A stretch of 64,000 nucleotides of DNA from an uncultured Collinsella sp. (GTDB lineage Bacteria; Actinomycetota; Coriobacteriia; Coriobacteriales; Coriobacteriaceae). A model generated the notes under the pieces. That model worked only from the letters and a program-made list of their open reading frames with translations. It had not been told where the DNA came from and did no database searches. The stretch covers positions 2,965-66,964 of the forward strand of contig UQHO01000003.1 of assembly GCA_900540995.1 (NCBI GenBank). Direction: 5' to 3'. The number at the start of each line of letters is the position of its first letter. The stretch's first letter is position 1. The position numbers and the translations under genes are program-made. Below, one piece after another: positions 1 through 64,000 of this stretch.

Positions 1-170
1 GTACTTTAGCCAAACAAGGCGCGGCCTATACGGTCGAGCTCGACCGCCACGTAATAACTACGACCAACCCGCCACAATGGGACAGGTTAATTTTGGCAGG
101 TCTATCTGGGCAAACGCCGCCTCTCTGCCATGTGGTGCCATGGGGACAGGTTAGTTTGCGCTAATTTAAA

Positions 171-208
171 AAGAAAAAGGGCCGCGCACCCAAATGGATG
201 CACGGCCC
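171..208 (-). terminator. Rho-independent terminator downstream of rpmE
   Basis: GC stem gggccgcg/cacggccc with a tttttctt tract when read on the minus strand, immediately after the rpmE stop. Confidence 0.5.
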
Positions 209-245
209 TCATGCCATGAATGCGAGCGATTCCGCGGCGAGCTAT

Positions 246-671
246 TTACTCAGCAGCCTCGGTGGTCTCGGCCTCGGCAGCGGCCTCCTCGACGGGAGCC
301 TCTGCGGGAGCCTCGGCGGCCTGCTTGGCAGCCTCCTCGGCAAACTTAGCAGCACGCTTAGCCTTCTCGGCAGCCTTGACCTCAGCGGCGGCCTTGCGAG
401 CGGCCTCGGCCTCAGCAGCCTTGGCGGCCTTGGCGGCCTTGGCCTCCTCGGCCTTCTTGAGCTGGGCGGCAGCGGCGCCACCGAACTTGTCGGCGAAGCG
501 CTGGACGCGTCCACCGGTGTCGACGAACTTCTGCTGGCCGGTGTAGAACGGGTGGCACTCGTTGCAAAGCTCGACCTTCATCTCGGACACGGTAGCGTGC
601 GTCTTGAAGGTGTTGCCGCAGGAGCACGTCACCGTGCACTCGACATACTGGGGATGGATACCCTGCTTCAT
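246..671 (-). CDS. rpmE: 50S ribosomal protein L31, Zn-ribbon type A, with a ~70-aa Ala/Lys/Glu-rich C-terminal extension
   Basis: MKQGIHPQY...CSCGNTF...[10 protein letters not shown] signature, followed by an AKAAE-repeat tail. An AAGGAG RBS precedes the ATG. Confidence 0.9.
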
Positions 672-976
672 GGTAGGACTCCTTATTGGTCAGGCGCTGG
701 TTACCGATCAGCGCATAAGGCGTCTTGGTTTCCGACCAAGACAACAAACTCGGCTATGGTACCACGGCGCCGCGCGTCCCACAAAAGGTTCACGGTCTTT
801 GCGCAACGCGGCGTGGCCAACCGCGGCGAACACGCACCCTGTCGCCCCTTCGCCCGTGTTGCAGACGTGTAACGCCGCAGTAAGCACACCCCTTTTGGCG
901 CCAGACGGGTACAATGATGAACACTGTACCGTAGCGGAGCGCCTCCGCGCGCCGCAACCACGCGAAAGGGTTTCCC

Positions 977-1264
977 ATGGCCGAGATCTCGTCCTCCCGT
1001 ATCGTCATCACCGTCCTTGGCAAGAACCGCCCCGGCATCGTCGCCGGCGTCACCCGTGTCCTGGGCGAGGCCAACGTCGACATCCGCGACATCACGCAGT
1101 CCATTATCGAGGACATCTTCACCATGACCATGCTGGCCGACACCGCCGAGTCCAAGCTCGACTTCGCTGAGCTGCAGAAGGCCCTGGCCGAGGCCGGCGA
1201 GCTTTCGGGCGTCAACGTGTCCATCCAGCGCGAGGACGTCTTTAACTTTATGTACCGCCTGTAG
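977..1264 (+). CDS. ACT-domain protein (UPF0237-like)
   Basis: A 95-aa protein whose N-terminal ACT-like motif is RIVITVLGKNRPGIVAGVT. Confidence 0.7.
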   Translation: MAEISSSRIVITVLGKNRPGIVAGVTRVLGEANVDIRDITQSIIEDIFTMTMLADTAESKLDFAELQKALAEAGELSGVNVSIQREDVFNFMYRL

Positions 1265-1341
1265 CGAGCAAGCCGCCGGGGATTGCCTGACACGCGCATG
1301 CCCATGCAAGCCACCCCGATGCGGCCCGGAGAGGAGCGCGC

Positions 1342-2760
1342 ATGGCCTACGACGCCAAGAAAATCTATTACCGCTTCGATGACCACTTGAGCCGACTGGT
1401 TCTGGATTACGAAGCAAGCCGCCAGATTTCGTCTGAGAGCGAAAGCCTCTACCACGGCCTGCCGACCGACCCTTATGACGAGGGCTTGTTCGAAGAGCAC
1501 AATGTCAAGCGCGGCCTGCGCAATGCCGACGGCTCGGGCGTGGTCGCGGGCCTCACTCGTATCTCGGATGTGCACGGCTACAACAAGGTCGACGGAAAGG
1601 TCGTGCCCGATCAGGGCAAGCTCACGCTTCGCGGCTACAGCATCGAGGATCTGGTCAACAATGCCCAGGCCGAGAATCGCTACGGCTACGAGGAAGTCGC
1701 CTATCTGCTTATCACGGGTTCGCTGCCCAACAAGGAAGAGCTCGACGGCTTTTGCGAGCGCCTAGGCGCCTTTAGACATCTGAGCGACGAGTACGTTAAA
1801 GAGTTCCCTATGACCACGGTGTCGTCGAGCATCATGAACGTGCTCCAGCGCGCCGTGTTGCTGCTTTACGCCTTCGACGCCGAGCCCGACGTGATCACGC
1901 CCGAGCACGAAATCGACGTCGCTATTTCCATGCTCGCACGTCTCCCGCGCATCGCCGCCTTCGCACACATGGCCTCGGTCGCTAAGCTTCGCGGCTCCGA
2001 GGTTCACGTGCCGCACCCCACGCCCGGCCTCTCCACCGCCGAGACCATCCTACAGGTCCTGCGCGGCGGCATGGCGTTCACCCGCGATGAGGCGATGCTG
2101 CTCGACGTTATGCTCATGCTGCATGCCGAGCACGGCGGCGGCAACAACTCCACCTTCGCCTGCCGCGTGCTGTCGTCTTCGGCCACCGACCCGTATTCCG
2201 CCTACGCCGCGGCCATCGGCTCGCTCAAGGGCCCGCGCCACGGCGGTGCCAATGCCAAGGTCGTGTCTATGCACGAGGACATCCGCGCGCATGTCTCCAA
2301 CTGGGAGGACGAGGACGAGGTCGCAGCCTACCTGGGCAAGATCCTCGACAAGCAGGCCTTCGACGGCACGGGTCTCATCTACGGCATGGGCCACGCCGTC
2401 TACACACTGAGCGACCCGCGCGCCGAGGTGTGCCGCCGTTACGCGCGCACACTTGCCGCCAAGAAGGACCTGGGCGATGAATTCGCGCTCATCGAGCGCA
2501 TCGAGCGCCTGGCACCGCAGGTGATGCGCGACCACGGCATGACCAAGCCCATCTGCGCCAACATCGACCTGTACACGGGCTTTATCTACAAGATGCTCGG
2601 CGTGCCCGAGACGCTCTTTACGCCGCTGTTCGCCGTCGCCCGCATGGCCGGCTGGTCGGCACACCGCATGGAAGAGCTCTTCTGCGCGCATCGCATCATC
2701 CGCCCGGCATACCGTCCGGTGATCGAGCCGCTGGAGTACAAGCCGCTCGCCGACCGCTAG
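1342..2760 (+). CDS. Citrate synthase family protein
   Basis: Motifs LHAEHGGGNNSTF, GPRHGGANAKV, GMGHAVYTLSDPRA and NIDLYTGFIY match citrate synthase signatures. A GAGGAG RBS is present. Confidence 0.85.
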   Translation: MAYDAKKIYYRFDDHLSRLVLDYEASRQISSESESLYHGLPTDPYDEGLFEEHNVKRGLRNADGSGVVAGLTRISDVHGYNKVDGKVVPDQGKLTLRGYSIEDLVNNAQAENRYGYEEVAYLLITGSLPNKEELDGFCERLGAFRHLSDEYVKEFPMTTVSSSIMNVLQRAVLLLYAFDAEPDVITPEHEIDVAISMLARLPRIAAFAHMASVAKLRGSEVHVPHPTPGLSTAETILQVLRGGMAFTRDEAMLLDVMLMLHAEHGGGNNSTFACRVLSSSATDPYSAYAAAIGSLKGPRHGGANAKVVSMHEDIRAHVSNWEDEDEVAAYLGKILDKQAFDGTGLIYGMGHAVYTLSDPRAEVCRRYARTLAAKKDLGDEFALIERIERLAPQVMRDHGMTKPICANIDLYTGFIYKMLGVPETLFTPLFAVARMAGWSAHRMEELFCAHRIIRPAYRPVIEPLEYKPLADR

Positions 2761-2783
2761 GACGCGGACCGTTATAGAACTCG

Positions 2784-2823
2784 AGCGTGGCCAGGGCATC
2801 GCCGCCCTCGGCCACGCTTTTTA
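2784..2823 (+). terminator. Rho-independent terminator after citrate synthase
   Basis: Stem agcgtggcc...ggccacgct followed by ttttt. Confidence 0.5.
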
Positions 2824-2847
2824 TGCCAGCAGAAAGGGCTGCATCAA

Positions 2848-3690
2848 ATGATTGTGTTTTCCGATATGGACGGAACGCTGCTGACGAGCGATAAGCAAAT
2901 GAGCGATGCCACCTGGTCGATGCTCGACGAACTCGCTCGACGCGGAATTGAATTTGTGCCCTGCACGGGACGTCCGCTGTCGGGCATCTTTGAGCCCATC
3001 CTCGCCCATCCCGCCGTGCACTATGCCGTCTGCGCCAATGGCGCCAGCGTCTGGCAGCTCGACGACGATGTGCCCAACGATGCCTCGCGCGCCACGCGCA
3101 TTTTGAGCCGTCCGCTCGATCGCGGCATTGCCCATCGCGTCCGTCGCATCGCCGCCGGCCACGATGTGACCTTCGATATCTTCGCGGATGGGCAGTGCTT
3201 CCTCCCCCGCTCGCTATACGGGCGTCTGGATGAGTTCTGCGGCGGCGACCCCCACATCGCGGCTTCGCTCAAGCGCACACGAACGCCGATCGACATGGAT
3301 ATCGACAGCAAAATCGACGAGGTCGAGACGCTCGAACGCATCGCTATGTACTGGCACGACCCCGCCGATCGCGACGCCATCGCGGCGGCGCTCGACACGC
3401 TCGGAGGAATTGAGGTCACGCGTTCTTACGCCATGAATATCGAGGTCATGGGTGAGGGCGCCACCAAGGGAACGGCCCTCACGTGGCTATGCGAGCACCT
3501 GGGCGAGCGTCTCGCCGACGCTTGGGCGTTCGGCGACAACATCAACGACATCCCCATGCTGCAGGCAGCGGGCCACGGCATGGCCATGATCAACGCCGAG
3601 CCCGAGGACCGCGAGGCGGCCGACGCCATCACCGAGTTCGACAACGACCACGACGGCGTCGCCCGCACCATCATGGCCGCCCTCGCCTAG
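2848..3690 (+). CDS. Cof-type HAD-IIB family hydrolase (sugar phosphatase-like)
   Basis: N-terminal FSDMDGTLL motif with an HAD-IIB cap. The C-terminal GDNINDIPML motif is also present. Confidence 0.8.
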   Translation: MIVFSDMDGTLLTSDKQMSDATWSMLDELARRGIEFVPCTGRPLSGIFEPILAHPAVHYAVCANGASVWQLDDDVPNDASRATRILSRPLDRGIAHRVRRIAAGHDVTFDIFADGQCFLPRSLYGRLDEFCGGDPHIAASLKRTRTPIDMDIDSKIDEVETLERIAMYWHDPADRDAIAAALDTLGGIEVTRSYAMNIEVMGEGATKGTALTWLCEHLGERLADAWAFGDNINDIPMLQAAGHGMAMINAEPEDREAADAITEFDNDHDGVARTIMAALA

Positions 3691-3730
3691 TCATTGGGGC
3701 GTTCTTGAATGACTAGTCGTTGGGGACAGT
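3686..3730. repeat. ~40-bp hairpin element with two GACTAGTC palindromic cores (copy A)
   Basis: ctagtcattggggcgttcttgaatgactagtcgttgggga. A 9-bp stem surrounds a 12-nt loop. It is the inverted copy of the 4768-4807 element. Confidence 0.6.
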
Positions 3731-3797
3731 CTTCGCGAAAAAGCTGCAAGGACTGTCCCCCACTGCCGGCAGAAAAGGAACGTCCCCATCTGCCGGA

Positions 3798-4592
3798 TTA
3801 GGAGAGACTCTCCAGCACGCGACGGAGCTCCTGCTGAACGGCGTGGTCGCGGTTGCAGCCTACGACGCGATCGGCCACCGCCTTGAGCGCGGGGCGCGCG
3901 TTTTCCATCGCGCAGCCCGTGCCGACAAAGCGAATGATCTCGTAGTCGTTCATCGAGTCGCCAAACGCCATGACCTCGTCGCAACCAATGCCGTAATGCT
4001 CCGCGAGCTGCGCGATACCCGAGGCCTTCGACACACCAGGCTGCATGGCATCGATCCACGCGTTGCCCGAAGGCGCAAAAGTAAAGAGCTGACCAAGTTC
4101 GCGCTGTAGCACGTACGCACTGTCCATAACCGCACTGTCGTCGCAAAAGATACTCGCTTTGATGATATTTACGCTGGGATCGGGCAGCTCCCAAATGCGC
4201 TCGGCATTGGGAAGGTCCTTATCGACCTCACGCACGAACTTGCACTCGTCATCGAGCAGGAAGGACTTGGTTCGGTCAAAGAGCGCAAGATGCAGATTGG
4301 GAAACGTCCTGACGGCTTGGGCGAGCCTTCGAATCGCCAGGTGGGAATACACCTCACGGTCTACCATCTTGCCGTCGGCGTAGACCTGGGCGCCGTTAGC
4401 GGCGACAAAGTCCATCTTGTCGCGAACGGGCGCAAAGAACTCGCACAGGCGATCGTAGCGACGACCTGACGATGCAGCGAAATGCACACCATGCTCGTGT
4501 AGCGCCAGAATCAGTTCGTAGGTCTCGGGAGGCACCTGGCCGTTTTCGTCAAGCAGTGTGCCGTCCATATCGGATGCAATCAGTTTAAACAT
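3798..4592 (-). CDS. Cof-type HAD-IIB family hydrolase
   Basis: ASDMDGTLLD N-terminus and a GDSMND motif. It is a paralog of the upstream HAD gene. Confidence 0.8.
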   Translation of the reverse strand: MFKLIASDMDGTLLDENGQVPPETYELILALHEHGVHFAASSGRRYDRLCEFFAPVRDKMDFVAANGAQVYADGKMVDREVYSHLAIRRLAQAVRTFPNLHLALFDRTKSFLLDDECKFVREVDKDLPNAERIWELPDPSVNIIKASIFCDDSAVMDSAYVLQRELGQLFTFAPSGNAWIDAMQPGVSKASGIAQLAEHYGIGCDEVMAFGDSMNDYEIIRFVGTGCAMENARPALKAVADRVVGCNRDHAVQQELRRVLESLS

Positions 4593-4767
4593 AGAAAAGC
4601 TCCCTTTGGGTACGTTGGAATCGAACGCGTATCCGATTCCAACGTACCCAAAGGGAGCTCAAATAAGACTCCGCGGACGCAAACGCTACAAGGACCTAGC
4701 AAATAGCTCACGCGCGCCAGAGGTCCTACGGCCGCAGCGTCAGGCGACACGCCAAAGAGTGTCGCAG

Positions 4768-4807
4768 GCGACTAGTCGTTTAAGAACGTCCCCAATGACT
4801 AGTCGGC
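4768..4807. repeat. ~40-bp GACTAGTC hairpin element (copy B, inverted relative to copy A)
   Basis: gcgactagtcgtttaagaacgtccccaatgactagtcggcg. Its reverse complement matches copy A at about 34 of 37 positions. Confidence 0.6.
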
Positions 4808-6619
4808 GTAGGTGAAGGTAGTGACGTCGAACATGCCCTCAGGGCGAATGCGGAGCGTCGGGATCACCGGCAGGGGCAGGAAGATGATGCCCATGATGGG
4901 GTCGAGCGGCGGCTCAATACCCATGGCGCGCGCCTTGACCATAAAGTCGTCGTGCTGCGCGGCGACATCCTCGGCCGTGCCCTCGCTCATCAGACCACCG
5001 ATCGCCAGCGGAATACGCGCCACGACCTCACCGTTGCGCACCAGCACGTGACCGCCCTGGCCAACAGCCTCGACGGCAGCCATCATATCGGCCGCGTTGT
5101 CGCCCACCACGCACACGTTGTGCGAGTCGTGGCCGATCGTCGAGGCGATGGCACCGCCCGTAATGGTAAAGCCACGCACCCAGCCGCGACCAATGTGCTT
5201 GCCAACGAGCCCCAGGCCAGCGGGACCGTCGCCGTCGGCGCCCTCGGCCTGCAGCGACACGCCGCGGCCATGGCGCTCAATCAGCATAATGCGACGCAAG
5301 TCCTTGGCATTCTCGGGGCGAGCCATGCCCGTGATGGCCTTGCCCGGCACAACGTCGATCACTGCCTCACCCGGCTTAAAGGCATAGTCGAACACGTCGA
5401 GCGATAGCTTCGGCAGCTTAACGGAGGCGCGCAGCTCATCGGCAAGCGCTGCGACCTCGGCCATCTCGGGTGCAATCTCGCCCACAAAGGTGCCATCCTG
5501 CGCCACCAGGGCACCGGCGGCATAAACACGATGCGGAGCTGTGGCAAACGTCAGGTCGTTGAGTACCAGCAGGTCGGCACGCTTGCCCGGGGCGATGGCG
5601 CCACGCAGCTCGTGTGGGTCGCGGCAACCGTGGTCCAGGCCAAACGCCTCGGCCGTGGACAGGGACGCCATAGAGATGGCAACCACGGGGTCAATACCGG
5701 CCTCGATGGCCACGCGGCAGGCATTGTCGATCATACCGGTCGAAAGCGCATCGGAGGGAGCGCGGTCGTCGGTCGCAAAACAGCAGCGGCGGGCACGGGC
5801 GGGGTTCTCCAGCAGCATCGGAGACAGGTTGGCCAGGTCGTGGCTACACGTGCCCTCGCGCAGCATCACATACATGCCACGGGACAGCTTGTCGAGCGCC
5901 TCCTCGGGAATCGTCGACTCGTGGTCGGCGATAATGCCCGCTGCGGCATAGGCGTTGAGGTCCTTACCGGCAACGAGCGGCGCGTGGCCGTCAACCTGCT
6001 TGGACGGCGTCTGGTTGGCAGCATCGATGCGGGCGCAGGTCTCGGGATCGGCCATAAAGACGCCCGGCAGGTTCATCATTTCGCCCAGACCAAAAACGTC
6101 GCCCGGATGCTCGGCAAAAAACGCCTGCATATCGGCAGCGGTGATGACGGCACCGGCCTGCTCATCGGGCAGTGCGGGCACGCACGAAGGCATCATGTAC
6201 TTGATGGAGATGGGCGCGCGACGACCGTCCTCAATCATAAAGCGCAGGCCGTCGAGACCGGCAACATTGGCGATCTCGTGACTGTCGGCAATGGCGGTGG
6301 TAGTACCGCGCGTCGCGGCCATGCGAGCATACTCGGCGGGGCGGATGTTCGAGGACTCGATATGCAAGTGTCCGTCAATAAAACCGGGGGCAAGATAGCA
6401 ACCCTGGCAGTCGATAACCTCGGCAGCCTCGTAGGTACCGGCGGTATCGTCGCGACCATCGTAGAGCACGCCGACGATCACACCGTCCTTGACGGCAACG
6501 CTACCGGGCGCCACGCGCTGACCGTACACGTCGACAATGTGCGCATTGGCAAACAGCGTGTCGACGGGCACGCGGCCCTCGGCAGCGTCGATCACAGACC
6601 TCATGACCTCAACGGACAT
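4799..6619 (-). CDS. ade: Adenine deaminase
   Basis: A 606-aa amidohydrolase with GFIDGHLHIESS and a DLLVLNDL motif, typical of Ade. An AAAGGAG RBS is present. Confidence 0.8.
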   Translation of the reverse strand: MSVEVMRSVIDAAEGRVPVDTLFANAHIVDVYGQRVAPGSVAVKDGVIVGVLYDGRDDTAGTYEAAEVIDCQGCYLAPGFIDGHLHIESSNIRPAEYARMAATRGTTTAIADSHEIANVAGLDGLRFMIEDGRRAPISIKYMMPSCVPALPDEQAGAVITAADMQAFFAEHPGDVFGLGEMMNLPGVFMADPETCARIDAANQTPSKQVDGHAPLVAGKDLNAYAAAGIIADHESTIPEEALDKLSRGMYVMLREGTCSHDLANLSPMLLENPARARRCCFATDDRAPSDALSTGMIDNACRVAIEAGIDPVVAISMASLSTAEAFGLDHGCRDPHELRGAIAPGKRADLLVLNDLTFATAPHRVYAAGALVAQDGTFVGEIAPEMAEVAALADELRASVKLPKLSLDVFDYAFKPGEAVIDVVPGKAITGMARPENAKDLRRIMLIERHGRGVSLQAEGADGDGPAGLGLVGKHIGRGWVRGFTITGGAIASTIGHDSHNVCVVGDNAADMMAAVEAVGQGGHVLVRNGEVVARIPLAIGGLMSEGTAEDVAAQHDDFMVKARAMGIEPPLDPIMGIIFLPLPVIPTLRIRPEGMFDVTTFTYAD

Positions 6620-6775
6620 ACATACTCCTTTAACCGTAGAAATAACTGCGGGGCGGACGGGCCTTCACCGCAGCAAGCCAATAGCCATTGTATGCCCAAA
6701 AGAAAGTCCCGCTAACACCCCTTCCGCTTAACGGCACCGCCAAATGATCCCTCCGTCCCCAAGGGATCGTCGTAA

Positions 6776-6811
6776 CCAAAAAGGCCGCAGTCGGGATTCC
6801 CGGCTGCGGCC
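6776..6811 (-). terminator. Rho-independent terminator downstream of tyrS
   Basis: Stem ggccgcagtcggg...cccggctgcggcc, preceded on the plus strand by aaaaa, which is the T-tract for the minus-strand transcript. Confidence 0.5.
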
Positions 6812-6840
6812 TTATTGCACTTGTGAGGTCAACTCGCTCG

Positions 6841-8052
6841 TTAGACCAACTTAAAGCCCTTGCGCTTGCCCACGGAGAGGGTGTCGCCCAGTTTGAGGGC
6901 GCTCGGATCGATGTTGTAGCTCTTGGGAGCCACAGCCTTGCCGTTGATCTTGACGCCGCCGCCGTCGATGTCGCGGCGGGCCTGACCGGCGCTGGCCGAA
7001 AGGCCCAGGTCCTTGAGCAGGCCGGCGAGGTAAATCTGGCCCTCGTCGTTGACGGTCAGCTCAACGTGCTTCTCGGGGAAGTCGGCAAGCTGGCCCTCCT
7101 TGAACACACGGTCGAACTCGGCCTGGGCCTCGTCGCCGGCGCCGGCGCCGTGGTAGGTGTCGCACAGGTCGCGACCCAGAGCGCGCTTGAGCTCGTAGGG
7201 GTCGGCAGAACCGTCGGCCAGGGCGGCGTCGATCTTGTCGACCTCGGCCGGGGCGAGCGAGCTGGCCAGACGATAGTACTTGCCGATCATCTCGTCGGGG
7301 ATGGACATGGTCTTGCCGAACATATCCTTGGGAGCATCGGTCAGGCCGATGTAGTTGCCATAGGACTTGGACATCTTGCGCACGCCGTCGGTGCCCTCGA
7401 GCAGCGGCATGGTGAGCGCAATCTGCGGCTCCATGCCCATCTTCTCCATGAGCTCGCGGCCGGCGAGCAGGTTGAAGAGCTGGTCGGTGCCGCCCATCTC
7501 GACGTCGGCCTTGATCTGAACGGAGTCGAAGGCCTGCATCACGGGGTACAGGAACTCGTGCAGGGCGATCGGCGTCTGGGACTGGTAGCGCTTGGTAAAG
7601 TCGTCGCGCTCAAGGATGCGAGCGACGGTGAACTTGGAGCACACCTGCAGCAGGCCGGCCAGGTCCATCGAAAGGATCCAGTCGCCGTTGTGCACGATGG
7701 TGGTCTTCTCGGGGTCCAGAATCTTCATGGCCTGGCTCACGTAGGTCTCGGCGTTGGCCTCGATCTGCTCCTGCGAAAGCTGCGGACGCGTGGAGTTCTT
7801 GCCCGAGGGGTCGCCGATCAGCGCGGTGCCGTTGCCGATGATGAGGGTGACGTTGTGGCCCAGGTCCTGGAACTGACGCATCTTGCGCAGGGGCACGGCA
7901 TGGCCCAGGTGCAGGTCGGGGCTGGTGGGATCGACGCCGAGCTTGATGTTGAGGGGCTCGCCCTTCTCAAGCTTCTTGCGAAGGTCGGCCTCGGGGACGA
8001 TCTGCGCTGCACCCGAGGTGATGATACGCATTTGCTCGTCAACAGACAGCAT
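6841..8052 (-). CDS. tyrS: Tyrosine--tRNA ligase
   Basis: HLGH and KMSKS motifs plus a C-terminal S4-like domain. An AAGGAGG RBS is present. Confidence 0.95.
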   Translation of the reverse strand: MLSVDEQMRIITSGAAQIVPEADLRKKLEKGEPLNIKLGVDPTSPDLHLGHAVPLRKMRQFQDLGHNVTLIIGNGTALIGDPSGKNSTRPQLSQEQIEANAETYVSQAMKILDPEKTTIVHNGDWILSMDLAGLLQVCSKFTVARILERDDFTKRYQSQTPIALHEFLYPVMQAFDSVQIKADVEMGGTDQLFNLLAGRELMEKMGMEPQIALTMPLLEGTDGVRKMSKSYGNYIGLTDAPKDMFGKTMSIPDEMIGKYYRLASSLAPAEVDKIDAALADGSADPYELKRALGRDLCDTYHGAGAGDEAQAEFDRVFKEGQLADFPEKHVELTVNDEGQIYLAGLLKDLGLSASAGQARRDIDGGGVKINGKAVAPKSYNIDPSALKLGDTLSVGKRKGFKLV

Positions 8053-8149
8053 TGGGTATCCTCCTTTTGCTATAGCACCCTCACCGGATACGGCGGTGCT
8101 GGAAGTTCATAAACTCACTAATAATAACCAAAACAGCGCGACGCGGCAC

Positions 8150-10108
8150 CTACGACAGGAAAATCCTCGTCCTGCCGCACGCGTCAACGGCGGCCGGTAG
8201 ACGCGTACCGTCACGTTCAACTAAATAGCGCGTTTGCTGACGGCGCGAGCAGTCACGGCAACGGACCTGTCCCGTCGCATCGGTGGCGCAGACGCCCTCG
8301 GCGGTCAGCAGGCAGTGCTCGCACACCATAAGCTCGGGACGGTCGGCGTCGACCGGACCCAAGACGCCGGGCTCAGCAGCCAGTTCGGCAATACGCTCCG
8401 CATCATTGCCGAGCAACTCGGCCGGCAAGTACACCCGCCCCGCACCAAGTCCGCACAGCCAGGTAAGCGTGGCCCGATTCGCGCAGAACACCGGCGCCGC
8501 CACGTCAAACGTCACGCCCAGCTCGCGAGCGATCACCACCTGTCCTAGGTTGCGGCAGACGACGCGCCCGGCACGCTGCATCAGTGAGCAGGTCCGGTCA
8601 GCGTCACCCGTGCGGCACACCTCGTCAAGCACCACAACGGCGTCGGACAAATCGAGTTCTCCGCGCGGGTCGGCATCCATCAGCTGCCAAGCAAAAACCA
8701 TGCGAGTGGGAACCGCGCACTCCACCAACTCCGTCGACGCACCGCCATCCACCGCAACGTCCTCAAAGGGCAGTGCCTCAACGGCACGTGCAACGGGCGC
8801 AATCGCATCCGCCTCGGCCCGCATGCGCTCCAACACCGCCGCCGTCTGATCCAACACGCCGGCGCTGCGAATCAGGTATACCTCGCAGCCCGTGTCCACC
8901 TTACGCTTGCAATGCACGACGACGCGCTTCCCCGCTGCGGCATCCACCGGGCAGGGCACCTGCGGCCAGCGCTTAGGCACATCGAGACGCGCGTCGACAC
9001 CCGGATAAAACCGAATCTCGAGCGTGTCACCCGCCGCCACGGCGGAGTCGAGCTCAACGGTCACCTCTTCGTGGCCCACAGCGACCAAGCGCCCCACGCG
9101 CACGCCCTGGTTAATCGCACGCTCAAAGCTCATCAGCTCGGCACCCGAACGCCCTCGCAGGTACGCATCGGTAAACCCACGGTTAAACGACCTTCCCAGC
9201 TCGCGCTCAAGCTCTTCCACGGCACCGGGGTCCCACGCGCCGTCGCACAGTATATCGAGTGCCCGGCGCCACACCCGCACCACGTTGAATACGTAATCGG
9301 GGTTCTTCATGCGCCCCTCGATCTTGAGCGACGCCACGCCGGCATCTACAAGCTCAGGCAGATGTGCAATACCCAGATAGTCGCGCGGGCACAGCAGGCG
9401 ATCTCCCTCGACGGCGACAACGCTCTGTCCCGCCTCGTCCACCAGGTCGTACGCCAGACGGCACGGCTGCGTGCAGTCGCCGCGCATCGCCGAGCGCCCA
9501 CGCCGCAGGGCCGAGAACTCGCACGCCCCCGAATAGCCGATGCAAATCGCACCGTGGCAGAATACCTCGATGGGCACGCCCGTGGCACATAGCGCCGCAA
9601 TCTCGTCGACCGTCAGCTCGCGTGCCGTCGTCACGCGCTCGACCCCCAGCTCATCGGCGGCAAGTCGCACGGCACCCTCGCTATGAGCGCCCGCCTGCGT
9701 GGACAGGTGAATCTCGACCCCGGGAATCGCCGCGCGCAGCGCGCAGGCCAACCCGGCATCGGCCACAATCAGAGCATCGGCGCCCAGCTCCAGTGCATGA
9801 GCTCCCAACGCCACCGCGTCGGACAACTCATCGTCAAACACGAACACGTTGAGCGTCACGTACACACGCACGCCATGGGTATGCGCCACGGCGCAGCCGC
9901 GCGCAAACTCGTCGTCGGTAAAACCGTGTGCACTCACACGGGCGTTAAAGCCGCCCAACCCCGCATAGATGGCATCGGCGCCCGCGGCGATGGCCGCAAG
10001 CATCTGGTCGAGTCCGCCCGCCGGCGCCAGCAACTCGGGCAGCGCCGCACCGGCAGCATCCAATCCAGTCTCGTATTGTCCGCTCGGCCCCATCGCCCGA
10101 ATCGCCAT
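8150..10108 (-). CDS. Peptidase U32 family protein
   Basis: PELLAPAGG...IYAG...FNAR N-terminus and the Cys-rich CxxxC region typical of U32. The start was placed at the MAIRAM ATG, which has an AAGGAG RBS. The track ORF begins 27 nt upstream. Confidence 0.85.
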   Translation of the reverse strand: MAIRAMGPSGQYETGLDAAGAALPELLAPAGGLDQMLAAIAAGADAIYAGLGGFNARVSAHGFTDDEFARGCAVAHTHGVRVYVTLNVFVFDDELSDAVALGAHALELGADALIVADAGLACALRAAIPGVEIHLSTQAGAHSEGAVRLAADELGVERVTTARELTVDEIAALCATGVPIEVFCHGAICIGYSGACEFSALRRGRSAMRGDCTQPCRLAYDLVDEAGQSVVAVEGDRLLCPRDYLGIAHLPELVDAGVASLKIEGRMKNPDYVFNVVRVWRRALDILCDGAWDPGAVEELERELGRSFNRGFTDAYLRGRSGAELMSFERAINQGVRVGRLVAVGHEEVTVELDSAVAAGDTLEIRFYPGVDARLDVPKRWPQVPCPVDAAAGKRVVVHCKRKVDTGCEVYLIRSAGVLDQTAAVLERMRAEADAIAPVARAVEALPFEDVAVDGGASTELVECAVPTRMVFAWQLMDADPRGELDLSDAVVVLDEVCRTGDADRTCSLMQRAGRVVCRNLGQVVIARELGVTFDVAAPVFCANRATLTWLCGLGAGRVYLPAELLGNDAERIAELAAEPGVLGPVDADRPELMVCEHCLLTAEGVCATDATGQVRCRDCSRRQQTRYLVERDGTRLPAAVDACGRTRIFLS

Positions 10109-10270
10109 CGGCAAACTCCTTACCAAGGTATGCATTCACTCTGAAAAATGCCGTCTTCCAGCATACACGAGGCCTCGCGCGCCCCGTTTGGTTTATCGTG
10201 TAATAACTTATGTCCATCCTGCCCCGACGGCACATCCACCGTCCGGCACGACATACCTGGAGGTCAATAT

Positions 10271-12463
10271 ATGGGTCCTCGCCAACGACAGGGACACAGC
10301 CGTTCAAAGACGCACGCCCTGCCCATAATTCTGCTCTCGTTTTTGGGCTTTCTGCTGATTGCGGGCGTGGCGTTTGGCATCGGCATGGTCGGCAACGTCA
10401 ACCGCTGGCTGTCCGATCTGCCCGACTACACCGACGCCAACGCGTATCTGGTAAGCGAGCCCACCGAGATCGTCGACTGCAACGGCAACAAGATCGCGAG
10501 CTTCTACACGCAAAACCGCAAGTCCATCACCAAGGACGAGGTCTCCCCCTACGTGCTGCAGGGCACCGTTGACGTCGAGGACGAGCGCTTCTACGAGCAC
10601 GGCGGTATCGACCTGTGGGGTATCGCGCGTGCTGCGGTGGCAACCCTCGGCGGCGGGCACGAAGGCGCCTCGACTATCACCCAGCAGCTGGTGCGCAACA
10701 CCATCCTGCAGGAGGAGCAGTTCGACTCGACCATCGAGCGCAAGGTGCGCGAGGCCTACATCGCCATCAAGATGGAGGACATGTACTCCAAAGACGAGAT
10801 CCTCATGATGTACCTCAACACCATCTATTACGGCCACGGCGCCTACGGCATCGAGGCCGCAGCCGAGACCTATCTGTCCAAGAGCGCCGCCGACCTCACC
10901 CTCAGCGAGGCCGCGCTGCTCATCGGCCTTCCCAACTCGCCTTCGCAGTACGACCCCACGGTCAACCCCGACCTGGCGCTGTCCCGTCGCAACAAGGTCC
11001 TCGACAACATGCTGCGCCTGGGCCACATCACGCAGGAGGAGCACGATGCCGCACAGGCCGAACCCATCGCCCTCAATGTGACCGAAATCTCGGGCAGCGG
11101 CGTCGACGTATACTCGCAGCCCTACTTTGTCTCCTACGTCAAGCAGCTGCTGGAGCAGGAGTTCTCGACCGACGTGCTCTTTAAGGGCGGCCTGACCGTC
11201 AAGACCACCATCGACCCCACGATGCAGCAGGTGGCAGAGAATGCCGTTCGTGAGCAGCTCGACACGCTCTCGCTCGACGGCCTGGACATGGGCATGGTCG
11301 TCGTCGATCCCAAGACCGGCTACATCAAGTGCATGGTGGGCGGCTACGACTACAACGCCGACGAGAACCACGTAAACCATGCCACGGCCAAGCGTCCCGT
11401 CGGCTCCACCTTTAAGGCCTTTACGCTGGCAACTGCCATCCAAAACGGCATGAACCCCAACGTCACCCTCAACTGCAACTCGCCGCTCAAGGCCAAGGGC
11501 ACCACGACCGAGGTCCAAAACTACGCCAACCATAGCTATGGCAACATCACGCTTAAGCAGGCAACGGCATACTCCTCCAACACCGGCTACATCCAGGTGG
11601 CGGAAGCCGTCGGCAACAGCAAGATCATCTCGCTCGTCAAAAAGCTCGGCATCGATCCCGCCAAGGACAACATCGAGGACGTTCCCGTCATGACCCTCGG
11701 CACCGGCTCGATCTCGCCGCTCGAGATGGCCGCCGCCTACGCGACGTTTGCCAACGGCGGCTACTATCGCCAGCCGATCGCCATCACCGAGATTGACTCT
11801 CGTACCGGTTCGGTGCTGTACCAGCACACCGACAATCCCTCACAGGTGCTTACCGAGGGCGAGGCCGCCGCGGTCACCGATGTTCTGTCCGGCGTCATGC
11901 AGGGCGGCGGTACGGGTGCTGCCGGTGCCCTGAGCGTCAACCAGCCCTATGCCGGCAAGACGGGCACCACCGACAACACCACCAACCTGTGGTTCTGCGG
12001 CTATACCCCGCAGCTGGCGTGCGCCCTGTGGACCGGCTATTCCGCGGGCGAGATTCCCATCCAAAAATACGGCACAGACCTGCTGGGCGACAGCACCAAC
12101 CTGCCTGTCTTTAAGCGGTTTATGAACACCGTTCTGACCGGTACCGAGCGCGAGGAGTTTGCGACCGGAACGGCGCCCACATACAAGAACAACAGCGTCT
12201 GGAAGTTCTACGGCACCAACAACACCAAGAAGACGGAGAACGACGACAAGGACGAGAACGAAGACGAAGAGGAAACCACCACGACGACGACCACGACGAC
12301 CACGACGACCGAGACCACGGGCGGCGACACCACCGGCGGCACCGGTACGACCGGTGGCTCGACGGGCGGCTCCACTGGTGGTTCGACCGGCGGCGATGGC
12401 GGCACGCCTACGCCTACGCCCACTCCCGACCCCTCGCCCACGCCTGACGATACGGTCGGCTAG
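10271..12463 (+). CDS. Class A penicillin-binding protein (PBP1A-type) with a Thr/Gly/Pro-rich C-terminal tail
   Basis: N-terminal TM segment, a GT51 motif (EDERFYEHGGID) and a transpeptidase STFK motif. The start was set at the ATG with a GGAGG RBS. Confidence 0.9.
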   Translation: MGPRQRQGHSRSKTHALPIILLSFLGFLLIAGVAFGIGMVGNVNRWLSDLPDYTDANAYLVSEPTEIVDCNGNKIASFYTQNRKSITKDEVSPYVLQGTVDVEDERFYEHGGIDLWGIARAAVATLGGGHEGASTITQQLVRNTILQEEQFDSTIERKVREAYIAIKMEDMYSKDEILMMYLNTIYYGHGAYGIEAAAETYLSKSAADLTLSEAALLIGLPNSPSQYDPTVNPDLALSRRNKVLDNMLRLGHITQEEHDAAQAEPIALNVTEISGSGVDVYSQPYFVSYVKQLLEQEFSTDVLFKGGLTVKTTIDPTMQQVAENAVREQLDTLSLDGLDMGMVVVDPKTGYIKCMVGGYDYNADENHVNHATAKRPVGSTFKAFTLATAIQNGMNPNVTLNCNSPLKAKGTTTEVQNYANHSYGNITLKQATAYSSNTGYIQVAEAVGNSKIISLVKKLGIDPAKDNIEDVPVMTLGTGSISPLEMAAAYATFANGGYYRQPIAITEIDSRTGSVLYQHTDNPSQVLTEGEAAAVTDVLSGVMQGGGTGAAGALSVNQPYAGKTGTTDNTTNLWFCGYTPQLACALWTGYSAGEIPIQKYGTDLLGDSTNLPVFKRFMNTVLTGTEREEFATGTAPTYKNNSVWKFYGTNNTKKTENDDKDENEDEEETTTTTTTTTTTTETTGGDTTGGTGTTGGSTGGSTGGSTGGDGGTPTPTPTPDPSPTPDDTVG
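12286..12445 (+). repeat. Low-complexity coding repeat (poly-Thr, GGST and PTP repeats) at the PBP C-terminus
   Basis: The nucleotide repeats accacgacgacgacc and ggcggctcgac give the T12 and (TGGS)n runs. Confidence 0.7.
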
Positions 12464-12486
12464 AAATCATCCGGCCATAAGCAACA

Positions 12487-12528
12487 AGGCCCCCGAGCAG
12501 CTTATTGAACTGCTCGGGGGCCTTTTTA
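12487..12528 (+). terminator. Rho-independent terminator after the PBP gene, possibly bidirectional with argR
   Basis: Stem ggcccccgagcag...ctgctcgggggcc followed by ttttt. Confidence 0.65.
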
Positions 12529-12653
12529 GTTTAAAGCGACCTGATGGGCGGTCTTTATACCGGCAGACAAAAAAGGGGGGCACCGACCAACGTCGATACC
12601 CCTTACAAGCCACTATGTCAGCGCGCACGGTGCCGAGCGCACGACCCGCACGC

Positions 12654-13091
12654 CTACTTGCGAGAATTGCTCAGCTTATTGATCAGCGCCTCAAGACGCT
12701 CGCCGTCCTCGGCCGTCTGGGCAATAACCAAAATCGTATCGTTGCCGGCAAGCGAGCCAAGCACATCGGGCAGCTCTGCCGCATCAACGGCGGCGGCGAT
12801 GCCGGAAGCCGTGCCAGGCTGAGCCTTAATCATAACCAGATTATCGGTGCGCAGAACGCCCGTTACGAGCTCGGAAACCATACGCTGCAGGTGCAGGTCC
12901 TCTGCCAGAACATAGATGCCCTCAGGGAGCTTACGCAGCCCCATATCGGCAATATCGCGAGAGACAGTCGCCTGCGTGCAATCAAAGCCCATAGCGCGGA
13001 GCTCATCAACCAGCACGCGCTGCGTGCGGACGTCCTTATTGCGCACAATATCTCTAATGGCATCCTGGCGCCCATTGCGTTTTTTAGCCAT
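12654..13091 (-). CDS. argR: Arginine repressor
   Basis: N-terminal winged helix (RQDAIRDIVRNKDVRTQRVLVDEL) and a C-terminal oligomerisation domain. The start was placed at MAKKRNGRQ. Confidence 0.85.
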   Translation of the reverse strand: MAKKRNGRQDAIRDIVRNKDVRTQRVLVDELRAMGFDCTQATVSRDIADMGLRKLPEGIYVLAEDLHLQRMVSELVTGVLRTDNLVMIKAQPGTASGIAAAVDAAELPDVLGSLAGNDTILVIAQTAEDGERLEALINKLSNSRK

Positions 13092-13179
13092 ACAAACCCT
13101 CTCTCCAAAAGATGGCGGAGACAATCAATCAGTGATTGAATAGTTTAACGCTATTTGAAGGCTTTTGTGTATAAGAACG

Positions 13180-13217
13180 CATTTCGAAACAATTCTATGC
13201 AAATTTGTTTCGAAATG
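13180..13217. promoter_or_regulatory. Inverted repeat (13-bp arms, 10-nt spacer) upstream of argR, a candidate operator
   Basis: catttcgaaacaa-N10-ttgtttcgaaatg in the AT-rich argR upstream region. A nearby tgattgaata resembles an ARG-box half-site. Confidence 0.3.
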
Positions 13218-13223
13218 AGCCGT

Positions 13224-14264
13224 TTAGGCGGTTTTTGCACCCGTCCGGTTAAGAAAAGCTGCCAGATGCGTACACATCACGCAGCGCGTGGGCTTGGCGC
13301 TGGCGATCGGCCCAAACAACAGACCGAGTCCCCGATGGTTGTCCTTGAGCGCGGCGACCATCTGACGGGTTCGAGGCGCCTCGAGCATATCACGCATGCG
13401 GGCGGAACGCTCAATTGACGACACCCCATGCGGGCTCAGACACAAATTCTCGATGCAGGCGACCAGTCCGGCAAAGTAGAACTTTTGGCTTGCCAGCTTG
13501 AGCCGACCACCGCTATCTGCTTCCGAGAGTGAGTCCGCAAGCTCGTCGAGCGCTCGAGTGTCATCGGATATCCTGGCATACATGGTGGGATCAAAGGCAT
13601 CTGTAAGCTTAGGTGCCACCGCGTGGAAACAAGCGTCGCCGCAGCCGGACACGAATCGTGCCTGCGAGAGCGCATAAGCCATAAACTCAACCGTACGGTA
13701 CGCCTTGCCGCGCGACAGGCATGCCTCAAACAGCGAGCGGCTGTACATCACGCCAGAGGTCTGAGCGACTAGGCCGCCTAAAATCAACTGAGGCAGCCCG
13801 GCCACCATCGAAGATTTGCTATCAATGGAAATATGAGTAGCATCCAAGACGCGCGAATGACGCTCGCGATGCGCATCGTATCGATCGAGCGACACCGAGG
13901 GGAGCACAATGTCTGCCGCAGTATCGCACGCGATATCGACCATCTTGGAAAGGGCCTGCGGAGCAAACCACTCATCGGCGTTCATGGCGATGATTTGAGA
14001 GCCGCGCGAGGCATCAAAACCGGCACGAAGACAAGCGCCGCGCTTCGCGTCCTCGACGTCAATCAAATCAATATGGATGTCCCTATCGGCAGCAACTTGA
14101 AGCGAATGGCGCACACCGGGCGCAGCATCGCGGCAGACAACGACAATCTGCAAATCGTAGAGGTCTTGGTTCTGGATACTCTCGAGCGCACGCATCGCAT
14201 AGCTGGGCGAACCTTCTACCACAAGGATCACCGAAAGTCGCGGATGCGAGCCACGTCGAACCAA
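13224..14264 (-). CDS. Glycosyltransferase family 2-like protein
   Basis: The N-terminal SVILVVEGSPSY...LESIQNQ pattern is typical of GT-A/GT2. The remainder is not recognised. Confidence 0.5.
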   Translation of the reverse strand: MVRRGSHPRLSVILVVEGSPSYAMRALESIQNQDLYDLQIVVVCRDAAPGVRHSLQVAADRDIHIDLIDVEDAKRGACLRAGFDASRGSQIIAMNADEWFAPQALSKMVDIACDTAADIVLPSVSLDRYDAHRERHSRVLDATHISIDSKSSMVAGLPQLILGGLVAQTSGVMYSRSLFEACLSRGKAYRTVEFMAYALSQARFVSGCGDACFHAVAPKLTDAFDPTMYARISDDTRALDELADSLSEADSGGRLKLASQKFYFAGLVACIENLCLSPHGVSSIERSARMRDMLEAPRTRQMVAALKDNHRGLGLLFGPIASAKPTRCVMCTHLAAFLNRTGAKTA

Positions 14265-14425
14265 GTTATCCGTCCTCTCGACAGCAATGAATTAAATCGT
14301 GGTTCATGGTACACCCCGGCAATAAAAGCAATGAGACACCGGTTGTATTGCACGCCAAGAACAGATGTTGCACACGTGCAGCCCACAGATGACAGGTGTC
14401 GACGCACGACGCGTCGAGCCCTCCC

Positions 14426-15250
14426 CTAGTCGAGCACGACAAGCTCGGCGGGATCGTAATCCACGCCCATAAACGTAAGGCCGCAGGCAGGAGCCGTGGG
14501 GCCCGCAGCGGTACGGTCGCAAGCGTCGATGACCTCGCGCATCCACTCGGGTTCGCGGCGATGCATGCCAATCTCGACAAGCGTGCCCACGATCGTGCGG
14601 ACCATCGAATGCAAAAATGCGTTGCCCTCAATGGTAAACGTCAGGATATCCTCGCCAAAGGCCACCTCATGGCCAAACTCGGCCCGCATCACGCAGCGGT
14701 GCGTAGGCTTGCCCACGGCAGAGGCGACCTTGCAAAAGCTCTTAAAGTCCTGCTCACCCAAAAGCGCGGGACAGGCCGCAGACATGGCCTCGACGTCCAA
14801 GGGATAGCGATGCCACCACACGGCACCACGGGACAGCACGGGGCGCGCATCGCGATCGGCAATACGGTACGTATACGTACGGGAACGCGCGTCAAAGCGT
14901 GCAGAAAAGCCCTTACGGGCCCTGTAGACCTCGTTTATGGCGATATCTTTAGGCAGCAGGGCATCCATAGCCCGCAGCCACCTACGGCGCGTAAGGGCGA
15001 GCTCAGCGTCCGTTACGGGCACGCTGATGTACTGAGCCACGGCATGCACGCCGGCATCGGTACGACCTGCGCACGTCAGATCGATCGGACGGCGAAGCAG
15101 CGTCTCGATGGCTCGACGCAGCTCACCCGCAACCGTCGTCTGTCCCGGCTGCTCGGCAAATCCGCTATACGACGAGCCATCATAGGCCACGCGAAATACG
15201 AGCGTGGCGTCAAGCTCGGAAATCGAATTGAAATCAGACGGCGCAGTCAT
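14426..15250 (-). CDS. truA: tRNA pseudouridine(38-40) synthase
   Basis: GRTDAGVHA catalytic motif. The start was moved to the ATG with a GGGAG RBS, because the track start is TTG. Confidence 0.9.
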   Translation of the reverse strand: MTAPSDFNSISELDATLVFRVAYDGSSYSGFAEQPGQTTVAGELRRAIETLLRRPIDLTCAGRTDAGVHAVAQYISVPVTDAELALTRRRWLRAMDALLPKDIAINEVYRARKGFSARFDARSRTYTYRIADRDARPVLSRGAVWWHRYPLDVEAMSAACPALLGEQDFKSFCKVASAVGKPTHRCVMRAEFGHEVAFGEDILTFTIEGNAFLHSMVRTIVGTLVEIGMHRREPEWMREVIDACDRTAAGPTAPACGLTFMGVDYDPAELVVLD

Positions 15251-15342
15251 GGGCGCTCCCAACAAACAAGTAACGGTATCGCGACAAAAAAAGAGGGGTA
15301 CGCGAACGTACCCCTCGAATATAGCCTATGCAGACGGAATGT

Positions 15343-15810
15343 CTACTCAGCGGTCTCCTCAGCAGGAGCCTCCTCGACAGCCTCGACCTTCTTGGGAGCA
15401 GCGGCCTTCTTGGGGGCCGGAGCAGCCTTCTTGGCCTTAGGCGTGCAAGGCTCGGTGACGAGCTCCATGATAACGATGGGAGCGTTGTCGCCCTTACGGT
15501 TACCGAGCTTCATGATGCGGGTGTAACCGCCGTTGCGGTCCTGCCACATGCCCTGGGCAGCCTTGTCGAAGATCTCGGCAACGAGCTGCTTATCGCCGAG
15601 CTTGGCGATAGCCAGACGACGAGAGTGCAGGTCGCCCTTCTTGGCCCAAGTGATGATCGGGTCGACGACCGAACGCAGCGCCTTAGCGCGGGTCTCGGTG
15701 GTCTTGATGCGGTCGTTCTCGAAGAGGGCCTTAGCAAGGCTCTTCTTCATGGCCTTGGTGTGGCTCGCATCGGTGCCGAGCTTCAGGCCCTTCTTAACGT
15801 TGTGACGCAT
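15343..15810 (-). CDS. rplQ: 50S ribosomal protein L17 with a Lys/Ala/Pro-rich C-terminal extension
   Basis: The L17 core is followed by a KAKKAAPAPKKAAAPKK tail. Confidence 0.95.
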   Translation of the reverse strand: MRHNVKKGLKLGTDASHTKAMKKSLAKALFENDRIKTTETRAKALRSVVDPIITWAKKGDLHSRRLAIAKLGDKQLVAEIFDKAAQGMWQDRNGGYTRIMKLGNRKGDNAPIVIMELVTEPCTPKAKKAAPAPKKAAAPKKVEAVEEAPAEETAE

Positions 15811-15840
15811 GGTCTAGTTTCTCCTCAAATATGCGAAGCA

Positions 15841-16782
15841 TTAAGCCTTCAGGCTCAGGCCCATGGACTCAAGCTTGTCCTTCACTTCCTCGATCGACTT
15901 AACACCGAAGTTACGGATGTTGAGCAGATCGTTCTCCGAGAACTCAACGAGCTGACGGACCGAGTGAATGCTGGCGCGCTTAAGGCAGTTGTAGGAACGG
16001 ACGGAAAGGTCCAGATCCTCGATCTGCTTGTCCAGCTCGGCGTTGTCGTTGGTGACCTCGGGAGCGAAGATCGAAGCCTCCTCCTCGACCTCGGGGGTCT
16101 CGGCAAGGTTCATAAAGGCGGCCATATGCTGGTTGATGATATTGGCAGCCTGGACCACGGCGTCGCGCGGGGCGATGGAGCCGTTGGTCTCGATCTCGAG
16201 GACAAGGCGGTCGTAGTCGGTGTGCTGACCGACACGGCAAGCCTCAACGAGCTTGGCGCAACGGGAAACCGGCGAGTACAGCGAGTCGACATGGATCACA
16301 CCGATGGGATCGTTATCGCGCTTGTTGGCCTCGCCAGAAACATAGCCGCGGCCATAGCCGATGCGCATGCTCATGGTGAGATGGCCACCCTCGGTGAGCG
16401 TAGCGATGTGCTGCTCGGGGTTGACCAGCTCAAACTCGGACGGAATAAAGAAGTCCGCACCGGTGACCTCGCAGGGGCCGTCAACCGAAATGGTGGCGGT
16501 CGCCTCGTCGGTCGTGCCGAGAGCCCTGAAGACAAGACCCTTGACATTCAGGACGATGTCGGTGACATCCTCGACCATGTTAGGGATGGTCATGAACTCG
16601 TGCTGCGCGCCATCGATCTGAATAGCCTCGACGGCGGCACCCTCGAGCGAGGACAGAAGAACGCGACGAAGGGAGTTACCCAGCGTATCGCCGTAGCCAC
16701 GCTCGAGCGGCTCAACGGAGACACGAGCAGACGTCTCGTTGATCTCTTCGACCTGAACCTGAGGCCTAATGAATTCTGACAT
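15841..16782 (-). CDS. rpoA: DNA-directed RNA polymerase subunit alpha
   Basis: 313 aa with the characteristic N-terminal and CTD sequence of RpoA. Confidence 0.97.
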   Translation of the reverse strand: MSEFIRPQVQVEEINETSARVSVEPLERGYGDTLGNSLRRVLLSSLEGAAVEAIQIDGAQHEFMTIPNMVEDVTDIVLNVKGLVFRALGTTDEATATISVDGPCEVTGADFFIPSEFELVNPEQHIATLTEGGHLTMSMRIGYGRGYVSGEANKRDNDPIGVIHVDSLYSPVSRCAKLVEACRVGQHTDYDRLVLEIETNGSIAPRDAVVQAANIINQHMAAFMNLAETPEVEEEASIFAPEVTNDNAELDKQIEDLDLSVRSYNCLKRASIHSVRQLVEFSENDLLNIRNFGVKSIEEVKDKLESMGLSLKA

Positions 16783-16814
16783 GTATTACCTCCAGCCTCA
16801 GCAGCCCGGATGGA

Positions 16815-17411
16815 CTACTTAGAGTAGAGCTCGACGATGAGCTGCTCGTTGATATCACCGCTGATCTGCTCACGCGTCGGCAGAGCGAGCACGTTACCAG
16901 ACAGCTTCTCGATATCGACCTCGAGCCAGCCAGGGACCTCGAAACGCTCGGAGGAAATCAGGGCCTCCTTGATGGGGAGGAGGTCACGGAACTTCTCGCC
17001 GACAGCGACGACGTCGCCGGCCTTGACGCGGTAGGACGGGATGTCCACGCGCTTGCCGTTCACGGTGAAGTGACCGTGACGGACGGACTGACGAGCCTCT
17101 TTGCGGGTGCGGGCGAAGCCAAGACGGAAGACGACGTTGTCGAGGCGAGACTCAAGGATGATCATGAGGTTCTCACCGGTGACGCCGTTCATCTTACGGG
17201 CCTTGTTGAAGTAGCCGTGGAACTGCTTCTCCAGAACGCCATAGATGAACTTGACCTTCTGCTTCTCGCGCAGCTGCATGCCGTACTCAGATTCCTTGCG
17301 ACGGCGCTTGGGCTGACGGATAGATTCCTTCTTGCTGCTGTAACCGAGCTCAGCGGGATCGATCCCGAGCTGACGGCAGCGCTTAAGAACAGGAGTCCTG
17401 TCGATTGCCAT
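16815..17411 (-). CDS. rpsD: 30S ribosomal protein S4
   Basis: The full-length sequence matches S4. Confidence 0.97.
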   Translation of the reverse strand: MAIDRTPVLKRCRQLGIDPAELGYSSKKESIRQPKRRRKESEYGMQLREKQKVKFIYGVLEKQFHGYFNKARKMNGVTGENLMIILESRLDNVVFRLGFARTRKEARQSVRHGHFTVNGKRVDIPSYRVKAGDVVAVGEKFRDLLPIKEALISSERFEVPGWLEVDIEKLSGNVLALPTREQISGDINEQLIVELYSK

Positions 17412-17430
17412 ATTGATACGATCCTTTCAG

Positions 17431-17835
17431 TTACACGCGGCGACGCTTCTTGGGGCGGCAGCCGTTGTGCGGAATGGGGGTCTTGTCCTGGATGCTCGAG
17501 ACCTCGAGGCCAGCAGCCTGGAGGGAGCGGATGGCGGTCTCACGACCGGAGCCGGGGCCCTTGACGAAGACGGAAACCTTCTTCATACCGTGCTCCATGG
17601 CCTGCTTGGCAGCAGCCTCGGCAGCCATCTGGGCAGCGAACGGCGTGGACTTACGGGAGCCCTTGAAGCCCACCTGGCCAGCCGACTTCCAGGAAATGAC
17701 GTTGCCCTGGGGATCGGTGATCGAAACGATCGTGTTGTTGAACGTAGAACGAATGTGAGCCTGGCCCACGGAAATGTTCTTACGGTCCGCGCGCTTCAGA
17801 CGGGCAGCGCGAACGTTCTTCTTAGCAGTAGCCAT
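17431..17835 (-). CDS. rpsK: 30S ribosomal protein S11
   Basis: The sequence matches S11. Confidence 0.97.
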
Positions 17836-17849
17836 CTATCTAGCGCTCC

Positions 17850-18224
17850 TTATTTCTTCTTCTTAGCACCGATCTGACGCTTCGGGCCCTTGCGGGTACG
17901 AGCGTTAGTGTGGGTGCGCTGACCGCGGACCGGGAGGCCCTTGCGGTGACGAAGGCCGCGGTTGCAGCCGATGTCCATAAGGCGCTTGACGTTCTGGTTG
18001 CGCTCACGGCGGAGGTCGCCCTCAACCATGATCTGGTTCTTATCGATATAATCGCGGATGGCGTTAACCTCATCCTCGGTGAGGTCCTTAACGCGCGTAT
18101 CCACGTTAACGTTGCACTCGACGCAAATCTTCGTCGCAGTGGTGCGGCCGATGCCGTAAATGTAGGTCAGACCGATCTCAACGCGCTTCTCACGCGGGAG
18201 ATCGACACCATTAATACGGGCCAA
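17850..18224 (-). CDS. rpsM: 30S ribosomal protein S13 (apparent TTG start)
   Basis: ARINGVDLP... S13 sequence. There is no in-frame ATG, and a GAGAGGAG RBS precedes the TTG. Confidence 0.95.
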
Positions 18225-18238
18225 CGTAGTCTCCTCTC

Positions 18239-18352
18239 TTAACCCTGACGCTGCTTATGACGGGGGTTCTCGCAAATGACGAGGACCTTGCCATGGCGCC
18301 TAATGATTTTGCACTTATCGCACATCTTCTTGACCGAAGGACGTACCTTCAT
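18239..18352 (-). CDS. rpmJ: 50S ribosomal protein L36
   Basis: Hand translation gives [37 protein letters not shown]. This ORF is absent from the supplied track because it is shorter than 60 aa. Confidence 0.9.
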
Positions 18353-18502
18353 CGTTCTTCCTTTCGGTAGCGCTCAAACTACTTCCCTACTATCTACTCG
18401 CCCAGCCGCAGGCGTTTAAAACTATGGCTGGTCTTCACACACAATCCGACCGTAGGTTGAGCTAAGCCTGCAGTCGGAAATGGAGTGCGTGTATGCGTGC
18501 CG

Positions 18503-18727
18503 CTATTTGTAGCGATAGGTGATGCGGCCGCGGGTCAGGTCGTACGGGGAAAGCTCCACGACAACCCTGTCACCGGGGAGAATACGGATGTAATTCATTC
18601 GGATCTTGCCAGAAATGTTGCACAGAACCGAATGACCGTTCTCGAGCTCGACCTTAAACATGGCATTGGGCAGCGGTTCCTTTACCGTACCCTCGAGCTC
18701 AATTGCGTCTTCCTTCTTCACAAGCAA
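18503..18727 (-). CDS. infA: Translation initiation factor IF-1
   Basis: [11 protein letters not shown]...[16 protein letters not shown] matches the IF-1 S1 domain. The true start may be the GTG 6 nt downstream of the track start. Confidence 0.95.
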
Positions 18728-18825
18728 TCATCTTTCTCTAGAAAACGACAGCGATTGAGTATTCTACAACACGTATGCACGCATCGTAATAACTTCGTAA
18801 TGGCTCCACAACTAAGTGGAACTTG

Positions 18826-19614
18826 TTACATTTCTCCGCCTTGGAGCGAACACCAAGCACCTTGGGCATCCGTGGTCAGAATCACCGGACCGTCATTGGT
18901 AATGGCGACGGTGTTCTCGTAGTGCGCGGCGGGCAGGTGGTCGTTGGTCGTGACGATCCAACCGTCGGAGCCCGTGCTCACATGGTTGGAACCCATCGTA
19001 ACCATCGGCTCGATGGCAATGACCATGCCGGCCTGGAGGCGAACGCCCCTCCCCTTCTTTCCATAGTTAGGAACGTTGGGGTCCTCGTGCATCACGCGGC
19101 CAATGCCATGGCCCACATAATCACGAAGCACGCCGTAACCGTGAGACTCGGCGAGGGACTGAACGGCATAACCGACGTCCCCGATATGGTTACCGGGAAC
19201 AGCCTGCTCGATGGCAGCCTTAAGGCAATCACGCGTGACCTCGCACAAAGCCTTGGCTTCGGGCGTGGGGGTGCCGACGAAAAACGTCCAAGCATTATCG
19301 CCGACCCAACCGTCGACAACGGCTCCCGTATCGATGGAGATGATATCGCCATCGCGCAGGATCATGTCGGGGTTGGGAATACCGTGGACCACGGCATCGT
19401 TGATCGATGCGCAGATGGTCCCCGGGAACCCGCCGTAACCCTTAAAGGCCGGGGTGCCGCCATGCATGCGGATAATCTGCTCCGCGAGCTGATCGAGCTC
19501 AAAAGTCGAAACGCCGGGGCGCACCATGGCTCCAACGTGGCGGAGCGCCATCTTAGATAGCGCTCCTGCCTTCTTCATCTGCTCGATTTGCGTTGCAGAC
19601 TTAATCTTGATCAT
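18826..19614 (-). CDS. map: Type I methionine aminopeptidase
   Basis: Metal ligands and the overall sequence match Map. It overlaps the adk stop (ATGA). Confidence 0.95.
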   Translation of the reverse strand: MIKIKSATQIEQMKKAGALSKMALRHVGAMVRPGVSTFELDQLAEQIIRMHGGTPAFKGYGGFPGTICASINDAVVHGIPNPDMILRDGDIISIDTGAVVDGWVGDNAWTFFVGTPTPEAKALCEVTRDCLKAAIEQAVPGNHIGDVGYAVQSLAESHGYGVLRDYVGHGIGRVMHEDPNVPNYGKKGRGVRLQAGMVIAIEPMVTMGSNHVSTGSDGWIVTTNDHLPAAHYENTVAITNDGPVILTTDAQGAWCSLQGGEM

Positions 19615-20237
19615 AGACCGAGAGCCTCTTTGACATCCCCGTACACGGTCTCGCGAGCCTGGTCACCGTTGACCGACTTGAGCAGACCCTGACCACGATA
19701 GTAGTCGACGAGCGGGCTCGTGGACTTCTCGTAGACGTCGAGACGGTTCTTGATGGTCTCGGGCTTGTCGTCGTCGCGCTGATACATCTCGCCGGCGCAC
19801 TTGGGGCAGGTAGCATCGGCAGCGGTGCCGGTGTAACCGCAGGCGCGGCAGGTGCGACGCGAAGACAGACGATCGATAATGACCTCGGGGGCTACATCGA
19901 CCAGAAGGGCACAGTCGATCTCGCGACCCATGGCGGAAAGCTCGGAATCGAGCGTCACAGCCTGGGCGGTGTTGCGCGGGAAGCCGTCGAGGATGAAGCC
20001 CTGTTGGGCGTCATCGGCGGCAAGGCGCTCCTTGACAAGGTCGATCACGAGCTGGTCGGGAACGAGCTCGCCAGCGTCCATGTACTTCTTAGCCTGAATA
20101 CCAAGCTCGGTGCCACCCTTGACGGCAGCACGCAGCAGGTCGCCCGTGGAAATATGGGCGACGCCAAACTCGGCGACGAGCTCCTGTGCGACGGTGCCCT
20201 TACCGGCACCCGGAGCTCCGAGCAATACGAGGTTCAT
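19611..20237 (-). CDS. adk: Adenylate kinase
   Basis: P-loop GAPGAGKGT and a Zn-lid with four Cys residues. The start was placed at the ATG with an AGGAGG RBS. Confidence 0.95.
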   Translation of the reverse strand: MNLVLLGAPGAGKGTVAQELVAEFGVAHISTGDLLRAAVKGGTELGIQAKKYMDAGELVPDQLVIDLVKERLAADDAQQGFILDGFPRNTAQAVTLDSELSAMGREIDCALLVDVAPEVIIDRLSSRRTCRACGYTGTAADATCPKCAGEMYQRDDDKPETIKNRLDVYEKSTSPLVDYYRGQGLLKSVNGDQARETVYGDVKEALGL

Positions 20238-20255
20238 GAGCAATCCTCCTCTAGC

Positions 20256-21542
20256 CTATTTAAAGAATCCATCGTAATCATACATCTTGATCTGGCCTTC
20301 GAGCTTATCGACCGTGTCGAGCACGACGCCGACCATGATGAGGATGGACGTGCCGCCAAATGCCTGGATCAGATGGTTACCCGTGAAGGAGAAGATGATC
20401 GAAGGCACGATGGCGATGAGCGCCAAAAAGACAGCGCTGGGAAGCGTGATCTTGTTGAGCGCGTTCTTGATGTAGGCCGCGGTAGCCCTACCCGGACGGA
20501 CGCCCGGAATAAAGCCGCCCTGCTTCTTAAGGTTATCGGCCGTGTCATCGGGGTTGAACACCATGGAGGTGTAGAAGTACGCGAAGAACACGATGAGGAC
20601 AACGTTAAGCACCCAGTTGAGCCAACCGGTCGAAAGCGCGGAGGCAACTGCCTGAATCCAGCCGATGCCGGGGAAGAACACGGCAATCTGAGCCGGGAAG
20701 TACAGCAGCGCCGAAGCGAAGATGATCGGCACGACACCCGCGGTGTTGACCTTGATGGGCAGGTAGGTGGTCTGGCCACCCATCATGCGACGGCCCACGA
20801 CGCGCTTAGCGTAGGAGACCGGGATGCGGCGCTGGCCGCGCTCAAGGAAAACAATCAGCGGGATAACCAGCAGGATGATGGCGCAGATGATCACCATGGT
20901 GATGATGCCACCGGCATTGCCCTCGGTGCTGGAGAAGATAGCCTGCGGCAGACCGGCCATGATGTTCGCGAAGATGATCAGCGACATGCCATTGCCGATA
21001 CCGCGCTGGGTGATGAGCTCACCAATCCACATGATCAGCATGGCGCCCGCGGTGAGCGTACCGACGATCATGAGGTCGAAGATGATCTCGGGAGCGCCGG
21101 CGCCATTGAAGCTGATGCCGAAGCTCTTAAAGAGGAAGAGGTAACCCACGGAGTTGAGGATTGCCAGAGCCAGAGTGAGGTAACGCGAATACTGCGTAAT
21201 CTTGGTCTGACCGACCTCGCCCTCGCGGGCAAGCTCATGCAGGGAAGGCACGACGGCTTGGAGCATCTGGAGGATGATCGAGCTGGTGATGTAAGGCATG
21301 ATGCCCAGCGAAAACACCGACACATAGCTCAACGCGCCGCCAGAGAAAAGATTCAGGAGGGCCATAGCACCTGCGGCGACCGAATTGTTATCGGTCGAGA
21401 AAAGGCCCAGCATCCCCTGGAAGGGAATGCCGGGCACAGGAACGTGCGCACCAATGCGGTACACGACGAGCATAGCTATGGTAAAAAGAATCTTTTCGCG
21501 CAATTCTTTGATGCGGAAAGCATTCTTAAGACCATTTAGCAC
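20256..21542 (-). CDS. secY: Preprotein translocase subunit SecY
   Basis: A 428-aa multi-TM protein with SecY sequence. It has a GTG start. Confidence 0.97.
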
Positions 21543-21985
21543 GGCAGCTCGACCTTTCCGCCGGCGGCCTCGATCTTGGCCTGCGCAGAAGCGCTGACCT
21601 TGTCGACCTTGACCGTGAACTTCTTGGTGAGCTCACCATTGCCGAGCACCTTGACGGGCTCGAACTCGCTCTTGGTGATGCGAGCGGCCTTAAGAGCGGC
21701 ACCGTCGATCACAGCGCCGTCCTCGAACTTACGCTCGAGACGCTCAACGTTAACAGCGGTGTACTCGATACGACGGGGGTTACGGAAGCCCGGAAGCTTG
21801 GGCAGGCGCATAGCCAGCGGAGTCTGGCCACCCTCGAAGCCGGCACCCTTGGTGCCGCCAGAGCGGGAACCCTGGCCCTTCTGACCGCGGCCAGAAGTGG
21901 TGCCGTGACCCGAAGAATTGCCACGGCCGACGCGCTTGCGGTTCTTGGTGGAACCGGGCGCGGGAGTAAGATCGTGAAGCTGCAT
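21536..21985 (-). CDS. rplO: 50S ribosomal protein L15
   Basis: L15 sequence with a GAGGAG RBS. Confidence 0.95.
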
Positions 21986-21988
21986 TTG

Positions 21989-22171
21989 CTACTCCTCTAC
22001 AATCTCGACAAGGTGCTTGACCTTGAAGATCATGCCGCGGACGGACTCGTTGTCAGCAATCTCGCGAACCTCGCGGATCCTGTGGAGACCGAGGGCACGG
22101 ACAGTACGGACCTGGTCCTGCTTGCAACCGTTGGTGCTGCGGACCTGCTTGATCTTGATGGTGTCAGCCAT
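21989..22171 (-). CDS. rpmD: 50S ribosomal protein L30
   Basis: L30 sequence. Confidence 0.95.
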   Translation of the reverse strand: MADTIKIKQVRSTNGCKQDQVRTVRALGLHRIREVREIADNESVRGMIFKVKHLVEIVEE

Positions 22172-22173
22172 GC

Positions 22174-22698
22174 TTAGTTCTCCTTACCGACGAACATCTC
22201 GGAGACCGTCAGGCCACGGCGAGCCGCGACGTCCTCAGGGCTGGAGAGCTCCTTGAGGCCCTCGACGGCAGCCTTGATGATGTTGAGGCCGTTGTCGGTA
22301 CCGAGGGACTTGGACAGGACGTTCTTGATGCCAGCAAGCTCGAAGAGGGGACGCACAGCGCCGCCGGCGATAACGCCGGTACCCTCGACAGCGGGCTTGA
22401 TGATGATGCGGCCGGCACCAAAGTGGCCGAGAACCTCGTGCGGGATGGTGCCCTGATCGGTCACCGGCACGTGGAACATGTTCTTCTTGGCATCGAGAGA
22501 CGCCTTGGAGATGGCCATGGGCACCTCAGCGGACTTGCCCATGCCAACGCCGACGTTGCCCTTGCCGTCGCCAACGACGACGAGAGCGACGAGGCTCATG
22601 CGACGACCACCCTTGACGGTCTTCGACACGCGGTTGATGTAAACGACGCGCTCCTCGAACTCGGAGGCCTCGCGCTGCTGCTTCTGATTACGAGCCAT
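22174..22698 (-). CDS. rpsE: 30S ribosomal protein S5
   Basis: S5 sequence. Confidence 0.95.
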
Positions 22699-22712
22699 GT
22701 GCTACATACCTC

Positions 22713-23081
22713 CTAGAACTCGAGACCGGCGGCACGAGCACCGTCGGCGAGGGCCTTGACGCGGCCATGGTAGATACGGCCACCGCGATCGAAGGCGACC
22801 TTGGTGATGCCGGCCTCGATGGCGCGCTTGCCAACGAGCTGACCGACCTTCTCCGCAGCCTCCTTGTTCGAGGTGTGGGTGCCCTTAAACTCGGCCTCGA
22901 GGGTCGAGGCAGAGACGAGCGTCAGGCTGGAGCCCTTGCTGTCGTCGATGATCTGGGCATAGATGTTGGCGTTAGTACGGGTCACGCGAAGACGCGGACG
23001 CTCGGAGGTACCCGAGACCTTGCCGCGAACACGACGCTGACGACGCTTGAGGCCTTCCAGCTTCGCCTTATGCTTGTTCAT
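22713..23081 (-). CDS. rplR: 50S ribosomal protein L18
   Basis: L18 sequence. Confidence 0.95.
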
Positions 23082-23156
23082 ACGTAAACTCCTAAAAAGG
23101 TTGATCTTGCCAGCACCTGACGGGGTGCTGGTCTTATGCGAGTGAGTCGGTTACGA

Positions 23157-23693
23157 CTACTTGGCGGCCTTACCCAGCTTGCGGCGGATGTGCTCGCCAA
23201 CGTAGTGGATACCCTTGCCCTTGTAAGGCTCGGGAGGACGATGGCCGCGGATCTCAGCGGCGATCTGACCGACCTGCTGCTTGTTGATACCCTTGACGTT
23301 CACGTGGGTGTTGTCGGGAACCTCGAAGGTGATGCCCTCGGGAGCCTCGACGATCACGGGGTGCGAGAAGCCCAGGGAGAACTCGAGGTTCTTGCCCTTC
23401 TGCTGCACGCGGTAACCGACGCCGGCGAGCTCGAGCTTCTTCTCGAAGCCCTCGGAAACGCCAACAACCATGTTGTGGATGAGGGCACGGGTGAGGCCGT
23501 GGCGGGCACGGGTCTCACGCTCGTCGTCGGGACGGGAAACGGTGAGGACGTTGTCCTCGACGTTGATAGCGAGCTTCTCAAAGACATCGAGCTCGAGCTG
23601 GCCCTTGGGGCCCTTGACGACAACGTTGTTGCCGTTGACTGCCACTTCGACTCCGGCGGGAATCTGGACAGGCTTATTACCGATACGAGACAC
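23157..23693 (-). CDS. rplF: 50S ribosomal protein L6
   Basis: L6 sequence with a GTG start. Confidence 0.95.
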
Positions 23694-23726
23694 GGTGATC
23701 TCCTTTCCTTCTACCTACCGAGCGAA

Positions 23727-24125
23727 TTACCAGACGTAAGCGATGATCTCGCCGCCGACGTTGTGCTTGCGAGCATCGCGGTCGGTCATGACGCCATGGC
23801 TGGTGGAAATAATGGCGGTACCAAGGCCACCGCGGACGCGGGGCATGTCGGCAACGCCGGTGTACTTACGCAGGCCCGGCTTGGAAATGCGGCGGATGCC
23901 GTTGATGACCTTAGCCTTCTTGGGACCATACTTAAGCGTGATGTGCAGAGTCTTCTGGGGAACGGTGTCCTCGACATCGTAGCCCTCGATGTAGCCCTCC
24001 TCGTGCAGAACACGAGCGATCTCGACGAGCTTCTTGCTGCTCGGCATGGAGACCGTGGCCTTGTTCACCGAGTTAGCGTTACGGATGCGCGTAAGCATAT
24101 CTGCGATCGGGTCTGTAAGGTTCAT
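23727..24125 (-). CDS. rpsH: 30S ribosomal protein S8
   Basis: S8 sequence with an AAGGAG RBS. Confidence 0.95.
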
Positions 24126-24244
24126 ACAGATTCTCCTTCGTTCTTGATGAACACGTGCTCTTGGTTCTTCGCCGCCCTTAACGGCAAAGCCTTTTTAGCG
24201 CGTTTTCCCTGTTCCAAACTGATGCTTGAAACGCTGGTAGTGAC

Positions 24245-24430
24245 TTACCAGCTGGCCTTCTTAACGCCGGGAAGCTCGCCCTTGAGTGCAAGCTCGCGGA
24301 AGCAGACACGGCACAGGCCGAACTTGCGGTACACAGAGTGCGGACGGCCGCAGCGCTGGCAGCGCGTGTACTCACGAGTAGAGAACTTCTGCTTGCGATT
24401 GCACTTGACGATCATCGATGTCTTAGCCAC
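24245..24430 (-). CDS. rpsZ: 30S ribosomal protein S14 type Z (zinc-binding)
   Basis: A 61-aa protein with a CxxC...CxxC motif and a GTG start. Confidence 0.93.
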
Positions 24431-24509
24431 TTATATCCTCCTCACATAGAGTATTGTTCGCCCCAAGCGCCGCCCCCTTGTGGGAACGGCGCTTATAGGG
24501 CAGGTGAAC

Positions 24510-25067
24510 CTATTTCTTGAACGGGAAACCGAAGGCGTCCAGAAGGGCCTTGGCCTCCTCATCGGTGTTGGCGGTGGTCACGAAAGTGATGTCCATACCA
24601 CGCTGGTGATCGACGGAGTCGAAGTCGATCTCGGGGAAGATGAGCTGCTCGGTGACGCCCATGGAGAAGTTACCACGGCCGTCGAAGCTCTTGGCGGAGA
24701 TGCCGCGGAAGTCGCGGATACGGGGGATCGCGACGGAGGTCAGACGATCGAAGAACTCCCACATACGGTCGCCACGCAGGGTAACCTTGCAGCCGATCGG
24801 CATACCAGCGCGCAGGCGGAAGGTAGCGATGGACTTGCGGGCACGGGTGATCATCGGCTGCTGACCGGTGATGGCGCGCAGGTCGCGCACGGCACCGTCG
24901 ATGGCCTTGGAATCGGTAGCGGCCTCGCCGACACCCATGTTCACGACGATCTTCTCAAACTTGGGGATCATCATGACGTTCTCGTACTGGAACTTGTCCT
25001 GAAGCTGCTGCTTGACCTCGTTGTTGTACTTGGTCTTCAGACGCGGCACATACTTCTCTTCTGCCAT
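24510..25067 (-). CDS. rplE: 50S ribosomal protein L5
   Basis: L5 sequence. It is the first r-protein gene after the inserted block and lacks the usual upstream rplX. Confidence 0.95.
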
Positions 25068-25295
25068 TGTTCACTCCTTCTTGGGGTTTTAAGCACGGGG
25101 CGTGGCCACGATGGGTTGTCCTCGTGCCTCCTGGCTGCATCCGCGCCGCTCATGGCATTTTGCGGTTTGGACTCGACGCAGCAGGAGCCGACAAAACAAT
25201 CGGTACTATACGCGCATCGGGAGCGTATTTCCAGAAAAACCTCGTCTGCCTGCACAACTCCACAACTCCCCCGCACAAATGGGTCCCAAAAAGCT

Positions 25296-25360
25296 GTTGC
25301 GGTGAAATAGGGACTGTTTGGCGGCCTAACAGGCTTAAACAATCCGTATTTCACCGCAAC
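25296..25360. repeat. Long palindromic hairpin element, copy 1 (degenerate)
   Basis: gttgcggtgaaatagggactgtttg...caaacaatccgtatttcaccgcaac. It sits between the rplE start and the xdhC-like stop, at the left junction of the inserted block. Confidence 0.7.
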
Positions 25361-25378
25361 TTATTGGTGGGGATGCGA

Positions 25379-26422
25379 TTAGCGCTTGCGGGGGACGAGT
25401 TTGGTGCGGCGCAGGTGGATCATCTCGGCGGCGATGGAGATGGCGATCTCCTCGGGGTCCTCGGCCTCGATGGCAACGCCGATCGGAAGGTGCAGCTCGT
25501 CGATCTGGTCCTGCGTAAAGCCTTCCTGCTCCAGGCGGGCGCGCACAAAGGCCGTCTTGCGGCGCGAACCCAGACAGCCCAGGTAGGCAGGCTTGGCACG
25601 CATGGCCTGAATCACCACGTCGATATCGGACTTGTGACCCGCCGTGGCGACGACCACCAAGTCGCGCGGACCGATGGGACACAGCTCGCTCAGGTTCTTG
25701 TAATCGACCAGGCGACGATCGTAGACACCGGGCACCCATTCGGGCGTCAACGTGCCGGGGCGGTCATCGCAGGCCACGACGGCAAAGCCCGCCGCCGTGA
25801 GCACGCGCGCCGTCGCGGCGCCCACGTGTCCGCAGCCAAAGATGTAGGTCAGGCCCTCGGGGCAGAGCGTCTCGACGTGCGCCGCGGGAATCTCGGAGGC
25901 GGCGTTAGTGTAGGTGACGTTACTCCCCTCCTCCACCAGTGAAAGCCCGGGGCAGCCCGCAATGGTATGGCGCGATGCCTCGCCATGGTACTCGGCCACA
26001 TCGCCCTCGAGCGCGCTCGCGATAAACGGTTCAAAGTCGATGACGAAGTCGCCGATGCGCCGATAGACCAAGACGTCGGCAATTTCCTGGAACAACGGTG
26101 CCTGGGTCGCATCCAGATGTAGGTAGCACAGGCAGATGGCTCCGCCGCAGATCATGCCGGTATCGGAGTTCTCGCCGCCCATGGTGTAGCGGACCAGACG
26201 CGATTGCCCCGCGGCCAGCAGCTCTCGCGCCTCGTCCAGCGCAAAGAGCTCGATCTTGCCGCCGCCGATGGTGCCCGCCTGGCTACCGTCGGCAAAGACG
26301 GCCATCCAGGCGCCCACGCCGCGCGGCGACGACCCCGCCGTGCCGGCTACGACCACGAGCTCGCACGTCTCGCCAGCACGCAGGGCGACAAGCGCCGCAT
26401 TCACAACATCGAGCTTTTCCAT
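25379..26422 (-). CDS. XdhC/CoxI family molybdenum-hydroxylase accessory protein
   Basis: N-terminal XdhC_CoxI region and a C-terminal Rossmann-like domain (IFGCGHVGAATARVL). It equates to the N-terminal half of E. coli YqeB. Confidence 0.75.
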   Translation of the reverse strand: MEKLDVVNAALVALRAGETCELVVVAGTAGSSPRGVGAWMAVFADGSQAGTIGGGKIELFALDEARELLAAGQSRLVRYTMGGENSDTGMICGGAICLCYLHLDATQAPLFQEIADVLVYRRIGDFVIDFEPFIASALEGDVAEYHGEASRHTIAGCPGLSLVEEGSNVTYTNAASEIPAAHVETLCPEGLTYIFGCGHVGAATARVLTAAGFAVVACDDRPGTLTPEWVPGVYDRRLVDYKNLSELCPIGPRDLVVVATAGHKSDIDVVIQAMRAKPAYLGCLGSRRKTAFVRARLEQEGFTQDQIDELHLPIGVAIEAEDPEEIAISIAAEMIHLRRTKLVPRKR

Positions 26423-26431
26423 TGCCGCCTT

Positions 26432-27226
26432 CTATCCTCTAAAGATATCGGTGAGCATAGCGAGTGCCTCGAGCACGCCGCCGCCGACCGACGTCGCCTT
26501 GTCCGAAATGTAGTTGATATAGCTGGCATCGCCACGCGGATCGACATCGGCGCATTTAAAGCCCTCAGTCACCTGCACGCCGTTCGCCAAAAGCCCGCGC
26601 AGGCAGCCATCGATCTGCGTGCACATGGGCGTATCGTCCGCGTAGCCAATCACGTCTCCGGCGCTCACGATGTCGCCGATTGCGCGGTCGGACCGAAACA
26701 CGCCGGCGGCGGGGCTGTGGATAACGCGCTCCTTGCCATAGCCGGCGATCACGCCCGGCACGCCCGTGTTGGGCTGGGGCGAGCCCTGGGTAATGACGCG
26801 GCCCAAAAAATGCCCGCGCATGGTCTCGACCACGGCGTCGCAATCGACCGGCGCGGTAAAGCCCGGCCCCACGGCGATGACGGTAGGCGCCATGTCGCGC
26901 GTGGTGCCCAGGTTGCGCTTGGCCAAAATCGCGTCGACCACAGCTGCGGGTTTAAGCTCATCGAGCATCTTGGCCTGAGGGTCCACCACGACGGCAACAT
27001 CCCCCGCTTGGGTAATCTCGAGCGCCTCTGCCGGCGTCTGCGCCAAGCGAGCGCGAATGCCCTCGACCTGGACCTCGCCCAGGCGAATAGCCTCGCAAAA
27101 ACTGATTGTGCGGCGGATGCACGTGGGAACCGCGATATCGGCCATAACGACCGACACGCCGGCGCGCACCAAGCGAGCGGCGACACCCGTGGCGATATCG
27201 CCGGCGCCGCGAACATAAACGAGCAT
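26432..27226 (-). CDS. Selenium-dependent molybdenum hydroxylase system protein, YqeB/EF2563 family (C-terminal-half type)
   Basis: A 264-aa protein with the MLVYVRGAGDIATGVA N-terminus. It is adjacent to the xdhC-like and yqeC-like genes. The family assignment is from memory of TIGR03309. Confidence 0.55.
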   Translation of the reverse strand: MLVYVRGAGDIATGVAARLVRAGVSVVMADIAVPTCIRRTISFCEAIRLGEVQVEGIRARLAQTPAEALEITQAGDVAVVVDPQAKMLDELKPAAVVDAILAKRNLGTTRDMAPTVIAVGPGFTAPVDCDAVVETMRGHFLGRVITQGSPQPNTGVPGVIAGYGKERVIHSPAAGVFRSDRAIGDIVSAGDVIGYADDTPMCTQIDGCLRGLLANGVQVTEGFKCADVDPRGDASYINYISDKATSVGGGVLEALAMLTDIFRG

Positions 27227-27328
27227 TCCCGGGGCACCTCCCTGTGCTACGGTTTGAGCAGAGCAAAAGCGGCTCGACCGCTACTCTGATGATTATTTAT
27301 TATCACAGTATTATACGGCGGTGAACAG

Positions 27329-28063
27329 ATGGAAACGGTTAGCGGCAATCTTGCCTCGGCGCTCAGGATCGAGCCGGGCATTACCGCGATTATCGGCAGC
27401 GGCGGCAAGTCGACGTTGCTGAAGACGCTGGGTCTCGAGCTCATGCGCGCCGGCGGCAGGGTGCTTCTCTGTACCACCACGCACATGTTTCCCGTCGCCG
27501 GCGTGCCATGGGACGGGTCGAGCCGTCGCCTGAACGCCGCGCCTTGGAAGCCGGGGACCCTGCATGTTCCCGGCTGTACCTGCGAGGCATGCGCGGGCAT
27601 GAGCCGCGGAAGTATCTGCCAGGCGGGCGTTTTGGACCCGGAGACAGGCAAGCTCTCCTCCCCTGCCGAGCCGCTCGACCAGCTGGCGCAGCGCTTTGAC
27701 TACGTCCTGGCCGAGGCGGACGGCAGCAAGCGGCTCCCGCTCAAGGCCCACGCCGCCTGGGAGCCGGTGATTCCCTCTGGCACGGCCAACATCGTCTGGA
27801 TCGCCGGCGCCTCAGGGCTCGGCAAGCCCATCAACGAAGCCGTCCACCGCCCCGAGCTCTTTTGCGAGCGTTGCGGCTGCGAGCCTACCGACATCGCCAC
27901 ACCCGAGCGCGTCGCCATGGTGCTCAATGCCGAGATGCAGGCGCTGAAACTCAGCACCGCACGCGTCATGCTCAACCAAGTCGACACGCTCAGCGACCCC
28001 ACGATGGCCGACCGCTTCGAGGCAGCTCTCGACCGCCCCGTCGTCGCCAGCAGCCTCAAGTAG
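27329..28063 (+). CDS. YqeC-family selenium-dependent hydroxylase accessory protein (P-loop)
   Basis: A 244-aa protein with the Walker-A-like IIGSGGKSTL motif. This matches the size and context of the YqeC family (TIGR03172). Confidence 0.6.
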   Translation: METVSGNLASALRIEPGITAIIGSGGKSTLLKTLGLELMRAGGRVLLCTTTHMFPVAGVPWDGSSRRLNAAPWKPGTLHVPGCTCEACAGMSRGSICQAGVLDPETGKLSSPAEPLDQLAQRFDYVLAEADGSKRLPLKAHAAWEPVIPSGTANIVWIAGASGLGKPINEAVHRPELFCERCGCEPTDIATPERVAMVLNAEMQALKLSTARVMLNQVDTLSDPTMADRFEAALDRPVVASSLK

Positions 28064-28075
28064 CCGGCCCCATCT

Positions 28076-28150
28076 CCTCAGTTGCGGTGAAATACGGACT
28101 GTTTGGCCGCCCGACGGCCGCAAACAGTCCGTATTTCACCGCAACTGAGG
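28076..28150. repeat. Long palindromic hairpin element, copy 2 (near-perfect; likely bidirectional terminator)
   Basis: cctcagttgcggtgaaatacggactgtttggccg...cggccgcaaacagtccgtatttcaccgcaactgagg, a perfect stem of about 30 bp. It lies between the convergent yqeC-like and hydantoinase genes. Confidence 0.75.
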
Positions 28151-28172
28151 AGGGGACACGGCATCTTTGCTG

Positions 28173-29540
28173 CTAGCGGGGGACGTAGCGGCCGGGCTGG
28201 GCTCCGGTGGGCTCGCCGTCGCGTGCCGCCAGCACGCCGTTCACAAACACGGCCTTGGCGCGGCCATGTGCCTCAAAGCCCTCGAGCGGCGTGTAGTCCA
28301 CGGCCTGATGCTGTGTCGCGGCGCTGATCGTCCAACGCGCGCAAGGATCCCACACGCACACGTCGGCATCGGCACCCTCGGCAAGACAGCCCTTGCGCGG
28401 GTACATGCCAAACACGCGCGCCGGGTTCTCGCTCATCAAGCGGCAGAGGTCCTCGGGTCCCAGCTGTCCCTCAAAGCTCGTGGCAATCGCGACGGGACGA
28501 TGCTCCACGCCGGGCCCGCCGTTGGGAATCGCGCGGAAATCGTCGCGCCCGCGGTCCTTTTGCCCGTGCAGGTTAAAGCTGCAATGATCGGTCGCAATCG
28601 TATCGATCTCGCCGGCCACAAGCGCCTCGCGCAGCGCGGCACGGTCGCCGGCATGGCGCAGCGGCGGGCTCATCACGTACTTGGCGCCCGCAAAGCCGTC
28701 CTCGCCCTGCTCCAGATAGCAGGTGTCGTCGAGCATCAGATACTGAGGGCAGGTCTCGACATAGATATTCTTCTGCCCGCGCGCCTTGGCCGCACGAATG
28801 GCCTCGAGCCCCAACTTGGTCGAAAGGTGCACCACGTTGACTGGGGCGTCGCCGGCCAGGTGCGCCAGATACAGCAGGCGGCTCACGGCTTCGGCCTCAC
28901 ACACGTCCGGGCGGCTGAGCGCATGCCCCTCGGGCCCATGAATCCCCTGCTCGTACACGCGCTTCTGCAGCTCATTCACCAGCGTACCGTTCTCGCAATG
29001 CACGCACAGTATGCCGCCAATACGCTTGAGCTCCTCGAGCACCTCGAGCGTCTCGGCATCGTCCAGGCGCAAATGATCGTAGGCAAAGTAGGTCTTAAAC
29101 GACGATACGCCCGCCTCGCGCATAGCCGAAAGATCGGCGCGGTTGCGTTCATTCCACTCGGCGAGTGCCATATGAAAGGCGTAGTTGGCCGTGCAGGTTC
29201 CGTCGGCACGGCGATGCCACTCGGCCAAGGCATCGGGCATGGTCACGCCGCGGTCGGCCGTCGCGTAGTCCACGATGGTCGTCGTACCGCCGCAGGCAGC
29301 CGCACGCGTGCCGGTTTCAAAGCTATCGGCTGTCCAATCCATGCCGGTCCAGCACTGCATGTGCGTGTGGCCGTCGATAAAGCCGGGAAACACCCAGCAG
29401 CCCGCGGCGTCCTCGACGGTATCGTCGGCGCCCGGCTCAATCGCCGCGGCAATCCGCACGATCTTATCGCCCTCCATGGCAAGATCGGCGCGGCGAAGCC
29501 CCTGGGGCGTCACGAGCGCGCCGTTTTTGATGATGATCAT
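28173..29540 (-). CDS. Cyclic amidohydrolase (D-hydantoinase/dihydropyrimidinase, HyuA-like)
   Basis: A 455-aa protein with the metal-binding GFIDGHTH motif and a hydantoinase-like sequence. An AAGGAG RBS is present. Confidence 0.8.
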   Translation of the reverse strand: MIIIKNGALVTPQGLRRADLAMEGDKIVRIAAAIEPGADDTVEDAAGCWVFPGFIDGHTHMQCWTGMDWTADSFETGTRAAACGGTTTIVDYATADRGVTMPDALAEWHRRADGTCTANYAFHMALAEWNERNRADLSAMREAGVSSFKTYFAYDHLRLDDAETLEVLEELKRIGGILCVHCENGTLVNELQKRVYEQGIHGPEGHALSRPDVCEAEAVSRLLYLAHLAGDAPVNVVHLSTKLGLEAIRAAKARGQKNIYVETCPQYLMLDDTCYLEQGEDGFAGAKYVMSPPLRHAGDRAALREALVAGEIDTIATDHCSFNLHGQKDRGRDDFRAIPNGGPGVEHRPVAIATSFEGQLGPEDLCRLMSENPARVFGMYPRKGCLAEGADADVCVWDPCARWTISAATQHQAVDYTPLEGFEAHGRAKAVFVNGVLAARDGEPTGAQPGRYVPR

Positions 29541-29548
29541 GTTGCTCC

Positions 29549-30163
29549 TTATCGATTCATACAGTTGGCCACGCGATCAAAATACGAGCAGGCGGCAATA
29601 TGCTCCGCTATGCGTCGCTGTCCCTTGGCGGTATCGACATCCCACAGCTCGTAGGCACGCGCTTCGACCAGCGTGACGTCGACGCGACCTTTGAGAATCG
29701 AACCGCCGCCGTCCTTGCCCTCAAGACACATAAGTGCATCGAACAGTTCCGCCGGAAAGAGCACCGGACTCGAAGGCTCACCGCTGCACGCCAAGCGCAC
29801 CGGATGTTTGCGGCCACGCTCGTCAAACGCGTGAACCATGGCATCAAAAGAATCCGCGCTCACAAGCGGCTGGTCGCCCGGCAAAAAGAGGCAACCTTTC
29901 CAGTTGCGTTCGACTCCCCACGAAAGGCCCGCACGGACGCTTTCGCTGCGCAGCTCGCCATCGTGCAGCACGCACGGGCAATGCTTGTCCTCGCAAATCT
30001 GGGCGACCTCGGGCCAACGCGTCGAGACCACAACGTCAAAGCCCCGGGGAACCGAATCGATGGTCCGGGCAATCAGCGGCTCGCCATAGATATCGGCAAG
30101 CATCTTGTTAGAGCCAAACCGCTTGCCCTCGCCCGAGGCCATAATGACGCATCCAAGTTTCAT
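29549..30163 (-). CDS. MobA-like nucleotidyltransferase (molybdenum cofactor cytidylyltransferase MocA/YgfJ-like)
   Basis: N-terminal CVIMASGEGKRFG motif. The start was set at MKLG, which has a GGGGAGG RBS. Confidence 0.7.
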   Translation of the reverse strand: MKLGCVIMASGEGKRFGSNKMLADIYGEPLIARTIDSVPRGFDVVVSTRWPEVAQICEDKHCPCVLHDGELRSESVRAGLSWGVERNWKGCLFLPGDQPLVSADSFDAMVHAFDERGRKHPVRLACSGEPSSPVLFPAELFDALMCLEGKDGGGSILKGRVDVTLVEARAYELWDVDTAKGQRRIAEHIAACSYFDRVANCMNR

Positions 30164-30313
30164 GGTGATACCTCCCCTGAAACCATCGTACCCATAACTC
30201 GCGCCGCGGGCATCCACATCGAAAGCACTTATCCCGCACGCCCGCGATGCAAAAAAGGGGCACCCCGCCGATTGGCAGAGCGCCCCCTTTACATGGCTTA
30301 CCTCAACCCGGCT

Positions 30314-31516
30314 TTAGGCCTGGAGCCAACGAGCGGTGTTGCGCTCGTCGAGGGCCTTGAGGGTAGCGGCGGGATCGGCAACCTTCTGCAGGAACATCAT
30401 GGCAGCGATGGCGTACGGCTTGTAGCTGGCCTCCTTGTACATGCCCACGCGGTGCATGTCGAAGACGTCGGCGTTAACCTCGCCGTGCTCGCAGGAGACA
30501 CCGGAGATGTCGGCGGGCAGCGGGTGCATAAAGATGGTGTCCTGGCCGTTGGCAGTCTTCTCCATGAGCTCGGTCGTAGAGCACCAGTCCTGATGGGTGG
30601 CGTTCTGGGCGAGCAGCTCCTTCTCGAGCGCAGCGATGCCGGCGTCGTCGCCCTCGGCGTACAGGTTGGTACGCTTCTCCATGGCGGCAAACGGAGCCCA
30701 GCTCTTGGGGATCACGATGTCGGCGCCCTCGAAGGCCTCGGCCATGGTGTTGACCTGCTTAAAGGTGGTGCCGGACTCGGCGGCATAGCCCTTGGCGCGC
30801 TCGACGACCTCGGGCATGAGGTCGTAGCCCTCGGGGTGGGCCAGGGTGACGTCCATGCCAAAGCGGGGCAGCAGGCTGATCAGCGACTGCGGGCAGGACA
30901 GCGGCTTGCCGTAAGAGGGCGAATAGGCCCAGGTGACGGCAACCTTCTTGCCCTTGAGGTTCTCGAGGCCGCCAAACTCGTTGATGAGGTAGAGCATGTC
31001 GGCAGAGGACTGCGTGGGGTGATCGGAGTCGGACTGCAGGGAAATAAGCGTGGGACGGTGATCCAGAACGCCGTCCTCGTAGGCCTGCTGCACGGACTCG
31101 GAGACCTCGGCCATGTAGGCATCGCCCTTGCCGATGTACATGTCATCGCGGATGCCGATGACGTCGGCCATGAAGGAGATCATGGTAGCGGTCTCGCGGA
31201 CGGTCTCGCCGTGGGCGATCTGGGACTTCTTCTCGTCCAGGTCCTGCAGCTCAAGGCCGAGCAGGTTGGCGGCCTTAGAGAAAGAGAAGCGCGTACGGGT
31301 GGAGTTGTCGCGGAACAGGGAGACTGCCAGGCCCGAGTCGAAGATCTTGGACGAGACGTTGTTCTCGCGCAGCTCGCGCAGGGCGTCGGCGACGATGTAG
31401 AGCGCCTTGAGCTCGTCGGTGGTCTTGTCCCAAGTGTGCAGGAAGTCGCTACCGTACATACCCTTAAAATCGAGGCCGTTCAGCTGCTCGACGAGCTCGG
31501 TAAACTTAGCGTCCAT
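30314..31516 (-). CDS. YgeW-family knotted carbamoyltransferase
   Basis: STRTR and HPTQ carbamoyltransferase motifs. It is 400 aa from the MDAKFTELV start, compared with the 396-aa E. coli YgeW. The track ORF begins 186 nt upstream. Confidence 0.8.
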   Translation of the reverse strand: MDAKFTELVEQLNGLDFKGMYGSDFLHTWDKTTDELKALYIVADALRELRENNVSSKIFDSGLAVSLFRDNSTRTRFSFSKAANLLGLELQDLDEKKSQIAHGETVRETATMISFMADVIGIRDDMYIGKGDAYMAEVSESVQQAYEDGVLDHRPTLISLQSDSDHPTQSSADMLYLINEFGGLENLKGKKVAVTWAYSPSYGKPLSCPQSLISLLPRFGMDVTLAHPEGYDLMPEVVERAKGYAAESGTTFKQVNTMAEAFEGADIVIPKSWAPFAAMEKRTNLYAEGDDAGIAALEKELLAQNATHQDWCSTTELMEKTANGQDTIFMHPLPADISGVSCEHGEVNADVFDMHRVGMYKEASYKPYAIAAMMFLQKVADPAATLKALDERNTARWLQA

Positions 31517-31717
31517 GGAAATGTCCTTTCTAAAGATGAAACGATCGCAATGAGTAGATGTGCTCCGGCATGCGCGTGTGGCTAGAACATGCAGAGCACC
31601 ATGACGAGGACCCGCCACCGTTGAGGAAGCATGGGAGATAACGACCGCGGGCCCCAAGTCAACAGGGGGTGCCGGGGACACGAGCGTCCCCCGGCTCAAC
31701 AAAATCGAGGAATGGGA

Positions 31718-33103
31718 CTAATCGATCTTGTTGTTGGTCAGACCGGCACGGAACACGGTGGCGTCGCCATCGGCCTGGCTCGGATCGTAGAGGTTCAGGG
31801 CAGCCACATACATGGCGGCAGCGGTGACCAGGTCGTCCTTGTAGGTGACCTCGTTGGGAGCGTGAGCCTGAGACTCGGCACCCGGGCCAAAGCCCACGCA
31901 GGGGATGCCGTAGCGGCCCTGGATGGAGACGCAGTTCGTGGAGAAGGTCCACTTGTCGCACAGCGGGCGACCGGTGCGCTTGTCCATGCTGGGCTCGCAG
32001 CCGATGCGCTCGTCACCAAACATGGCCTTGTGGGCGTCGACGAGGGCCTTGACGTGCGGAGCGGTCTCCTTGTTGATCCACGTGGGGAAGTAAGCCTCGG
32101 TCTCGTAGACCTCGCCGGTCCAGGACGGACGGTCGTACATGTACATGGAGACCTTCACGTCGTCGCCGTACTTCTTGGCAGCCGGCAGGTTGCGGATCTC
32201 GTCCAGGCAGGACTCCCAGGTCTCGCCGGCGGTCATGCGACGGTCGATGGAGATGGCGCAGGAGTCGGCCACGGCGCAACGGCTGGGGCTGGTGTAGAAG
32301 ATCTGGCTGACGGTGCAGGTGCCGCGGCCCAGGAAGCGGGCATCCTCGAAGTGCTCGGGATTGTACTTGGGGTCGAGCATCTTGACGAGACCCTTGATGT
32401 CGGTCGACTCGTCGCAGCCGTTGTTGTTGAGGGCGCGGACGTCGGCGATGATGTCGGCCATCTTGTAGATGGCGTTGTCGCCGCGGTCGGGAGCGGAGCC
32501 GTGGCAGGAGGTGCCGTGAACGTCGACGCGGATCTCCATGCGGCCGCGGTGACCGCGGTAGATGCCGCCGTCGGTGGGCTCGGTGGAAATGACGAACTCG
32601 GGCTTAATGCCGTCCTTGTTGTAGATGTACTGCCAGCACATGCCGTCGCAGTCCTCTTCCTGGACGGTGCCGACGACCATGATCTTGTAGCCCTCGGGGA
32701 TGAGGCCCATGTCCTTCATCATCTTGGCAGCGTAGGTAGCAGAAGCCATGCCGCCCTCCTGGTCGGAGCCGCCGCGGCCGTAGATGATCTCGTCGGTCTC
32801 GTAGCCCTCATAGGGATCGGCGTCCCAGTTCTCGATGTTGCCGATGCCGACAGTGTCGATGTGGGAGTCGATGGCGATGATCTTGTCGCCCTCGCCCATA
32901 AAGCCCATGACGTTGCCCAGGCCGTCGACCTTGACCTCGTCATAGCCAAGGCTCTCCATCTCGGCCTTGATGCAAGCGACAACCTCGCCCTCCTCGCAGG
33001 ACTCAGAGGGATGGGAGATCATAGCGCGCAGGAAGCGAGTCATATCAGCACGATGGGACTCAGCAGCAGCCTTGATAGCGTCGAAATCGAGTTCTTTAGC
33101 CAT
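31718..33103 (-). CDS. M20 family peptidase, YgeY-like
   Basis: M20/ArgE/DapE motifs ([17 protein letters not shown]). It lies between the ygeW-like and dpaL-like genes. Confidence 0.75.
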
Positions 33104-33177
33104 TGTTCATAACCTTTCAAACGAAGGAATCTACCTGTGAGGTGGCGGAGCGATACCTATTTACTCCGCCCCAACGA

Positions 33178-34392
33178 TTAGCAAGTGGGATATTCGCCTT
33201 CCCAAACAATGCGGCGATACTGGTCGGGATCGGTGTCGCCCTCGGTGGAGAAGCAGAGCACGGAGCTCGTCTTGTCCAGGCCGATGAGCTCCTTGAGCTC
33301 GGCGTACTCGGGATCGAGCATGATGGTCTCGACCAGGCCGGTGGTCACTGCGCCGGACTCGCCGGAGATGACGCGCGGGTCGCCCTTCTCGGGAGCGCCC
33401 AGGGTACGCATGCCGCGAGCGGTGACCCAGTCGGGGCAAGACACGAAGGCGGTGGTGTGGTTGCGCAGGATATCCCAGCCCAGGATGTTGGGCTCGCCGC
33501 AGCACAGGCCGGCCATGATGGAAGGCATGTCGCCGTCCACGATACGCGGATCGCCATCGCCGGCGGCAGCACCCTTGTACAGGCAGGCGGCAGGCGCGCA
33601 CTCGACCACAACAAAGGTCGGCGGGTTATCGGGATACAGGTTGGTGAAGTAGCCCACCACGGCGCCGGCCAGCGAGCCCACGCCAGCCTGGACAAAGACG
33701 TGCGTCGGGCGGTTGATGGCCATCTCGCGCAGCTGCTCGGCAGCCTCGGAAGCCATGGTGCCGTAGCCCTCCATGATCCAAGACGGGATCTTCTCGTAGC
33801 CCTCCCAGGCGGTGTCCTGAACGATAACGCCGCGCTCGCAGGCGTCGGCCTCGGCGGCCGCCATGCGCACGCACTCGTCGTAGTTGACCTCTTCGATGGT
33901 CACCGTGGCGCCCTCGGCGGCGATGTTATCGAAGCGGGGCTTGGTGGAACCCTTGGGCATGTGCACGACAGCCTTCTGGCCCAGCTTGTTGGCAGCCCAT
34001 GCCACGCCGCGGCCATGGTTGCCGTCGGTGGCGGTAAAGAAGGTAGCCTGGCCAAAGTCCTTGGCAAGCTGATCGGAAGTCAGGTAATCGAAGGTGCACT
34101 CGGCAACGTCCTTGCCGGTCTCGTCGGCAATGTAGTTGGCCATGGCAAACGAGCCGCCCAGGACCTTAAAGGCGTTGAGGCCAAAGCGATAGCTCTCGTC
34201 CTTAACGCACAGGTTGGACAGGCCCAGACGCGCGGCCTGGCCGTCCAGGCGGGCAAGCGGAGTGACGGTGTACTGGGGGAACGACTGGTGGAAGGCGCGG
34301 GCCTTCTTCACGTGGTCGAGACTCATGATTCCCAAGTGCTTGTCATCGCTCTTGGGCATCGTGTTGCTCGCCCACTGGATCTTATCGGCCAT
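33178..34392 (-). CDS. dpaL: Diaminopropionate ammonia-lyase (YgeX-like, PLP-dependent)
   Basis: A 404-aa PLP fold-type II protein with strong resemblance to DpaL/YgeX. An AAGGAG RBS is present. Confidence 0.8.
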   Translation of the reverse strand: MADKIQWASNTMPKSDDKHLGIMSLDHVKKARAFHQSFPQYTVTPLARLDGQAARLGLSNLCVKDESYRFGLNAFKVLGGSFAMANYIADETGKDVAECTFDYLTSDQLAKDFGQATFFTATDGNHGRGVAWAANKLGQKAVVHMPKGSTKPRFDNIAAEGATVTIEEVNYDECVRMAAAEADACERGVIVQDTAWEGYEKIPSWIMEGYGTMASEAAEQLREMAINRPTHVFVQAGVGSLAGAVVGYFTNLYPDNPPTFVVVECAPAACLYKGAAAGDGDPRIVDGDMPSIMAGLCCGEPNILGWDILRNHTTAFVSCPDWVTARGMRTLGAPEKGDPRVISGESGAVTTGLVETIMLDPEYAELKELIGLDKTSSVLCFSTEGDTDPDQYRRIVWEGEYPTC

Positions 34393-34669
34393 ACGGTGAA
34401 CTCCTTAGGTTCTCTCTTGCCGGCCCCCGCATACGCGTTTCAGCCCGATCCCATTCACACGGCTGAACTTTTATGTGGATGCCAAACAAAAAGTTTGTTA
34501 GTAATGTTCTATCACACTTTTTGATTGGCATACCTAACGAATTGTTTGTTGCCGTAATCGGTACTTTTTCGCCGCCGAACGGTCACATAACGCAGCGACG
34601 CTTTCGTTATTTGCGAACAGGTGTGGTTTATGGCACAGTGAGCCCAAACTAATTTTTAGGAAGGTACCC
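34393..34669. promoter_or_regulatory. Divergent promoter/operator region (dpaL operon and yheO-like regulator)
   Basis: A 277-bp AT-enriched intergenic region carrying the palindromes aacaaa-aag-tttgtt and ttcgttatttgcgaa. Confidence 0.35.
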
Positions 34670-35323
34670 ATGACCCCCGCACAGATTGAGTTTTACAAGC
34701 GCCTCGCACACGGCCTGGCGCTCCAATTTGGCCCCAACTGCGAAGTCGTCGTCCACGATCTGGAGACCGAGGACGTAGACCACTCCATCGTAGTGATCGA
34801 AAACGGCCACGTCAGCGGGCGCAAACTGGGTGACGGCCCCAGCCATATCGTGTTTGAGTCCATGCACGAGGGCGCCACCGATGTACACGACCGCGAGCCG
34901 TACCTCACTAAAACCACCGACGGTAAGCTGCTCAAGTCCTCGACGATCTTTATCCGCAACGATGAGGGCAAACCCGTCGGCATTTTGGGCATCAACTTTG
35001 ACATTACGCTTATGAAGGCTTTTGAGCGTTCGCTCGACGCCTTTACCGGCACCGGCGGCACGGGCTATACCGAGCCCGAGCCCATTACCAAGAACATCGG
35101 CGACCTGCTCGAGGACCTGCTGCACGAGTGCGAGCAGTTTGTGGGCAAGCCCGCGGCACTCATGACCAAAGACGAGCGCATTCGTGCCATTGGCTACCTC
35201 GACCGTCGCGGCGCCTTCCTCATTTCCAAGTCGAGCGAGCGCGCCTGCGAGTTCTTTGGCATCTCCAAATACAGCTTCTATAGCTACCTCAATGAGGCCA
35301 AGGCGGCGGCCGGCGACAAGTAG
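34670..35323 (+). CDS. YheO-like PAS-domain/HTH transcriptional regulator (DauR-like)
   Basis: A 217-aa YheO-family protein. It is a paralog of the 54958-55614 gene. Confidence 0.7.
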   Translation: MTPAQIEFYKRLAHGLALQFGPNCEVVVHDLETEDVDHSIVVIENGHVSGRKLGDGPSHIVFESMHEGATDVHDREPYLTKTTDGKLLKSSTIFIRNDEGKPVGILGINFDITLMKAFERSLDAFTGTGGTGYTEPEPITKNIGDLLEDLLHECEQFVGKPAALMTKDERIRAIGYLDRRGAFLISKSSERACEFFGISKYSFYSYLNEAKAAAGDK

Positions 35324-35446
35324 GCACTCGCCCGGATTGACCCTCCCCTTTTGGGCGCGAGTTCTGGAAAGCACGAATCCAAGACCGAGCCGCTTGGGAA
35401 GTTCCATATAATCGATGTCATTAATATTTCGAAAGGATGGAACAGA

Positions 35447-36433
35447 ATGGCGTTGAGCAAGGCATCATGCACCGGTCGCGGATTGATTCCGGCAATTGGT
35501 GGACATGTGCACCGCATGTTCGATGAGAGTGAAGACGACCTGTTTTCGCTGAGCCTTGACGACGTGATGAATGATCGCCCGTGGACCGCCGACGAACTCA
35601 TGGGCGGCGGGACTCGCCCGTCAAACCCCAATCCCGCACTTGCGCCTAAGACCGCATCTGCGCCGACTCCTGCGCAGTTGGCTGTTTCGACGCCCGCGCC
35701 TACGCCCGCACCCACTTCGGCGCCCACGACCGCTCCCCGCCCCGCAAGCGACCCGTCCGAGACCGCGGCATTTCTCGCTGCAGCGACGCAGGGCAAATCG
35801 GCCGACAGCACCGTTATGTACAGCGCCCAGCAGTTGCCTGTTCCTGCGGCACGCAAGCCTCCGATCGCAAGGCTCGACGAGCCCGTTGCCCATCAGGTTG
35901 CCTACGATTCCTGGGCCACAGCCGATCTGGATGAGACCTCTACCGGCATGCCGGCGCTCGACGTTCCAGTTAACCCGCTTTTTGCCACCAACACGAGCGC
36001 CGTGGACTATGAGGGCGGTGCAGCATATTCCGATTATTCCGATGACTATGCTGGCAATGGTCGCATCGAGACCGAGGGTTATGGCACCGCATCGAGCGAT
36101 TATCTCAACGATCCGTACGCTGCCACGCCTGCACCGGAATATGACCCGGAGGCCGCGTCCGCGCCGGCGTATACCAAAAGCACGGGCGAAGAGCGCTTCG
36201 CCGATTATTACGCCAAGGAAAAGGCGCTGCGTTTCTCGGAATTTCCGCAGGCAGTCAAGGTTGCCTTTATCGCCATTGTCATTGCCCTGCTCGGTGTCAT
36301 TGCGTTTGAGGGATTCCAGCTGTTCCGCGGCCCCACCCAAGCGGAGTCGGAAACCCAGCAAAAAGAGGACGATAACCAGTACCTGGACATCAACACCCTC
36401 AAGGGCGACCCCAACGACGAGGACGACGAGTAG
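35447..36433 (+). CDS. Hypothetical Pro/Ala/Thr-rich protein with a single C-terminal TM helix
   Basis: A short N-terminal domain, a PAPTPAPT low-complexity linker, a DY-rich segment, a VKVAFIAIVIALLGVIAF TM helix and an acidic tail. Confidence 0.5.
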   Translation: MALSKASCTGRGLIPAIGGHVHRMFDESEDDLFSLSLDDVMNDRPWTADELMGGGTRPSNPNPALAPKTASAPTPAQLAVSTPAPTPAPTSAPTTAPRPASDPSETAAFLAAATQGKSADSTVMYSAQQLPVPAARKPPIARLDEPVAHQVAYDSWATADLDETSTGMPALDVPVNPLFATNTSAVDYEGGAAYSDYSDDYAGNGRIETEGYGTASSDYLNDPYAATPAPEYDPEAASAPAYTKSTGEERFADYYAKEKALRFSEFPQAVKVAFIAIVIALLGVIAFEGFQLFRGPTQAESETQQKEDDNQYLDINTLKGDPNDEDDE

Positions 36434-36489
36434 CGAGGGCTGAAGGCGACCACAGGATCCCGCATCCAGCACCGGCTTCTAAGTGCTGT

Positions 36490-36590
36490 TTTGGCATCCA
36501 GCTACACTTTTCCGGATAATTTGCCTATCGAATTTGACACTTTTCCGAAGTTTTAAGGTGCCTATTTCGACACTTTTCCGGATGAAAGCC
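36490..36590. repeat. Three direct repeats of ~26 bp (ttgcctatNNatttgacacttttccg), spaced ~35-38 bp apart
   Basis: acacttttccgg occurs at about 36496, 36535 and 36569. The region is AT-rich. Confidence 0.6.
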
Positions 36591-36798
36591 GAATAATCAC
36601 TTGGGAAACTAACGCCGTTCACGCGTCATTTCGCAGGCGGCGTTTGATTTCCGTCCGTACACGCTGATAGACTTCCTCTTGCCCGCAAGCAGCGGGCGCG
36701 TTTTATCCAGAGTCGGGGTAGAGAGTTGGCTCCACGATCCCGACGCCAACCGGCCAAGAGGCACGGTGGCCCTGCCAATATCGATGAAAGGAGTCCGT

Positions 36799-37551
36799 AT
36801 GGACAATTTCTCCGTGCGCAGTGAGCGCAACTTCCACAACCTGGCAGCCAAGCCAAAACGAATGCATCTTCTGGACAAGCCGAACGGCTATGCCTCGGCC
36901 ATGGTCAAGAGCAGTCTCCCCCACCAGATGCGCTTTACCGTGCAGGCGCTCGAGAAAGAGCTCTACACCGCCGGCGACCCGCACGTACTGCAGATCAAGC
37001 TGCTTGGAGACGACTCGCGCGAGCTGTCTAGCTGGAAGCTGTTTGCCGACGGCACGTGCGTCGCAAGCGGTTCGGGTGACTTTGCCCGCGAGTGCTTCTG
37101 CGAGGGAGCTGAGGTGTTTCTGGACCTGTGTCGCGACGCCGTCGAGACTGCCGAGCTGTGCCAGTGGAGCGAGAGGGAGTACGAGCTGTTGGGTGCCGCG
37201 CGCGGGATTGCGGGGGGGTGTAGGAACAGAAGCCTCATGACGGTGGCCTCAGCTGGAATGACGTATCGCTCGATAAATGATCTCAACAACGTAGCCGATG
37301 CGCCGCATTTCACCTCAAAGGCATTGAGCGATCAGGAGGCGTCCAGCATTTCTTTGATATCCCCAATTGATTGTTCCGAGAAAGTCTCTTCATGTCCTTA
37401 TAATCGCCCTTACGAGAAACGTGGACGAGACAGGCGTCCATATGCCGTCTCTAAACTAACGAGCCGTTCGCGGAAAGAACATCTGGCTAGCATGGGCCAA
37501 AGATATACTGGTATCGCTGCAACAATTATGGAAGATCGGCACCACCAATGA
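36799..37551 (+). CDS. Hypothetical protein, translationally coupled to the downstream surface protein
   Basis: Long ORF starting at an ATG with an AAAGGAG RBS. The 3' third has low GC and may not be coding. Its TGA overlaps the next ATG. Confidence 0.4.
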   Translation: MDNFSVRSERNFHNLAAKPKRMHLLDKPNGYASAMVKSSLPHQMRFTVQALEKELYTAGDPHVLQIKLLGDDSRELSSWKLFADGTCVASGSGDFARECFCEGAEVFLDLCRDAVETAELCQWSEREYELLGAARGIAGGCRNRSLMTVASAGMTYRSINDLNNVADAPHFTSKALSDQEASSISLISPIDCSEKVSSCPYNRPYEKRGRDRRPYAVSKLTSRSRKEHLASMGQRYTGIAATIMEDRHHQ

Positions 37552-39362
37552 CCTCCTTGAAATTCTCCAGGCGCTTCGCGCTTAGCCTGCTCGCCTCGCT
37601 GTCCGCCACCGTAGCGCTTGCTTTGCCCTCAACCGCCCTAGCCGCGTCGGACCCGAACCCGCCCAGCATCTCCAACGTGACGATATCCGCGACGACAGTC
37701 ACGGCCGGCTCCACGCTGCATGTCGGCTATAGCGTCGATGATCCTGACGGGGTACGGTCCGTCACGCCCATAGTCGAAGTCCTTGTCGAAAACGATACCG
37801 GAGACCATGGAATCAGTTCCCGTCTCGCCTTCTCGTCGACCGGCAACACGACCGCGGGCTTCGATATCTCCACCTCCCCGAGCGACCGGCCCTGCAGGTA
37901 CCGGATCATCGGCCTCGGCGTGACCGATAGTCTTGGATGGGTTACCGATGTCTACGACACGACGTATGCCGAGGAGAAGGGGCTCGACTGTCCGACCTTC
38001 ACCACCGACCCCCTCGAGTATGAGGTGACCGAGGGACCCGAGGACCAAAACCCGCCGACCGTGTCCTCCGTGTCGCTCTCGAGCAGGGAGGTCGCAACCG
38101 GTGCCGACCTCCACATCTCTTGGACCGTCTCCGATGCCGACGGCGTTCGCTCCGTTTCCCCCATACTGCGGCAGGGCTGGGAGAATTCGGACGACGGCTG
38201 CTCTGTTTCGTCAGCCTATTATCACGGAGGCTCGTCTATCGACGGGTTTGACCTCACATTCGACAGCAATAGGATCGGAAGGCACAGGCTGATCGGCCTT
38301 TCGGTCACCGATGGCCTAGGGTTCGAGACCGATGTGTACGAGAGTTCCTACGCCAGGGCCAACGGCATTTCGGGCGCGACTTTCTCGGTTGGCGACCCGA
38401 GCGAGCTGTGCTTCGAGGTGACCGGCAGCGCGATCGACCGGAACCCGCCCACGGTCTCGAACGTTTCCATCTCCGCGAAGAGGGTCCCCGTCGGCGGGAT
38501 CCTCCGTATCTATTGCAATGTAGGCGACGCGGACGGCGTAAAGTCTGTCTCCCCGATCCTCGGCGACCCCGGCTATGTCGAGGACCCGAACTCTTTAAAG
38601 ACCCGCAAAACGTTGAGCTGCAGCTACGATGCGGCAAGGGGCTATATCGAAATCGAGTTCCCCACGTCGCTCTCGATGGGCTCGTTTGAAATCCAAGCCC
38701 TCGCGGTCCTCGACAAGACGGGCCACGAGACCTTCGTCTACAGCTCCGCCTACGCCGAGCGTAACGGCAAGACCGGCGTTCAGACCTTTGATGTCGACGA
38801 CGCGGGGGACGTCACCTTCGACGTGACCGCTCCGCTGTATGCCGCCACCAAGGGCGACGGGCAGGCGTATGCAAAGGACGGCGAGGCCGGTCTGACCTTC
38901 CGCTTCAGCGGTCCTCTCGATGAGTTCACGCGTCTCCTCGTGGACGGAACTGAGGTCTCCGCCGAGAACTACACCGCAACCAGGGGCAGCACGATTATCG
39001 AGCTCAGGCCGTCCTACCTGGACACGCTCGCCGGCGGCGGACACACCGTCACGGCCGTCTGGAAGGACGGGACGGCGACCGATGCGTCCTTCACCGTGGA
39101 GGGGAAGGCCCAAGGGGAGCAGGCGGGCGGAAAGACCGACGTAGATTCACCCGGCGACAACAAAAGTGATCCTGCCACTCCTGAAAAGGACGCCGACGAG
39201 GCGGCTACAAAAAAGTCGGGACGCACGACAGCCGATGAACCAAAGCTCGCTGCAACCGGCGACTCCACTTGGATGGCCAGCATCGCATTGGCCATGGCGG
39301 CCACGGCCTGCTTCACGGCAGCGAGAAGGCTTGAGCCCAAGCAGCATAGGCACGAACAGTAG
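37548..39362 (+). CDS. Secreted LAxTG-anchored surface protein with three ~131-aa tandem repeats
   Basis: Signal peptide LLASLSATVALALPSTALA, three repeats beginning D(P/Q/R)NPP(S/T)(I/V)S(N/S)V, and a C-terminal LAATG, hydrophobic segment and basic tail. Confidence 0.75.
   Translation: MTSLKFSRRFALSLLASLSATVALALPSTALAASDPNPPSISNVTISATTVTAGSTLHVGYSVDDPDGVRSVTPIVEVLVENDTGDHGISSRLAFSSTGNTTAGFDISTSPSDRPCRYRIIGLGVTDSLGWVTDVYDTTYAEEKGLDCPTFTTDPLEYEVTEGPEDQNPPTVSSVSLSSREVATGADLHISWTVSDADGVRSVSPILRQGWENSDDGCSVSSAYYHGGSSIDGFDLTFDSNRIGRHRLIGLSVTDGLGFETDVYESSYARANGISGATFSVGDPSELCFEVTGSAIDRNPPTVSNVSISAKRVPVGGILRIYCNVGDADGVKSVSPILGDPGYVEDPNSLKTRKTLSCSYDAARGYIEIEFPTSLSMGSFEIQALAVLDKTGHETFVYSSAYAERNGKTGVQTFDVDDAGDVTFDVTAPLYAATKGDGQAYAKDGEAGLTFRFSGPLDEFTRLLVDGTEVSAENYTATRGSTIIELRPSYLDTLAGGGHTVTAVWKDGTATDASFTVEGKAQGEQAGGKTDVDSPGDNKSDPATPEKDADEAATKKSGRTTADEPKLAATGDSTWMASIALAMAATACFTAARRLEPKQHRHEQ
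37647..38830 (+). repeat. Three tandem ~393-nt coding repeats within the surface protein gene
   Basis: Repeat starts are at about 37647, 38043 and 38436. Confidence 0.6.
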
Positions 39363-39544
39363 CTCAAAGCGAACTCAACTGGGAAGGGCAGATGGATAGC
39401 CGTCCTTCTCTTATAATCAACCCAATCCGCTGAAATGCAATCAGTTAACGAGTTTCGCCAGACGCTCGGCCTCTACCCCGCTCTAGCAAGCCACCAGGCG
39501 ATGAGATAATGCCCACGACTATCAACGTAAGCAAGGAGCGCGCT

Positions 39545-40780
39545 ATGGCAGACAACGAGACCAAACCCTCGGCGAACGACGGCCGAGAGGAGCTCGTGGC
39601 AAAACAGCTCGCATCGACCAAAATCCACCTCGCGCTCACTCAGAAGCGGGTGGACGTCTCCGGCGCCATCAAGCTACCGCTCGAGCGAATTCCCCAACTC
39701 GGCGTGGCGTTCGCCTCGCTCCCCTCGATGTTTCGCACCGTCACCAACACGGTGAGCGTGCCCACGCTGCTCCAGGCGACTGACAAATATGGTAACCCGC
39801 TCGATCCGTCGAAACTCAACACGTTCAAGGACGGCAGCGGTCTCACAGGGGGCTACCGCGACGCCGCCAAGGGCCTTGGGCAGGCGCGCTTCCACGTAGT
39901 CGAGGGCGACATCGCCACGAGCGTCACGCAGGTGCCTTACGATCCAACATCGCTATTCATGGCAGCCGCAATCGCGCAGATAAACCAAAAGCTCGACTCC
40001 ATCCAGGAGTCCGTCGACGAAATGTTCGAGTACATGCGTCAGCGCGACAAGGCCAACATGCGTGGCAACCTCAAGACGCTCGCAGACATCCTCAACGGTT
40101 ACGGCCTCAACTACGGCAACGCCACCTACATGGCAAACGCCCATATGAAGGTGCTCGACATCAAGCAGTCGTCCGCGCAGGACATGGAACTCTTCCGCTC
40201 GCAGGCACAGGCGGATCTGAAAAAGAAAGGGTTCATCGAGGTGCGAGACGGCTTGGGCAGACGCCTCGACAAGGTGCTCGACTACCTCAAAGACTGCCAG
40301 CTCGCCACCTACATCCACGCGTTCTCGCTGTTCCTCGAACCCATGCTCGCCCAGAACTTCGAGCCCGCAAAGCTCGCGGACGCCACTGCGAAGATCGAGG
40401 CTGATTCGATCGCGTACCGCGAGCTCTACACCGACTGCTACAACGCACTCGAAGCGGGGGCTGTCGACACCGTCGATGCGGCACTGCTGGGCGGTATCGC
40501 GTCCGCGGGCAAATTGCTCGGTCACGCCATCGCAAAGACCCCCGTGGGTGACCATACACTCATCGACGAGGCGCTCGAAGGCGCAGGAGAGAGCATCGGA
40601 AAGTTCAACGACAAGCAATCCGAGAAACTCCTCGAAAAGCTCCATCAGGCAAAGACGCCCGACGTCACGCCGTTCAAGCAGAGCGTAAAGGAGATCGACA
40701 CCCTCTACAACCGCCCCGCGCAGATCGCCGTGGACGCCGAGAACGTCTACATCTTGCCTGCCAAGCAGCAGGAAGAGTAA
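39545..40780 (+). CDS. Hypothetical protein (411 aa), no recognisable domain
   Basis: ATG with an AAGGAG RBS. It appears soluble with no TM segment and matches no motif I recognise. Confidence 0.55.
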   Translation: MADNETKPSANDGREELVAKQLASTKIHLALTQKRVDVSGAIKLPLERIPQLGVAFASLPSMFRTVTNTVSVPTLLQATDKYGNPLDPSKLNTFKDGSGLTGGYRDAAKGLGQARFHVVEGDIATSVTQVPYDPTSLFMAAAIAQINQKLDSIQESVDEMFEYMRQRDKANMRGNLKTLADILNGYGLNYGNATYMANAHMKVLDIKQSSAQDMELFRSQAQADLKKKGFIEVRDGLGRRLDKVLDYLKDCQLATYIHAFSLFLEPMLAQNFEPAKLADATAKIEADSIAYRELYTDCYNALEAGAVDTVDAALLGGIASAGKLLGHAIAKTPVGDHTLIDEALEGAGESIGKFNDKQSEKLLEKLHQAKTPDVTPFKQSVKEIDTLYNRPAQIAVDAENVYILPAKQQEE

Positions 40781-40790
40781 CGATACGCGA

Positions 40791-40813
40791 CAGGCACGCG
40801 CCATGCAGACAGC
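40791..40813. repeat. 23-bp direct repeat (left copy) flanking the exonuclease gene
   Basis: caggcacgcgccatgcagacagc. Confidence 0.6.
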
Positions 40814-40821
40814 TAACGCCC

Positions 40822-41556
40822 CTACCTTCCCGCCGCCTTCAGCTTCAGCAGCAGGTCGCCCAGCTCGGGGCACTTGCTAGAGAGGCGTGTCTGGGCCCGC
40901 TCGCCCATCCCCCAACGTTGGCGGACTTCTTGGGCGCGCGGACTCACGTGATAGTCCCCGTCCATCACCTGCTTGAGCAGCTTGGCGGTCACGCGCGCAT
41001 CGGCTAGGGCGCTGTGGGCATGGCCCGTCGACTCGTCAAACTCGATGCCGAACCACGTTGCCGCGTCGCCCAACGAGACGCGCCCGTGGCTGCCAACGTC
41101 CATGATCGAGGTGTAAAACGCCTGCAGGTCGGCCCAGTCCGTAGGAAATGTGGAAAGGTCGATGTGCTTTGCCTGGCACTCGGTCAAAAGCTGCCGACGG
41201 TCCGCACCGCTCCAACAGACCACCTGGGCGGAGTAGCGACCGATCCAATCGCTGAGCCTTTTTATCACCATGTAGAGCAGATCGGCCATCGCGGTGTCCA
41301 CGGCCGATATCCCCGTGAGCTCGCGGACGGGATACGCAACGCCTTCGGTAAATTCCGTCTGCACAAACTGCGAGAACTCGCCCATAACGTTGCCGTGGTA
41401 ATCGAGCTTAACGGCGCCGACCTCGATAATCTCATTGCGCAGCCCACGGCGCTGGCGCTGCTTTGGCACCGGCGCAAACTCAAAGTCCAGCACAATCTGG
41501 CGCGCAAAGTTCGTCGTATCGATAGCCGAGATACACGGCGTCTTTTCAGCTGACAC
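40822..41556 (-). CDS. DEDDh-family 3'-5' exonuclease (DnaQ/epsilon-like domain protein)
   Basis: The VLDFEF, EIIEVGAVKL and HSALADA motifs match ExoI, ExoII and ExoIII. Confidence 0.7.
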   Translation of the reverse strand: MSAEKTPCISAIDTTNFARQIVLDFEFAPVPKQRQRRGLRNEIIEVGAVKLDYHGNVMGEFSQFVQTEFTEGVAYPVRELTGISAVDTAMADLLYMVIKRLSDWIGRYSAQVVCWSGADRRQLLTECQAKHIDLSTFPTDWADLQAFYTSIMDVGSHGRVSLGDAATWFGIEFDESTGHAHSALADARVTAKLLKQVMDGDYHVSPRAQEVRQRWGMGERAQTRLSSKCPELGDLLLKLKAAGR

Positions 41557-41663
41557 GGTTAGGGCCTTTCTCCGTTGCTTGCCGCTTGTTACATAAGCGG
41601 CTACATTGCCGTAAGGTTAGGCGCTCGTGCGGACATGAAATCGGAGCGCAATGCCACGCGCGC

Positions 41664-41686
41664 CAGGCACACGCCATGCAGACGGC
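41664..41686. repeat. 23-bp direct repeat (right copy) flanking the exonuclease gene
   Basis: caggcacacgccatgcagacggc, which matches the left copy at 21 of 23 positions. Confidence 0.6.
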
Positions 41687-42013
41687 CCCAAGAGAGTCGC
41701 CCGCTCTATTCAAATGCATGAAAAAGATTTAGGCCCGGTGACTTGAATCAGCGGTCATCCCGGGCCCATCAGAGCTCGTAGAGCTCTTGGTTGCTTTGGT
41801 CTCGCTCTTCACGGCGCTTATCGAACTTTCCGAGGCACTCAAGCAGCATTCGAAGCATAACAAGTCGCTGCCATTAAGGCACTGACCTCTTGACCAAGCA
41901 ACGGCGCTGCCCAGCTATCACCCTTGGGCTGCCGTCAACTTTATTCTATCCGCGAGCATCTGGTTTACCAAATGGATTTTCGGTAAAGGAAGCACGGCAC
42001 GCCCGCAAAACCA

Positions 42014-43309
42014 CTACGCCCCAAGTGCCGCCATGGGAATCACCGCCACGCCGTCGTCGCGTGTGTAGGCAATGCTCCCCTTTCCAACCACGACCGCCAA
42101 AAACGCCGGCGCGGCATTCTGGGCGGCAGGATTGGAGAGCACTTTCCTCTCCAGCGCCTTGAGATTTCTCGCTCCATCGTCTGCTTTCGCATCACTCAGC
42201 TTGACCTCGATGGCTCCCCAGCGCCCGTCGTGCTCAACGATCAGATCGACCTCAAGGCCCTTCTCATCTCGGAAATAATGGACACTGTTGTCGACACCGC
42301 CGTAGGTGGAAAGGAACACGCGCACGTCGCGCAGGACGAGATTCTCAAAGAGCATCCCCAGCGTTTGCATATCGCCAAGCAGCCGCTCAGGGGTAGCCCC
42401 CAGCAACGCCGCCGCAAGTGACGGGTCACAGAAGTAGCGCTTGGGGCGCACGCGAACGCGGGCCTTCGAGCGCATGGGCGGCTCCCATCCGCACAGGTCC
42501 TCGGTCAGCTTGAGCCTGTTGAAGAGGTCCAAGTACGCAGCGATGGTCCTCTCGTCGGGGCCCGCCTCACCGTACGAGGCGTCCTTTACGAGCGTCTTGT
42601 ACGTGACAGCCTGGCTCTCGTTCATGGCAAGAGCTCGCAAAAGGCCGTGTGCAAGCTCGGGCGACATGCCCTCGTCCAGCACGTTGACGTCGAGCACCGA
42701 GTGCACGTACTGGCTTGCCGTCTCTCGCGCAAGATCTTCCGAAAGCCCAAGATTTGCAGGCCAACCGCCCCTGCAGCACCAGCGGGCGACGTCATCCACC
42801 GTGCTCTCGCGACGCTGAGGGGCAAAATCCTCGCCCTTAAAGAGGCTTGCCAGTGACACGAGCGGCTCGCCGTCGCCCGACTCACACAGGGCCATGGGGC
42901 GCATTGACAGACGGGCGATCCTACCCGTGCCGGAATGACGAACATGGCTGCGCTCCTCGCTTTTGAGCGCGGTCGAGCCCGTGAGCAAAAGTGTCCCCCG
43001 TTCGTTGCCGCTCGCGTCCACGAAACGCCGGGCGGCATCCCAAACCTCGGGCACCTCCTGCCATTCATCGACCAGGTGTGGCGCATCGCCGATGAGCGCC
43101 AGGCTTGGGTCGACCTCTGCCGCCGCACGCTGCGCAGGCTCATCGAGCCTGGAGACGCTCGCCGAGCGAGAGAGCGCCGTCCAGGTCTTGCCGCACCATT
43201 TGGGGCCGTTGATCTCCACACAGCCAAACGCCCGCATAAGGGTGTCGAGGCGCTCCTCTATGAGCCGGGGCCTATATCCCTTTTGGGTCAATCTCTTTGG
43301 TGCATCCAT
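42014..43309 (-). CDS. AAA+ ATPase with C-terminal DUF4143-type domain
   Basis: Walker A GPKWCGKT. The length and layout are typical of the COG1373 family. Confidence 0.7.
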   Translation of the reverse strand: MDAPKRLTQKGYRPRLIEERLDTLMRAFGCVEINGPKWCGKTWTALSRSASVSRLDEPAQRAAAEVDPSLALIGDAPHLVDEWQEVPEVWDAARRFVDASGNERGTLLLTGSTALKSEERSHVRHSGTGRIARLSMRPMALCESGDGEPLVSLASLFKGEDFAPQRRESTVDDVARWCCRGGWPANLGLSEDLARETASQYVHSVLDVNVLDEGMSPELAHGLLRALAMNESQAVTYKTLVKDASYGEAGPDERTIAAYLDLFNRLKLTEDLCGWEPPMRSKARVRVRPKRYFCDPSLAAALLGATPERLLGDMQTLGMLFENLVLRDVRVFLSTYGGVDNSVHYFRDEKGLEVDLIVEHDGRWGAIEVKLSDAKADDGARNLKALERKVLSNPAAQNAAPAFLAVVVGKGSIAYTRDDGVAVIPMAALGA

Positions 43310-43343
43310 AGACGGCCGTCCCTCTCTATCACGCGATATGCGA

Positions 43344-43451
43344 AATTACGCCATTCTCAATGCTGATTTTACGCTACTTTCAATGTAGTTTTTACGCCAT
43401 GACAGATGTAGTTTTTACGCCATTTTCATTGAAGGTTTTACGCTTGGCATC
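43344..43451. repeat. Five tandem ~22-bp iteron-like repeats (consensus tAGTTTTTACGCCATnnTCAaTG)
   Basis: Unit starts are at about 43344, 43363, 43386, 43408 and 43431, in the AT-rich intergenic region between the two ATPase genes. Confidence 0.65.
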
Positions 43452-43494
43452 CTTAGCGCGACCCATTCCGAGCATCACATCAGAGCGTGCTTGG

Positions 43495-44886
43495 TTATCT
43501 CCGCTCGCACATCTCGGCAAACGAAATCAGCTTGGCATCTCCCCTGCTCGCCGCAGCTTCCTGACATCCTTGCGTAAAGCCTCGCTTCGAGAAGATCGCA
43601 TAGCTTTTGTGCTGCCGCCTAAAGAGCTCGCTTCGATGCACGAGCTTTTGCAGCACGTCTTCGCCCACCGGTTCACTGCGCCATTTGCATTCCGCAAACA
43701 GCGCAGTGCCCTCGCCATCGTCAACAATCAAGTCGATTTCTTCCTGCGTATGCGTGCGATTATCCGTCCCCCACCAGCGCCCAACGCTTGCCGGAACCAC
43801 ATCAAGCTGGCCCGCCCGCGCGAGTTCGTACACGTATTGTCTGCATATAAGCTCAAAGACCGTACCCATGTAATCCGATACGTGCGGCTCAATGCGCTCA
43901 TACGCCATCTCGGCCATATCGTTTTGAATCAGCCCGATGTTCTGCGGAACAAACTTGTACCAGAACCTAAACATCTGATCGCTCAGCAGATACACGGCTC
44001 GCTTATTGCTCGTCTCGTTTAGGGGCAGCTCGCGCTCGACAATCCCAAGCGACGCCAGCTTATCCACATAGCTCTTTACGTTGCTCGCAGGGATTCCCGT
44101 AGAGCTCGCAATCTCCGAGATCTTCGAGCGCCCCTGGGCAATTGCTTGCACGATCGCATCATATTGCTCGGGATTGCGGCACTCCTGCAATAGCAGGTTA
44201 CTCGGCTCCTCAAAGAGATAGCCCGTAGGAGTAAGAAAAAGACGTTTGATGTTGTCCTTGAGCGGTGCGGCAGGATCGACTTTCTCGATATATGCAGGAA
44301 TGCCACCCGTCATGCCATAGCAAACTGCAGCGTCTTCGCGACCCATGCTCTGCCACAGGCCGAGGGTCGTCATAAAATCGAGCGGCATGATCTTAAACTG
44401 GGCCGTACGCCTACCGTATAGCGGACTCTCGTAGCCCAACACCTGCTCTTCCATAAACGAAAGCGACGACCCGCACAGGATAAGCATAAGCTTGGTCTCT
44501 TTGTACAAGTGATCGATCTTGTCTTGCAGCAACGAGCTGATCTCGGGATTCGATTGGGCGAGATAAGGATACTCGTCGATCACGACAATCAAACGTTCCG
44601 TACGAGCCATGGTAGCCAATGCATCGAACGCCTCGTCAAAACTACGAAACGACACGCCAGCAACACCAACGGAGCCCGCAAGTATCGCCTGGCTAAAGCC
44701 ATGCAGGTTTGCCTCTGCATTGGTGCGACGAGCTTGAAAGTAAATAGCCTTCTTGCCTTGGATAAACTCTGTGATAAGACGCGTTTTGCCCACGCGACGG
44801 CGGCCGTAAATCACAGGCATCTCAAAGGAGCCCGTGCCATACAGTCGATTGAGCTCGGACATTTCCGCCGTTCTTCCGATAAACAT
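43495..44886 (-). CDS. ATP-binding protein (archaeal-type ATPase with DUF234)
   Basis: Walker A GRRRVGKT. The 463-aa architecture is typical of the PF01637 and DUF234 combination. Confidence 0.7.
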   Translation of the reverse strand: MFIGRTAEMSELNRLYGTGSFEMPVIYGRRRVGKTRLITEFIQGKKAIYFQARRTNAEANLHGFSQAILAGSVGVAGVSFRSFDEAFDALATMARTERLIVVIDEYPYLAQSNPEISSLLQDKIDHLYKETKLMLILCGSSLSFMEEQVLGYESPLYGRRTAQFKIMPLDFMTTLGLWQSMGREDAAVCYGMTGGIPAYIEKVDPAAPLKDNIKRLFLTPTGYLFEEPSNLLLQECRNPEQYDAIVQAIAQGRSKISEIASSTGIPASNVKSYVDKLASLGIVERELPLNETSNKRAVYLLSDQMFRFWYKFVPQNIGLIQNDMAEMAYERIEPHVSDYMGTVFELICRQYVYELARAGQLDVVPASVGRWWGTDNRTHTQEEIDLIVDDGEGTALFAECKWRSEPVGEDVLQKLVHRSELFRRQHKSYAIFSKRGFTQGCQEAAASRGDAKLISFAEMCERR

Positions 44887-44901
44887 AGGGCCATCCTTCC
44901 T

Positions 44902-44957
44902 TTACGTTATAGCTAGCTATATTATACTTTCCTATAATATAGCTAGCTATAACGTAA
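44902..44957. repeat. Perfect AT-rich palindrome (25-bp arms, 6-bp spacer)
   Basis: ttacgttatagctagctatattata-ctttcc-tataatatagctagctataacgtaa, just upstream of the DUF234 ATPase start. Confidence 0.8.
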
Positions 44958-45010
44958 TTCGACAAGCGGCGCACGCAAAAGGGTCGGTACACCACCGCAC
45001 GTGGACCGTT

Positions 45011-45129
45011 CCGGAAAATGTATCCCGTTCTGGAGCCAAAAACTGGGCCGTAGTTTCCGCCAAACATGCCATCCGGAAAGCGTGTCCCGTTCTGAGCGCC
45101 AAATCCGGGACGCAGTTTCCACTCCAAAC
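45011..45129. repeat. Two tandem ~58-bp direct repeats (~75% identity)
   Basis: ccggaaaatgtatcccgttctggagccaaaaactgggccgtagtttccgccaaac, then ccggaaagcgtgtcccgttctgagcgccaaatccgggacgcagtttccactccaaac. Confidence 0.55.
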
Positions 45130-45230
45130 AAAGGGCCCCGGCTCGCGATGGAGCCGGGGCCAAAGGCGCAGCGTATGTAGTTGATGTTGAGCGCGAACAG
45201 CTCGTCAGCAATGGCCGTCCGCGCCCTACC

Positions 45231-48008
45231 CTACCCGCGGTTGCGGACGCGGCTGTAGGGCGTATCCACCATGGGCAGATTTGGACGCAGCTTGCCGTCA
45301 AACGCGCGGTAGGCGTTCTGTACGGCGGGCGCCGTGGGGATCGTTGCGATCTCGCCGATGCCCTTGCCGCCGTATGCCACGGGCAGCAGCTCGTCCTTCT
45401 CCACGTAGATGGCGTGGATATCCGGAATCTCGGGCGCACGGAACAGCCCGAGCGTGCCGTACCTTGCCTGGGGCACGCAGTCCTTGAGCGGCCAGTCCTC
45501 GGTAAGCGCATAGCCCATACCCATGAGCACGCCGCCTTCGATCTGACCCTGGATGGAGATGGGATTGACCACCTTGCCGGAATCGTGCGCAGCATAGACC
45601 TCGCTCACGCGGCCGTCATCATCCAGAATGACCACATGCGTGGCAAAACCGTAGCAGATGTGGCTCTTGGGGTTGGGAACGTCGGCGCCCAGCTTGTCGG
45701 TCGGCTCCAGGTACACGTACCCAAACTCGCAGCCCTCGAGCGCCTTGATGGCGGCAGCGGGATCTTGAGGATGCATACCCTGGCCGGCGACGAGTTCCTG
45801 TGTGTGCAGCTGATAGGCGCGACCGTCGTCGTACTCGATCTTGACGCCATCACCATGGGCGCTCACAGGAGCATCGGGTGCATGCTTGCCGGCCTCGATG
45901 TCAAGCATGGCATCGCGCAGCAGGAAGGCGGCACCGCGCACGGCCTCGCCGGTCACGACCGTCTGACGCGAGCCAGACGTGGTGCCGGAGTCGGGAGCGT
46001 TCTCGGTAGAGCACTCGCCATTGGCGATGCAGCGAAGCGGCAGGCCGCATGCCTCGGCAACGTCCTGCAAAAAGACCGTGTTGCAACCCTGGCCGATGTC
46101 GGACGTGGCGGCATAGACCACGGCCACGCCGTCCTCGATGCGAATCTTGCAGCGGCCGGCATCGGGCAGGCCAACGCCCACGCCGGCGTTCTTCATGGCG
46201 CAGGCGATACCGGCGTGTCCGGGATGCGCATAGTAGGCATCCTTGACCTCGAGCAGCGTCTCCTTCAGCGCCGTGGAGCAGTCGGCAATCTGGCCGTTGG
46301 GCAAAACCTCGCCCGGCTCGATGGCGTTTCGGTAACGAATCTCCCACGGATCCAGGCCGACCTTCTCTGCCAGCAGGTCGATCAGGCTCTCGAGCGCAAA
46401 CTCGGACTGGCAAACGCCAAAGCCTCGGTACGCGCCGGCGGGCGGGTTGTTGGTGTAGTAACCAAAACCGCGAATGTCGGTGTTCTGGTACTTGTAGGGG
46501 CCGACGGCATGCGTGCAGGCGCGCTCGAGCACCGGGCCGCACAGCGACGCGTAGGCGCCGGTGTCAAAGTTGATCTCGCAGTCCAGACCGGTAAAGTTGC
46601 CCTCGGCGTCGCAGCCCAGCGTAAAGGTGCCGTCCATGGCGTGGCGCTTGGGATGGAACGCGAGCGACTCGGCACGCGTGAGCTTGCACTTCACAGGACG
46701 CTGGAGCTTATAGGCAGCAAGCGCGGCCAGGTGCTGGATCGAAACGTCCTCCTTGCCGCCAAAACCGCCGCCCACAAGCATGGTCTCGACAACCACACGC
46801 TCGGGCTCGTTGTCCCAGCCAAACATGTGGGCGCACTCTTTGCGCGTATCGTAGGCACCCTGGTCGGTCGACTGCACCTTGACGCCGTTCTTGTACGGGA
46901 AGGCGACGGCGCACTCGGGCTCCAAGAAGGCATGCTCGGTAAAGGGCGTGGTAAAGCGCTGCGTCACGGTGAACGCGCTCTCCGCTAGCGCCTTGGCGGC
47001 GTCGCCGCGCGTCACGTGACGGCTCTGGCACACGTTGTCCTTGAGTTCCACCGTGTTGCCAAAGGCAAAGAAACTGTCATGCAGGCGCGGGGCGTCGGCA
47101 GCCCTAGCTTCGACAATGTTGCGCACGGGCTCCAGCGGCTCGTAATCAATCTTTACGAGCTTCTTAGCCTTCTCGAGCGTCGCCTCGTCCTCGGCAACCA
47201 CCAGCACGATGGCGTCACCCACGCAGCGGGTGATATCGCCCTGGGCGATCATGACATCCCAGTCCTGGATAAGGTGGCCGACCTGGTTGACCGGCACGTC
47301 CTCGGCGCGCAGGATGCCCACCACACCGGGCAGGGCCTCGGCCTTGGAGGTATCAATGGAGAGCACGCGGGCGCGCGGATACTTGGAGCGCACGGCGCTA
47401 GCATAGGTCAGGCCCGGCTGATCGAGCTCGTCGATGTCGTCGGGATACTTGCCCTCGCCGAGCACCTTCTTGCGCACGTCGATGCGGAAGGCGCGCTTGC
47501 CCACACCGTAGTCGTCGCCGCGCTCCAGGTCCTCGTCGATCTGCTTTTCGCCGCGGAGCACCGCAGCTGCCAGCGAAATGCCCTCGATGATCTTCTTGTA
47601 GCCGGTGCAGCGGCAGACGTTACCGCGAATGGCGTACTTGATCTGCTCCTCGGTGGGCTCGGGGTCCTCGGCGATGAGCGCCGCGCCCGCCATGACCATG
47701 CCGGGGATGCAAAAACCGCACTGCACGGCGCCCACGGCGCCAAAGGCGTACACAAAGGCCTCGCGCACGTCCTCGGGCAGGCCCTCGACGGTCACGATAT
47801 TACGGCCGGCGGCAAGAGCGGTGGTCAGCACGCACGCCTTGACGGCCGCGCCGTCCACATGGATGGTGCAGGTACCGCAGGCGCCCTCGGAGCAGCCGTC
47901 CTTAGCGGAATGGATATGCAGGTCGTCGCGCAAGTAGCGGAGCAGCGGCTTGTTCTGAGTCGTCGTGCGCTCGACGCCGTTAACGGTAAAAGTGAATTCC
48001 TGTGCCAT
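45231..48008 (-). CDS. Fused [2Fe-2S]/molybdopterin-binding molybdenum hydroxylase (XdhD-like; putative selenium-dependent xanthine/purine hydroxylase)
   Basis: N-terminal ferredoxin motifs (CSEGACGTC, CGFCIPG, CRCTGY) fused to an aldehyde oxidase/xanthine dehydrogenase MoCo domain, 925 aa in all. Confidence 0.8.
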   Translation of the reverse strand: MAQEFTFTVNGVERTTTQNKPLLRYLRDDLHIHSAKDGCSEGACGTCTIHVDGAAVKACVLTTALAAGRNIVTVEGLPEDVREAFVYAFGAVGAVQCGFCIPGMVMAGAALIAEDPEPTEEQIKYAIRGNVCRCTGYKKIIEGISLAAAVLRGEKQIDEDLERGDDYGVGKRAFRIDVRKKVLGEGKYPDDIDELDQPGLTYASAVRSKYPRARVLSIDTSKAEALPGVVGILRAEDVPVNQVGHLIQDWDVMIAQGDITRCVGDAIVLVVAEDEATLEKAKKLVKIDYEPLEPVRNIVEARAADAPRLHDSFFAFGNTVELKDNVCQSRHVTRGDAAKALAESAFTVTQRFTTPFTEHAFLEPECAVAFPYKNGVKVQSTDQGAYDTRKECAHMFGWDNEPERVVVETMLVGGGFGGKEDVSIQHLAALAAYKLQRPVKCKLTRAESLAFHPKRHAMDGTFTLGCDAEGNFTGLDCEINFDTGAYASLCGPVLERACTHAVGPYKYQNTDIRGFGYYTNNPPAGAYRGFGVCQSEFALESLIDLLAEKVGLDPWEIRYRNAIEPGEVLPNGQIADCSTALKETLLEVKDAYYAHPGHAGIACAMKNAGVGVGLPDAGRCKIRIEDGVAVVYAATSDIGQGCNTVFLQDVAEACGLPLRCIANGECSTENAPDSGTTSGSRQTVVTGEAVRGAAFLLRDAMLDIEAGKHAPDAPVSAHGDGVKIEYDDGRAYQLHTQELVAGQGMHPQDPAAAIKALEGCEFGYVYLEPTDKLGADVPNPKSHICYGFATHVVILDDDGRVSEVYAAHDSGKVVNPISIQGQIEGGVLMGMGYALTEDWPLKDCVPQARYGTLGLFRAPEIPDIHAIYVEKDELLPVAYGGKGIGEIATIPTAPAVQNAYRAFDGKLRPNLPMVDTPYSRVRNRG

Positions 48009-48020
48009 GGTGATTCCCTT

Positions 48021-48500
48021 CTACACGCCGGCGGCGATGCCGGTGCGGTCGTGGATGGCGCCATGCGGGCAGACGACGGCGCACATGCCGCACGACAGGC
48101 AGTCCGCGCCGTCGATATGGGCGCAGTTGTCCTCGATGCGGATAGCGCTGGCAGGGCACTTTTTGGCGCACATGCCGCAACCGATGCAGCTCGTGTCGCA
48201 GATCTTGCGCGCAATGGCGCCCTTGTCGGTGTTGTTGCAGCGCACCAGGATGTTCTGGTAGCCGGGAACGAAGGCAATCACGCGCTGTGGACACGCCATG
48301 CCGCACAGGCCACAGCCCGTGCACTTAGAGCGATCCACGCGGGCGATGCCATCGACCAGCGCAATGGCACCGTGGGGGCAGGCCGTGACGCAGGCGCCAC
48401 AGCCAATGCAGCCTTCGCTGCAGCGGGCGTCGCCGCCTGCGGAGGCGCAACCGCTTCCGCAGGCAACGTAGGCCACGTTATGTTGAATGGATTTGGCCAT
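48021..48500 (-). CDS. 4Fe-4S ferredoxin-domain protein (YgfS-like)
   Basis: Multiple CxxCxxCxxxCP motifs in 159 aa. Confidence 0.75.
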   Translation of the reverse strand: MAKSIQHNVAYVACGSGCASAGGDARCSEGCIGCGACVTACPHGAIALVDGIARVDRSKCTGCGLCGMACPQRVIAFVPGYQNILVRCNNTDKGAIARKICDTSCIGCGMCAKKCPASAIRIEDNCAHIDGADCLSCGMCAVVCPHGAIHDRTGIAAGV

Positions 48501-48511
48501 AAGAGACTCGC

Positions 48512-51511
48512 CTATTTCTTAAGGAGATAAGGATAGCTGTCGCGCACGGCCTTGATGGTCAGGCGGACGGCCTCGGGCAGACCGGTGTTGACGGCATCGA
48601 CCGAGACGGTGCGGACCGTGCCGGCGACGCGGACTTTAAAGTGGTCCTCGTCCACAGCCAGGAAGCCCTCGTTCTCGGAGTTCTCCATGTCCTGCTCGCT
48701 CCAGAACAGGGTGAGCTTGTCCTTGTAGGGACGACCCTCCTGGTAGGGGCAGAATACGGCGCAGTTGCCGCACTCGTTGCACATGCCATCGACGTGGACG
48801 ACCTGATGTTTGGCCAGGCCCGGCACCTTAATTGCCACGTTGGCGCGGTTGGGGCACACGTCGCAGCAGACCTCGCACACCGAGCCGCAGCCCAGGCAGC
48901 GGGTCTTGGTGCAGTTGCGCTTGTCACGGCACAGCGACCCCTTGCGCTCGTAGCAGGTGTCCTCGCGGCCGGCCTGCTCGTTGCAGTCGACGTACTTGTT
49001 AAAGTCCACGCCGGCGATGGCACGGGCGACCTCGGCGGCGTCGGCGATAGCCTCGACCACGGTGGCCGGACCGCGACGGCAATCGCCTGCAGCCCAAACG
49101 CCCTCGACGCCGGTGGAGGTGGCGGCAAGGCGGCCGCGACGGTCGTGCTCGACGCCCGCGGCATCGTACAGGCTGGCATCGATGCCCTCGCCCACGGCGC
49201 AGATCACCGTGGTGGCGGAAAGCTCGACGGTCTCGCCCGTGGCGACGGGGCTGCGACGGCCGCTTGCATCCGGCTCGCCAAGCTCCATGACGTCGCAGGT
49301 CAGCACGGCGCCGTTAAGCGCCTTGGGGGCCAGCAGCTCGCAGAACTCAACGCCGTCGGCAAGAGCAAGATCGAGCTCTTCCTCGTCAGCGGGCATCTGC
49401 TTCTTGGTGCGGCGATACACCAGGCGCACGTTCTTCACGCCAGCAAGGCGCTTGGCCACGCGGGCCGCGTCCATGGCGGTGTTGCCGGCGCCAATGACCA
49501 CGACGTCCTCGCCCAGCTCGAGCTTCTCGCCCTTCTTGGCGGCCTCGAGGAACTCCAGCACGTCGAGCTCGGCACCCTCGCCCAAGCCCGCAGAGCCGGG
49601 CATCCAGGCACCAGTGGCCACGACTACGTCGGTAAAGCCCTGGGCCTTGAGCTCGTCAATGGACTCCACGCGGGCGTTGAGCTGCACCTTGGCGCCAAAG
49701 GCCAGACAGAGCTCGGCATCGTGGGAGATATCGTCGCTCGCGATACGGAACTCGGGGATCACGTGACGGACCACGCCGCCGAGAGAGTCGCGGGCCTCGA
49801 AGATAGTGACGGGCACGCCGGCGCGCGTCAGGAAGAACGCCGTCGCCAGACCGGCCGGGCCGCCGCCGATAACGGCAACGTTGCGCTCGGCGTCGTTGGC
49901 AATGGCCTGGGCGCGCAGCTTGGGCAGCACGGCGGTCATGGCCTCGCGGGCGGCCTTGAGCTTGCTGGCGCGGATCTGGGCGCCCTCGGGCTCGTAGAAC
50001 GCACGCTCGCAGGCACGGCCGCAGGGATGCGGGCAGATGGTACCGGTGATGAACGGCAGGGCGTTGCGCTCGATGATGATGTTGAGTGCGTCCTCGTAGC
50101 GGCCCTCGTCAACAGCCGCCAGATAGGCGGGAATATCCTGCTGGATGGGGCAGCTCGTGCGGCACGGCGTGGTAAAGCAGTCGGAAAGCGGGCTCTTGCC
50201 GGCGACCTTGCGGTCGGGCAGCGGGCGCAGCGGCTTCTTGTAGAGCGGGTTGGTGAGCGAGTCGGTCTGGATCGCAGTCACGGCCTCGAGAGAGACGCCC
50301 GCGAACGGCTTGCCATCCAGGTCGGTAAACTCGCCAGCCATCTGGCTAAAGCGCTCGTAGCCACCAGGCTTGAGTACGTCGGTCGCCAGGGTGACGGGCC
50401 AAATGCCGGCATCGTACAGGGCGCGGATGTTGTAGACCGTAGCACCGCCAGAGTAGCTAATGCGCAGCTTGCCATCGAACTGCTCGGTAATGCGACGGGC
50501 GGCCTCGATGGTCAGCGAGAACAGCGAACGGCCGGACATGTACATCTCGGTGGAGGGCAGCTCGTTCCTCGTCACGTCGACGGGGAACGTGTTGGTCAGC
50601 TTGACGCCAAACTCCAGGCCGCGCTCGGCACACAGGGCAATCAGACGCTCAAACATGGGCACAGCGTCGACCCACTGCAGATCCTCGCGGAAGTGCGTGT
50701 CATCGAAGACGATGTAGTCGAAGCCCAGCTCGTTGAGGCGCTGGCGAGCAAACTCATAGCCCAGCAGCGTGGGGTTGCACTTGATGTAGGTGTTGAGACC
50801 CTTCTCGGTAATCAGATAGGTCGCGATGCGCTCGATCTCCGCCGGCGGGCAGCCATGCAGCGTGGACTCGGTAATGGAGTTGGAGACGCGCGCCGGGATG
50901 GACTCGACAAACGCGGCATCGACATTCTCAAACTTGTCCAGGTTAGCGAGCGCCCACGTGCGGCACTCGTTCCAAACCTCGGAGCCGCTGGCGTCCTTCA
51001 TGCCCTCAATGTACGCATCGACCTTGGGGCTCTTGATGCCCTCGAGGTCATAACCCACGGACATGTTGAAGACAAAACCATCCGGGCTGCCCAGGCCGTA
51101 CTCGCGAGCGATCAGGTGGCAGGCAAACCATGCCTTCACGTACTCGGCAAAGGCCTGCGGAACCTCGAGCTCGGTCGACCACTCGCAGTTGTAGCACTCG
51201 TCCTGCGCCACGATGCAGGGCTTGTTCACACACTTGGAGAGCTCCTCGCCGTCCATAACCTGAACGGTCTTGAGCTCAAAGAAGCGGGAACCGGCCACGT
51301 AGGATGCCACGATGTTCTGGGCCAGCTGCGTATTGGGACCGGCGGCCGGGCCAAACGGAGTCTCGATGCGCTCGTCAAAAATGGGAAGCGCGCCCTCCTG
51401 GTTGGTCGTGACCATCTTGCGCACGCCAAAGACGGCGCCCTGAGTCTTGTGCTCCTCGATGATCCAGTTCATCAGCTGCGAAAACGGGATCGGCCTCATG
51501 ATGTCGCTCAT
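48512..51511 (-). CDS. YgfK-like oxidoreductase (putative selenate-reductase/hydroxylase electron-transfer subunit)
   Basis: About 999 aa, with a DPD-like TIM-barrel N-terminus, a GltD-like FAD/NAD(P) region (VAVIGGGPAGLATAFFL) and C-terminal Cys clusters. The start was set at MSDIMRPIPF, which has a GAGGAG RBS. Confidence 0.7.
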   Translation of the reverse strand: MSDIMRPIPFSQLMNWIIEEHKTQGAVFGVRKMVTTNQEGALPIFDERIETPFGPAAGPNTQLAQNIVASYVAGSRFFELKTVQVMDGEELSKCVNKPCIVAQDECYNCEWSTELEVPQAFAEYVKAWFACHLIAREYGLGSPDGFVFNMSVGYDLEGIKSPKVDAYIEGMKDASGSEVWNECRTWALANLDKFENVDAAFVESIPARVSNSITESTLHGCPPAEIERIATYLITEKGLNTYIKCNPTLLGYEFARQRLNELGFDYIVFDDTHFREDLQWVDAVPMFERLIALCAERGLEFGVKLTNTFPVDVTRNELPSTEMYMSGRSLFSLTIEAARRITEQFDGKLRISYSGGATVYNIRALYDAGIWPVTLATDVLKPGGYERFSQMAGEFTDLDGKPFAGVSLEAVTAIQTDSLTNPLYKKPLRPLPDRKVAGKSPLSDCFTTPCRTSCPIQQDIPAYLAAVDEGRYEDALNIIIERNALPFITGTICPHPCGRACERAFYEPEGAQIRASKLKAAREAMTAVLPKLRAQAIANDAERNVAVIGGGPAGLATAFFLTRAGVPVTIFEARDSLGGVVRHVIPEFRIASDDISHDAELCLAFGAKVQLNARVESIDELKAQGFTDVVVATGAWMPGSAGLGEGAELDVLEFLEAAKKGEKLELGEDVVVIGAGNTAMDAARVAKRLAGVKNVRLVYRRTKKQMPADEEELDLALADGVEFCELLAPKALNGAVLTCDVMELGEPDASGRRSPVATGETVELSATTVICAVGEGIDASLYDAAGVEHDRRGRLAATSTGVEGVWAAGDCRRGPATVVEAIADAAEVARAIAGVDFNKYVDCNEQAGREDTCYERKGSLCRDKRNCTKTRCLGCGSVCEVCCDVCPNRANVAIKVPGLAKHQVVHVDGMCNECGNCAVFCPYQEGRPYKDKLTLFWSEQDMENSENEGFLAVDEDHFKVRVAGTVRTVSVDAVNTGLPEAVRLTIKAVRDSYPYLLKK

Positions 51512-51659
51512 AATGAGCTCCTCTCTGTAACGCCCGGCGAGACCGCGCGACGGGCGCAAATACGGTGTAGCGCTAGCACAGCGCCGGCGACCCCGCGGAG
51601 GCCGCCTATACGCGCGTCGAACGCGGCGAAACATCCGACGCGCGTGAATCTACTTGTAA

Positions 51660-53015
51660 TTAGTAGGTGCGTTCGTTGAGCGTGCTCCAGAGCTTCTTGG
51701 ACTCAGCCATGGTCCACGCGTTGATCTTGTCCTCATCAATGCCAACGAACTCGCGATCCTTGTACAGGACGCGGCCGTTGATGATGGTGGTGCGGCAGTT
51801 TTTGCCCATCATGCCAAAGAGCATGTGGCCGTCGATGTTCTCCTCGCTCAGCGGCGTAAAGGGCTTGTAGTCCATGACGATGACGTCGGCGGCAGCGCCG
51901 GCCTCGAGCACACCGAGCTTGCGATCGAAGTACTTGCTGGCCATCTTGGCGTTGTTCTCGAACAGCATCGTCATTGCCTCGCACCAGCCCACGTTGGGCA
52001 TAGCGGCGTTGTGACGCTGAATGATCAGGAAGACCTTGAGGCTCTCGAGCATATCGTGGGTGTAGGCATCGGTGCCCATGCACACGGGGATGCCGCGGCG
52101 GAAGAACTCGAGCACGGGGGCGCAGCCTACGGCGTTGCCCATATTGGATTCTGGGTTGTTGACGAGCCAGGTGCCGGACTCCTTGACGATATCCATCTCG
52201 GCAGGCGTCACGTGGATGCAGTGGCCGAGCATGGTGTCGGGACCCAGCAGGTTGTGCTGCAGCAGGCGCTCGACGGGGCTGATACCACCGCGGTTGAGGC
52301 GGGAATCCCACACGTCGTTCATGCCCTCGCACACATGGATGTGGAAGCCGGTCAGGCCGTTGTTGGCCTCGGCCATCTTATCCATGGTCTCGTCCGAAAG
52401 TGTAAAGGTGGCATGTCCGCCAAACATGGCAGCGATCATGTGGTTGTCGTTGTCGCGACGCTCCTTGGCGGCCCACTGGGCAAATTCGGCGTTCTCGGCA
52501 ATGGCCTGGTCGCATTTTTCCTGGCCGCGGCGATCGGAGACCTCGTAGCACAGGCACGAACGCATGCCCAGCTCCTGAGCTGCATCCTTAATGGTAAAGA
52601 GGCTTCCCGGGATCTCGCAGAAGCTCGCGTGGTGGTCGAAGATCGTGGTGACACCATCGCGAATGGAGTCCAGAATCGTGGCATAGGCGCTTGCCTTGGT
52701 GCCGTCGAGTGTCAGATTGTCGTCGATCTTCCACCACTGCTGCTCAAGATTCTCCAGGAAGTTGGTGGGGTTGCAGCCCTTAATGGCAAGGCCGCGGGCC
52801 AGACCCGAGTAGATGTGGGTGTGGCAGTTGATGAGTCCGGGCATGATGAGGTTGCCCTGGGCATCGACGTACTCGGCATCCGGGTACTTGGCCTTGAGCT
52901 CGCACTCGGGACCTACTTCGACGATCGTATCTCCGTCAATGGCGACCGCACCGTTTGGAATGAACGGGGCCTGAGCATTGCGGGTAAAGACGGAACCGTT
53001 AGCGACCAGAAGCAT
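51660..53015 (-). CDS. ssnA: SsnA-like amidohydrolase (chlorohydrolase/deaminase family)
   Basis: GLINCHTHIYSG metal-binding motif in a protein of about 450 aa. The start was placed at the second ATG, which has an AAGGGAG RBS. Confidence 0.75.
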   Translation of the reverse strand: MLLVANGSVFTRNAQAPFIPNGAVAIDGDTIVEVGPECELKAKYPDAEYVDAQGNLIMPGLINCHTHIYSGLARGLAIKGCNPTNFLENLEQQWWKIDDNLTLDGTKASAYATILDSIRDGVTTIFDHHASFCEIPGSLFTIKDAAQELGMRSCLCYEVSDRRGQEKCDQAIAENAEFAQWAAKERRDNDNHMIAAMFGGHATFTLSDETMDKMAEANNGLTGFHIHVCEGMNDVWDSRLNRGGISPVERLLQHNLLGPDTMLGHCIHVTPAEMDIVKESGTWLVNNPESNMGNAVGCAPVLEFFRRGIPVCMGTDAYTHDMLESLKVFLIIQRHNAAMPNVGWCEAMTMLFENNAKMASKYFDRKLGVLEAGAAADVIVMDYKPFTPLSEENIDGHMLFGMMGKNCRTTIINGRVLYKDREFVGIDEDKINAWTMAESKKLWSTLNERTY

Positions 53016-53210
53016 AAATGCTCCCTTCAACATCAGGGGCGGGGTTTGACACCTCTGACATGGCGGAGTGCGAAGCGCCGGCCTACACCGGAAACGGGCC
53101 CTCTCCCGTCAACGCTTCACCAAAGGGACAAACCCTTTGAAGTGCGGCTTGGCACCGCATGACGTCGGCGGACGAGGCGATGCGCCCGCCGACGAATAGC
53201 ACCGAATTGG

Positions 53211-54605
53211 TTACTTCTTGCTCTCGGGCAAGACCAGATCCACGGCAGCGTCCTTGGCAGCATCGATGTGCTGAGCCACGACCGGCGTCTGCGGAAGGAT
53301 CAGGTTAAGGACAATGGCCATGATGGCGGTGGGGGTTACGGCATTGGAGCCGATGACGGTGGGCACCCAGGTGGGCATACCCTCACCGGCAAGGCAACCG
53401 CTGGCCATCCAGATACCCAGGCCAAAGACGACGGAGGTACCGACGATGGTGGTGGTGCGCTGCGTGAGGCCCTCGCGGGTGAACATGCGCACGCCGTTCA
53501 TGGTGATGGTGCCAAAGACGCCGACGGTCGCGCCGCCGATGACGGGCTGCGGGATAGCGGAAAGGACGGCAGAGAGCTGCGGGAACAGGCCGGCGATGGC
53601 AAAGACGGCCGCGATGATCACAAAGACCCACTTGTTGACGACCTTGTTGGAGCAGATGATGCCCACGTTCTGGCCAAGGGCGCTGGTGGGAAGACCGCCC
53701 AGCAGGCCGCCGACCATAGAGGTGAGGCCCTGGGACACGATAGCGCCGGAGAGCTCGCGCTCGGTGGGCATACGGTCGATGGAGCCCAGGCAGGCGGCAG
53801 AGACGTCGCCGATAACCTGGATGGCAACCATGGGGAACACGACGGCAAGGGTAATGCAGACCTCGGGATCAAACTCGAGCGCATAGGGCATGAGCTTGGG
53901 AAGGGCGAAGACCTGGGCGGTGGCGACGCTGGAGAAGTCGATCATGCCAAAGGGGATGGAGACGATCATACCAACGATCATGCCAAAGAACACGGATCCC
54001 AGCTTGAGCGTGCCCTTGCCAAAGTTGGCGAGCGCAAAGACCACGGCGAAGGTGATAAGAGCGACGCACCAGGCCTGCGGGGTGCCCCACAGCGGCGTAC
54101 CCATACCGCCGGCCATATACTTGACAGCCGTGGGATAGAGAGAGACGCCAATGGAGAAGATGACCGTACCGGTCACGACAGGCGGGAACAGCCACTTGAT
54201 CTTGCTGTAGGCCAGACCAAAGAGGACCGCGACGGCGCCGCCGACGATCTCGCCACCCAGCAGCGCACCAAAGCTAAAGCCCGAGGCACCCATGGCCTGC
54301 AGGGCCGGCAGAAACGCGAACGAAACGCCCATGACGATGGGCAGGCCGCCGCCGATGCGACGGAAGGGAGCGAAGGCCTGAAGGGCCGTGTCGATCGCCG
54401 AAAGAATGAGCGCGACCTGGATGATGTCGGTGCTCTGCTGGCTATTAAAGCCGTAGACGCCGGCCATGATGACCGCCGGGGTAATGATGCCGGCAAACGA
54501 TGCCAGTACGTGCTGAAGGGCACACGGGATCATTTCCTTAACGGGAGGCATACCTTCGCGAGTGAACAGGGCTTCAGTGCCGTTCGTAACCGTCTCCTGG
54601 GTCAT
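53211..54605 (-). CDS. NCS2 family nucleobase:cation symporter (xanthine/uric acid permease-like)
   Basis: Multi-TM protein with NCS2 hallmarks. Confidence 0.8.
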   Translation of the reverse strand: MTQETVTNGTEALFTREGMPPVKEMIPCALQHVLASFAGIITPAVIMAGVYGFNSQQSTDIIQVALILSAIDTALQAFAPFRRIGGGLPIVMGVSFAFLPALQAMGASGFSFGALLGGEIVGGAVAVLFGLAYSKIKWLFPPVVTGTVIFSIGVSLYPTAVKYMAGGMGTPLWGTPQAWCVALITFAVVFALANFGKGTLKLGSVFFGMIVGMIVSIPFGMIDFSSVATAQVFALPKLMPYALEFDPEVCITLAVVFPMVAIQVIGDVSAACLGSIDRMPTERELSGAIVSQGLTSMVGGLLGGLPTSALGQNVGIICSNKVVNKWVFVIIAAVFAIAGLFPQLSAVLSAIPQPVIGGATVGVFGTITMNGVRMFTREGLTQRTTTIVGTSVVFGLGIWMASGCLAGEGMPTWVPTVIGSNAVTPTAIMAIVLNLILPQTPVVAQHIDAAKDAAVDLVLPESKK

Positions 54606-54957
54606 TTGACCACCAATCCTCGAAGTAGTTGTTTTCGCATCTAACGCTCTATTGTGACGCAGTGCGGGGTTGAGGTTGTGCCTTCATTGCATATCGTATT
54701 AAAGATGATTCTCATTCTCAATAATAATTTTTTGTTATCAGACCATTCTTCAGCTGAAATAACGCATTTCCGCAGGTCAGGAAAGTGTCTGGTCAAAATA
54801 ACATCTAACTTTTCTTTTGGTCAACCGTTTACCGCTAAATTCCTACCGTTCGTCTGCATTACGCAATGTACCTGCGGATATACGAGATGGTGGGCAGCGT
54901 GTTACCATGAGAAAAAATTGTTATGAACATTTCCGTTTTCACCCAAAGGAGTTGCCC
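54606..54957. promoter_or_regulatory. AT-rich divergent promoter/operator region (permease and yheO-like regulator)
   Basis: About 350 bp with markedly low GC (about 35-40%) in a roughly 63% GC genome, with ataacgca-type motifs shared with the 34393-34669 region. Confidence 0.35.
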
Positions 54958-55614
54958 GTGAACGAGACCGTACGCCGCTTTTTGCCGATGGTCGATTTTC
55001 TGGAGCAGATACTCGGCAAAAACAGCGAAATCGTGCTGCACGATTTCTCGGATCCCGACCACGCCATCGTCGATATTCGCAACGGCATCGTGAGCGGCCG
55101 CAAGGTCGGCGGTCCCGCCACCGATCTGGCACTCAAGATCATGCACGACGCCAAGTATCGCGACCTGCCGTTTATTACGGGCTACGAGGGGCGCGGTGCC
55201 GGCGGCAAGACGTTGGAGTCGGCGACGTACTTTATCCGCGAGAATGACGAGATCGTCGGTATGCTCTGCGTCAACACCGACCTCTCGACCGTACGCTCCA
55301 TCAACGCCATGGCGCAGCAGCTCATGGCGTGCTTCGACGCGGCGCCGACGCGCACGGAGCCCGCCCCTATCGAGGTCGAAAGCCTTTCGGAGTCCACACA
55401 GGAGCTCATTGACCGCAGCATTGCCGAGTTGCTGAGCGCGCGCGGGCTGGATGTAGCGTCGCTTGGTCAGAGCGACCGCGTGGACGTCATTCGCCACCTC
55501 AACGGCAACGGGGTGTTCATGCTCAAGGGCGCCGTGGCCTGCGCCGCCACCGCGCTGGGCATCTCGGAGCCCAGCGTCTACCGCTACCTGCAAAAAGTTC
55601 GCAAGGAGGGCTAA
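54958..55614 (+). CDS. YheO-like PAS-domain/HTH transcriptional regulator (second copy)
   Basis: It aligns with the 34670-35323 protein. The GTG start has an AAGGAG RBS 6 nt upstream. Confidence 0.65.
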   Translation: MNETVRRFLPMVDFLEQILGKNSEIVLHDFSDPDHAIVDIRNGIVSGRKVGGPATDLALKIMHDAKYRDLPFITGYEGRGAGGKTLESATYFIRENDEIVGMLCVNTDLSTVRSINAMAQQLMACFDAAPTRTEPAPIEVESLSESTQELIDRSIAELLSARGLDVASLGQSDRVDVIRHLNGNGVFMLKGAVACAATALGISEPSVYRYLQKVRKEG

Positions 55615-55657
55615 CGAGCAAAATGGAGCGCGGCTCCACAAGCGATCCCTCACTTAA

Positions 55658-55698
55658 CAAAAGACCCTGCAGCTCGCACGCGCTGCAGGGTCTTTTTG
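55658..55698. terminator. Bidirectional rho-independent terminator (yheO-like and ridA convergent)
   Basis: aaaa-gaccctgcagc-tcgcacgc-gctgcagggtc-ttttt. Confidence 0.7.
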
Positions 55699-55726
55699 CA
55701 TGTCATGTTTAGTTGTTGCCAACGCC

Positions 55727-56104
55727 TTAGAGAGCGGCGACGACCTCGATCTCGACCAGACCGCCAGCCGGAAGGGCGGCAACCTGGAAAGCGCTGCGCG
55801 CGGGGAACGGGGCCTCGAACTTGGAGGCGTAGATCTCGTTCACGGCAGCGAAGTCGGCAATGTCGGCCAGGTAGACCGTGGTCTTGACGACATCGGCAAA
55901 CGTAGCGCCGGCGGCAGTCAGCAGGGCCTCGACGTTAGCAAGGGACTGCTTGGCCTGGGCCTCGACGCCCTCGGGCATCTTGCCAGTTGTGGGGTCGATG
56001 CCCAGCTGGCCGGACAGGAACACCATGTTGCCGGTCTGGATACCGGGGGAATACGGTCCGATGGCTGCGGGTGCGTTATCGGAAGACACGACGGTCTTGC
56101 TCAT
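55727..56104 (-). CDS. ridA: RidA family (YjgF/L-PSP) imine deaminase
   Basis: A 125-aa RidA-fold sequence, with an ATG that has an AAGGAG RBS. Confidence 0.8.
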   Translation of the reverse strand: MSKTVVSSDNAPAAIGPYSPGIQTGNMVFLSGQLGIDPTTGKMPEGVEAQAKQSLANVEALLTAAGATFADVVKTTVYLADIADFAAVNEIYASKFEAPFPARSAFQVAALPAGGLVEIEVVAAL

Positions 56105-56404
56105 GTTTTTCTCCTTACGATCAGATAGAGAGCGTGAGCGCGGCGTTCGCACCGGGAGGCACAATTCGGTCTGAACACCGCGCTTGATTTGGGATAGTAC
56201 TCAAGGTTTCTGTTTGATGCAAGAATATTATCAGCTGGAGAGAATATTTTATCGCCCAACGGCGCCCGTTGGCAGCTGAACGGTTCTCCACGGGGTCAGC
56301 CAGCCTAAGCTGCTGAAGACTTTATCCCGCTTGGAGCACGGGCATCGCCTGCCGCAACGGCACCACTATACTTTTGAATATCTGAGCATTTTGAAAGGCA
56401 GGAT

Positions 56405-58897
56405 ATGACCGCAACCGCCAGTCGAACCACCAACCGCAGACCCGAGCTTTTGGCGCCCGCCGGAGGGCCCGAGCCCTTTGCCGCCGCGCTCGCTGCCGGG
56501 GCAGACGCCATCTACTGCGGCATGGGCAGCTTCAACGCCCGCCGCAAGGCAACCAACTTTACCGACGAGGCCTTTGAGCAAGCCTGCCGCGCCGCGCATC
56601 TAGCCGGGTCGCGCGTCTACGTCACGGTAAACATCGTCATCAAGCAGTCTGAGATGGGCGATGCGCTGCAACTCATCCATCGCTGCTCCACGCTGGGCGC
56701 CGACGCCTTCATTATCCAGGACTGGGGTCTGTTCTTTGAGGTCAAGCGCACCATGCCCGGCATCGAGACACACATCTCGACCCAGGCGAACATCCACGAC
56801 GACCGCGGAACCCTTTGGTGCCGTGAGCAGGGCGCCGACCGCGTGACTCTCTCGCGCGAGCTCTCCATCGACGAGATCGCCGCCATTCACAACGCCGCGC
56901 CCGATGTGGACCTTGAGGTCTTTAGCCACGGTGCCATCTGCTTTTGCTACTCGGGTCTGTGCCTGCTGTCGAGCTTTGCCATGGCTGGCCGCTCGGCCAA
57001 CCGCGGCATGTGCGCCCAGCCCTGCCGCCTACCCTACAAGCTAATTGACGAGAACGGCCGCTCGCTCTCCCCTGCCGGACGCGAGCGCGCGCTGTGCCCG
57101 CGCGACACCAACACTTCGCAGCTTGTTCGCCGTCTGTATGACGCCGGCGCCGCATCGCTCAAGCTCGAGGGCCGCATGAAGGCCCCCGATTACGTGTATT
57201 CCATCGTCGACGTGTATCGTCATCAGATTGATGACATGCTGGCCGATGTTTCGACCTCTAAGGATGAGGATGCGGCCCGCCAGCGACAGCTCAAGCGCTG
57301 CTTTAACCGCGACTTTACGCACGCCTACCAAGACGGTACCTCGGGTGACGAGATGATGAGCTACGAGCGCTCCAACAACCGCGGCCAGATCGTGGGCACG
57401 GTGCTGGGCAGCCGCCCGGCCAACCGCGATGTGCGCGGCCTCAAGCCCGACGACCGCCGTCGGCGCGCCGCCATCGCCCGCATTGAGTTGTTTGAGCCCG
57501 TGGGCAAGGGCGACCTGCTGGAGCTTCGCCACGATAACGAGTTTGACCAGTTCCTGACCACCATTGCCGCCGATGATGCCGCCGCCGGTGACATCATCGA
57601 GTGCCGCGTGCCTCGCAGCATGCCCGAGGGCTGCCGCGTGCGCGTGATTCGAAGCCAGCGCGCCATTGACGCTGCCGGCGCCGCGCTCAAGCGCGATGTG
57701 CTGCGCCGCCGCGCCGTTGATGTAACCGTTGTGGCGCGTTTGGGCGAACCGTTTGCCGTCACGCTTACTTGCTGCGACGCCCCTTCGCTTACGGCCACGG
57801 CCACGGGCTTTACCGTCGAGGCCGCCAAGACCCGCGCGGTCGAGGCGTCCGATCTGGTAGAGCATGTGGGCCGCATGGGGTCCTCGCCCTTTGAGTCCGC
57901 GAGCTTTGATGTGGCGCTCGATAAGGGCTGCGGCATGGGCTTCTCCGCTGTGCACAAGGTGCGCGCCGCCGCCTGCAAGGCGCTGGAGGAGGCCATTCTG
58001 GCACCGTATGACGAGCGTGCCCGCACGCTCGAGCTGCCGGTGCTCGACAAATGTACGCGGCCCATGCCCGAGCACTACCGCGACGAGCCGCAGATCTGCG
58101 CCACCGTCACCTCGCTCGAGGCCGCCGAGGCAGCGCGAGCGGAGGGTGCAACGCGCATCTACATGACCACCGACGCGCTCGATGCGGCCGAGCTCTCCCC
58201 CGCCGATGCGTTTGAGCAGGGCATCGTGCCCGTGCTCGACGAGGTCTGCCGTGCCGTTGACCACGAGCGCGTCGACCCGTGGGTTGTTGCCGGCGCCACG
58301 GTCGCTATTGGCAACATCTCTGAGCTTGCCCTGGCCGCCCAGGTTGGCGCCACGGCCGAGATTCGCTCTTGCCTGCCGGTGCACAACACGCCCTGCATGG
58401 AGGCGCTTGCCGAGCGCGGGGCCGGTGCGTTTTGGCTCTCGCCCGAGATCACGCTCGACGAGATTGTCTCGTTCGGCGCCGCCGCGCCCGCGACTCTGGG
58501 CATCACCGTCTTTGGCCGCCCACGCGTCATGACAAGCGAGCATTGCATTCTGCAGGTTGCCAACGGCTGCATCCACGATTGCGCCAACTGCCGCCTGCGT
58601 GCCCGCAAGCTCTCGCTCAAGAATATCGACGGCAAGGTCATGCCCGTACGCACCGACATCCATGGCCGCTCTCGCTTGTACGATGCTTACCCCATCGACC
58701 TCACGCCGCAGGTACCGCAGTTGCTCGACGCCGGCGTCCGTCGTCTTATGGTCGACGGAACCTTGCTCGAGGCCGATGAGATTGGCCGTGCCGTCGCTCG
58801 CGTCCGTCGCGCCGTCGAGGCGGCTCAAGCCGGCCGCAAGCCCGCCGCCCGCCTGCGCGGCGCCACCTCGGGCTGCATGTTTGTGGGAATTAGCTAA
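56405..58897 (+). CDS. Peptidase U32 family protein, long form (830 aa)
   Basis: U32 N-terminus (PELLAPAGG...IYCG...FNAR, Cys cluster) with a C-terminal extension of about 400 aa. It is a paralog of the 8150-10108 gene. Confidence 0.8.
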   Translation: MTATASRTTNRRPELLAPAGGPEPFAAALAAGADAIYCGMGSFNARRKATNFTDEAFEQACRAAHLAGSRVYVTVNIVIKQSEMGDALQLIHRCSTLGADAFIIQDWGLFFEVKRTMPGIETHISTQANIHDDRGTLWCREQGADRVTLSRELSIDEIAAIHNAAPDVDLEVFSHGAICFCYSGLCLLSSFAMAGRSANRGMCAQPCRLPYKLIDENGRSLSPAGRERALCPRDTNTSQLVRRLYDAGAASLKLEGRMKAPDYVYSIVDVYRHQIDDMLADVSTSKDEDAARQRQLKRCFNRDFTHAYQDGTSGDEMMSYERSNNRGQIVGTVLGSRPANRDVRGLKPDDRRRRAAIARIELFEPVGKGDLLELRHDNEFDQFLTTIAADDAAAGDIIECRVPRSMPEGCRVRVIRSQRAIDAAGAALKRDVLRRRAVDVTVVARLGEPFAVTLTCCDAPSLTATATGFTVEAAKTRAVEASDLVEHVGRMGSSPFESASFDVALDKGCGMGFSAVHKVRAAACKALEEAILAPYDERARTLELPVLDKCTRPMPEHYRDEPQICATVTSLEAAEAARAEGATRIYMTTDALDAAELSPADAFEQGIVPVLDEVCRAVDHERVDPWVVAGATVAIGNISELALAAQVGATAEIRSCLPVHNTPCMEALAERGAGAFWLSPEITLDEIVSFGAAAPATLGITVFGRPRVMTSEHCILQVANGCIHDCANCRLRARKLSLKNIDGKVMPVRTDIHGRSRLYDAYPIDLTPQVPQLLDAGVRRLMVDGTLLEADEIGRAVARVRRAVEAAQAGRKPAARLRGATSGCMFVGIS

Positions 58898-58912
58898 TCG
58901 AAAGGCTTACAC

Positions 58913-59572
58913 GTGAACGAAGAACCTCAAGTCCTCTACTGCGACGCCTGGCTCATGGCTATCGATAAGCCTGCCGGCATGATCGTCCACGGTGACGGCA
59001 CCGGCGAGCGCACACTTACCGACTACGCCAGCGACCTGCTGCTGGCGATGGGCGACGGCTTTGCCGCGACCGACATGCAACCGCTCAACCGCTTGGACCG
59101 CGACACCACCGGCGTGGTGTTGTTCTCGCTCGACAAGCGGACGCAGCCCGCTTTTGACCAGATGGTCATCGACCACGCATTCGAAAAGCACTATCTGGCG
59201 CTCGCCGAGGGCAAGATCGACTGGAACGAAAAGCTCATCGACAAGCCCATCGCCCGCGACCGCCACGACAGCCGCAAGATGCGCGTCGGCGCCAGCGGCA
59301 AGCCGTCTCAGACGCGCGTCAAGGTACTCAAGCGCCTTAAGAGCCGCCGAGGCCTGCCCGCGCGTTCGTATATCGATGTTGAGCTGCTCACCGGCCGCAA
59401 GCATCAGATTCGCGTGCACCTGGCCAGCGAGCGTCACCCCCTGGTTGGCGACGACCTGTACGGAACGCCGCGCCCCTGCGGCCTGATGCTCCACGCCCAC
59501 AGCGTGTCCTTCACGCATCCCGTAACCGGCGAGCACATCCACATCGAAGCCCCCTGCCCCTGGGAGCCCTAA
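58913..59572 (+). CDS. RluA family pseudouridine synthase
   Basis: NRLDRDTTG catalytic motif. It starts 16 nt after the U32 gene. Confidence 0.8.
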   Translation: MNEEPQVLYCDAWLMAIDKPAGMIVHGDGTGERTLTDYASDLLLAMGDGFAATDMQPLNRLDRDTTGVVLFSLDKRTQPAFDQMVIDHAFEKHYLALAEGKIDWNEKLIDKPIARDRHDSRKMRVGASGKPSQTRVKVLKRLKSRRGLPARSYIDVELLTGRKHQIRVHLASERHPLVGDDLYGTPRPCGLMLHAHSVSFTHPVTGEHIHIEAPCPWEP

Positions 59573-59632
59573 ACCACCACAATGGGGACAGGCACCTTCG
59601 CGGTGGTTTTGGCCTTAGCCCGTCCCCTGCTG

Positions 59633-60379
59633 CTAGACCGTGATGACGTTGTCCATTGCCCGGTACTTGGCGGGGACCTCGCCTGCGGTAATAATCGTTG
59701 CGTCGCGGAAGTCCGCGAACTTGACGGGCGCCACCATGCCAAATTTACTGGCGTCCGAGATTACGAAGCGTTTGGCGGTATGGCGCATCGAGATACGCTT
59801 GACCTGTGCTTCCTCGATATCCGGTGTGGTGAGACCTTGCTCGGCCGCGATGCCGTTGGATCCCCAAAAGCCGCAGTTGAAGTTATAGCGGTCCAGGGTT
59901 GCCAAGGCATCGGGGCCAACGAGCGCCTCGGTCTCGGGTTTGAGCTCGCCGCCCAGCACCACGGTACGCATGCCGCGCAAAGCAAGGTGCTGAGCATGGA
60001 GCACGGAATCGGTCACATAGGTGACGCCGTCGAGACGCGGAAGATGCTCGATGAGCTTGAGGGTCGTTGAGCCCGAATCGATATACACAAAGCTATCGGG
60101 CTCCACCAGGGCCGCGGCACGAGCACAGATGCGCTCCTTGTCATCGTTATGGAGATCACTGCGTTCGCTGATCGTCAAGTCGCGCGTCACGTGCGCGCGC
60201 TCCAGACTCGTCGCACCTCCGTGCACCTTGGCGATACGGTGCGCGCGGTCGAGCGTTTGCAAGTCACGGCGAATGGTGGACGGTGTCACGCCCAGGGCCT
60301 CGGCAAGTTCCGGCACGGTAACCGAGCCGGCCTGCTGCACCATCGACACGATCGCATTGAGCCTATCTTCCGCAAGCAT
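59633..60379 (-). CDS. DeoR/GlpR family transcriptional regulator
   Basis: N-terminal HTH (VTVPELAEALGVTPSTIRRDL) and a C-terminal DeoR sugar-binding domain. Confidence 0.85.
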   Translation of the reverse strand: MLAEDRLNAIVSMVQQAGSVTVPELAEALGVTPSTIRRDLQTLDRAHRIAKVHGGATSLERAHVTRDLTISERSDLHNDDKERICARAAALVEPDSFVYIDSGSTTLKLIEHLPRLDGVTYVTDSVLHAQHLALRGMRTVVLGGELKPETEALVGPDALATLDRYNFNCGFWGSNGIAAEQGLTTPDIEEAQVKRISMRHTAKRFVISDASKFGMVAPVKFADFRDATIITAGEVPAKYRAMDNVITV

Positions 60380-60382
60380 CGC

Positions 60383-61462
60383 TTACTCCTCCTCGGGGTA
60401 GACGACTCCCCAATCGGCGCGGAGCTTGGTCATGAGCTCCATCACATCAGAAGCATAATCCAGAAGCTCACGCTTGGAATCGTCGCCGGCGACGGCCTGC
60501 TCGAGGTCAGCCATCTCGTAGCACAGGGCATAAGCCTCGGTGCCAGCGTGGACCTCCTCACGGCGACCGTCCGCAGTCCACACGATGGTCGCATGGTCGG
60601 CGCGCGGATACTCGTTGACCTCGATATAGCACTTGTCGAAGCTAATGACCGAACGCTTGGGCTGCTTGGAGTGGAGCGTGAGGCTCACCACGCCCAGCTG
60701 CTGTTCGGCATTACGGCAGACGATGCCGCCTGCAACGTCCACGCCGGTCTTGCAGGTGTTACCCAGAGACACGACCTCGACGGGCTGGCTCGCCATAAAC
60801 AGGCGCATGACGGACAGGGCGTATACGCCAATATCGAGCATGGCACCGCCGGCGAGGTTGCGATTGTAGAAACGGTTGGTCAGGTCGCCGTACTCCTTGT
60901 AGCTACCAAAGTTGAGCTGAGCGAGGTTCATGCGGCCAAACTCGCCGGCATCCATGCGGCAGCGCAGCTCTTGATACAAGGGCATGTGGAGCACCGTGGT
61001 AGCGTCCATAAGAACCACGTTGTGTTCGGCGGCAATGGCGCGGGCCTCTTCGAGCTCGGCGGAGTTGAGCGTGATGGCCTTCTCGCAGAGCACGTGCTTG
61101 CCGGCCGCCAGGGCGGCGCGCAGATAGGTGATATGGGTGTTGTGCGGGGTGGTGATGTAGACGGCGTCGATGTCAGGATCGGCGTAGAGATCCTCAACCG
61201 TGTCATAGACCTTCTCAACGCCATACTGTTCTGCAAAAGCCTGAGCCTTGGACAACGTGCGGTTGGCAACGCCCGCGAGCTTTCGGCCGGCAAGGGCAAG
61301 GGACTGAGCCATCTGGTTGGCAATAACGCCGCAACCGATCACAGCCCAACGGAGCTCGGGAGCCGTAAAGATGTCGTTAGGGAACGGCTTGTCCTGGACC
61401 GAAGCAAATGCTGCTTTGGCGGCTGCCGCGGCGTCGAGTGGAGCCTGCTTGGAATCTGCCAT
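60383..61462 (-). CDS. Gfo/Idh/MocA family NAD(P)-dependent oxidoreductase
   Basis: Rossmann motif AVIGCGVIANQ and the EKA motif. It is co-directional with, and 3 nt upstream of, the DeoR gene. Confidence 0.8.
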   Translation of the reverse strand: MADSKQAPLDAAAAAKAAFASVQDKPFPNDIFTAPELRWAVIGCGVIANQMAQSLALAGRKLAGVANRTLSKAQAFAEQYGVEKVYDTVEDLYADPDIDAVYITTPHNTHITYLRAALAAGKHVLCEKAITLNSAELEEARAIAAEHNVVLMDATTVLHMPLYQELRCRMDAGEFGRMNLAQLNFGSYKEYGDLTNRFYNRNLAGGAMLDIGVYALSVMRLFMASQPVEVVSLGNTCKTGVDVAGGIVCRNAEQQLGVVSLTLHSKQPKRSVISFDKCYIEVNEYPRADHATIVWTADGRREEVHAGTEAYALCYEMADLEQAVAGDDSKRELLDYASDVMELMTKLRADWGVVYPEEE

Positions 61463-61729
61463 TATGTGTCTCCTGTGTCATAGAACGTCTTGCATTTCTG
61501 ACAGCTCTATATTCGCACAAACACGCGCGTTTGTGCGCGTTTTTGCGTATCTCACCGCTAAACGGTCATTATTGCCCCGTAAACGGCGCATATATACGCA
61601 TAGGTGCGTAATTAAACGCAATCTAACGCGCATAAACGCGCACACAAGCAATTTATACAGCACGACCCGCTCATTTATGCTTACCCAGTTAGGGTACTCA
61701 TTTAAGTCTGTCCCAAATGAGTGGGGATA
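61463..61729. promoter_or_regulatory. Promoter/operator region of the oxidoreductase-DeoR operon, with repeated AAACGCGCA-like motifs
   Basis: The hairpin cgcacaaac-acgcgc-gtttgtgcg and repeated (a)aacgcgca(c) and cgcatag motifs in an AT-enriched stretch. Confidence 0.35.
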
Positions 61730-61762
61730 GAAAAAGGCCCGGGTGCCGTGGCATCCGGGCCT
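61730..61762 (-). terminator. Rho-independent terminator immediately downstream of rplX
   Basis: Minus-strand reading gives ggcccggatgccacggcacccgggcc followed by tttttc. This ends the upstream r-protein transcript before the inserted block. Confidence 0.7.
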
Positions 61763-61790
61763 TTGCTAGCAACTTGATGTTGCGGGCAGC

Positions 61791-62096
61791 TTAGAACTTG
61801 TGGCCGCACTTCTTGCAGACGCGCAGCTTGTTCTTGCCGTCCTTCTCGTGACCGACGCGGGTAACCTTACCGCACTCGGGGCAAACGAGATTGACGTTGG
61901 AGGCGTCGATGGGAGCCTCCTGCGAAACGATGCCGCCCTGCTGGTTGGCAGCGTTGGGCTTGACGGCCTTCTTGACGACCGAAACGCCCTCGACAACGAC
62001 CTTGTTCTCGGCGGGGAGAGCACGCAGGACAACGCCCTGCTTGCCGCGATCCTTACCAGAGAGAACCTGGACCTTATCGCCCTTCTTGATATACAT
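61791..62096 (-). CDS. rplX: 50S ribosomal protein L24
   Basis: KOW motif [23 protein letters not shown]. Confidence 0.95.
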
Positions 62097-62109
62097 ATAT
62101 CTCCCCTAA

Positions 62110-62478
62110 CTACAGGGTCTCGGGAGCGAGCGAGACGATCTTCATGTACTTCTTGTCACGAAGCTCGCGAGCGACAGGCCCGAAGATACGGGTGCCGACG
62201 GGCGAACCATCGTTGTTGATGACAACGCAGGCGTTCTCATCAAAGCGAATGTAGGAGCCATCCTTGCGGCGGATCTCCTTAACGGTGCGAACGACGACGC
62301 AACGGACAACGTCCTTCTTCTTGACGTTGGCGCCAGGGGTAGCCTCCTGGACAGCACCGATGAACACATCGCCGATGCCTGCATAACGACGCTTGGAACC
62401 GCCAAGCACCTTGATGCAGCGAATCTTGCGAGCGCCGGAGTTGTCGGCGACGTTCAGCATGGTTTGCATCTGAATCAT
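62110..62478 (-). CDS. rplN: 50S ribosomal protein L14
   Basis: [18 protein letters not shown], the canonical L14 N-terminus. Confidence 0.97.
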
Positions 62479-62596
62479 GGTAGATGTTCCTCCGAACTAA
62501 GAACCGAAGAGAGGTGCGCAGCCTTTATGCGGCTCGTGGTATGCAAGCCAGGCATACGCACATCTTCGGAAACGTACAAGTCGTAAGAGCGACTGC

Positions 62597-62857
62597 TTAT
62601 TTAGCGCGCTCGACGACCTCGATGAGGCGCCAACGCTTCATCTTGGACATAGGACGGGTCTCCATAACGCGGACGGTATCGCCCACGCCAGCCGTGCACT
62701 CCTCGTCGTGAGCGTGCAGCTTCTTGGAGCTGGTCATCATCTTGCCGTACTTGGGGTGACGCTTGCGCTCGGTGATGGTGACAACAATGGTCTTGGCACC
62801 GGAGACGGAGGTAACGACACCCGTACGGACCTTACGCGAGTTACGCGAATCAGTCAT
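62597..62857 (-). CDS. rpsQ: 30S ribosomal protein S17
   Basis: S17 sequence. Confidence 0.95.
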   Translation of the reverse strand: MTDSRNSRKVRTGVVTSVSGAKTIVVTITERKRHPKYGKMMTSSKKLHAHDEECTAGVGDTVRVMETRPMSKMKRWRLIEVVERAK

Positions 62858-62873
62858 GTTCTCTCCTTAGGTC

Positions 62874-63089
62874 CTACTCGGCGACAGCGGACTTCTCCGC
62901 TGCGATCTCGCGGGCGCGCTGCTCCGTGAGGACGCGAGCGATGTCCTTCTTCACGGTGTTGACGCGAGCGGTGTTGTCCAGCTGGCTGGTGGCCATCTGG
63001 AAACGAAGGTTAAAGAGCTCGGCGCGCATTTCCTTCAGCTTCTCAACGAGCTGAGCGTCCGAGAGCTCACGAATCTCTGCGGGCTTCAT
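62874..63089 (-). CDS. rpmC: 50S ribosomal protein L29
   Basis: L29 sequence. Confidence 0.95.
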   Translation of the reverse strand: MKPAEIRELSDAQLVEKLKEMRAELFNLRFQMATSQLDNTARVNTVKKDIARVLTEQRAREIAAEKSAVAE

Positions 63090-63592
63090 TAGTTCTCCTC
63101 CTTGGCGGCGGCGGCGTCCTCAGCAGCCCACTTGGCCTCGAGAGCGGCCTCCTCAGCCATCTCCTTCTCGATGCGCTGCTCAGCGTTCTTAGCAGCAACA
63201 ATCTTGGTCTTGATGGGGAGCTTGTGCTGCGCAAGACGCAGAGCCTCGCGAGCGACCTCCTCGGGAACACCCTTGACCTCGAACATGATGCGGCCGGGCT
63301 TGACGACGGCCACCCACTCCTCGGGATTACCCTTACCAGAACCCATGCGAGTCTCGGCGGGCTTCTTGGTGATGGGCTTATCGGGGAAGATCGTGATGTA
63401 GACACGACCGCCACGCTTCATGTAGCGGGTCATGGCAATACGAGCGGCCTCGATCTGACGGTTGGTGATCCAATGGGCCTCGAGAGCCTGGATACCAAAC
63501 TCGCCGAAATGCAGCTCGGTATTACCCTTGGCCTGGCCCTTCATGGAGCCACGCTGCACCTTGCGGTGAAGAATACGCTTAGGGGCAAGCAC
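63089..63592 (-). CDS. rplP: 50S ribosomal protein L16 with an acidic/Ala-rich C-terminal extension
   Basis: L16 core followed by an [22 protein letters not shown] tail. Confidence 0.95.
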
Positions 63593-64000
63593 TACTGACC
63601 CCTCCTCTCGGAGTTACGACGACGAGGACGGGAAGAGCCCTCGAGTGCAGGGTTGGGAACAGGCTGGCCCGGGAGCTTCTCGCCCAGGTAGATCCAGACC
63701 TTCACGCCGCAAGCGCCCATGGTGGTGCTGGCGACAGCCGTGCCGTAGTCGATCTTGGCGCGGAGGGTGTGCAGAGGCACGCGACCCTCACGGTACCACT
63801 CACGACGGCCCATCTCGGCACCGCCGAGACGACCGGAGCACTGGATACGGATGCCCTTGGCGCCGGCCTTGCGAGCGGACTGGACAGCCTTGCGCATAGC
63901 GCGACGGAAGGCAACGCGGCCCTCGAGCTGCTCAGCAATGGACTGAGCAACGAGGTTGGCGTCGAGCTCGGGGCGCTTGATCTCGACAACGTCGACGGAG
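63592..64000 (-). CDS. rpsC: 30S ribosomal protein S3 (C-terminal part; gene continues beyond window end)
   Basis: The frame stays open to the window edge. ...[42 protein letters not shown] matches the S3 C-terminal domain. Confidence 0.9.

Follow-up and report, generated by a model that had tools for sequence, protein, structure and literature searches.

A family-wide break between rplX and rplE in Coriobacteriaceae and a candidate leader RNA upstream of rplE

The window analyzed here is a 64,000-nucleotide stretch of DNA from an uncultured Collinsella sp., and the locus belongs to the aerofaciens complex. It carries ribosomal protein genes on the minus strand in two halves. The upstream half (61791..63897) consists of rpsC (63592-63897; the listed ORF covers the C-terminal part of S3 only), rplP (63089-63592), rpmC (62874-63089), rpsQ (62597-62857), rplN (62110-62478) and rplX (61791-62096). 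The other half runs from rplE to rplQ (15343..25067) and begins with rplE (24510-25067), type-Z rpsN (24245-24430), rpsH (23727-24125) and rplF (23157-23693). The genes of the upstream half and these four were identified as NCBIfam equivalogs above the curated cut-offs. The rest of the spc/alpha row, which ends with rplQ (15343-15810), was placed using GC3-based ORF calls and the Pfam-annotated gene calls of identical relatives. The ribosomal cluster genes form a complete set in canonical order and orientation. Between rplX and rplE lies a gap of 36,723 bp (25068-61790) with approximately 30 genes, which bears out the separation of about 36.7 kb described in an earlier note on this DNA. Many independent assemblies, among them megabase contigs and the complete chromosome AP031421.1, show the same arrangement, and an assembly artefact was therefore rejected. 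Detachment of rpsJ from rplC was also seen in Collinsella.

A hairpin with a U-tract directly follows rplX (61731..61764, minus strand; AAAGGCCCGGATGCCACGGCACCCGGGCCTTTTT). Its sequence and fold resemble those of an intrinsic terminator, in agreement with the terminator that had been claimed near 61730-61762. A strict terminator scan did not list it. At the far end of the gap a 63-nt palindrome (25297..25359) is located between the xdhC stop codon and the rplE promoter, and it recurs at 28082-28144 (0 matches in 100 shuffles). It corresponds to the hairpin repeat that the earlier note had seen in 25068-25378. The palindrome was kept at the same two places across the C. aerofaciens-complex loci and stayed beside the rplE promoter also at loci with an additional permease gene. 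Judged by its sequence, it is probably a bidirectional terminator or insulator. The promoter-like site of the rplE transcription unit (25205..25233, minus strand; TGGAAA, 17 nt, TATAGT) was the sole match in a promoter scan of 24800-25600, with a score of only 9/12. Its -10 box (GCGTATAGTA / GCGTATCATACCGA / GTGTATGATATCGA) and a -35 of the TTCTGG/TTGTAG type are kept in C. tanakaei, C. intestinalis, C. phocaeensis, An268, Enorma, Coriobacterium and Limicola. In Coriobacteriaceae this conserved predicted promoter precedes a leader motif of rplE. The suggestion that the genes from rplE onward would need a promoter of their own is supported by the one conserved promoter-like site and the conserved leader within 25082-25233. 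The ribosomal genes are not contiguous as one unit from a promoter upstream of rplN, being interrupted by the gap, the terminator-like hairpin and the separate promoter-like site. The terminator and promoter functions at the break are predicted from sequence.

The genes nearest rplX are those for a Gfo/Idh/MocA oxidoreductase (gfo, 60383-61462, minus strand), an older resident of the gap, and a DeoR regulator (59633-60379, minus strand). The gfo gene also follows rplX in C. intestinalis DSM 13280 (L113) and at locus L105. An RluA-family pseudouridine synthase gene (58913-59572) and a U32 peptidase/TrhP-like gene (56405-58897), both on the plus strand, are the oldest recognizable gap residents; the C. 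intestinalis gap has U32 without RluA. All four were assigned by NCBIfam. A Rid-family deaminase gene (55727-56164, minus strand) and a gene for a YheO-like PAS/HTH regulator (54817-55614, plus strand) were assigned by NCBIfam and Pfam.

The remainder of the block is mostly a uric-acid/purine cluster in two parts, identified by NCBIfam. Part 1 (45231..54605, minus strand) encodes a xanthine/uracil permease, SsnA, YgfK, a 4Fe-4S ferredoxin and a selenium-dependent XDH-type molybdenum hydroxylase. Part 2 (25379..35323) adds cofactor maturation genes and encodes a second YheO-like regulator, YgeX, YgeY, YgeW, MocA/YgfJ, D-hydantoinase (HyuA), YqeC, YqeB and XdhC. Scores exceeded the NCBIfam cut-offs (in brackets) for the selenium-dependent XDH at 1129 (830), YgfK at 1287 (835), SsnA at 632 (444), D-hydantoinase at 507 (393), YgeW at 728 (500), YgeY at 622 (321), YgeX at 613 (532), YqeB at 349 (220) and YqeC at 155 (73). 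MocA and XdhC matched below cut-off, and the permease reached 339.9 bits, under the TIGR03173 cut-off of 414. [quoted passage not shown] The 2,8-dioxopurine pathway of uric acid has been described (bioRxiv 10.1101/2025.04.24.650524), and C. aerofaciens ATCC 25986 reportedly consumes uric acid and induces ygeX, ygeY, ygeW and ygfK (bioRxiv 10.1101/2022.07.24.501321). As in the cluster of Clostridium sporogenes and the ygeW-ygfK region of E. coli, all seven pathway genes and YqeB/YqeC are present (bioRxiv 10.1101/2025.04.24.650524; 10.1101/2022.07.24.501321). Unlike in those species, the cluster is wedged between the spc halves and split by a variable defence island, so it is the location that differs and not the biochemistry.

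The island (35324..45230), defined by codon usage, Rfam, Pfam and PADLOC, contains a conserved hypothetical gene, three unknown genes accompanied by an Rfam-predicted SAM riboswitch (36700-36790), and genes for a DEDDh exonuclease, PDC-S01 (DUF4143 ATPase) and PDC-S27 (ATPase_2/DUF234). In other strains the same slot, from yheO2 to xdh, holds GmrSD, type I RM, EcoRII, AbiEi, IS or integrase genes. Atypical codon usage within the block was limited to 35.6-44.9 kb, in the island (about 35.3-45.2 kb), for which scores were -0.98 to -1.70. The purine genes scored -0.62 to -0.95 (MocA -1.05) compared to -0.64 to -1.08 for the non-ribosomal core, and the old residents were likewise core-like. A search for tRNA genes in the block found none, no direct repeats were present at its two junctions, and no integrase or transposase domain was found among the block proteins scanned. 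Hallmarks of genomic islands are thus lacking at the block borders, and non-core composition is confined to the nested island. The slot resembles defence islands and hot spots between core genes in holding restriction-modification, GmrSD, Abi, IS and candidate defence genes that differ by strain. It is unlike the usual hot spots in that the window showed neither a dedicated integrase nor an att site and in that the island lies inside a catabolic cluster, itself inside a ribosomal cluster. The earlier note had recognized purine and selenium-dependent molybdenum hydroxylase genes and, nested among them, a segment that looked mobile, and both parts stand on the NCBIfam identities, the atypical codons and the strain variation. 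Its proposal of horizontal acquisition is supported in part. The nested segment is atypical in codons and gives way to other defence and IS genes in sister strains; the purine genes are core-like in codons and lack accompanying tRNA, integrase or flanking repeats.

The rplX-rplE break was found in every sampled Coriobacteriaceae lineage, with differing gene content, and no empty site with adjacent rplX and rplE was seen among the Coriobacteriaceae sampled. The gap is 1.66 kb with a single opposite-strand Mem_trans gene in Coriobacterium glomerans PW2, 4.58 kb with gfo and U32 in C. intestinalis, 7.2 kb with RluA, U32, a TM protein and an aminotransferase in Ca. Limicola, and 36.7, 40.4, 43.5 and 51.4 kb in C. 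aerofaciens-type genomes. The genes upstream of rplE in C. tanakaei are metNIQ, Asp23 and YebC; the Enorma gap has TetR, SDR and defence genes; and both Ca. Coprousia and Collinsella sp. An268 have RluA and U32 in the gap. In C. phocaeensis, 10 kb at this locus contained none of the window's genes. In one genome (L010) L24 is identical, yet other genes follow rplX. Only the RluA/U32 pair and gfo recur between the gaps of different lineages. Within the complex xdhC adjoins rplE in 39 of 39 informative species-level genomes, at 2.5 kb or less in 38 and at 3.3 kb in the other.

The earlier note had taken the 36.7-kb block to have split an intact operon. This fails, as the break is common to all sampled Coriobacteriaceae and its contents differ. 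A recent horizontal insertion, in which a foreign purine-catabolism island of 36.7 kb would have split the intact spc operon of one strain or species, gains something from the patchy use of uric acid within Collinsella (bioRxiv 10.1101/2022.07.24.501321), from the absence of the purine cluster at this locus in C. intestinalis, C. tanakaei, C. phocaeensis and An268, and from the compositionally foreign, strain-variable 10-kb segment nested in it. It is already contradicted as the cause of the split, and very improbable, given the break without purine genes in every other sampled lineage of the family, the core-like codon usage of the purine genes, the lack of tRNA, att-like repeat or integrase at the block and the fixed position of the cluster beside rplE. 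A rearrangement is also improbable. Here one of the two halves would have been shifted by an inversion or translocation, and the DNA in between would be ordinary chromosome that was always nearby. The detached rpsJ fits a cluster that is generally fragmented in the Collinsella lineage, but the order and orientation of the two halves are unchanged from lineage to lineage and the gaps are graded, from 1.66 kb (one gene) through 4.6 and 7.2 to 36.7-51 kb. This points to stepwise insertion at one point and not to a large-inversion breakpoint. The separation is probably an old, vertically inherited trait of Coriobacteriaceae, located at a pre-existing regulatory boundary that repeatedly gained genes, and not a recent foreign insertion. 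The earlier note had set against an insertion an old lineage-wide separation with conserved intervening genes and core-like codon usage. The separation and the codon usage were as described there, while the intervening genes differ across the family.

In basal Coriobacteriia the rplX-rplE spacer is 0-107 nt. The two genes are 5 nt apart or overlap at three loci (L060, L051 and L052), and five basal MAGs have spacers of 86-107 nt. Spacers are 121-242 nt in QAMH01-like genomes, 154-290 nt in Anaerotardibacter and an Eggerthellaceae MAG (the two loci sampled for Eggerthellaceae), and 289-355 nt in Atopobium, Lancefieldella, Thermophilibacter and Olsenella. In the sister families rplX and rplE are thus adjacent, separated by a spacer of 120-355 nt, and rplX is followed by a terminator-like hairpin. 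Equivalent hairpins were found in C. intestinalis, Coriobacterium, Atopobium, Olsenella and Thermophilibacter; those of one Eggerthellaceae MAG and one QAMH01-like MAG had no clear U-tract. The promoter scan found no site in the Atopobium spacer. The break appears to be prefigured in the sister families by the 120-355-nt spacer, the terminator-like hairpin and the leader motif. The polarity of this series rests on L5 identity, a rough proxy for distance, and on record titles, and not on a proper species tree. Independent insertions also occur in Atopobiaceae, where the gap is 633 nt in O. uli, 1057 nt at L055, which has a 214-aa ORF there, and over 10 kb at L054. Secondary loss of inserts in Atopobiaceae or QAMH01 would be less parsimonious.

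A two-hairpin motif lies directly upstream of rplE across Coriobacteriia. In the window this conserved structured leader (25082..25187, minus strand), supported by a covariance model and covariation, comprises hairpin P1 (arms 25178-25187 and 25128-25138), the abutting hairpin P2 with a 5x5 internal loop (arms 25120-25127 and 25093-25100), the tail UUAAAACCCC (25083-25092) and the RBS (25074-25080). Each leader sequence alone folds to two abutting hairpins, after which come a single-stranded tail and the RBS, and the tail and RBS right after P2 are conserved. A covariance model built from non-Coriobacteriaceae sequences only matched the window at 25082-25148 (27.3 bits, E about 1e-4) and elsewhere gave one match per locus, upstream of rplE. 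Model R1 gave 42 matches, one per locus and all just upstream of rplE; its sole other matches in 837 kb were two weak antisense ones at the same site. In an alignment fitted to the model, 11 of 15 pairs change on both sides, with 63 double-change cells compared to 16.9 +/- 5 in shuffles (0/500) and 4-10 with partners slid. The folding energy of the window leader was no better than that of shuffles (z = -0.47), and the support comes from covariation. Over the motif no Rfam 15 family matched at E <= 10, whether in the window, L056 or L071.

A conserved covarying RNA structure thus adjoins the rplE start, as an autoregulatory leader of ribosomal proteins would. In E. coli S8 represses the spc operon at the rplE start (PMC10931766, PMC3616713), and according to a 2024 review spc regulation outside E. 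coli-like species is unknown (PMC10931766). By analogy with this S8 site of E. coli, we propose that the leader may be a translational operator to which one of the operon's ribosomal proteins binds, likeliest S8. Like the E. coli operator it is at the beginning of rplE, downstream of rplN-rplX, structured and beside the RBS, and it may mimic 16S helix 21. Collinsella-type helix 21 has 5' GGCAGGCC and 3' GGAACCUCC with an AA bulge, and P2 (e.g., GACGAGGUUGGAACCCCGUC) has AGG and GGAACC in common with it in a by-eye comparison without a statistical test. Unlike the E. coli operator, the leader consists of two abutting hairpins, lies upstream of the RBS without overlapping the coding region and has no sequence or Rfam-level similarity. 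Its binding and regulatory roles are putative.

The chance that the leader is not an S8 operator is only a little short of even. It would then bind another protein of the operon (L5, L18, S14 or L6) or be a mere 5' stabilizer or processing site. The overlap of the E. coli S8 site with the rplE coding region, in contrast to an element upstream of the RBS, is in keeping with this (PMC3616713), as are the lack of the E. coli GAUAC-type core in the element and the 5'-terminal position of the hairpins in Coriobacteriaceae, which also fits mRNA stabilization. However, in lineages with 86-107-nt spacers the element lies within the rplX-rplE transcript, a position that makes little sense for a 5' stabilizer, the tail and RBS directly after P2 are conserved, and P2 resembles the organism's own helix 21 by eye (5' ..AGG.., 3' ..GGAACC.., AA bulge).

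The old, inherited separation could have arisen in four steps. Basal Coriobacteriia would have had the usual tight rplX-rplE junction. The two-hairpin element would then have arisen in an 86-107-nt spacer before rplE. The spacer would have grown to 120-355 nt in Eggerthellaceae, Atopobiaceae and the QAMH01-like group, where rplX is followed by a terminator-like hairpin and the element is preceded by a -10-like box; this suggests that the halves were already separate transcription units there. With the halves independent, insertion between terminator and promoter would have been harmless to ribosomal-protein expression. Genes would have entered the site repeatedly, throughout the sampled Coriobacteriaceae and, as independent events, in some Atopobiaceae. 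In the window, transcription of rplN-rplX would stop at 61731-61764, and rplE to rplQ would be driven from 25205-25233 on a transcript beginning with the leader (25082-25187). The block would have three layers: the old residents gfo, deoR, RluA and U32; the uric-acid cluster with its selenium/molybdenum-cofactor maturation genes, probably gained once in the C. aerofaciens-complex ancestor and now compositionally native; and the strain-variable defence island within it. A wider reading is tentative, at roughly one chance in three. The leader would be the operator for S8 or another spc protein in Coriobacteriia, the first spc regulator outside Gammaproteobacteria, and the regulatory module that it gave to rplE would have made this universally conserved junction dispensable and a recurrent integration hot spot, which hosts the medically relevant uric-acid cluster in C. 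aerofaciens.

The S10-spc-alpha row has a gap at rpsQ-rplN in mycobacteria and after rplE in Corynebacterium glutamicum. The Coriobacteriaceae break is like these in being a lineage-wide interruption by non-ribosomal genes, with the halves kept in order and orientation. It differs in that the breakpoint, rplX-rplE, falls within the classical spc operon, at the position of a conserved RNA element, and behaves as a recurrent insertion point whose content varies by genus and even by strain.

The family-wide rplX-rplE break and the candidate rplE leader RNA are newly described here. If the gene-order part alone holds, this amounts to a modest comparative-genomics note. The break is documented inside one of the most conserved gene junctions of bacteria, and a mechanistic reason is offered for its position, namely that an autonomous terminator, promoter and leader module may already have been there. 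The leader is a covariation-supported ribosomal candidate at the site of known E. coli spc autoregulation. In an abundant human gut species, the uric-acid cluster is located at a hot spot beside highly expressed genes and is divided by a strain-variable defence island, which bears on the interpretation of strain differences in urate metabolism and on metagenomic binning or marker-gene synteny in Collinsella.

The ribosomal-protein genes of the window were identified with NCBIfam equivalog models, all scoring above the curated cut-offs. On the minus strand the upstream half comprised the 3' part of rpsC, rplP, rpmC, rpsQ and rplN, followed by rplX (61791-62096). On the far side of the block rplE (24510-25067) was followed by a type-Z rpsN, rpsH and rplF, also on the minus strand. 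The remaining spc/alpha genes to rplQ (15343-15810) were placed by GC3-guided ORF calls and by comparison with genes called in identical relatives. The models put 36,723 bp (25068-61790) between rplX and rplE, and the split of about 36.7 kb noticed by the earlier note is a real and unusual arrangement. The window was assigned to the C. aerofaciens species complex because its L5 protein is identical or near-identical to Collinsella-named proteins, it matches the L31-Coriobacteria ribosomal leader (RF03128) at 679-714 on the minus strand (35.1 bits, cut-off 33), and its exact L24 and L5 sequences were found in tens of thousands of gut assemblies. A lower-GC stretch (0.57) was located at 12500-14400 after truA and contained a family-2 glycosyltransferase gene of low GC3 (13224-14264, minus strand). 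In the S10 cluster of ten Collinsella loci (L001-L010) rpsJ was also detached from rplC, a second break in the lineage. L002 carried cation-efflux and His_Phos_1 genes between S10 and L3, while most of the others had ACC carboxyltransferase and a PTS EIIC gene in front, in place of rpsJ.

The rplX-proximal end of the block encoded a Gfo/Idh/MocA oxidoreductase and a DeoR regulator. Next, on the opposite strand, were a RluA-family pseudouridine synthase and a U32 peptidase/TrhP-like protein; a second U32 peptidase paralogue was present at 8150-10135. Going towards rplE, these were followed by a Rid deaminase and a YheO-type regulator, then a nucleobase permease, SsnA, YgfK, a ferredoxin and a selenium-dependent XDH-type hydroxylase (xdh). 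A stretch of about 10 kb, its genes poorly annotated, separated xdh from a second YheO-type regulator (yheO2). The rplE-proximal end encoded yheO2, YgeX, YgeY, YgeW, MocA, a D-hydantoinase, YqeC, YqeB and XdhC. Seven catabolic genes together with YqeB/YqeC make up the anaerobic uric-acid (2,8-dioxopurine) pathway known from Clostridium sporogenes and E. coli (bioRxiv 10.1101/2025.04.24.650524), which bears out the purine/SDMH catabolic set recognised earlier. The cluster is already known. Uric acid has been reported to induce the pathway in C. aerofaciens ATCC 25986, and the phenotype is reported to be patchy across Collinsella (bioRxiv 10.1101/2022.07.24.501321).

The block had been read as a likely horizontal insertion that split the operon. 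Codon usage was scored as the per-codon log-likelihood under a core model. The purine genes scored -0.62 to -0.95 (MocA -1.05), within or near the range of the non-ribosomal core genes (-0.64 to -1.08). Outliers were confined to 35.6-44.9 kb, where genes scored -0.98 to -1.70. No tRNA was found in the block, no repeats flanked it, and no integrase or transposase domain was present among the block proteins scanned. Most of the block is not foreign by composition. Its position was also stable. The comparison covered 39 GTDB species representatives whose L5 was 98% identical or more and whose sequence extended far enough upstream; xdhC was located within 2.5 kb of rplE in 38 and at 3.3 kb in the other. 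In relatives with both ribosomal halves on one contig the gap was 40.4, 43.5 and 51.4 kb. The block therefore keeps a stable place while its length varies.

The size-variable part was the slot between yheO2 and xdh, whose gene set differed across eight other strains. There it held GmrSD, type I restriction-modification with an integrase, EcoRII with a methylase, AbiEi, IS elements, or different DUF4143/ATPase_2 genes. The nested mobile-looking segment of the earlier note is thus real and is a strain-variable defence island. In the window two PADLOC candidates, PDC-S01 and PDC-S27, occupied the slot together with a DEDDh exonuclease and three uncharacterised genes behind a SAM riboswitch. The riboswitch (RF00162, starting at 36700 on the plus strand) scored 45.4 bits, just above the gathering score of 44.4. 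The three-gene operon directly 3' of it (36799-37551, 37548-39362 and 39509-40780, plus strand) had atypical codon usage and no Pfam or PADLOC match. Inside the island and at its edge towards xdh, a direct repeat of 23 nt in three copies (TTACGCCATTCTCAATG...) and a palindrome with perfectly matching arms of 25 nt (TTACGTTATAGCTAGCTATATTATA) were located at 43346-43437 and 44902-44957; these are possible operator or recombination sites.

The age of the break was examined by comparison across Coriobacteriia. An L5 homologue search supplied no usable outgroups: every match was 88% identical or more and came from Collinsella, apart from a single odd chimeric assembly. A search of L5 50%-identity representatives gave only representatives at 50-67%, which were left out of the comparison. 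As Collinsella micro-variants swamped the L5 top-hit lists, the 61-aa type-Z S14 encoded after rplE was used as query. This reached named outgroups, whose contigs were then inspected. A species-level scan with one genome per GTDB species and an outgroup-headed L5 alignment gave 80 named loci, in which the rplX-to-rplE distance was measured by tblastn.

The break was present in all other Coriobacteriaceae sampled, with different gene content. In C. tanakaei rplE was preceded by genes for a methionine ABC transporter, Asp23/DUF2273 and YebC, and in Enorma by TetR, SDR, RlaP and variable defence genes. Coriobacterium glomerans PW2 had a 1.66 kb gap with a single opposite-strand Mem_trans gene. 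In Ca. Limicola RluA, U32, a membrane protein and an aminotransferase filled about 7.2 kb. The order in C. intestinalis DSM 13280 was rplX, gfo, U32 (opposite strand), rplE, over 4.58 kb. RluA and U32 were immediately upstream of rplE in Collinsella sp. An268 and Ca. Coprousia. None of the window's block genes was found within 10 kb in C. phocaeensis. RluA/U32, plus gfo in Collinsella, are the oldest recognisable residents of the gap. The uric-acid cluster was probably added later, at a point between U32 and rplE, and only in the C. aerofaciens complex, consistent with the patchy phenotype. In L010 (GCA_027494345.1), whose L24 is identical to that of the window, rplX was followed by PNP_UDP, a PRD regulator, a mannose-type PTS, GH172 and ROK in place of gfo/deoR; the rplX-proximal edge thus also turns over. 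The L5 of C. glomerans PW2 (L036, 7230-7928) contained a 47-residue Ala/Lys/Ser-rich insertion after the conserved MAEEK N-terminus. In the Coriobacteriia inspected (the window, L036, L040 and L045-L080) the L24 C-terminus was a CxxC...CxxC zinc-ribbon with a sub-threshold match to the YnfU zinc-binding family.

Outside Coriobacteriaceae rplX and rplE were neighbours, with a spacer that lengthened stepwise. The spacer was 5 nt or overlapping in the basal MAGs L060, L051 and L052, 86-107 nt in five other basal MAGs, 121-242 nt in QAMH01-like genomes, 154-157 nt in Anaerotardibacter and locus L053 (wrongly titled Bacteroidaceae), 290 nt in one Eggerthellaceae MAG, and 289-355 nt in Atopobium, Lancefieldella, Thermophilibacter and Olsenella. 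Independent insertions were found in three Atopobiaceae: O. uli (633 nt), Olsenella sp. SIG37 (1057 nt with a 214-aa membrane-protein ORF) and Atopobiaceae RUI268, which had no rplX within 10 kb and carried HAD-like and CarD-like genes upstream of rplE. With gaps throughout the Coriobacteriaceae sampled and neighbouring genes outside, the break is a family-level trait. Recent island insertion was rejected on this family-wide distribution, the core-like codon usage of the purine genes, the lack of tRNA and flanking repeats, and the lack of an integrase among the block proteins scanned. An assembly artefact and a large inversion were also weighed as origins of the break and rejected.

All lineages whose spacer was 120 nt or longer had a strong hairpin 3' of rplX, with a U-tract in most. 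In the window the G+C-rich hairpin and U-tract at 61731-61764 were not picked up by the strict terminator scan, nor was a promoter called by the strict scan in the Atopobium spacer; such consensus scans are weak evidence either way. A promoter-like pair upstream of rplE was conserved in all Coriobacteriaceae examined, with a TTCTGG/TTGTAG-type -35, a 17-18 nt spacer and a GCGTATAGTA/GCGTATCATACCGA-type -10. Its copy at 25205-25233 agrees with the dedicated rplE promoter proposed earlier, as far as sequence can indicate. Atopobiaceae had a conserved TAATAT/TATTAT-type box at the equivalent position. The reported hairpin repeat upstream of rplE was a 63-nt near-perfect palindrome after xdhC (25297-25359), with a second copy between yqeC and hyuA (28082-28144). 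The pair is kept at both positions in dozens of C. aerofaciens-complex genomes and is probably a bidirectional terminator or REP-like element.

Directly downstream of the promoter-like pair a two-hairpin leader was found in nearly all Coriobacteriia, including those with 86-107 nt spacers (window, 25082-25187, minus strand). Hairpin P1 varies in length and has a CYCC/GGRG base. P2 abuts it (e.g., GUGCGAGG-loop-CCCCGCAC), frequently contains a conserved A.C mismatch and is followed by a single-stranded UUAAAAYCCC-like tail and a Shine-Dalgarno sequence. Individual folding gave the two-hairpin shape in 19/19 diverse sequences. The single-sequence folding energy of the window leader was not significant and was excluded from the evidence. 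Covariance-model alignment was used because MAFFT alone misaligned the variable P1. A model built from seven non-Coriobacteriaceae sequences gave 42 matches, one per locus and every one just upstream of rplE; the only others in 837 kb were two weak antisense matches at the same site. The window leader was recovered (25082-25148, 27.3 bits), as were other Coriobacteriaceae leaders, in which the P2 loop was expanded by an internal loop (ACAAC/CCAAG) and a variable upper helix. No match was found in L051, L052 and L060, which have no spacer, or in L058. In the alignment, which was fitted to the model itself, 89.6% of cells paired, both sides changed at 11 of 15 pairs, and double-change cells numbered 63 against 16.9 ± 5 when shuffled (0/500) and 4-10 with partners slid. 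No Rfam 15 family matched the leader of the window or of loci L056 and L071, even at permissive thresholds, and neither an L5 nor an S8 leader was listed in the survey describing the L31-Coriobacteria leader.

S8 of E. coli binds where rplE, the third cistron of the spc operon, begins and thereby represses the operon (PMC10931766, PMC3616713); the Coriobacteriia leader occupies the same operon position. Regulation of spc beyond E. coli-like species was described as unknown in a 2024 review (PMC10931766). In a Collinsella-type 16S rRNA retrieved via the Cor653 probe target, helix 21 had the strands 5' GGCAGGCC and 3' GGAACCUCC with an AA bulge. In short-form P2 hairpins such as GACGAGGUUGGAACCCCGUC the 5' strand had AGG and the 3' strand GGAACC. 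Their apparent resemblance to a truncated copy of helix 21 is suggestive only. By analogy S8 may be the ligand, a tentative assignment held at somewhat under even confidence; the leader may alternatively bind other operon proteins or have a purely stabilising role.

The causal order proposed by the earlier note would need to be inverted, the boundary having preceded the gene gain. The rplX-rplE junction would first have become a boundary between two self-sufficient units, one ending in a terminator and the other starting with a promoter and leader. This boundary would then have gained genes repeatedly, and the present 36.7 kb would be the form taken in the C. aerofaciens complex by an old insertion site that is still active. 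In the literature searched, no account of the break or the rplE leader in Coriobacteriia was found. The ribosomal cluster is broken at other points in other actinobacterial lineages. The rplX-rplE break is a novel version of an event type already familiar, and the candidate rplE leader, recognised from sequence comparison, is the most novel by-product of the analysis.

Follow-up and report, generated by a model that had tools for sequence, protein, structure and literature searches.

A selenium-dependent molybdenum hydroxylase locus of Collinsella, very probably a copy of the reductive uric-acid pathway, placed within the ribosomal spc operon

We analyzed a 64,000-nucleotide stretch of DNA (hereafter the window) from a Collinsella of the aerofaciens group. 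It carries a gene cluster arranged in two operon blocks that are separated by a variable island, and each block has a YheO-like regulator gene divergent from it. Positions 25379-34392 contain just the genes for maturation and the lower pathway; those of the catalytic half (Mo-hydroxylase, ferredoxin, YgfK, SsnA and permease) lie about 11 kb beyond, at 45231-54605. Families were called with the curated cut-offs of NCBIfam (below, bits versus cut-off), Pfam gathering scores and BLASTP against E. coli proteins. The features are as follows.

25296-25360, minus strand: terminator-like hairpin closing the yqeB-xdhC operon (-42.2 kcal/mol, z = -8.2; 0 of 200 shuffles equally stable; UUUUU directly after)
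25379-26422, minus strand: XdhC-like molybdenum cofactor (Moco) chaperone, 347 aa, second gene of the yqeB-xdhC operon
26432-27226, minus strand: YqeB core (EF2563 family), stand-alone form, 264 aa (TIGR03309, 348.6 versus 220)
27329-28063, plus strand: YqeC, 244 aa, divergently transcribed (TIGR03172, 154.8 versus 73; Pfam PF19842, 113.5 bits)
28173-29540, minus strand: D-hydantoinase, a HyuA-type ring-opening amidohydrolase, 455 aa (TIGR02033, 507 versus 393)
29549-30163, minus strand: MobA/MocA-like nucleotidyltransferase, probable Moco cytidylyltransferase, 204 aa (Pfam NTP_transf_3, 100.6 bits)
30164-30313, minus strand: ygeW-mocA intergenic region, the allele without carbamate kinase, with a terminator-like hairpin
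30314-31516, minus strand: YgeW knotted carbamoyltransferase, 400 aa (TIGR03316, 728 versus 500)
31718-33103, minus strand: YgeY M20 ureido-hydrolase, 461 aa (NF009555, 622 versus 321)
33178-34392, minus strand: DpaL/YgeX 2,3-diaminopropionate ammonia-lyase, 404 aa, gene 1 of the lower-pathway operon (TIGR03528, 613 versus 532)
34670-35323, plus strand: YheO-like regulator 1, divergent from dpaL (Pfam PAS_6, 127 bits; HTH_22, 56 bits)
45231-48008, minus strand: FAD-less Mo-hydroxylase with fused 2Fe-2S and Moco domains, 925 aa, predicted urate/2,8-dioxopurine dehydrogenase (XdhAC/DOPDH type)
48021-48500, minus strand: polyferredoxin, 159 aa, 22 Cys, four CxxCxxCxxxC motifs (Pfam Fer4 families), candidate electron carrier for the hydroxylase
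48512-51511, minus strand: YgfK of the NADPH:2,8-dioxopurine oxidoreductase type, 999 aa (TIGR03315, 1287 versus 835)
51660-53015, minus strand: SsnA amidohydrolase, 451 aa (NF005540, 632 versus 444; TIGR03314, 553 versus 455.5)
53211-54605, minus strand: NCS2 nucleobase permease, 464 aa, gene 1 of the upper-pathway operon (NCS2_1, 64 versus 40)
54958-55614, plus strand: YheO-like regulator 2, divergent from the permease gene (Pfam PAS_6, 118.5 bits; HTH_22, 64.7 bits); annotated as 218 aa in related contigs
55727-56104, minus strand: RidA enamine/imine deaminase, 125 aa (TIGR00004, 160.5 versus 106), in a position conserved in six related contigs

The genes named in a preliminary description of this DNA were all present, at the coordinates it had given or within a few codons of them. 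Its reading as a selenium-dependent Mo-hydroxylase neighborhood was borne out by the ygeW-ygfK-ssnA-xdh genes together with the YqeB/YqeC selenium-cofactor markers, and the gene order is, as it had said, rearranged relative to E. coli. Scores above the curated cut-offs were obtained for the hydantoinase, YgeW, YgeY, DpaL and the selenium-dependent xanthine dehydrogenase family, as well as for YqeB, YqeC, YgfK and SsnA, the families whose scores had been proposed as a check on that reading. The MocA-like protein fell below its NCBIfam cut-off (TIGR03310, 99.7 versus 186) while exceeding the Pfam gathering score, and had no BLASTP match to E. coli MocA at E <= 1e-3. The gene order recurred in six independent assemblies that share an identical YqeB protein, and also across about 70 species-level loci of Collinsella, so it is no artefact of assembly; the cluster proteins are 85-100% identical across those species-level loci. 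A homologue of regulator 1 (44% identical) is divergent from ssnA in an unrelated cluster.

We further analyzed the hydroxylase, whose family assignment bears on the substrate. The protein matched TIGR03311 (1129 versus 830) and failed the XdhD-type model TIGR03313 (229 versus 1102); its Pfam domains are Fer2_2, Ald_Xan_dh_C and MoCoBD_1/2, with no FAD domain. V612 and S678 align with F1009 and A1078 of bovine xanthine oxidoreductase (XOR), so that the enzyme has both of the signature residues published for DOPDH, as do 52%-identical orthologues of other taxa. The NCBIfam name of TIGR03311 is 'selenium-dependent xanthine dehydrogenase'. We consider it unlikely that the enzyme is a conventional dehydrogenase of that kind, oxidizing xanthine or hypoxanthine to urate or feeding classical clostridial purine fermentation, with urate reduction not the first step. 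The name of the best NCBIfam model, a slightly closer relationship to E. coli XdhA (29% identity) than to XdhD (27%), and an adenine deaminase-like gene 20 kb away would favor such a role, but the model was named before the 2025 biochemistry, the two signature residues are those of DOPDH, and the gene belongs to the same operon as ygfK and ssnA, whose enzymes use 2,8-dioxopurine and the product formed from it. Moreover, the C. sporogenes XdhAC, of the same architecture, was expected to give xanthine and gives 2,8-dioxopurine.

The ferredoxin gene next to the hydroxylase gene was likewise found in other taxa, where XdhAC is followed after 2-4 nt by homologues with 46-53% identity; the two adjoin in three independent lineages. 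The protein scored below every NCBIfam cut-off and is more distantly related to RnfB-type polyferredoxins. It had been described as a YgfS-like ferredoxin in place of the FAD subunit. The likeness to YgfS did not hold up, amounting to generic Fe-S similarity (27% over 90 residues, E 1.5e-5) that is weaker than the match to the N-terminus of YgfT; the role of a stand-in is reasonable for a conserved neighbor of FAD-less hydroxylases. The permease scored under the cut-offs for pbuX (340 versus 414) and ncs2 (282 versus 292). With Ser95 at the position of UacT T100 and Gly311 at that of S317, it has a urate-type residue at just one of the two positions, which counts against the urate reading.

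Taken as a whole, the locus is very probably, as judged from its sequence, the copy, in the Collinsella aerofaciens group, of the 2,8-dioxopurine pathway, which degrades uric acid anaerobically by reduction, accompanied by genes for selenium-molybdenum cofactor maturation. The selenium-dependent gene set with which C. aerofaciens, a common gut bacterium, degrades uric acid in the absence of oxygen was described previously, and its presence here is real but ordinary. The substrate had been called unknown in the preliminary description, a statement now outdated, as two papers of 2025 reported both the pathway and what the hydroxylase acts on (urate <-> 2,8-dioxopurine). The reductive pathway leads from urate through 2,8-dioxopurine and eventually 2,3-diaminopropionate to pyruvate. 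The species whose RNA-seq served to define the cluster included C. aerofaciens, as strain ATCC 25986 (PMC12507026; bioRxiv 10.1101/2025.04.24.650524).

We assigned the steps by homology to E. coli and C. sporogenes orthologues with published enzymology (27-61% identical); identity to the E. coli orthologues with reconstituted activities is 32-61% (PMC12507026; bioRxiv 10.1101/2025.04.24.650524). Urate would enter through the NCS2 permease, and the FAD-less selenium-dependent hydroxylase (45231-48008) would strip its C6 oxygen to give 2,8-dioxopurine, with electrons probably supplied by the adjacent four-cluster ferredoxin. YgfK with NADPH would reduce the ring, and SsnA and the hydantoinase would open both rings to give 2,3-diureidopropionate. 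Phosphorolysis of one ureido group by YgeW would then yield carbamoyl phosphate, ATP being gained only with a carbamate kinase, which the cluster of this strain does not encode; YgeY would hydrolyze the second ureido group. DpaL would finally convert 2,3-diaminopropionate to pyruvate and ammonia, and RidA plausibly clears the enamine, 2-aminoacrylate, that DpaL releases. For maturation, the family roles suggest that the MocA-like enzyme forms the cytosine dinucleotide Moco, that the XdhC-like protein binds this cofactor and inserts it, presumably in a selenium-bearing rather than a sulfur-bearing form, and that the stand-alone YqeB core and YqeC fit the labile selenium ligand, taken from selenophosphate that SelD makes. 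What YqeB and YqeC do has been deduced from genetic and comparative work, not from biochemistry.

We searched the 64-kb window with E. coli YqeA, YgfM, XdhB and GuaD and found no real match, GuaD hitting only its paralogue SsnA; the best match to SelD had E = 0.4. These searches confirmed the report of a window without selD, carbamate kinase or FAD subunit, and the selenium supply and ATP yield therefore rest on literature about other strains. Liu et al. 2025 (bioRxiv 10.1101/2025.04.24.650524) found YqeBC and SelD in every cluster-bearing strain of their library. Between ygeW and mocA, 38 of 52 species-level loci have a gap of about 150 nt and the other 14 a carbamate kinase of 314-316 aa; the middle 138 nt of the gap was unmatched in a strain with the kinase. 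C. tanakaei and C. ihumii also carry the kinase, which suggests that it is ancestral. Its absence from the cluster, and the lack of selD in the window, could mean that this strain has an incomplete or energetically crippled pathway and that the genes are relics or otherwise used. We regard this as very improbable: the allele without the kinase is the majority form, with a uniform and tidy gap, and the remaining cluster genes are all intact and highly conserved. Furthermore, Liu et al. observed urate consumption and induction in C. aerofaciens, placed the carbamate kinase of two Collinsella cluster carriers at a different chromosomal site, and found it dispensable for flux, its role being to stimulate YgeW and capture ATP.

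The most unusual feature of the locus is its placement. The cluster lies where the ribosomal spc operon is broken throughout the genus, within a 36.7-kb block between rplX and rplE. Beyond the break, rplE has a promoter-like site to itself, and its leader is conserved and apparently structured. The block might be suspected to be a mobile island of recent acquisition, as it breaks an otherwise universal operon and its middle is a strain-variable stretch with restriction-modification and candidate defence genes. However, we found no tRNA gene in the window and no integrase or transposase among the scanned ORFs of the block, and the GC content equals that of the flanks. The break is shared by the genus with differing contents, including a minimal two-gene version, and the purine genes adjoin rplE even where YqeB is only 64% identical; recent acquisition of the block is thus very unlikely.

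The yqeB and xdhC-like genes had been reported to be 10 nt apart and to represent E. coli YqeB split in two. The measured gap is 9 nt. E. coli YqeB residues 270-526 match the YqeB core (55% identity) and residues 22-253 match the XdhC-like protein (31-39%). The core aligns end-to-end with TIGR03309 (model positions 1-255 of 256) and matched no Pfam family; its AF2 model (pLDDT 85.6) has a Rossmann-like N-domain and a barrel-sandwich C-domain, and no whole-chain structural relative of it was found. The XdhC-like protein exceeded the gathering scores for XdhC_CoxI (69.6 bits) and XdhC_C (124.3 bits) and missed the NCBIfam equivalog cut-offs (XdhC_rel_AOR, 217 versus 350; TIGR02964, 142 versus 161.6). 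Among 150 diverse YqeB-core representatives the stand-alone form was the commonest (68), with 23 XdhC-to-core and four core-to-XdhC fusions; the remainder are fused at either end to YqeC, MocA or other partners. NCBI naming of the 120 closest homologues follows the short Enterococcus protein EF2563. E. coli YqeB is one of many fusion variants, and the Collinsella form is the usual unfused one. That the two adjacent ORFs, which jointly cover both halves of E. coli YqeB, arose from an ancestral fused gene broken by a frameshift or stop, and are perhaps decaying, is extremely unlikely, since cutting an E. coli-type fusion cannot yield the observed coding-strand order of core before XdhC-like; in addition, both ORFs are intact and 93-100% conserved over about 70 Collinsella loci, they are separate also in C. 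tanakaei and C. ihumii, whose cores are 64% identical to this one, the 120 closest homologues of the core (178-414 aa) include none of the fusion size of about 540 aa, and an unrelated organism of 46% GC has a stand-alone core and no XdhC-like neighbor.

Compared with known systems, the proteins match the EF2563/YqeB (TIGR03309) and YqeC (TIGR03172) marker families at full length and well above cut-off, and their membership is undisputed. The XdhC-like protein shares both Pfam domains with the Rhodobacter capsulatus-type XdhC chaperone (TIGR02964, XdhC_CoxI/XdhC_C) but lies below the equivalog cut-offs and has YqeB, not xdhAB, as operon partner. The ferredoxin shares multiple CxxCxxCxxxC [4Fe-4S] motifs with E. 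coli YgfS and the RnfB-type polyferredoxins but lacks the N-terminal PF04060 domain of its 265-278-aa RnfB-type relatives. The overall chemistry is the same as that of the E. coli cluster, ygeW-ygeX-ygeY-hyuA-yqeA / yqeB-yqeC / mocA-ygfK-ssnA-ygfM-xdhD (Li et al. 2025, PMC12507026), with orthologues of YgeW (61% identical), YgeY (59%), the YqeB core (55%), YgeX (50%) and YgfK (43%, full length), and lower identities for HyuA (38%), SsnA (32%) and YqeC (32%). Unlike E. coli, the Collinsella cluster lacks the FAD subunit YgfM, the carbamate kinase YqeA, the sigma-54 regulator YgeV and GuaD; its hydroxylase belongs to TIGR03311 rather than the XdhD family TIGR03313, its YqeB is unfused with the XdhC-like partner downstream, a ferredoxin takes the place of ygfM, its regulators are YheO-like, and it is arranged in two blocks around the variable island. 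The XdhAC (DOPDH)/YgfK (DOPOR) pathway of C. sporogenes (bioRxiv 10.1101/2025.04.24.650524), compared by description, has in common with Collinsella the FAD-less fused 2Fe-2S and Moco hydroxylase, V and S/T at the positions of XOR F1009 and A1078, the absence of a carbamate kinase inside the cluster and, probably, the dependence on YqeBC and SelD. Liu et al. 2025 state that the physiological electron donor of XdhAC is unknown and do not mention a cluster ferredoxin, whereas Collinsella and two other lineages encode a ferredoxin right beside the hydroxylase.

The gene map, made by ORF calling followed by NCBIfam and Pfam scans with curated NCBIfam cut-offs and Pfam gathering scores, recovered every gene named in the preliminary description, and YqeB, YqeC, the hydantoinase, YgeW, YgeY and DpaL scored above their cut-offs, most of them widely. 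The range proposed there for the gene set, 25379-34392, does hold the maturation and lower-pathway genes but not the hydroxylase, YgfK, SsnA and the permease, which lie in a second operon about 11 kb further on, also on the minus strand.

Genes of the two operons and of the adjoining gap (scores are given against the cut-off)
25379-26422, minus strand: XdhC-like protein, 347 aa; TIGR02964 142 against 161.6 and NF045664 217 against 350, both below
26432-27226, minus strand: YqeB core, 264 aa; TIGR03309 348.6 bits against 220, model positions 1-255 of 256
27329-28063, plus strand: YqeC; TIGR03172 154.8 bits against 73, Pfam YqeC 113.5 bits
28173-29540, minus strand: D-hydantoinase (HyuA role); above the curated NCBIfam cut-off
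29549-30163, minus strand: MobA/MocA-like nucleotidyltransferase; TIGR03310 99.7 against 186.45, below; Pfam NTP_transf_3 passes
30314-31516, minus strand: YgeW; above the curated NCBIfam cut-off
31718-33103, minus strand: YgeY; above the curated NCBIfam cut-off
33178-34392, minus strand: DpaL/YgeX; above the curated NCBIfam cut-off
34670-35323 and 54958-55614: YheO-like PAS_6 + HTH_22 regulators, each divergent from its operon
45231-48008, minus strand: molybdenum hydroxylase, 925 aa; TIGR03311
48021-48500, minus strand: ferredoxin, 159 aa, in the second operon
48512-51511, minus strand: YgfK; TIGR03315 1287 against 835
51660-53015, minus strand: SsnA; NF005540 632 against 444
53211-54605, minus strand: NCS2 permease, opening the second operon
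within 56405-59572, plus strand: U32-family protein with DUF3656, 830 aa, beside an RluA-family pseudouridine synthase

All four lower-pathway proteins (HyuA, YgeW, YgeY and YgeX) exceeded curated cut-offs, YgfK and SsnA are contiguous with the hydroxylase on the same strand, and a RidA gene comes after the second YheO-like regulator. Judged by its YqeB (TIGR03309) and YqeC (TIGR03172) markers, the cluster had been read correctly as a selenium-dependent molybdenum hydroxylase system. The XdhC-like protein carries both Pfam XdhC domains (XdhC_CoxI and XdhC_C) above gathering. The MocA-like protein gave no BLASTP match to E. coli MocA and fell short of the TIGR03310 equivalog; it would be expected to work like a MobA/MocA-type enzyme at the broad-family level.

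The arrangement was found repeatedly. In the assembly collection, 4677 blocks are indexed with the identical YqeB protein, and the gene order was the same in six long contigs carrying it, from isolates as well as metagenomes. Ribosomal protein L5, used as a query, gave 80 species-level loci, which all came from Collinsella or Coriobacteriaceae (L5 100% identical in 78 and 99% in two), and the XdhC-like protein, YqeB, YqeC and the remaining proteins were present at 85-100% protein identity wherever the loci extended far enough upstream. The shared order and the conserved loci place the window in the Collinsella aerofaciens group and show that the arrangement is not a chimera. In two loci (L081 and L085) the XdhC-like, YqeB and YqeC genes were kept beside rplE, with no hydantoinase, YgeW, YgeY or DpaL within 10 kb, and their MocA-like gene was divergent (74-76% identity); such a set may belong to another hydroxylase system or represent a reduced cluster.

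The preliminary description had called the substrate unknown, a statement overtaken by the 2025 pathway papers, in which urate is reduced to 2,8-dioxopurine. The pathway was reconstituted by Li et al. (PMC12507026) and Liu et al. [quoted passage not shown] Selenium, SelD and YqeB are needed in C. sporogenes and C. difficile (Liu et al.). [quoted passage not shown]

The lower-pathway and maturation proteins of the window were 32-61% identical to those of E. coli and the hydroxylase only 27% identical to XdhD. Since the hydroxylase also belongs to the TIGR03311 family, not that of XdhD, its DOPDH membership was tested directly. The architecture was of the DOPDH type, with Pfam Fer2_2, Ald_Xan_dh_C and MoCoBD_1/2 only and no FAD domain. 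DOPDH differs from bovine XOR by the substitutions F1009V and A1078T/S (Liu et al., bioRxiv 10.1101/2025.04.24.650524), and the hydroxylase, when aligned by HMMER to bovine XDH (1fo4_A), has V612 opposite F1009 and S678 opposite A1078. At the same two positions the D. gigas-type AOR has Leu and Gly and the E. barkeri NDH has Thr and Ser; with Leu and Thr at the first position in these enzymes, Val there is specific. Orthologues of 52% identity in two unrelated clusters share both residues. The permease gave a mixed result in comparison with UacT, with Ser95 at the T100 position and Gly311 at the S317 position (UacT-like proteins have Thr or Ser, then Ser). A scan of the whole window at Rfam gathering thresholds found no Moco, purine or other riboswitch controlling the cluster; its only matches were the SAM riboswitch and the L31 leader described below. 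An adenine deaminase-like gene (4799-6619, minus strand; TIGR01178 463.6 against 472.5, just below) lies about 20 kb from the cluster.

The 159-aa ferredoxin has 22 cysteines and four CxxCxxCxxxC motifs. It had been described as YgfS-like, which amounts to a generic likeness only (27% over 90 residues, E 1.5e-5), and its match to YgfT was stronger. Homologues with 53% and 46% identity occur in two other lineages 2-4 nt downstream of the XdhAC gene, both within SsnA-YgfK-XdhAC clusters. On the evidence of these neighbourhoods, the ferredoxin is a conserved partner of the FAD-less hydroxylase in at least three lineages and not an incidental neighbour. The physiological electron donor of DOPDH was stated to be unknown by Liu et al. 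(bioRxiv 10.1101/2025.04.24.650524), and Li et al. (PMC12507026) suggested reduced ferredoxin in general terms. Going by gene position alone, the cluster-encoded polyferredoxin is the obvious candidate and may be that donor; it could wire the hydroxylase to YgfK and NADPH or, in one of the lineages, to a formate dehydrogenase-like system encoded nearby. In that lineage, an unrelated organism of 46% GC (L104/L105, 8698-14893), the cluster order is SsnA-YgfK-Hyd-YqeB-XdhAC-ferredoxin, and beyond it lie genes for a FocA-like channel, an NAD-linked formate-dehydrogenase-like set, FdhD, a MocA-like protein and MoeA, neighbours that hint at formate as a possible reductant for urate reduction.

We reconsidered the proposal that E. 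coli YqeB had been split into two genes in Collinsella. E. coli YqeB (541 aa) does align with both products, its residues 22-253 being 31-39% identical to the XdhC-like protein of the window and residues 270-526 being 55% identical to its YqeB. In place of the fused E. coli type (~540 aa, XdhC_CoxI/XdhC_C and then the TIGR03309 core), the window has separate ORFs of 264 and 347 aa, and the XdhC-like gene starts 9 nt after the YqeB core gene on the minus strand. The core gene thus precedes the XdhC-like gene, an order that cutting a gene of the E. coli type cannot give. The closest 120 YqeB homologues are 178-414 aa long, and the NCBI name "EF2563 family" derives from a short Enterococcus protein. 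When the best 150 cluster representatives (clustering at 50% identity) were classified, 68 were stand-alone, 23 had XdhC before the core and four had it after the core; in most of the rest the core was fused, at either end, to YqeC, MocA or other partners, including a 777-aa protein (P0148) that combines YqeC, MocA and the core. The unfused form is thus the commonest and the E. coli form one fusion among many. The core of the unrelated 46%-GC organism is unfused as well, and no XdhC-like gene adjoins it. Gene order, homologue lengths, the fusion census and the stand-alone core all argue against the split, which we consider wrong. The same fusions (a Rosetta-stone pattern) are good comparative evidence for linking the XdhC-like protein, YqeC, MocA and the core in what would be a joint cofactor maturation.

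The AlphaFold model of the YqeB core (pLDDT 85.6) predicts a Rossmann-like domain, on which an invariant R-G-A-G-D...G loop sits, and a C-terminal barrel-sandwich of the biotinyl/lipoyl type. Comparison with the PDB gave no whole-chain structural relative (TM <= 0.32); only the C-terminal ~70 residues matched biotinyl/lipoyl-type barrel-sandwich domains. An hhalign comparison of the Rossmann-like domain with XdhC_C gave 8% probability across 33 columns.

That selD, carbamate kinase and an FAD subunit are missing from the window, as had been remarked, was borne out by searches: E. coli YqeA, YgfM and XdhB had no match in the 64 kb, and the best tblastn hit of SelD there had E = 0.4. SelD was present in all cluster-bearing strains of the library of Liu et al. 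(bioRxiv 10.1101/2025.04.24.650524), including two named Collinsella carriers; carbamate kinase adjoined YgeW in 33 of 39 strains, was not required for membership, and was located elsewhere on the chromosome in two Collinsella strains. We found the kinase to be polymorphic, being carried by 14 of the 52 species-level Collinsella loci with a visible ygeW-mocA interval (for example at 5933-6883 in locus L004), and by C. tanakaei and C. ihumii. The kinase-less form, found in the other 38 including the window (30164-30313), has a uniform gap of about 150 nt with its own hairpin. No deletion scar of the kinase was found; the kinase-less allele has 138 nt of unrelated sequence. A locus labelled C. 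aerofaciens ATCC 25986 (L086) has an in-cluster kinase; Liu et al. place the kinase of that strain elsewhere. About 11 Collinsella loci (e.g. L014, 8303-9679) carry an extra 458-aa Xan_ur_permease between the XdhC-like gene and rplE, which the window does not have.

The most unusual observation is the place of the cluster inside a break of the spc operon. The minus-strand ribosomal genes run S3-L16-L29-S17-L14-L24, with the end of rplX at 61791, and resume at L5 (rplE, 24510-25067), followed by S14-S8-L6-L18-S5-L30-L15-SecY, so that 36.7 kb of non-ribosomal genes (25068-61790) separate rplX from rplE and interrupt the spc operon. In none of the 86 loci examined was rplX upstream of rplE. The break was also present, with differing contents, in C. 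tanakaei, C. ihumii, C. phocaeensis, a C. vaginalis-type contig, Collinsella sp. zg1085 and a Coriobacteriaceae MAG; the L5 search gave only Collinsella loci with near-identical L5, and the break was present in all Collinsella-lineage loci examined. We found no report of an rplX/rplE break in Coriobacteriia in the searchable literature. In a metagenomic relative (L106, rplX 83% identical) the gap was only 3.6 kb, with nothing in it but two genes on the opposite strand, one of the U32 family and one for an RluA-family pseudouridine synthase. The same pair lies at the rplX end of the gap in the window (56405-59572, plus strand), suggesting that the U32 and RluA pair was probably the original insert. 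It seems that the break started from the insertion of two genes and later expanded to 36.7 kb as a site where metabolic and defence genes could settle.

Another U32 paralogue, of 661 aa, is encoded at 8150-10135 on the minus strand, and both U32 proteins scored below the TrhP and UbiU cut-offs; a role in RNA modification would be speculative. Two plus-strand ORFs beside rplX (59582-60070 and 60149-61483) were rejected as genes, codon-position GC marking them as shadow ORFs; the real genes there, on the minus strand, encode a DeoR regulator and a GFO_IDH_MocA oxidoreductase. In three Collinsella-lineage genomes (L098, L099 and L100) a His_Phos_1 or EIIA-man gene, not rpsJ (S10), lies about 600 nt upstream of rplC (L3), and the S10 operon may be broken at a second place in these lineages.

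A strain-variable island of about 10 kb (35351-44886) separates the two operons in the window. Elsewhere the operons were only about 2 kb apart in one contig (L093), and in others type I restriction-modification genes or helicases were present. The island of the window contains four ORFs without a family (35.3-40.8 kb; no PADLOC, Pfam or NCBIfam match), together with genes for a DEDDh exonuclease and for two ATPases that match the PADLOC candidate defence families PDC-S01 and PDC-S27. No tRNA genes were found in the window as island borders. A full-length SAM riboswitch (RF00162, 36700-36790, plus strand) scored 45.4 bits against a gathering threshold of 44.4; it precedes three plus-strand ORFs extending to 40780, of about 250, 604 and 411-423 aa, with no Pfam, NCBIfam or PADLOC match. 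Directly downstream of the first YheO-like regulator, in all related contigs, is a gene (35447-36433, plus strand) for a low-complexity 328-aa protein, rich in Pro, Ala and Thr, with one C-terminal hydrophobic segment and no family match.

At the other border of the cluster, the yqeB-xdhC operon ends in a hairpin followed by a U-run (-42.2 kcal/mol, z = -8.2), and a promoter-like site (25233-25205, minus strand, TGGAAA-17-TATAGT) with a leader of about 130 nt lies upstream of rplE; the two are consistent with separate transcription units. The region upstream of rplE (25068-25233) was kept in four lineages whose upstream neighbour genes are all different. In the consensus structure of the leader, which has 32 pairs, 97.4% of the cells are paired and compensatory changes occur in 7 pairs, against 2.2 +/- 1.2 in shuffles (none of 500 reached 7) and at most 2 in slid registers, statistics that draw on about four independent lineages only and on a structure derived from the same alignment. 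The leader had no Rfam family match. These results are suggestive, although not proof, of a structured, candidate new ribosomal-protein leader. An L31-Coriobacteria ribosomal leader (RF03128, 35.1 against 33) at 679-714 on the minus strand fits the taxon.

Gut bacteria remove roughly a third of human urate, for which the reductive pathway is the route, and Collinsella is among the most abundant human gut Actinomycetota. Annotation of the cluster as urate reduction, and not as "xanthine dehydrogenase" or "selenate reductase", matters for the metagenomic prediction of urate-lowering capacity. The presence or absence of carbamate kinase, the extra permease and the defence island that splits the cluster are strain markers for such prediction.

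In comparison with the known systems, the pathway, its substrate and its presence in C. aerofaciens are already published, and nothing is added here on the existence of the system. The ferredoxin partnership, which offers a testable candidate for the electron donor of DOPDH, and the ribosomal-operon setting are modest leads, neither described in the 2025 pathway papers. The joint reading that would be new relative to those papers, namely that the ferredoxin is the donor of DOPDH and that the cluster sits in a genus-wide spc break grown from a two-gene insertion, with rplE and its downstream genes now under a promoter-like site and structured leader of their own, is one that we put forward tentatively, as a possibility leaning somewhat to the doubtful side.

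Follow-up and report, generated by a model that had tools for sequence, protein, structure and literature searches.

Gene content of the locus

The window analyzed here was a stretch of 64,000 nucleotides from an uncultured Collinsella sp., in which a block of about 10 kb separated genes of a purine-degradation cluster. In the Collinsella aerofaciens group, this cluster was interrupted by backbone genes conserved across the genus, namely those for a Pro-rich membrane protein, a 140-aa product under the control of a SAM riboswitch and a DEDDh exonuclease, with a slot for variable cassettes on either side of the exonuclease. Slot A ran from the xanthine-dehydrogenase-type gene (xdh) to the exonuclease start and harbored here a DUF234 ATPase gene (PDC-S27) and a DUF4143 ATPase gene (PDC-S01), both optional single-gene cassettes. 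Slot B, bounded by the exonuclease stop and the 3' terminus of the 140-aa gene, encoded here an uncharacterized 411-aa protein and a 604-aa sortase-anchored protein. The intrinsic terminator of xdh (45134–45161, minus strand; 11-bp stem, including 10 GC pairs, with a T-run after it) formed the right-hand edge of the variable region. A first-pass annotation of this DNA was partly confirmed: all the sequence features it listed were present, each repeat above chance, and AT-richer dips lay where announced (36.5, 37.3, 43.4 and 44.9 kb), while several descriptions were corrected.

The Pro-rich gene (35447–36433, plus strand) adjoined a YheO-like regulator and encoded 328 aa from this ATG. Its product, thought to be tail-anchored, did display a single transmembrane (TM) segment, but at residues 263–295, so that it was not strictly a tail anchor. 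The gene was found in all GTDB loci covering that side (44 with full and 2 with partial coverage), and its product had no match in family and profile searches. It was followed by a SAM-I riboswitch aptamer (RF00162; 36700–36790, plus strand), which at 45.4 bits (E 6.7e-8) passed the gathering score of 44.4 and whose P1 to P3 were reproduced by the MFE fold (z -2.9). The 3' strand of P1, together with its extension, covered the Shine-Dalgarno of the next ORF, h250 (36799–37551, plus strand), a conserved Collinsella-only 140-aa gene continuing into a cassette-encoded extension. The usual length of h250 homologs was 140 aa, the ORF was split in many strains, and its 3' end overlapped the start of the following gene (ATGA); family and profile searches returned no match for h250 either.

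The exonuclease (40822–41556, minus strand; 244 aa) was, as first proposed, a DEDDh 3'-5' exonuclease, with an RNase_T match (9e-10) and DxE and Hx4D motifs. It was KapD-like, matching the KapD model at 2.7e-21, yet under the cut-off of that model. The direct repeat reported to bracket it was real, although 28 nt long rather than 23 bp; its two copies, 89% identical, were located at 40786–40813, this one moving together with the 3' terminus of the 411-aa gene, and at 41659–41686, some 100 nt ahead of the exonuclease start.

The locus was compared among the best 80 of 576 exonuclease relatives in GTDB species genomes, all at least 94% identical (94 to 100%) and all from Collinsella or Coriobacteriaceae. 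The exonuclease was the conserved anchor between both slots. Homology to conspecific strains ended exactly at its stop codon (40821/40822), then again near 37224/36553. Ten contigs encoded an identical DUF234 protein and were 97 to 100% identical at the DNA level as far as the exonuclease stop; past it, they carried a type I restriction-modification (R-M) system with an integrase shufflon, GmrSD, an SNF2/DUF4391/methyltransferase (MTase) set, or the set of the window. Among the 44 complete slot-B loci of the 80, eight were empty and 19 held the 411-aa and 604-aa genes as cassette; the others encoded R-M systems of types I, II or III, or a BnzB-like protein with GmrSD. A Gabija-like OLD and UvrD pair occupied slot B in locus L011. 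The presence of such systems at the same place in conspecific and congeneric strains bore out the earlier suggestion of a defense-related variable locus.

The cargo of slot B

The 604-aa protein (37548–39362, plus strand) was the LAxTG surface protein of the first list, with a signal peptide, three repeats of about 140 aa, a LAATG sortase signal, a TM segment and a basic tail, as called from its translation, hydropathy and C-terminus. Upstream of it, where the 140-aa gene ends (3' side) at the cassette junction, lay a hypervariable poly-G tract (37212–37218, plus strand; G7 here) which determined the reading frame of the ORF that overlaps the start of the sortase-anchored gene. Across loci, tract length ranged from G5 to G10, also among near-identical strains, and four contigs encoding an identical 411-aa protein (L015 to L018) displayed G7, G9, G7 and G10, respectively. 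Neither this variable tract nor the riboswitch appeared in the first-pass list.

The 411-aa protein (39545–40780, plus strand) belonged to a widespread but unannotated family, and had no match in family and profile searches, PADLOC models included. Its N-terminal beta subdomain was followed by a long helical bundle, with a hairpin at the C-terminus. Where found in Collinsella, its gene adjoined the exonuclease, convergently except in a few assemblies.

Slot B could here encode a surface-variation module instead of defense cargo, that is, a poly-G phase-variable adhesin preceded by a SAM riboswitch and assisted by the 411-aa protein, with strain variability explained by host or phage-receptor selection. 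The variable tract, the signal peptide and sortase motif of the 604-aa protein and the upstream riboswitch all fit such a module. Against it, the 411-aa protein displayed neither signal peptide nor TM segment and its gene also occurred without the 604-aa gene, beside Gabija-like, C5-MTase or SNF2/MTase cassettes. In addition, on contigs whose GC was much lower, 411-aa homologs 58 to 69% identical adjoined type I R-M systems or LmuB-like ATPases, which points to a defense-island association of the family. The surface module is a possibility to be kept in view for this slot, if a somewhat doubtful one.

The two ATPase genes and their upstream repeats

Both ATPase genes of slot A were of the families first assigned to them. 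The DUF4143 gene (42014–43309, minus strand; 431 aa) encoded an AAA+ domain (AAA_14), a winged helix and a PD-(D/E)xK domain (DUF4143), whereas the low-GC DUF234 gene (43495–44886, minus strand; 463 aa; GC 0.50 to 0.55) encoded an AAA+ domain (ATPase_2), a winged helix and a DUF234/Mrr-like nuclease. Residues 245–286 of the latter matched HTH_IclR, TrmB and HTH_24, and Mrr_cat was also matched (Pfam). Its PDB relatives were 2qen, 2fna and TnsC, the AAA+ domain of TnsC being matched by the DUF234 profile. The suggested PADLOC check returned full-length matches of the DUF4143 and DUF234 proteins to the candidate models PDC-S01 (1e-62) and PDC-S27 (4e-62), respectively. Both models are presented as "guilt-by-embedding" candidates of one gene each, combining an ATPase with a PD-(D/E)XK nuclease, and experimental validation is described as pending for most PDCs. 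Both families are very common candidate defense genes, already catalogued by PADLOC, and the label "undescribed" given to them as a system was not supported.

A direct-repeat array preceded the DUF4143 gene, 37 nt away from its start at 43309. Announced as five 22-bp iterons (43344–43451), it proved to be a true array of 4.3 copies with a 23-bp period (43346–43443, minus strand; TTTTACGCC core on the plus strand). With up to 3 mismatches allowed, the 19-nt unit pattern was matched three times, always inside the array, and never in 100 shuffles. Strains with the DUF4143 gene only kept the array, without the palindrome described below, and some strains lacking the gene retained partial array copies. 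A DUF4143 ortholog about 70% identical was preceded by 3.5 copies of 23 bp with a different unit sequence.

The 23-bp period was a hallmark of the family, a cis element typical of DUF4143 genes, and is the main new result of this study. In upstream regions from the window and from plasmid homologs in Actinomycetota, Bacteroidota, Chlorobiota and Bacillota, the top autocorrelation lag was 23 in all eight (P<=0.005 in seven and 0.03 in one). Non-duplicate IMG/VR homologs had a top lag of 23 in 21 out of 25 cases and of 46 in three more, with no preference for lag 23 in downstream and coding controls. The period accompanied DUF4143 genes in a chromosomal window, on plasmids and on viral contigs. 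The array was found upstream of 29 of 33 homologs from several phyla, with a period of 46 in three more, these samples being drawn from plasmid and viral-contig collections and representing one DUF4143 subfamily (26 to 41% identity to the query); about one in eight was without a clear lag-23 peak, and the array was too degenerate for TRF in 13 of the 33. Arrays called by TRF had 2.2 to 7.7 copies. A small HTH gene of its own adjoined the array on two Collinsella plasmids and could encode the binder of the array there.

Array length and tandem layout are iteron-like, and array and gene behaved as one presence/absence unit; DUF4143 genes stood singly in unrelated neighborhoods, on plasmids and viral contigs, and the AAA+ domains are similar to TnsC and ORC/Cdc6. 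The array could accordingly be made of replication iterons of a plasmid or satellite origin, or form a transposon-like end, the DUF4143 gene being then a selfish mobile nuclease gene and not a defense gene. However, no Rep gene was found nearby and the array had no PLSDB match. The unit occurred nowhere else in the window and no inverted copy lay downstream of the gene, so that it formed no paired element ends. In all homologs with TRF arrays, these lay on the promoter side only, ending 35 to 90 nt before the start codon, a position more expected of an operator than of an origin or element end. We consider iterons or element ends unlikely.

The perfect palindrome of the first list (44902–44957) was borne out, with 25-nt arms of TATAGCTAGCTATA boxes, a 6-nt loop and an inverted-repeat score of 25 against a shuffle maximum of 9. 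It lay 16 to 71 nt ahead of the DUF234 start (44886) and contained, on the strand of the gene, a TATAAT 35 nt from the ATG. The palindrome went with the DUF234 gene in single-ATPase strains, and locus L098 kept it with no detectable gene. Lag 15 was the top lag for 5 of 8 DUF234 homologs and for 11 of 31, lag 23 peaked in no member of the DUF234 set, and inverted-repeat scores of at least 10 were obtained for 10 of 31 upstream regions versus none of 31 coding controls; upstream palindromes with a 15-bp sub-period were thus frequent, although this pattern was seen in only about one third to one half of the homologs.

Two further repeats needed a new description. Repeats were present at 36490–36590, not as units of about 26 bp but as three 14-nt boxes (ACACTTTTCCGGAT; 36504–36583) with a 33-bp spacing. 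In other strains, four such ACACTTTTCCG boxes were found directly upstream of an extra DUF4143-type ATPase paralog missing here; this divergent paralog displayed the 33-bp spacing instead of 23, and the upstream autocorrelation in locus L015 peaked at lag 33. The tandem repeats given as about 58 bp were two imperfect-palindrome units of about 61 to 62 bp (45004–45123, minus strand), with no further copy within the window. In other strains, arrays of 2 to 7 units flanked every slot-A cassette; the unit had 381 matches in the best 80 GTDB loci, all between xdh and the exonuclease in the 30 full-length loci.

The exonuclease and both ATPases, with or without the 411-aa protein, had been proposed to form one multi-gene defense or conflict system. 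The three genes were indeed adjacent and co-oriented, here and in the ten contigs with identical DUF234, the exonuclease had weak PADLOC matches to Cas-associated DEDDh and PDC-S48, and the DUF4143 gene of B. uniformis pBUN1 also adjoins a 3'-5' exonuclease. Nevertheless, all four ATPase combinations were found beside an unchanged exonuclease in the GTDB loci (26 with both, 12 with DUF234 only, 4 with DUF4143 only and 6 with neither), and many strains kept the exonuclease and both ATPases without the 411-aa gene. Two DUF4143 orthologs (69 and 75% identical) were solitary in housekeeping neighborhoods of other metagenome contigs. Each ATPase had its own upstream element, intergenic gaps separated the genes, conservation of the exonuclease was housekeeping-like, and PADLOC models each ATPase as a single-gene candidate. 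Since the ATPases were gained and lost independently, such a system is very unlikely.

Organization and proposed working of the locus

The reading of the whole block as one decayed integrated element (island, ICE or prophage remnant) inserted once into the purine and selenium-dependent molybdenum hydroxylase cluster, least probable of all and largely refuted, would account for the split metabolic cluster, the local AT-rich stretches with the low-GC DUF234 gene and the repeats at several junctions, but not for the lack of an integrase or transposase among the ORFs checked (as first noted) and of a flanking att-type duplication around the block, for the retention of the Pro-rich, riboswitch and exonuclease genes in every Collinsella locus with coverage there, for variability limited to two distinct slots that differed in content independently of each other, or for breakpoints that are internal (40821 and about 37224) rather than at the block ends.

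The segment is instead probably a chromosomal defense-island hotspot on a conserved backbone, rather than one element or a system of several genes, where Collinsella gut bacteria would exchange candidate anti-phage genes; the first-pass interpretation was to this extent partly supported. The repeats taken for iterons and the palindrome appear as conserved control-type sites accompanying two candidate defense genes in many phyla. As integrases are absent and repeats present, cassettes may turn over by homologous recombination at the repeat arrays and conserved flanks and not by way of an integrase.

Beyond the observed layout, variability, family assignments and cross-phylum period and position of the repeats, a mechanism can be proposed. 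Because both ATPases possess winged-helix domains, self-binding and autoregulation would be the likeliest role of the upstream repeats, each ATPase-nuclease binding its own through the winged helix. Such binding could hold a potentially toxic nuclease under tight autorepression, while defense may proceed by ATP-driven assembly on foreign DNA followed by PD-(D/E)xK cleavage. The DUF234 protein might bind its palindrome as a dimer or tetramer. DUF4143 protomers would sit on the array in a 23-bp register, in a manner comparable to Orc1/Cdc6 on ORB boxes.

Conserved backbone and cassette slots

The segment at 35-45 kb consists of conserved backbone genes and two cassette slots and behaves as a defence-island hotspot, a reading that rests on the constant gene order and the slot contents across loci. 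It was flanked on both sides by a purine-degradation cluster of the selenium-dependent-hydroxylase type, with genes for an amidohydrolase, an M20 peptidase, a PLP enzyme and a YheO-like regulator on the left, and for a xanthine-dehydrogenase-type molybdoenzyme (xdh), a YgfK-like oxidoreductase, a second amidohydrolase and a permease on the right. All ORFs listed for the segment in the first-pass annotation were found: a Pro-rich membrane protein, a hypothetical ORF, an LAATG protein, a 411-aa ORF (39545-40780, plus strand), a DEDDh exonuclease (40822-41556, minus strand), an AAA_14+DUF4143 protein (42014-43309, minus strand, 431 aa) and an ATPase_2+DUF234 protein (43495-44886, minus strand, 463 aa). 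GC content of the window was 58-66%, and the local AT-richer dips noted earlier were confirmed.

Ten contigs from public assemblies carried the exact DUF234 protein. They were 97-100% identical to the window over the stretch from the permease to the exonuclease, xdh and both ATPase genes included, and homology ended exactly at the exonuclease stop codon (40821/40822). The cargo past this stop consisted of the window set (ORFs of 411, 604 and 250 aa), of the 411-aa gene with an SNF2 helicase, DUF4391 and a methylase, of a type I restriction-modification (R-M) system with an integrase and two hsdS genes, or of 438-aa and 322-aa ORFs (clustered with a BnzB-like family) with GmrSD.

Exonuclease relatives numbered 576 in GTDB species genomes; the best 80 of these 576 were 94-100% identical and belonged to Collinsella (including C. 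aerofaciens isolates) or Coriobacteriaceae. When window proteins were mapped onto these 80 loci, the order was constant wherever the contig reached: YheO regulator, Pro-rich protein, a conserved 140-aa gene, slot B, exonuclease, slot A, xdh. Slot A (xdh to exonuclease start) was complete in 48 loci, of which 26 carried both ATPases, 12 DUF234 alone, four DUF4143 alone and six neither. Slot B (exonuclease stop to the 3' end of the 140-aa gene) was complete in 44, of which eight were empty (about 950 bp), 19 held the 411-aa and 604-aa genes, and three the 411-aa gene with a C5-methylase and a 603-aa protein; the contents of the other complete slots included BnzB-like genes with GmrSD, type I R-M systems of several kinds and a type III Res-like gene. 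The same flanks therefore enclosed differing cargo, including an empty state, and this cargo was enriched in recognised defence systems (by PADLOC and Pfam: type I MTase, S and REase; type II C5-MTase; BnzB; GmrSD).

The tandem repeats at the right end of the segment, previously described as about 58 bp long, were present as two units of about 61 bp (45004-45123). This unit had 381 matches in the 80 GTDB loci, all between xdh and the exonuclease in the 30 full-length ones; it was absent from slot B, and within the 64-kb window was not found beyond 45004-45123. The units were imperfect palindromes, made of inverted copies of a motif of about 16 nt ending TTTCCGG, and tandem arrays of two to seven flanked each cassette of slot A (332-aa ORF, DUF234, SIMPL gene; for example at 7100-7482 of L040, one of the loci compared with the window). 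Dispersed REP-type elements were rejected since the units occurred in slot A only; they could be sites at which recombination adds or removes cassettes, or regulator sites. The 332-aa ORF, without family match, was an optional cassette between xdh and DUF234 in several loci, bracketed by 61-bp arrays in both orientations.

In nine loci, slot A was bordered by another gene set instead of xdh, including a YheO paralogue about 30% identical; the hotspot is therefore not always within the purine cluster in some Collinsella lineages. Many draft Collinsella assemblies (nine of the compared loci) stopped within a few hundred bases upstream of the exonuclease, which would fit a slot A that is rich in repeats or varies within samples.

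The segment had earlier been read as a possible decayed integrated element, for which the backbone with two slots has to be substituted. The remark that no integrase or transposase was visible held among the segment ORFs scanned, which lacked recombinase genes as well, and no repeat paired the 35.3-kb and 45.2-kb ends when att sites were sought; an integrative mobile element was rejected on these grounds. Integrases of other strains belonged to hsdS shufflons. Of the broader suggestion of a defence or mobile module, the variable, defence-related locus stands; the single element and the new multi-gene system do not. On the whole, the first-pass annotation was largely right in what it observed and partly right in how it interpreted it.

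Exonuclease and slot-B genes

The DEDDh assignment of the exonuclease was supported by a PF00929 match (8.9e-10) and by the DxE and Hx4D motifs (DFE at residue 24, HSALAD at residue 181). The protein was KapD-like, with a score under the KapD equivalog cut-off, and behaved like a conserved housekeeping-type gene product. In nearly all Collinsella assemblies having the 411-aa gene, this gene was directly beside the exonuclease and convergent to it. The repeats said to bracket the exonuclease did so, with a length of 28 nt instead of 23 bp. They were not retained as a mark of the cassette boundary, one copy being part of the 411-aa cassette and the other lying upstream of the exonuclease gene. 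The former always accompanied the 3' end of the 411-aa gene and, in six loci, the diverged C-terminal half of a second exonuclease (aa 111-231, 57-80% identical) lay on the far side of that gene. Together, these two features suggest that the 411-aa gene arrived with its own exonuclease allele.

The 411-aa family comprised 743 clusters at 50% identity, typically of about 400 aa, with no Pfam match in the 63 members scanned and no copy found in IMG/VR. Pfam, NCBIfam, PADLOC and PHROGs returned nothing usable for the Pro-rich, 250-aa, 604-aa and 411-aa proteins; FliJ, the sole PDB profile match of the 411-aa family, was judged a chance match and set aside. Homologues 58-69% identical, on contigs of 37-52% GC, adjoined type I R-M systems or LmuB-like ATPases, and in a further lineage a Gabija-like OLD-TOPRIM and UvrD pair adjoined the gene. 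The family is a candidate new defence-island family. The structure model (pLDDT 80) combined a long helical bundle with a small beta subdomain and a C-terminal hairpin, and no strongly hydrophobic segment was found in the protein. Its best non-designed Foldseek matches were AhlB, ClyA and SmhB, at non-significant E-values of at least 0.06, and designed helical bundles scored equal to or above these toxins. A membrane-active effector is only a lead from this model, for which the comparison systems are JukB of the Juk system, ClyA/AhlB/SmhB and domain I of Cry toxins (alpha-helical, pore-forming). Sequence identity to alpha-helical pore-forming effectors was about 10% and, unlike in the Juk system, a JukA-like partner was not identified beside the 411-aa gene in the loci examined.

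On the other side of slot B, a SAM riboswitch, a poly-G tract and a sortase-anchored surface protein were strung in series, an unusual arrangement. A SAM-I riboswitch (RF00162; 36700-36790, plus strand) scored 45.4 bits against an Rfam gathering score of 44.4, directly upstream of the ORF starting at 36799. The consensus P1-P3 core was present, P4 was shortened, and the fold supported the assignment; the 3' strand of P1 and its extension covered the Shine-Dalgarno of the ORF. This ORF canonically encodes a Collinsella-only protein of 140 aa, and in the window its 250-aa read-through form (36799-37551, plus strand). The tract at its 3' end was G7 in the window (37212-37218) and G5 to G10 elsewhere. 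With G7 or G10 translation reads through, giving the 250-aa product whose stop overlaps the start of the 604-aa gene (ATGA; 37548-39362, plus strand), G5 or G8 leads to a stop at TAG 37221-37223, and G6 or G9 gives about 147 aa. Four loci encoding an identical 411-aa protein had G7, G9, G7 and G10, with ORFs of 250, 147, 250 and 251 aa, respectively. The 604-aa protein carried the motif LAATG-DSTWMASIALAMAATACFTAARR, a hydrophobic stretch and a basic tail, as in sortase substrates of the LAxTG type, together with a signal-peptide-like hydrophobic stretch (residues 10-32) and three repeats.

Homopolymer-tract contingency loci, for example in Neisseria, Haemophilus and Campylobacter, cause phase variation by slipped-strand mispairing. 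The tract shows the hallmarks of such a locus, here for the sortase-anchored protein: an ORF contains a run of G whose length varies among near-identical strains, and one frame in three gives a long product, here overlapping the start of a surface-protein gene, an overlap from which an effect on the 604-aa gene is inferred. Unlike in known contingency loci, the tract is located at the junction with a cassette, where a riboswitch-controlled gene ends, and its variation is known here from lengths compared between strains.

The two ATPases and their upstream repeats

Both ATPases gave full-length matches to PADLOC candidates. The DUF4143 protein matched PDC-S01 (PDLC04790, 9.8e-63, residues 11-429 of 431), with PF13173 and PF13635 domains and conserved GxxGKT, DEWQ and ExD...ExK motifs. 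The DUF234 protein matched PDC-S27 (PDLC04984, 3.7e-62, residues 2-428 of 463), with PF01637 and PF03008 domains, a weak Mrr_cat match and a helix-turn-helix (HTH) at residues 245-286 (HTH_IclR, TrmB and HTH_24 matches); its profile also found the archaeal AAA+ structures 2qen and 2fna and the TnsC AAA+ domain. PDC-S01 and PDC-S27 were published as single-gene 'guilt-by-embedding' candidates with an ATPase fused to PD-(D/E)XK, and are very abundant, with about 39,000 and 8,000 PADLOC hits, respectively; PDC-S01 (DUF4143) is reported to rank fourth in frequency among prokaryotic defence candidates, and most PDCs, these two included, still await validation. A defence system built on these ATPases could thus not be called undescribed, as had been suggested.

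The DUF4143 and DUF234 ATPases are independent of each other. A joint system of the exonuclease and the twin ATPases, proposed earlier, is argued against because all four combinations of ATPase presence and absence occurred, the two genes had separate upstream elements, and orthologues were solitary; in the neighbourhoods of the trio, the ATPases came and went independently. DUF4143 was present with or without DUF234, and both of its orthologues looked up (69% and 75% identical) stood alone, one between efp and an isochorismatase gene and the other after a two-component system. On the B. uniformis plasmid pBUN1 (L182, 1474-3356), a DUF4143 gene was followed by a convergent small gene annotated as 3'-5' exonuclease, a second case of these neighbours. 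GC content of the DUF234 gene region (43495-44886) was 50-55%, against 62-66% in neighbour genes, which suggests that this gene was acquired more recently than the DUF4143 gene.

The 'iterons' upstream of the DUF4143 gene proved to be genuine repeats, with another unit and extent than reported (4.3 copies of a 23-bp unit at 43346-43443 instead of five 22-bp repeats). Within the 250 bp upstream of the start, the strongest autocorrelation lag was 23 and the second 46 in the window and in all seven plasmid homologues (26-41% identity; two C. aerofaciens plasmids, Bacteroides ovatus, B. uniformis, Prosthecochloris, Actinomyces oris and Lentilactobacillus hilgardii); relative to shuffled sequence, P was at most 0.005 in seven of these eight regions and 0.03 in the other. 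In an independent sample of 25 non-duplicate IMG/VR contigs, whose homologues were 35-41% identical, lag 23 ranked first in 21, lag 46 in three and another lag in one, and in the control regions of these homologues, downstream of or inside the gene, the preference for lag 23 was not found. TRF arrays counted 2.2-7.7 units and ended 35-90 nt before the start codon. Unit sequences varied among homologues, many sharing a CGCCA/GCCAA-like core, and an orthologue about 70% identical had a 3.5-unit array of different unit sequence. What is conserved is the period and position of the array, not its unit sequence. Collinsella strains with DUF4143 only kept the array and lacked the palindrome.

The DUF234 gene of the window was preceded by the palindrome described earlier, confirmed with perfect 25-nt arms (44902-44957); a TATAAT within it, on the strand of the gene, lies 35 nt ahead of the ATG, and strains with DUF234 only kept the palindrome. 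Among seven plasmid and 31 IMG/VR homologues, AT-rich palindromes were found 12-75 nt before the start. Lag 15 was on top in 5/8 and 11/31 regions, no member of the set peaked at lag 23, and inverted-repeat scores of at least 10 were reached in 10/31 upstream regions and 0/31 coding controls. A divergent second DUF4143-type ATPase (20% identical) lay between the Pro-rich gene and the riboswitch with its 140-aa gene in some strains (e.g., L015, 5565-7050), where four boxes with a spacing of 33 bp preceded it. The window retained three such boxes (36504-36583) and lacked the paralogue gene. They correspond to the direct repeats formerly given as about 26 bp, which are present in the form of 14-nt boxes at that spacing; the CCGGAAAAGTGT boxes did not recur elsewhere in the window.

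The most economical reading of these patterns is that each ATPase would bind its own upstream repeats and autoregulate. The DUF4143 protein would assemble on the array with a 23-bp register, which recalls Orc1/Cdc6 on ORB boxes. On two C. aerofaciens plasmids (L179, 2650-3007; L180, 2615-2992), a gene for a 62-73-aa HTH regulator lay just upstream of the array and DUF4143 gene, and its product is a possible alternative binder there. The array is not the origin of a plasmid, and it does not supply paired element ends, because it had no blastn match in 72,556 PLSDB plasmid records, where iterons were to be sought, and because its unit, sought as transposon ends, was found neither downstream of the DUF4143 gene nor elsewhere in the window. 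An iteron-type replicon was rejected, as the flanking genes were DUF234 and DUF4143 only, with no adjacent Rep initiator gene.

Extended to whole families, self-binding would make PDC-S01 sequence-specific AAA+/winged-helix/nuclease proteins assembling in 23-bp register on their own array, and PDC-S27 likewise on palindromic boxes; the array would co-evolve with the protein as an integral component, acting in autorepression, licensing or as a 'self' site, with the 411-aa family as an undescribed defence-island gene besides; this combined proposal is tentative, and we put it slightly below an even chance. If true, it would provide the first mechanistic handle on both families. A cis element that crosses phyla with fixed period and position and free sequence makes oligomeric self-binding and autoregulation a testable hypothesis; it also offers an annotation signature for the DUF4143 family, and explains 'iterons' otherwise readable as a plasmid origin. 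A description of these cis elements was not found in the open-access literature searched, where four papers mention DUF4143 or DUF234, and one may exist beyond it. The value of the locus lies in the cross-phylum 23-bp array (PDC-S01) and palindrome pattern (PDC-S27), the Collinsella hotspot and the 411-aa family.

Comparison with known systems

The window ATPases resemble PDC-S01 and PDC-S27 as published in their order of ATPase then PD-(D/E)xK and in being single-gene units, and differ in the conserved upstream cis element, which is apparently outside the published description. For the proposed self-binding, the comparison systems are Orc1/Cdc6 on their origin-recognition boxes, and initiators of the iteron-binding Rep or DnaA type, which control the expression of their own genes. 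The likeness is one of architecture, known here from sequence and not from replication function. Unlike these initiators, the DUF4143 protein has a C-terminal PD-(D/E)xK nuclease, and its arrays lie on the promoter side only, with no plasmid match.

Chromosomal defence-island hotspots between core genes have been mapped in the E. coli pan-genome (PMC10121019), and the present locus documents one in Collinsella, an abundant human gut genus. Both types have a fixed position, conserved flanks and strain-varying content, mainly R-M and anti-phage genes, and are empty in some strains. Unlike the E. coli type, mobile-element genes are absent from the window segment, and the locus belongs to Coriobacteriia, nested in a purine-degradation operon cluster. 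It also differs in having two adjacent slots around a conserved exonuclease, one of them divided by arrays of a locus-specific 61-bp palindromic unit.
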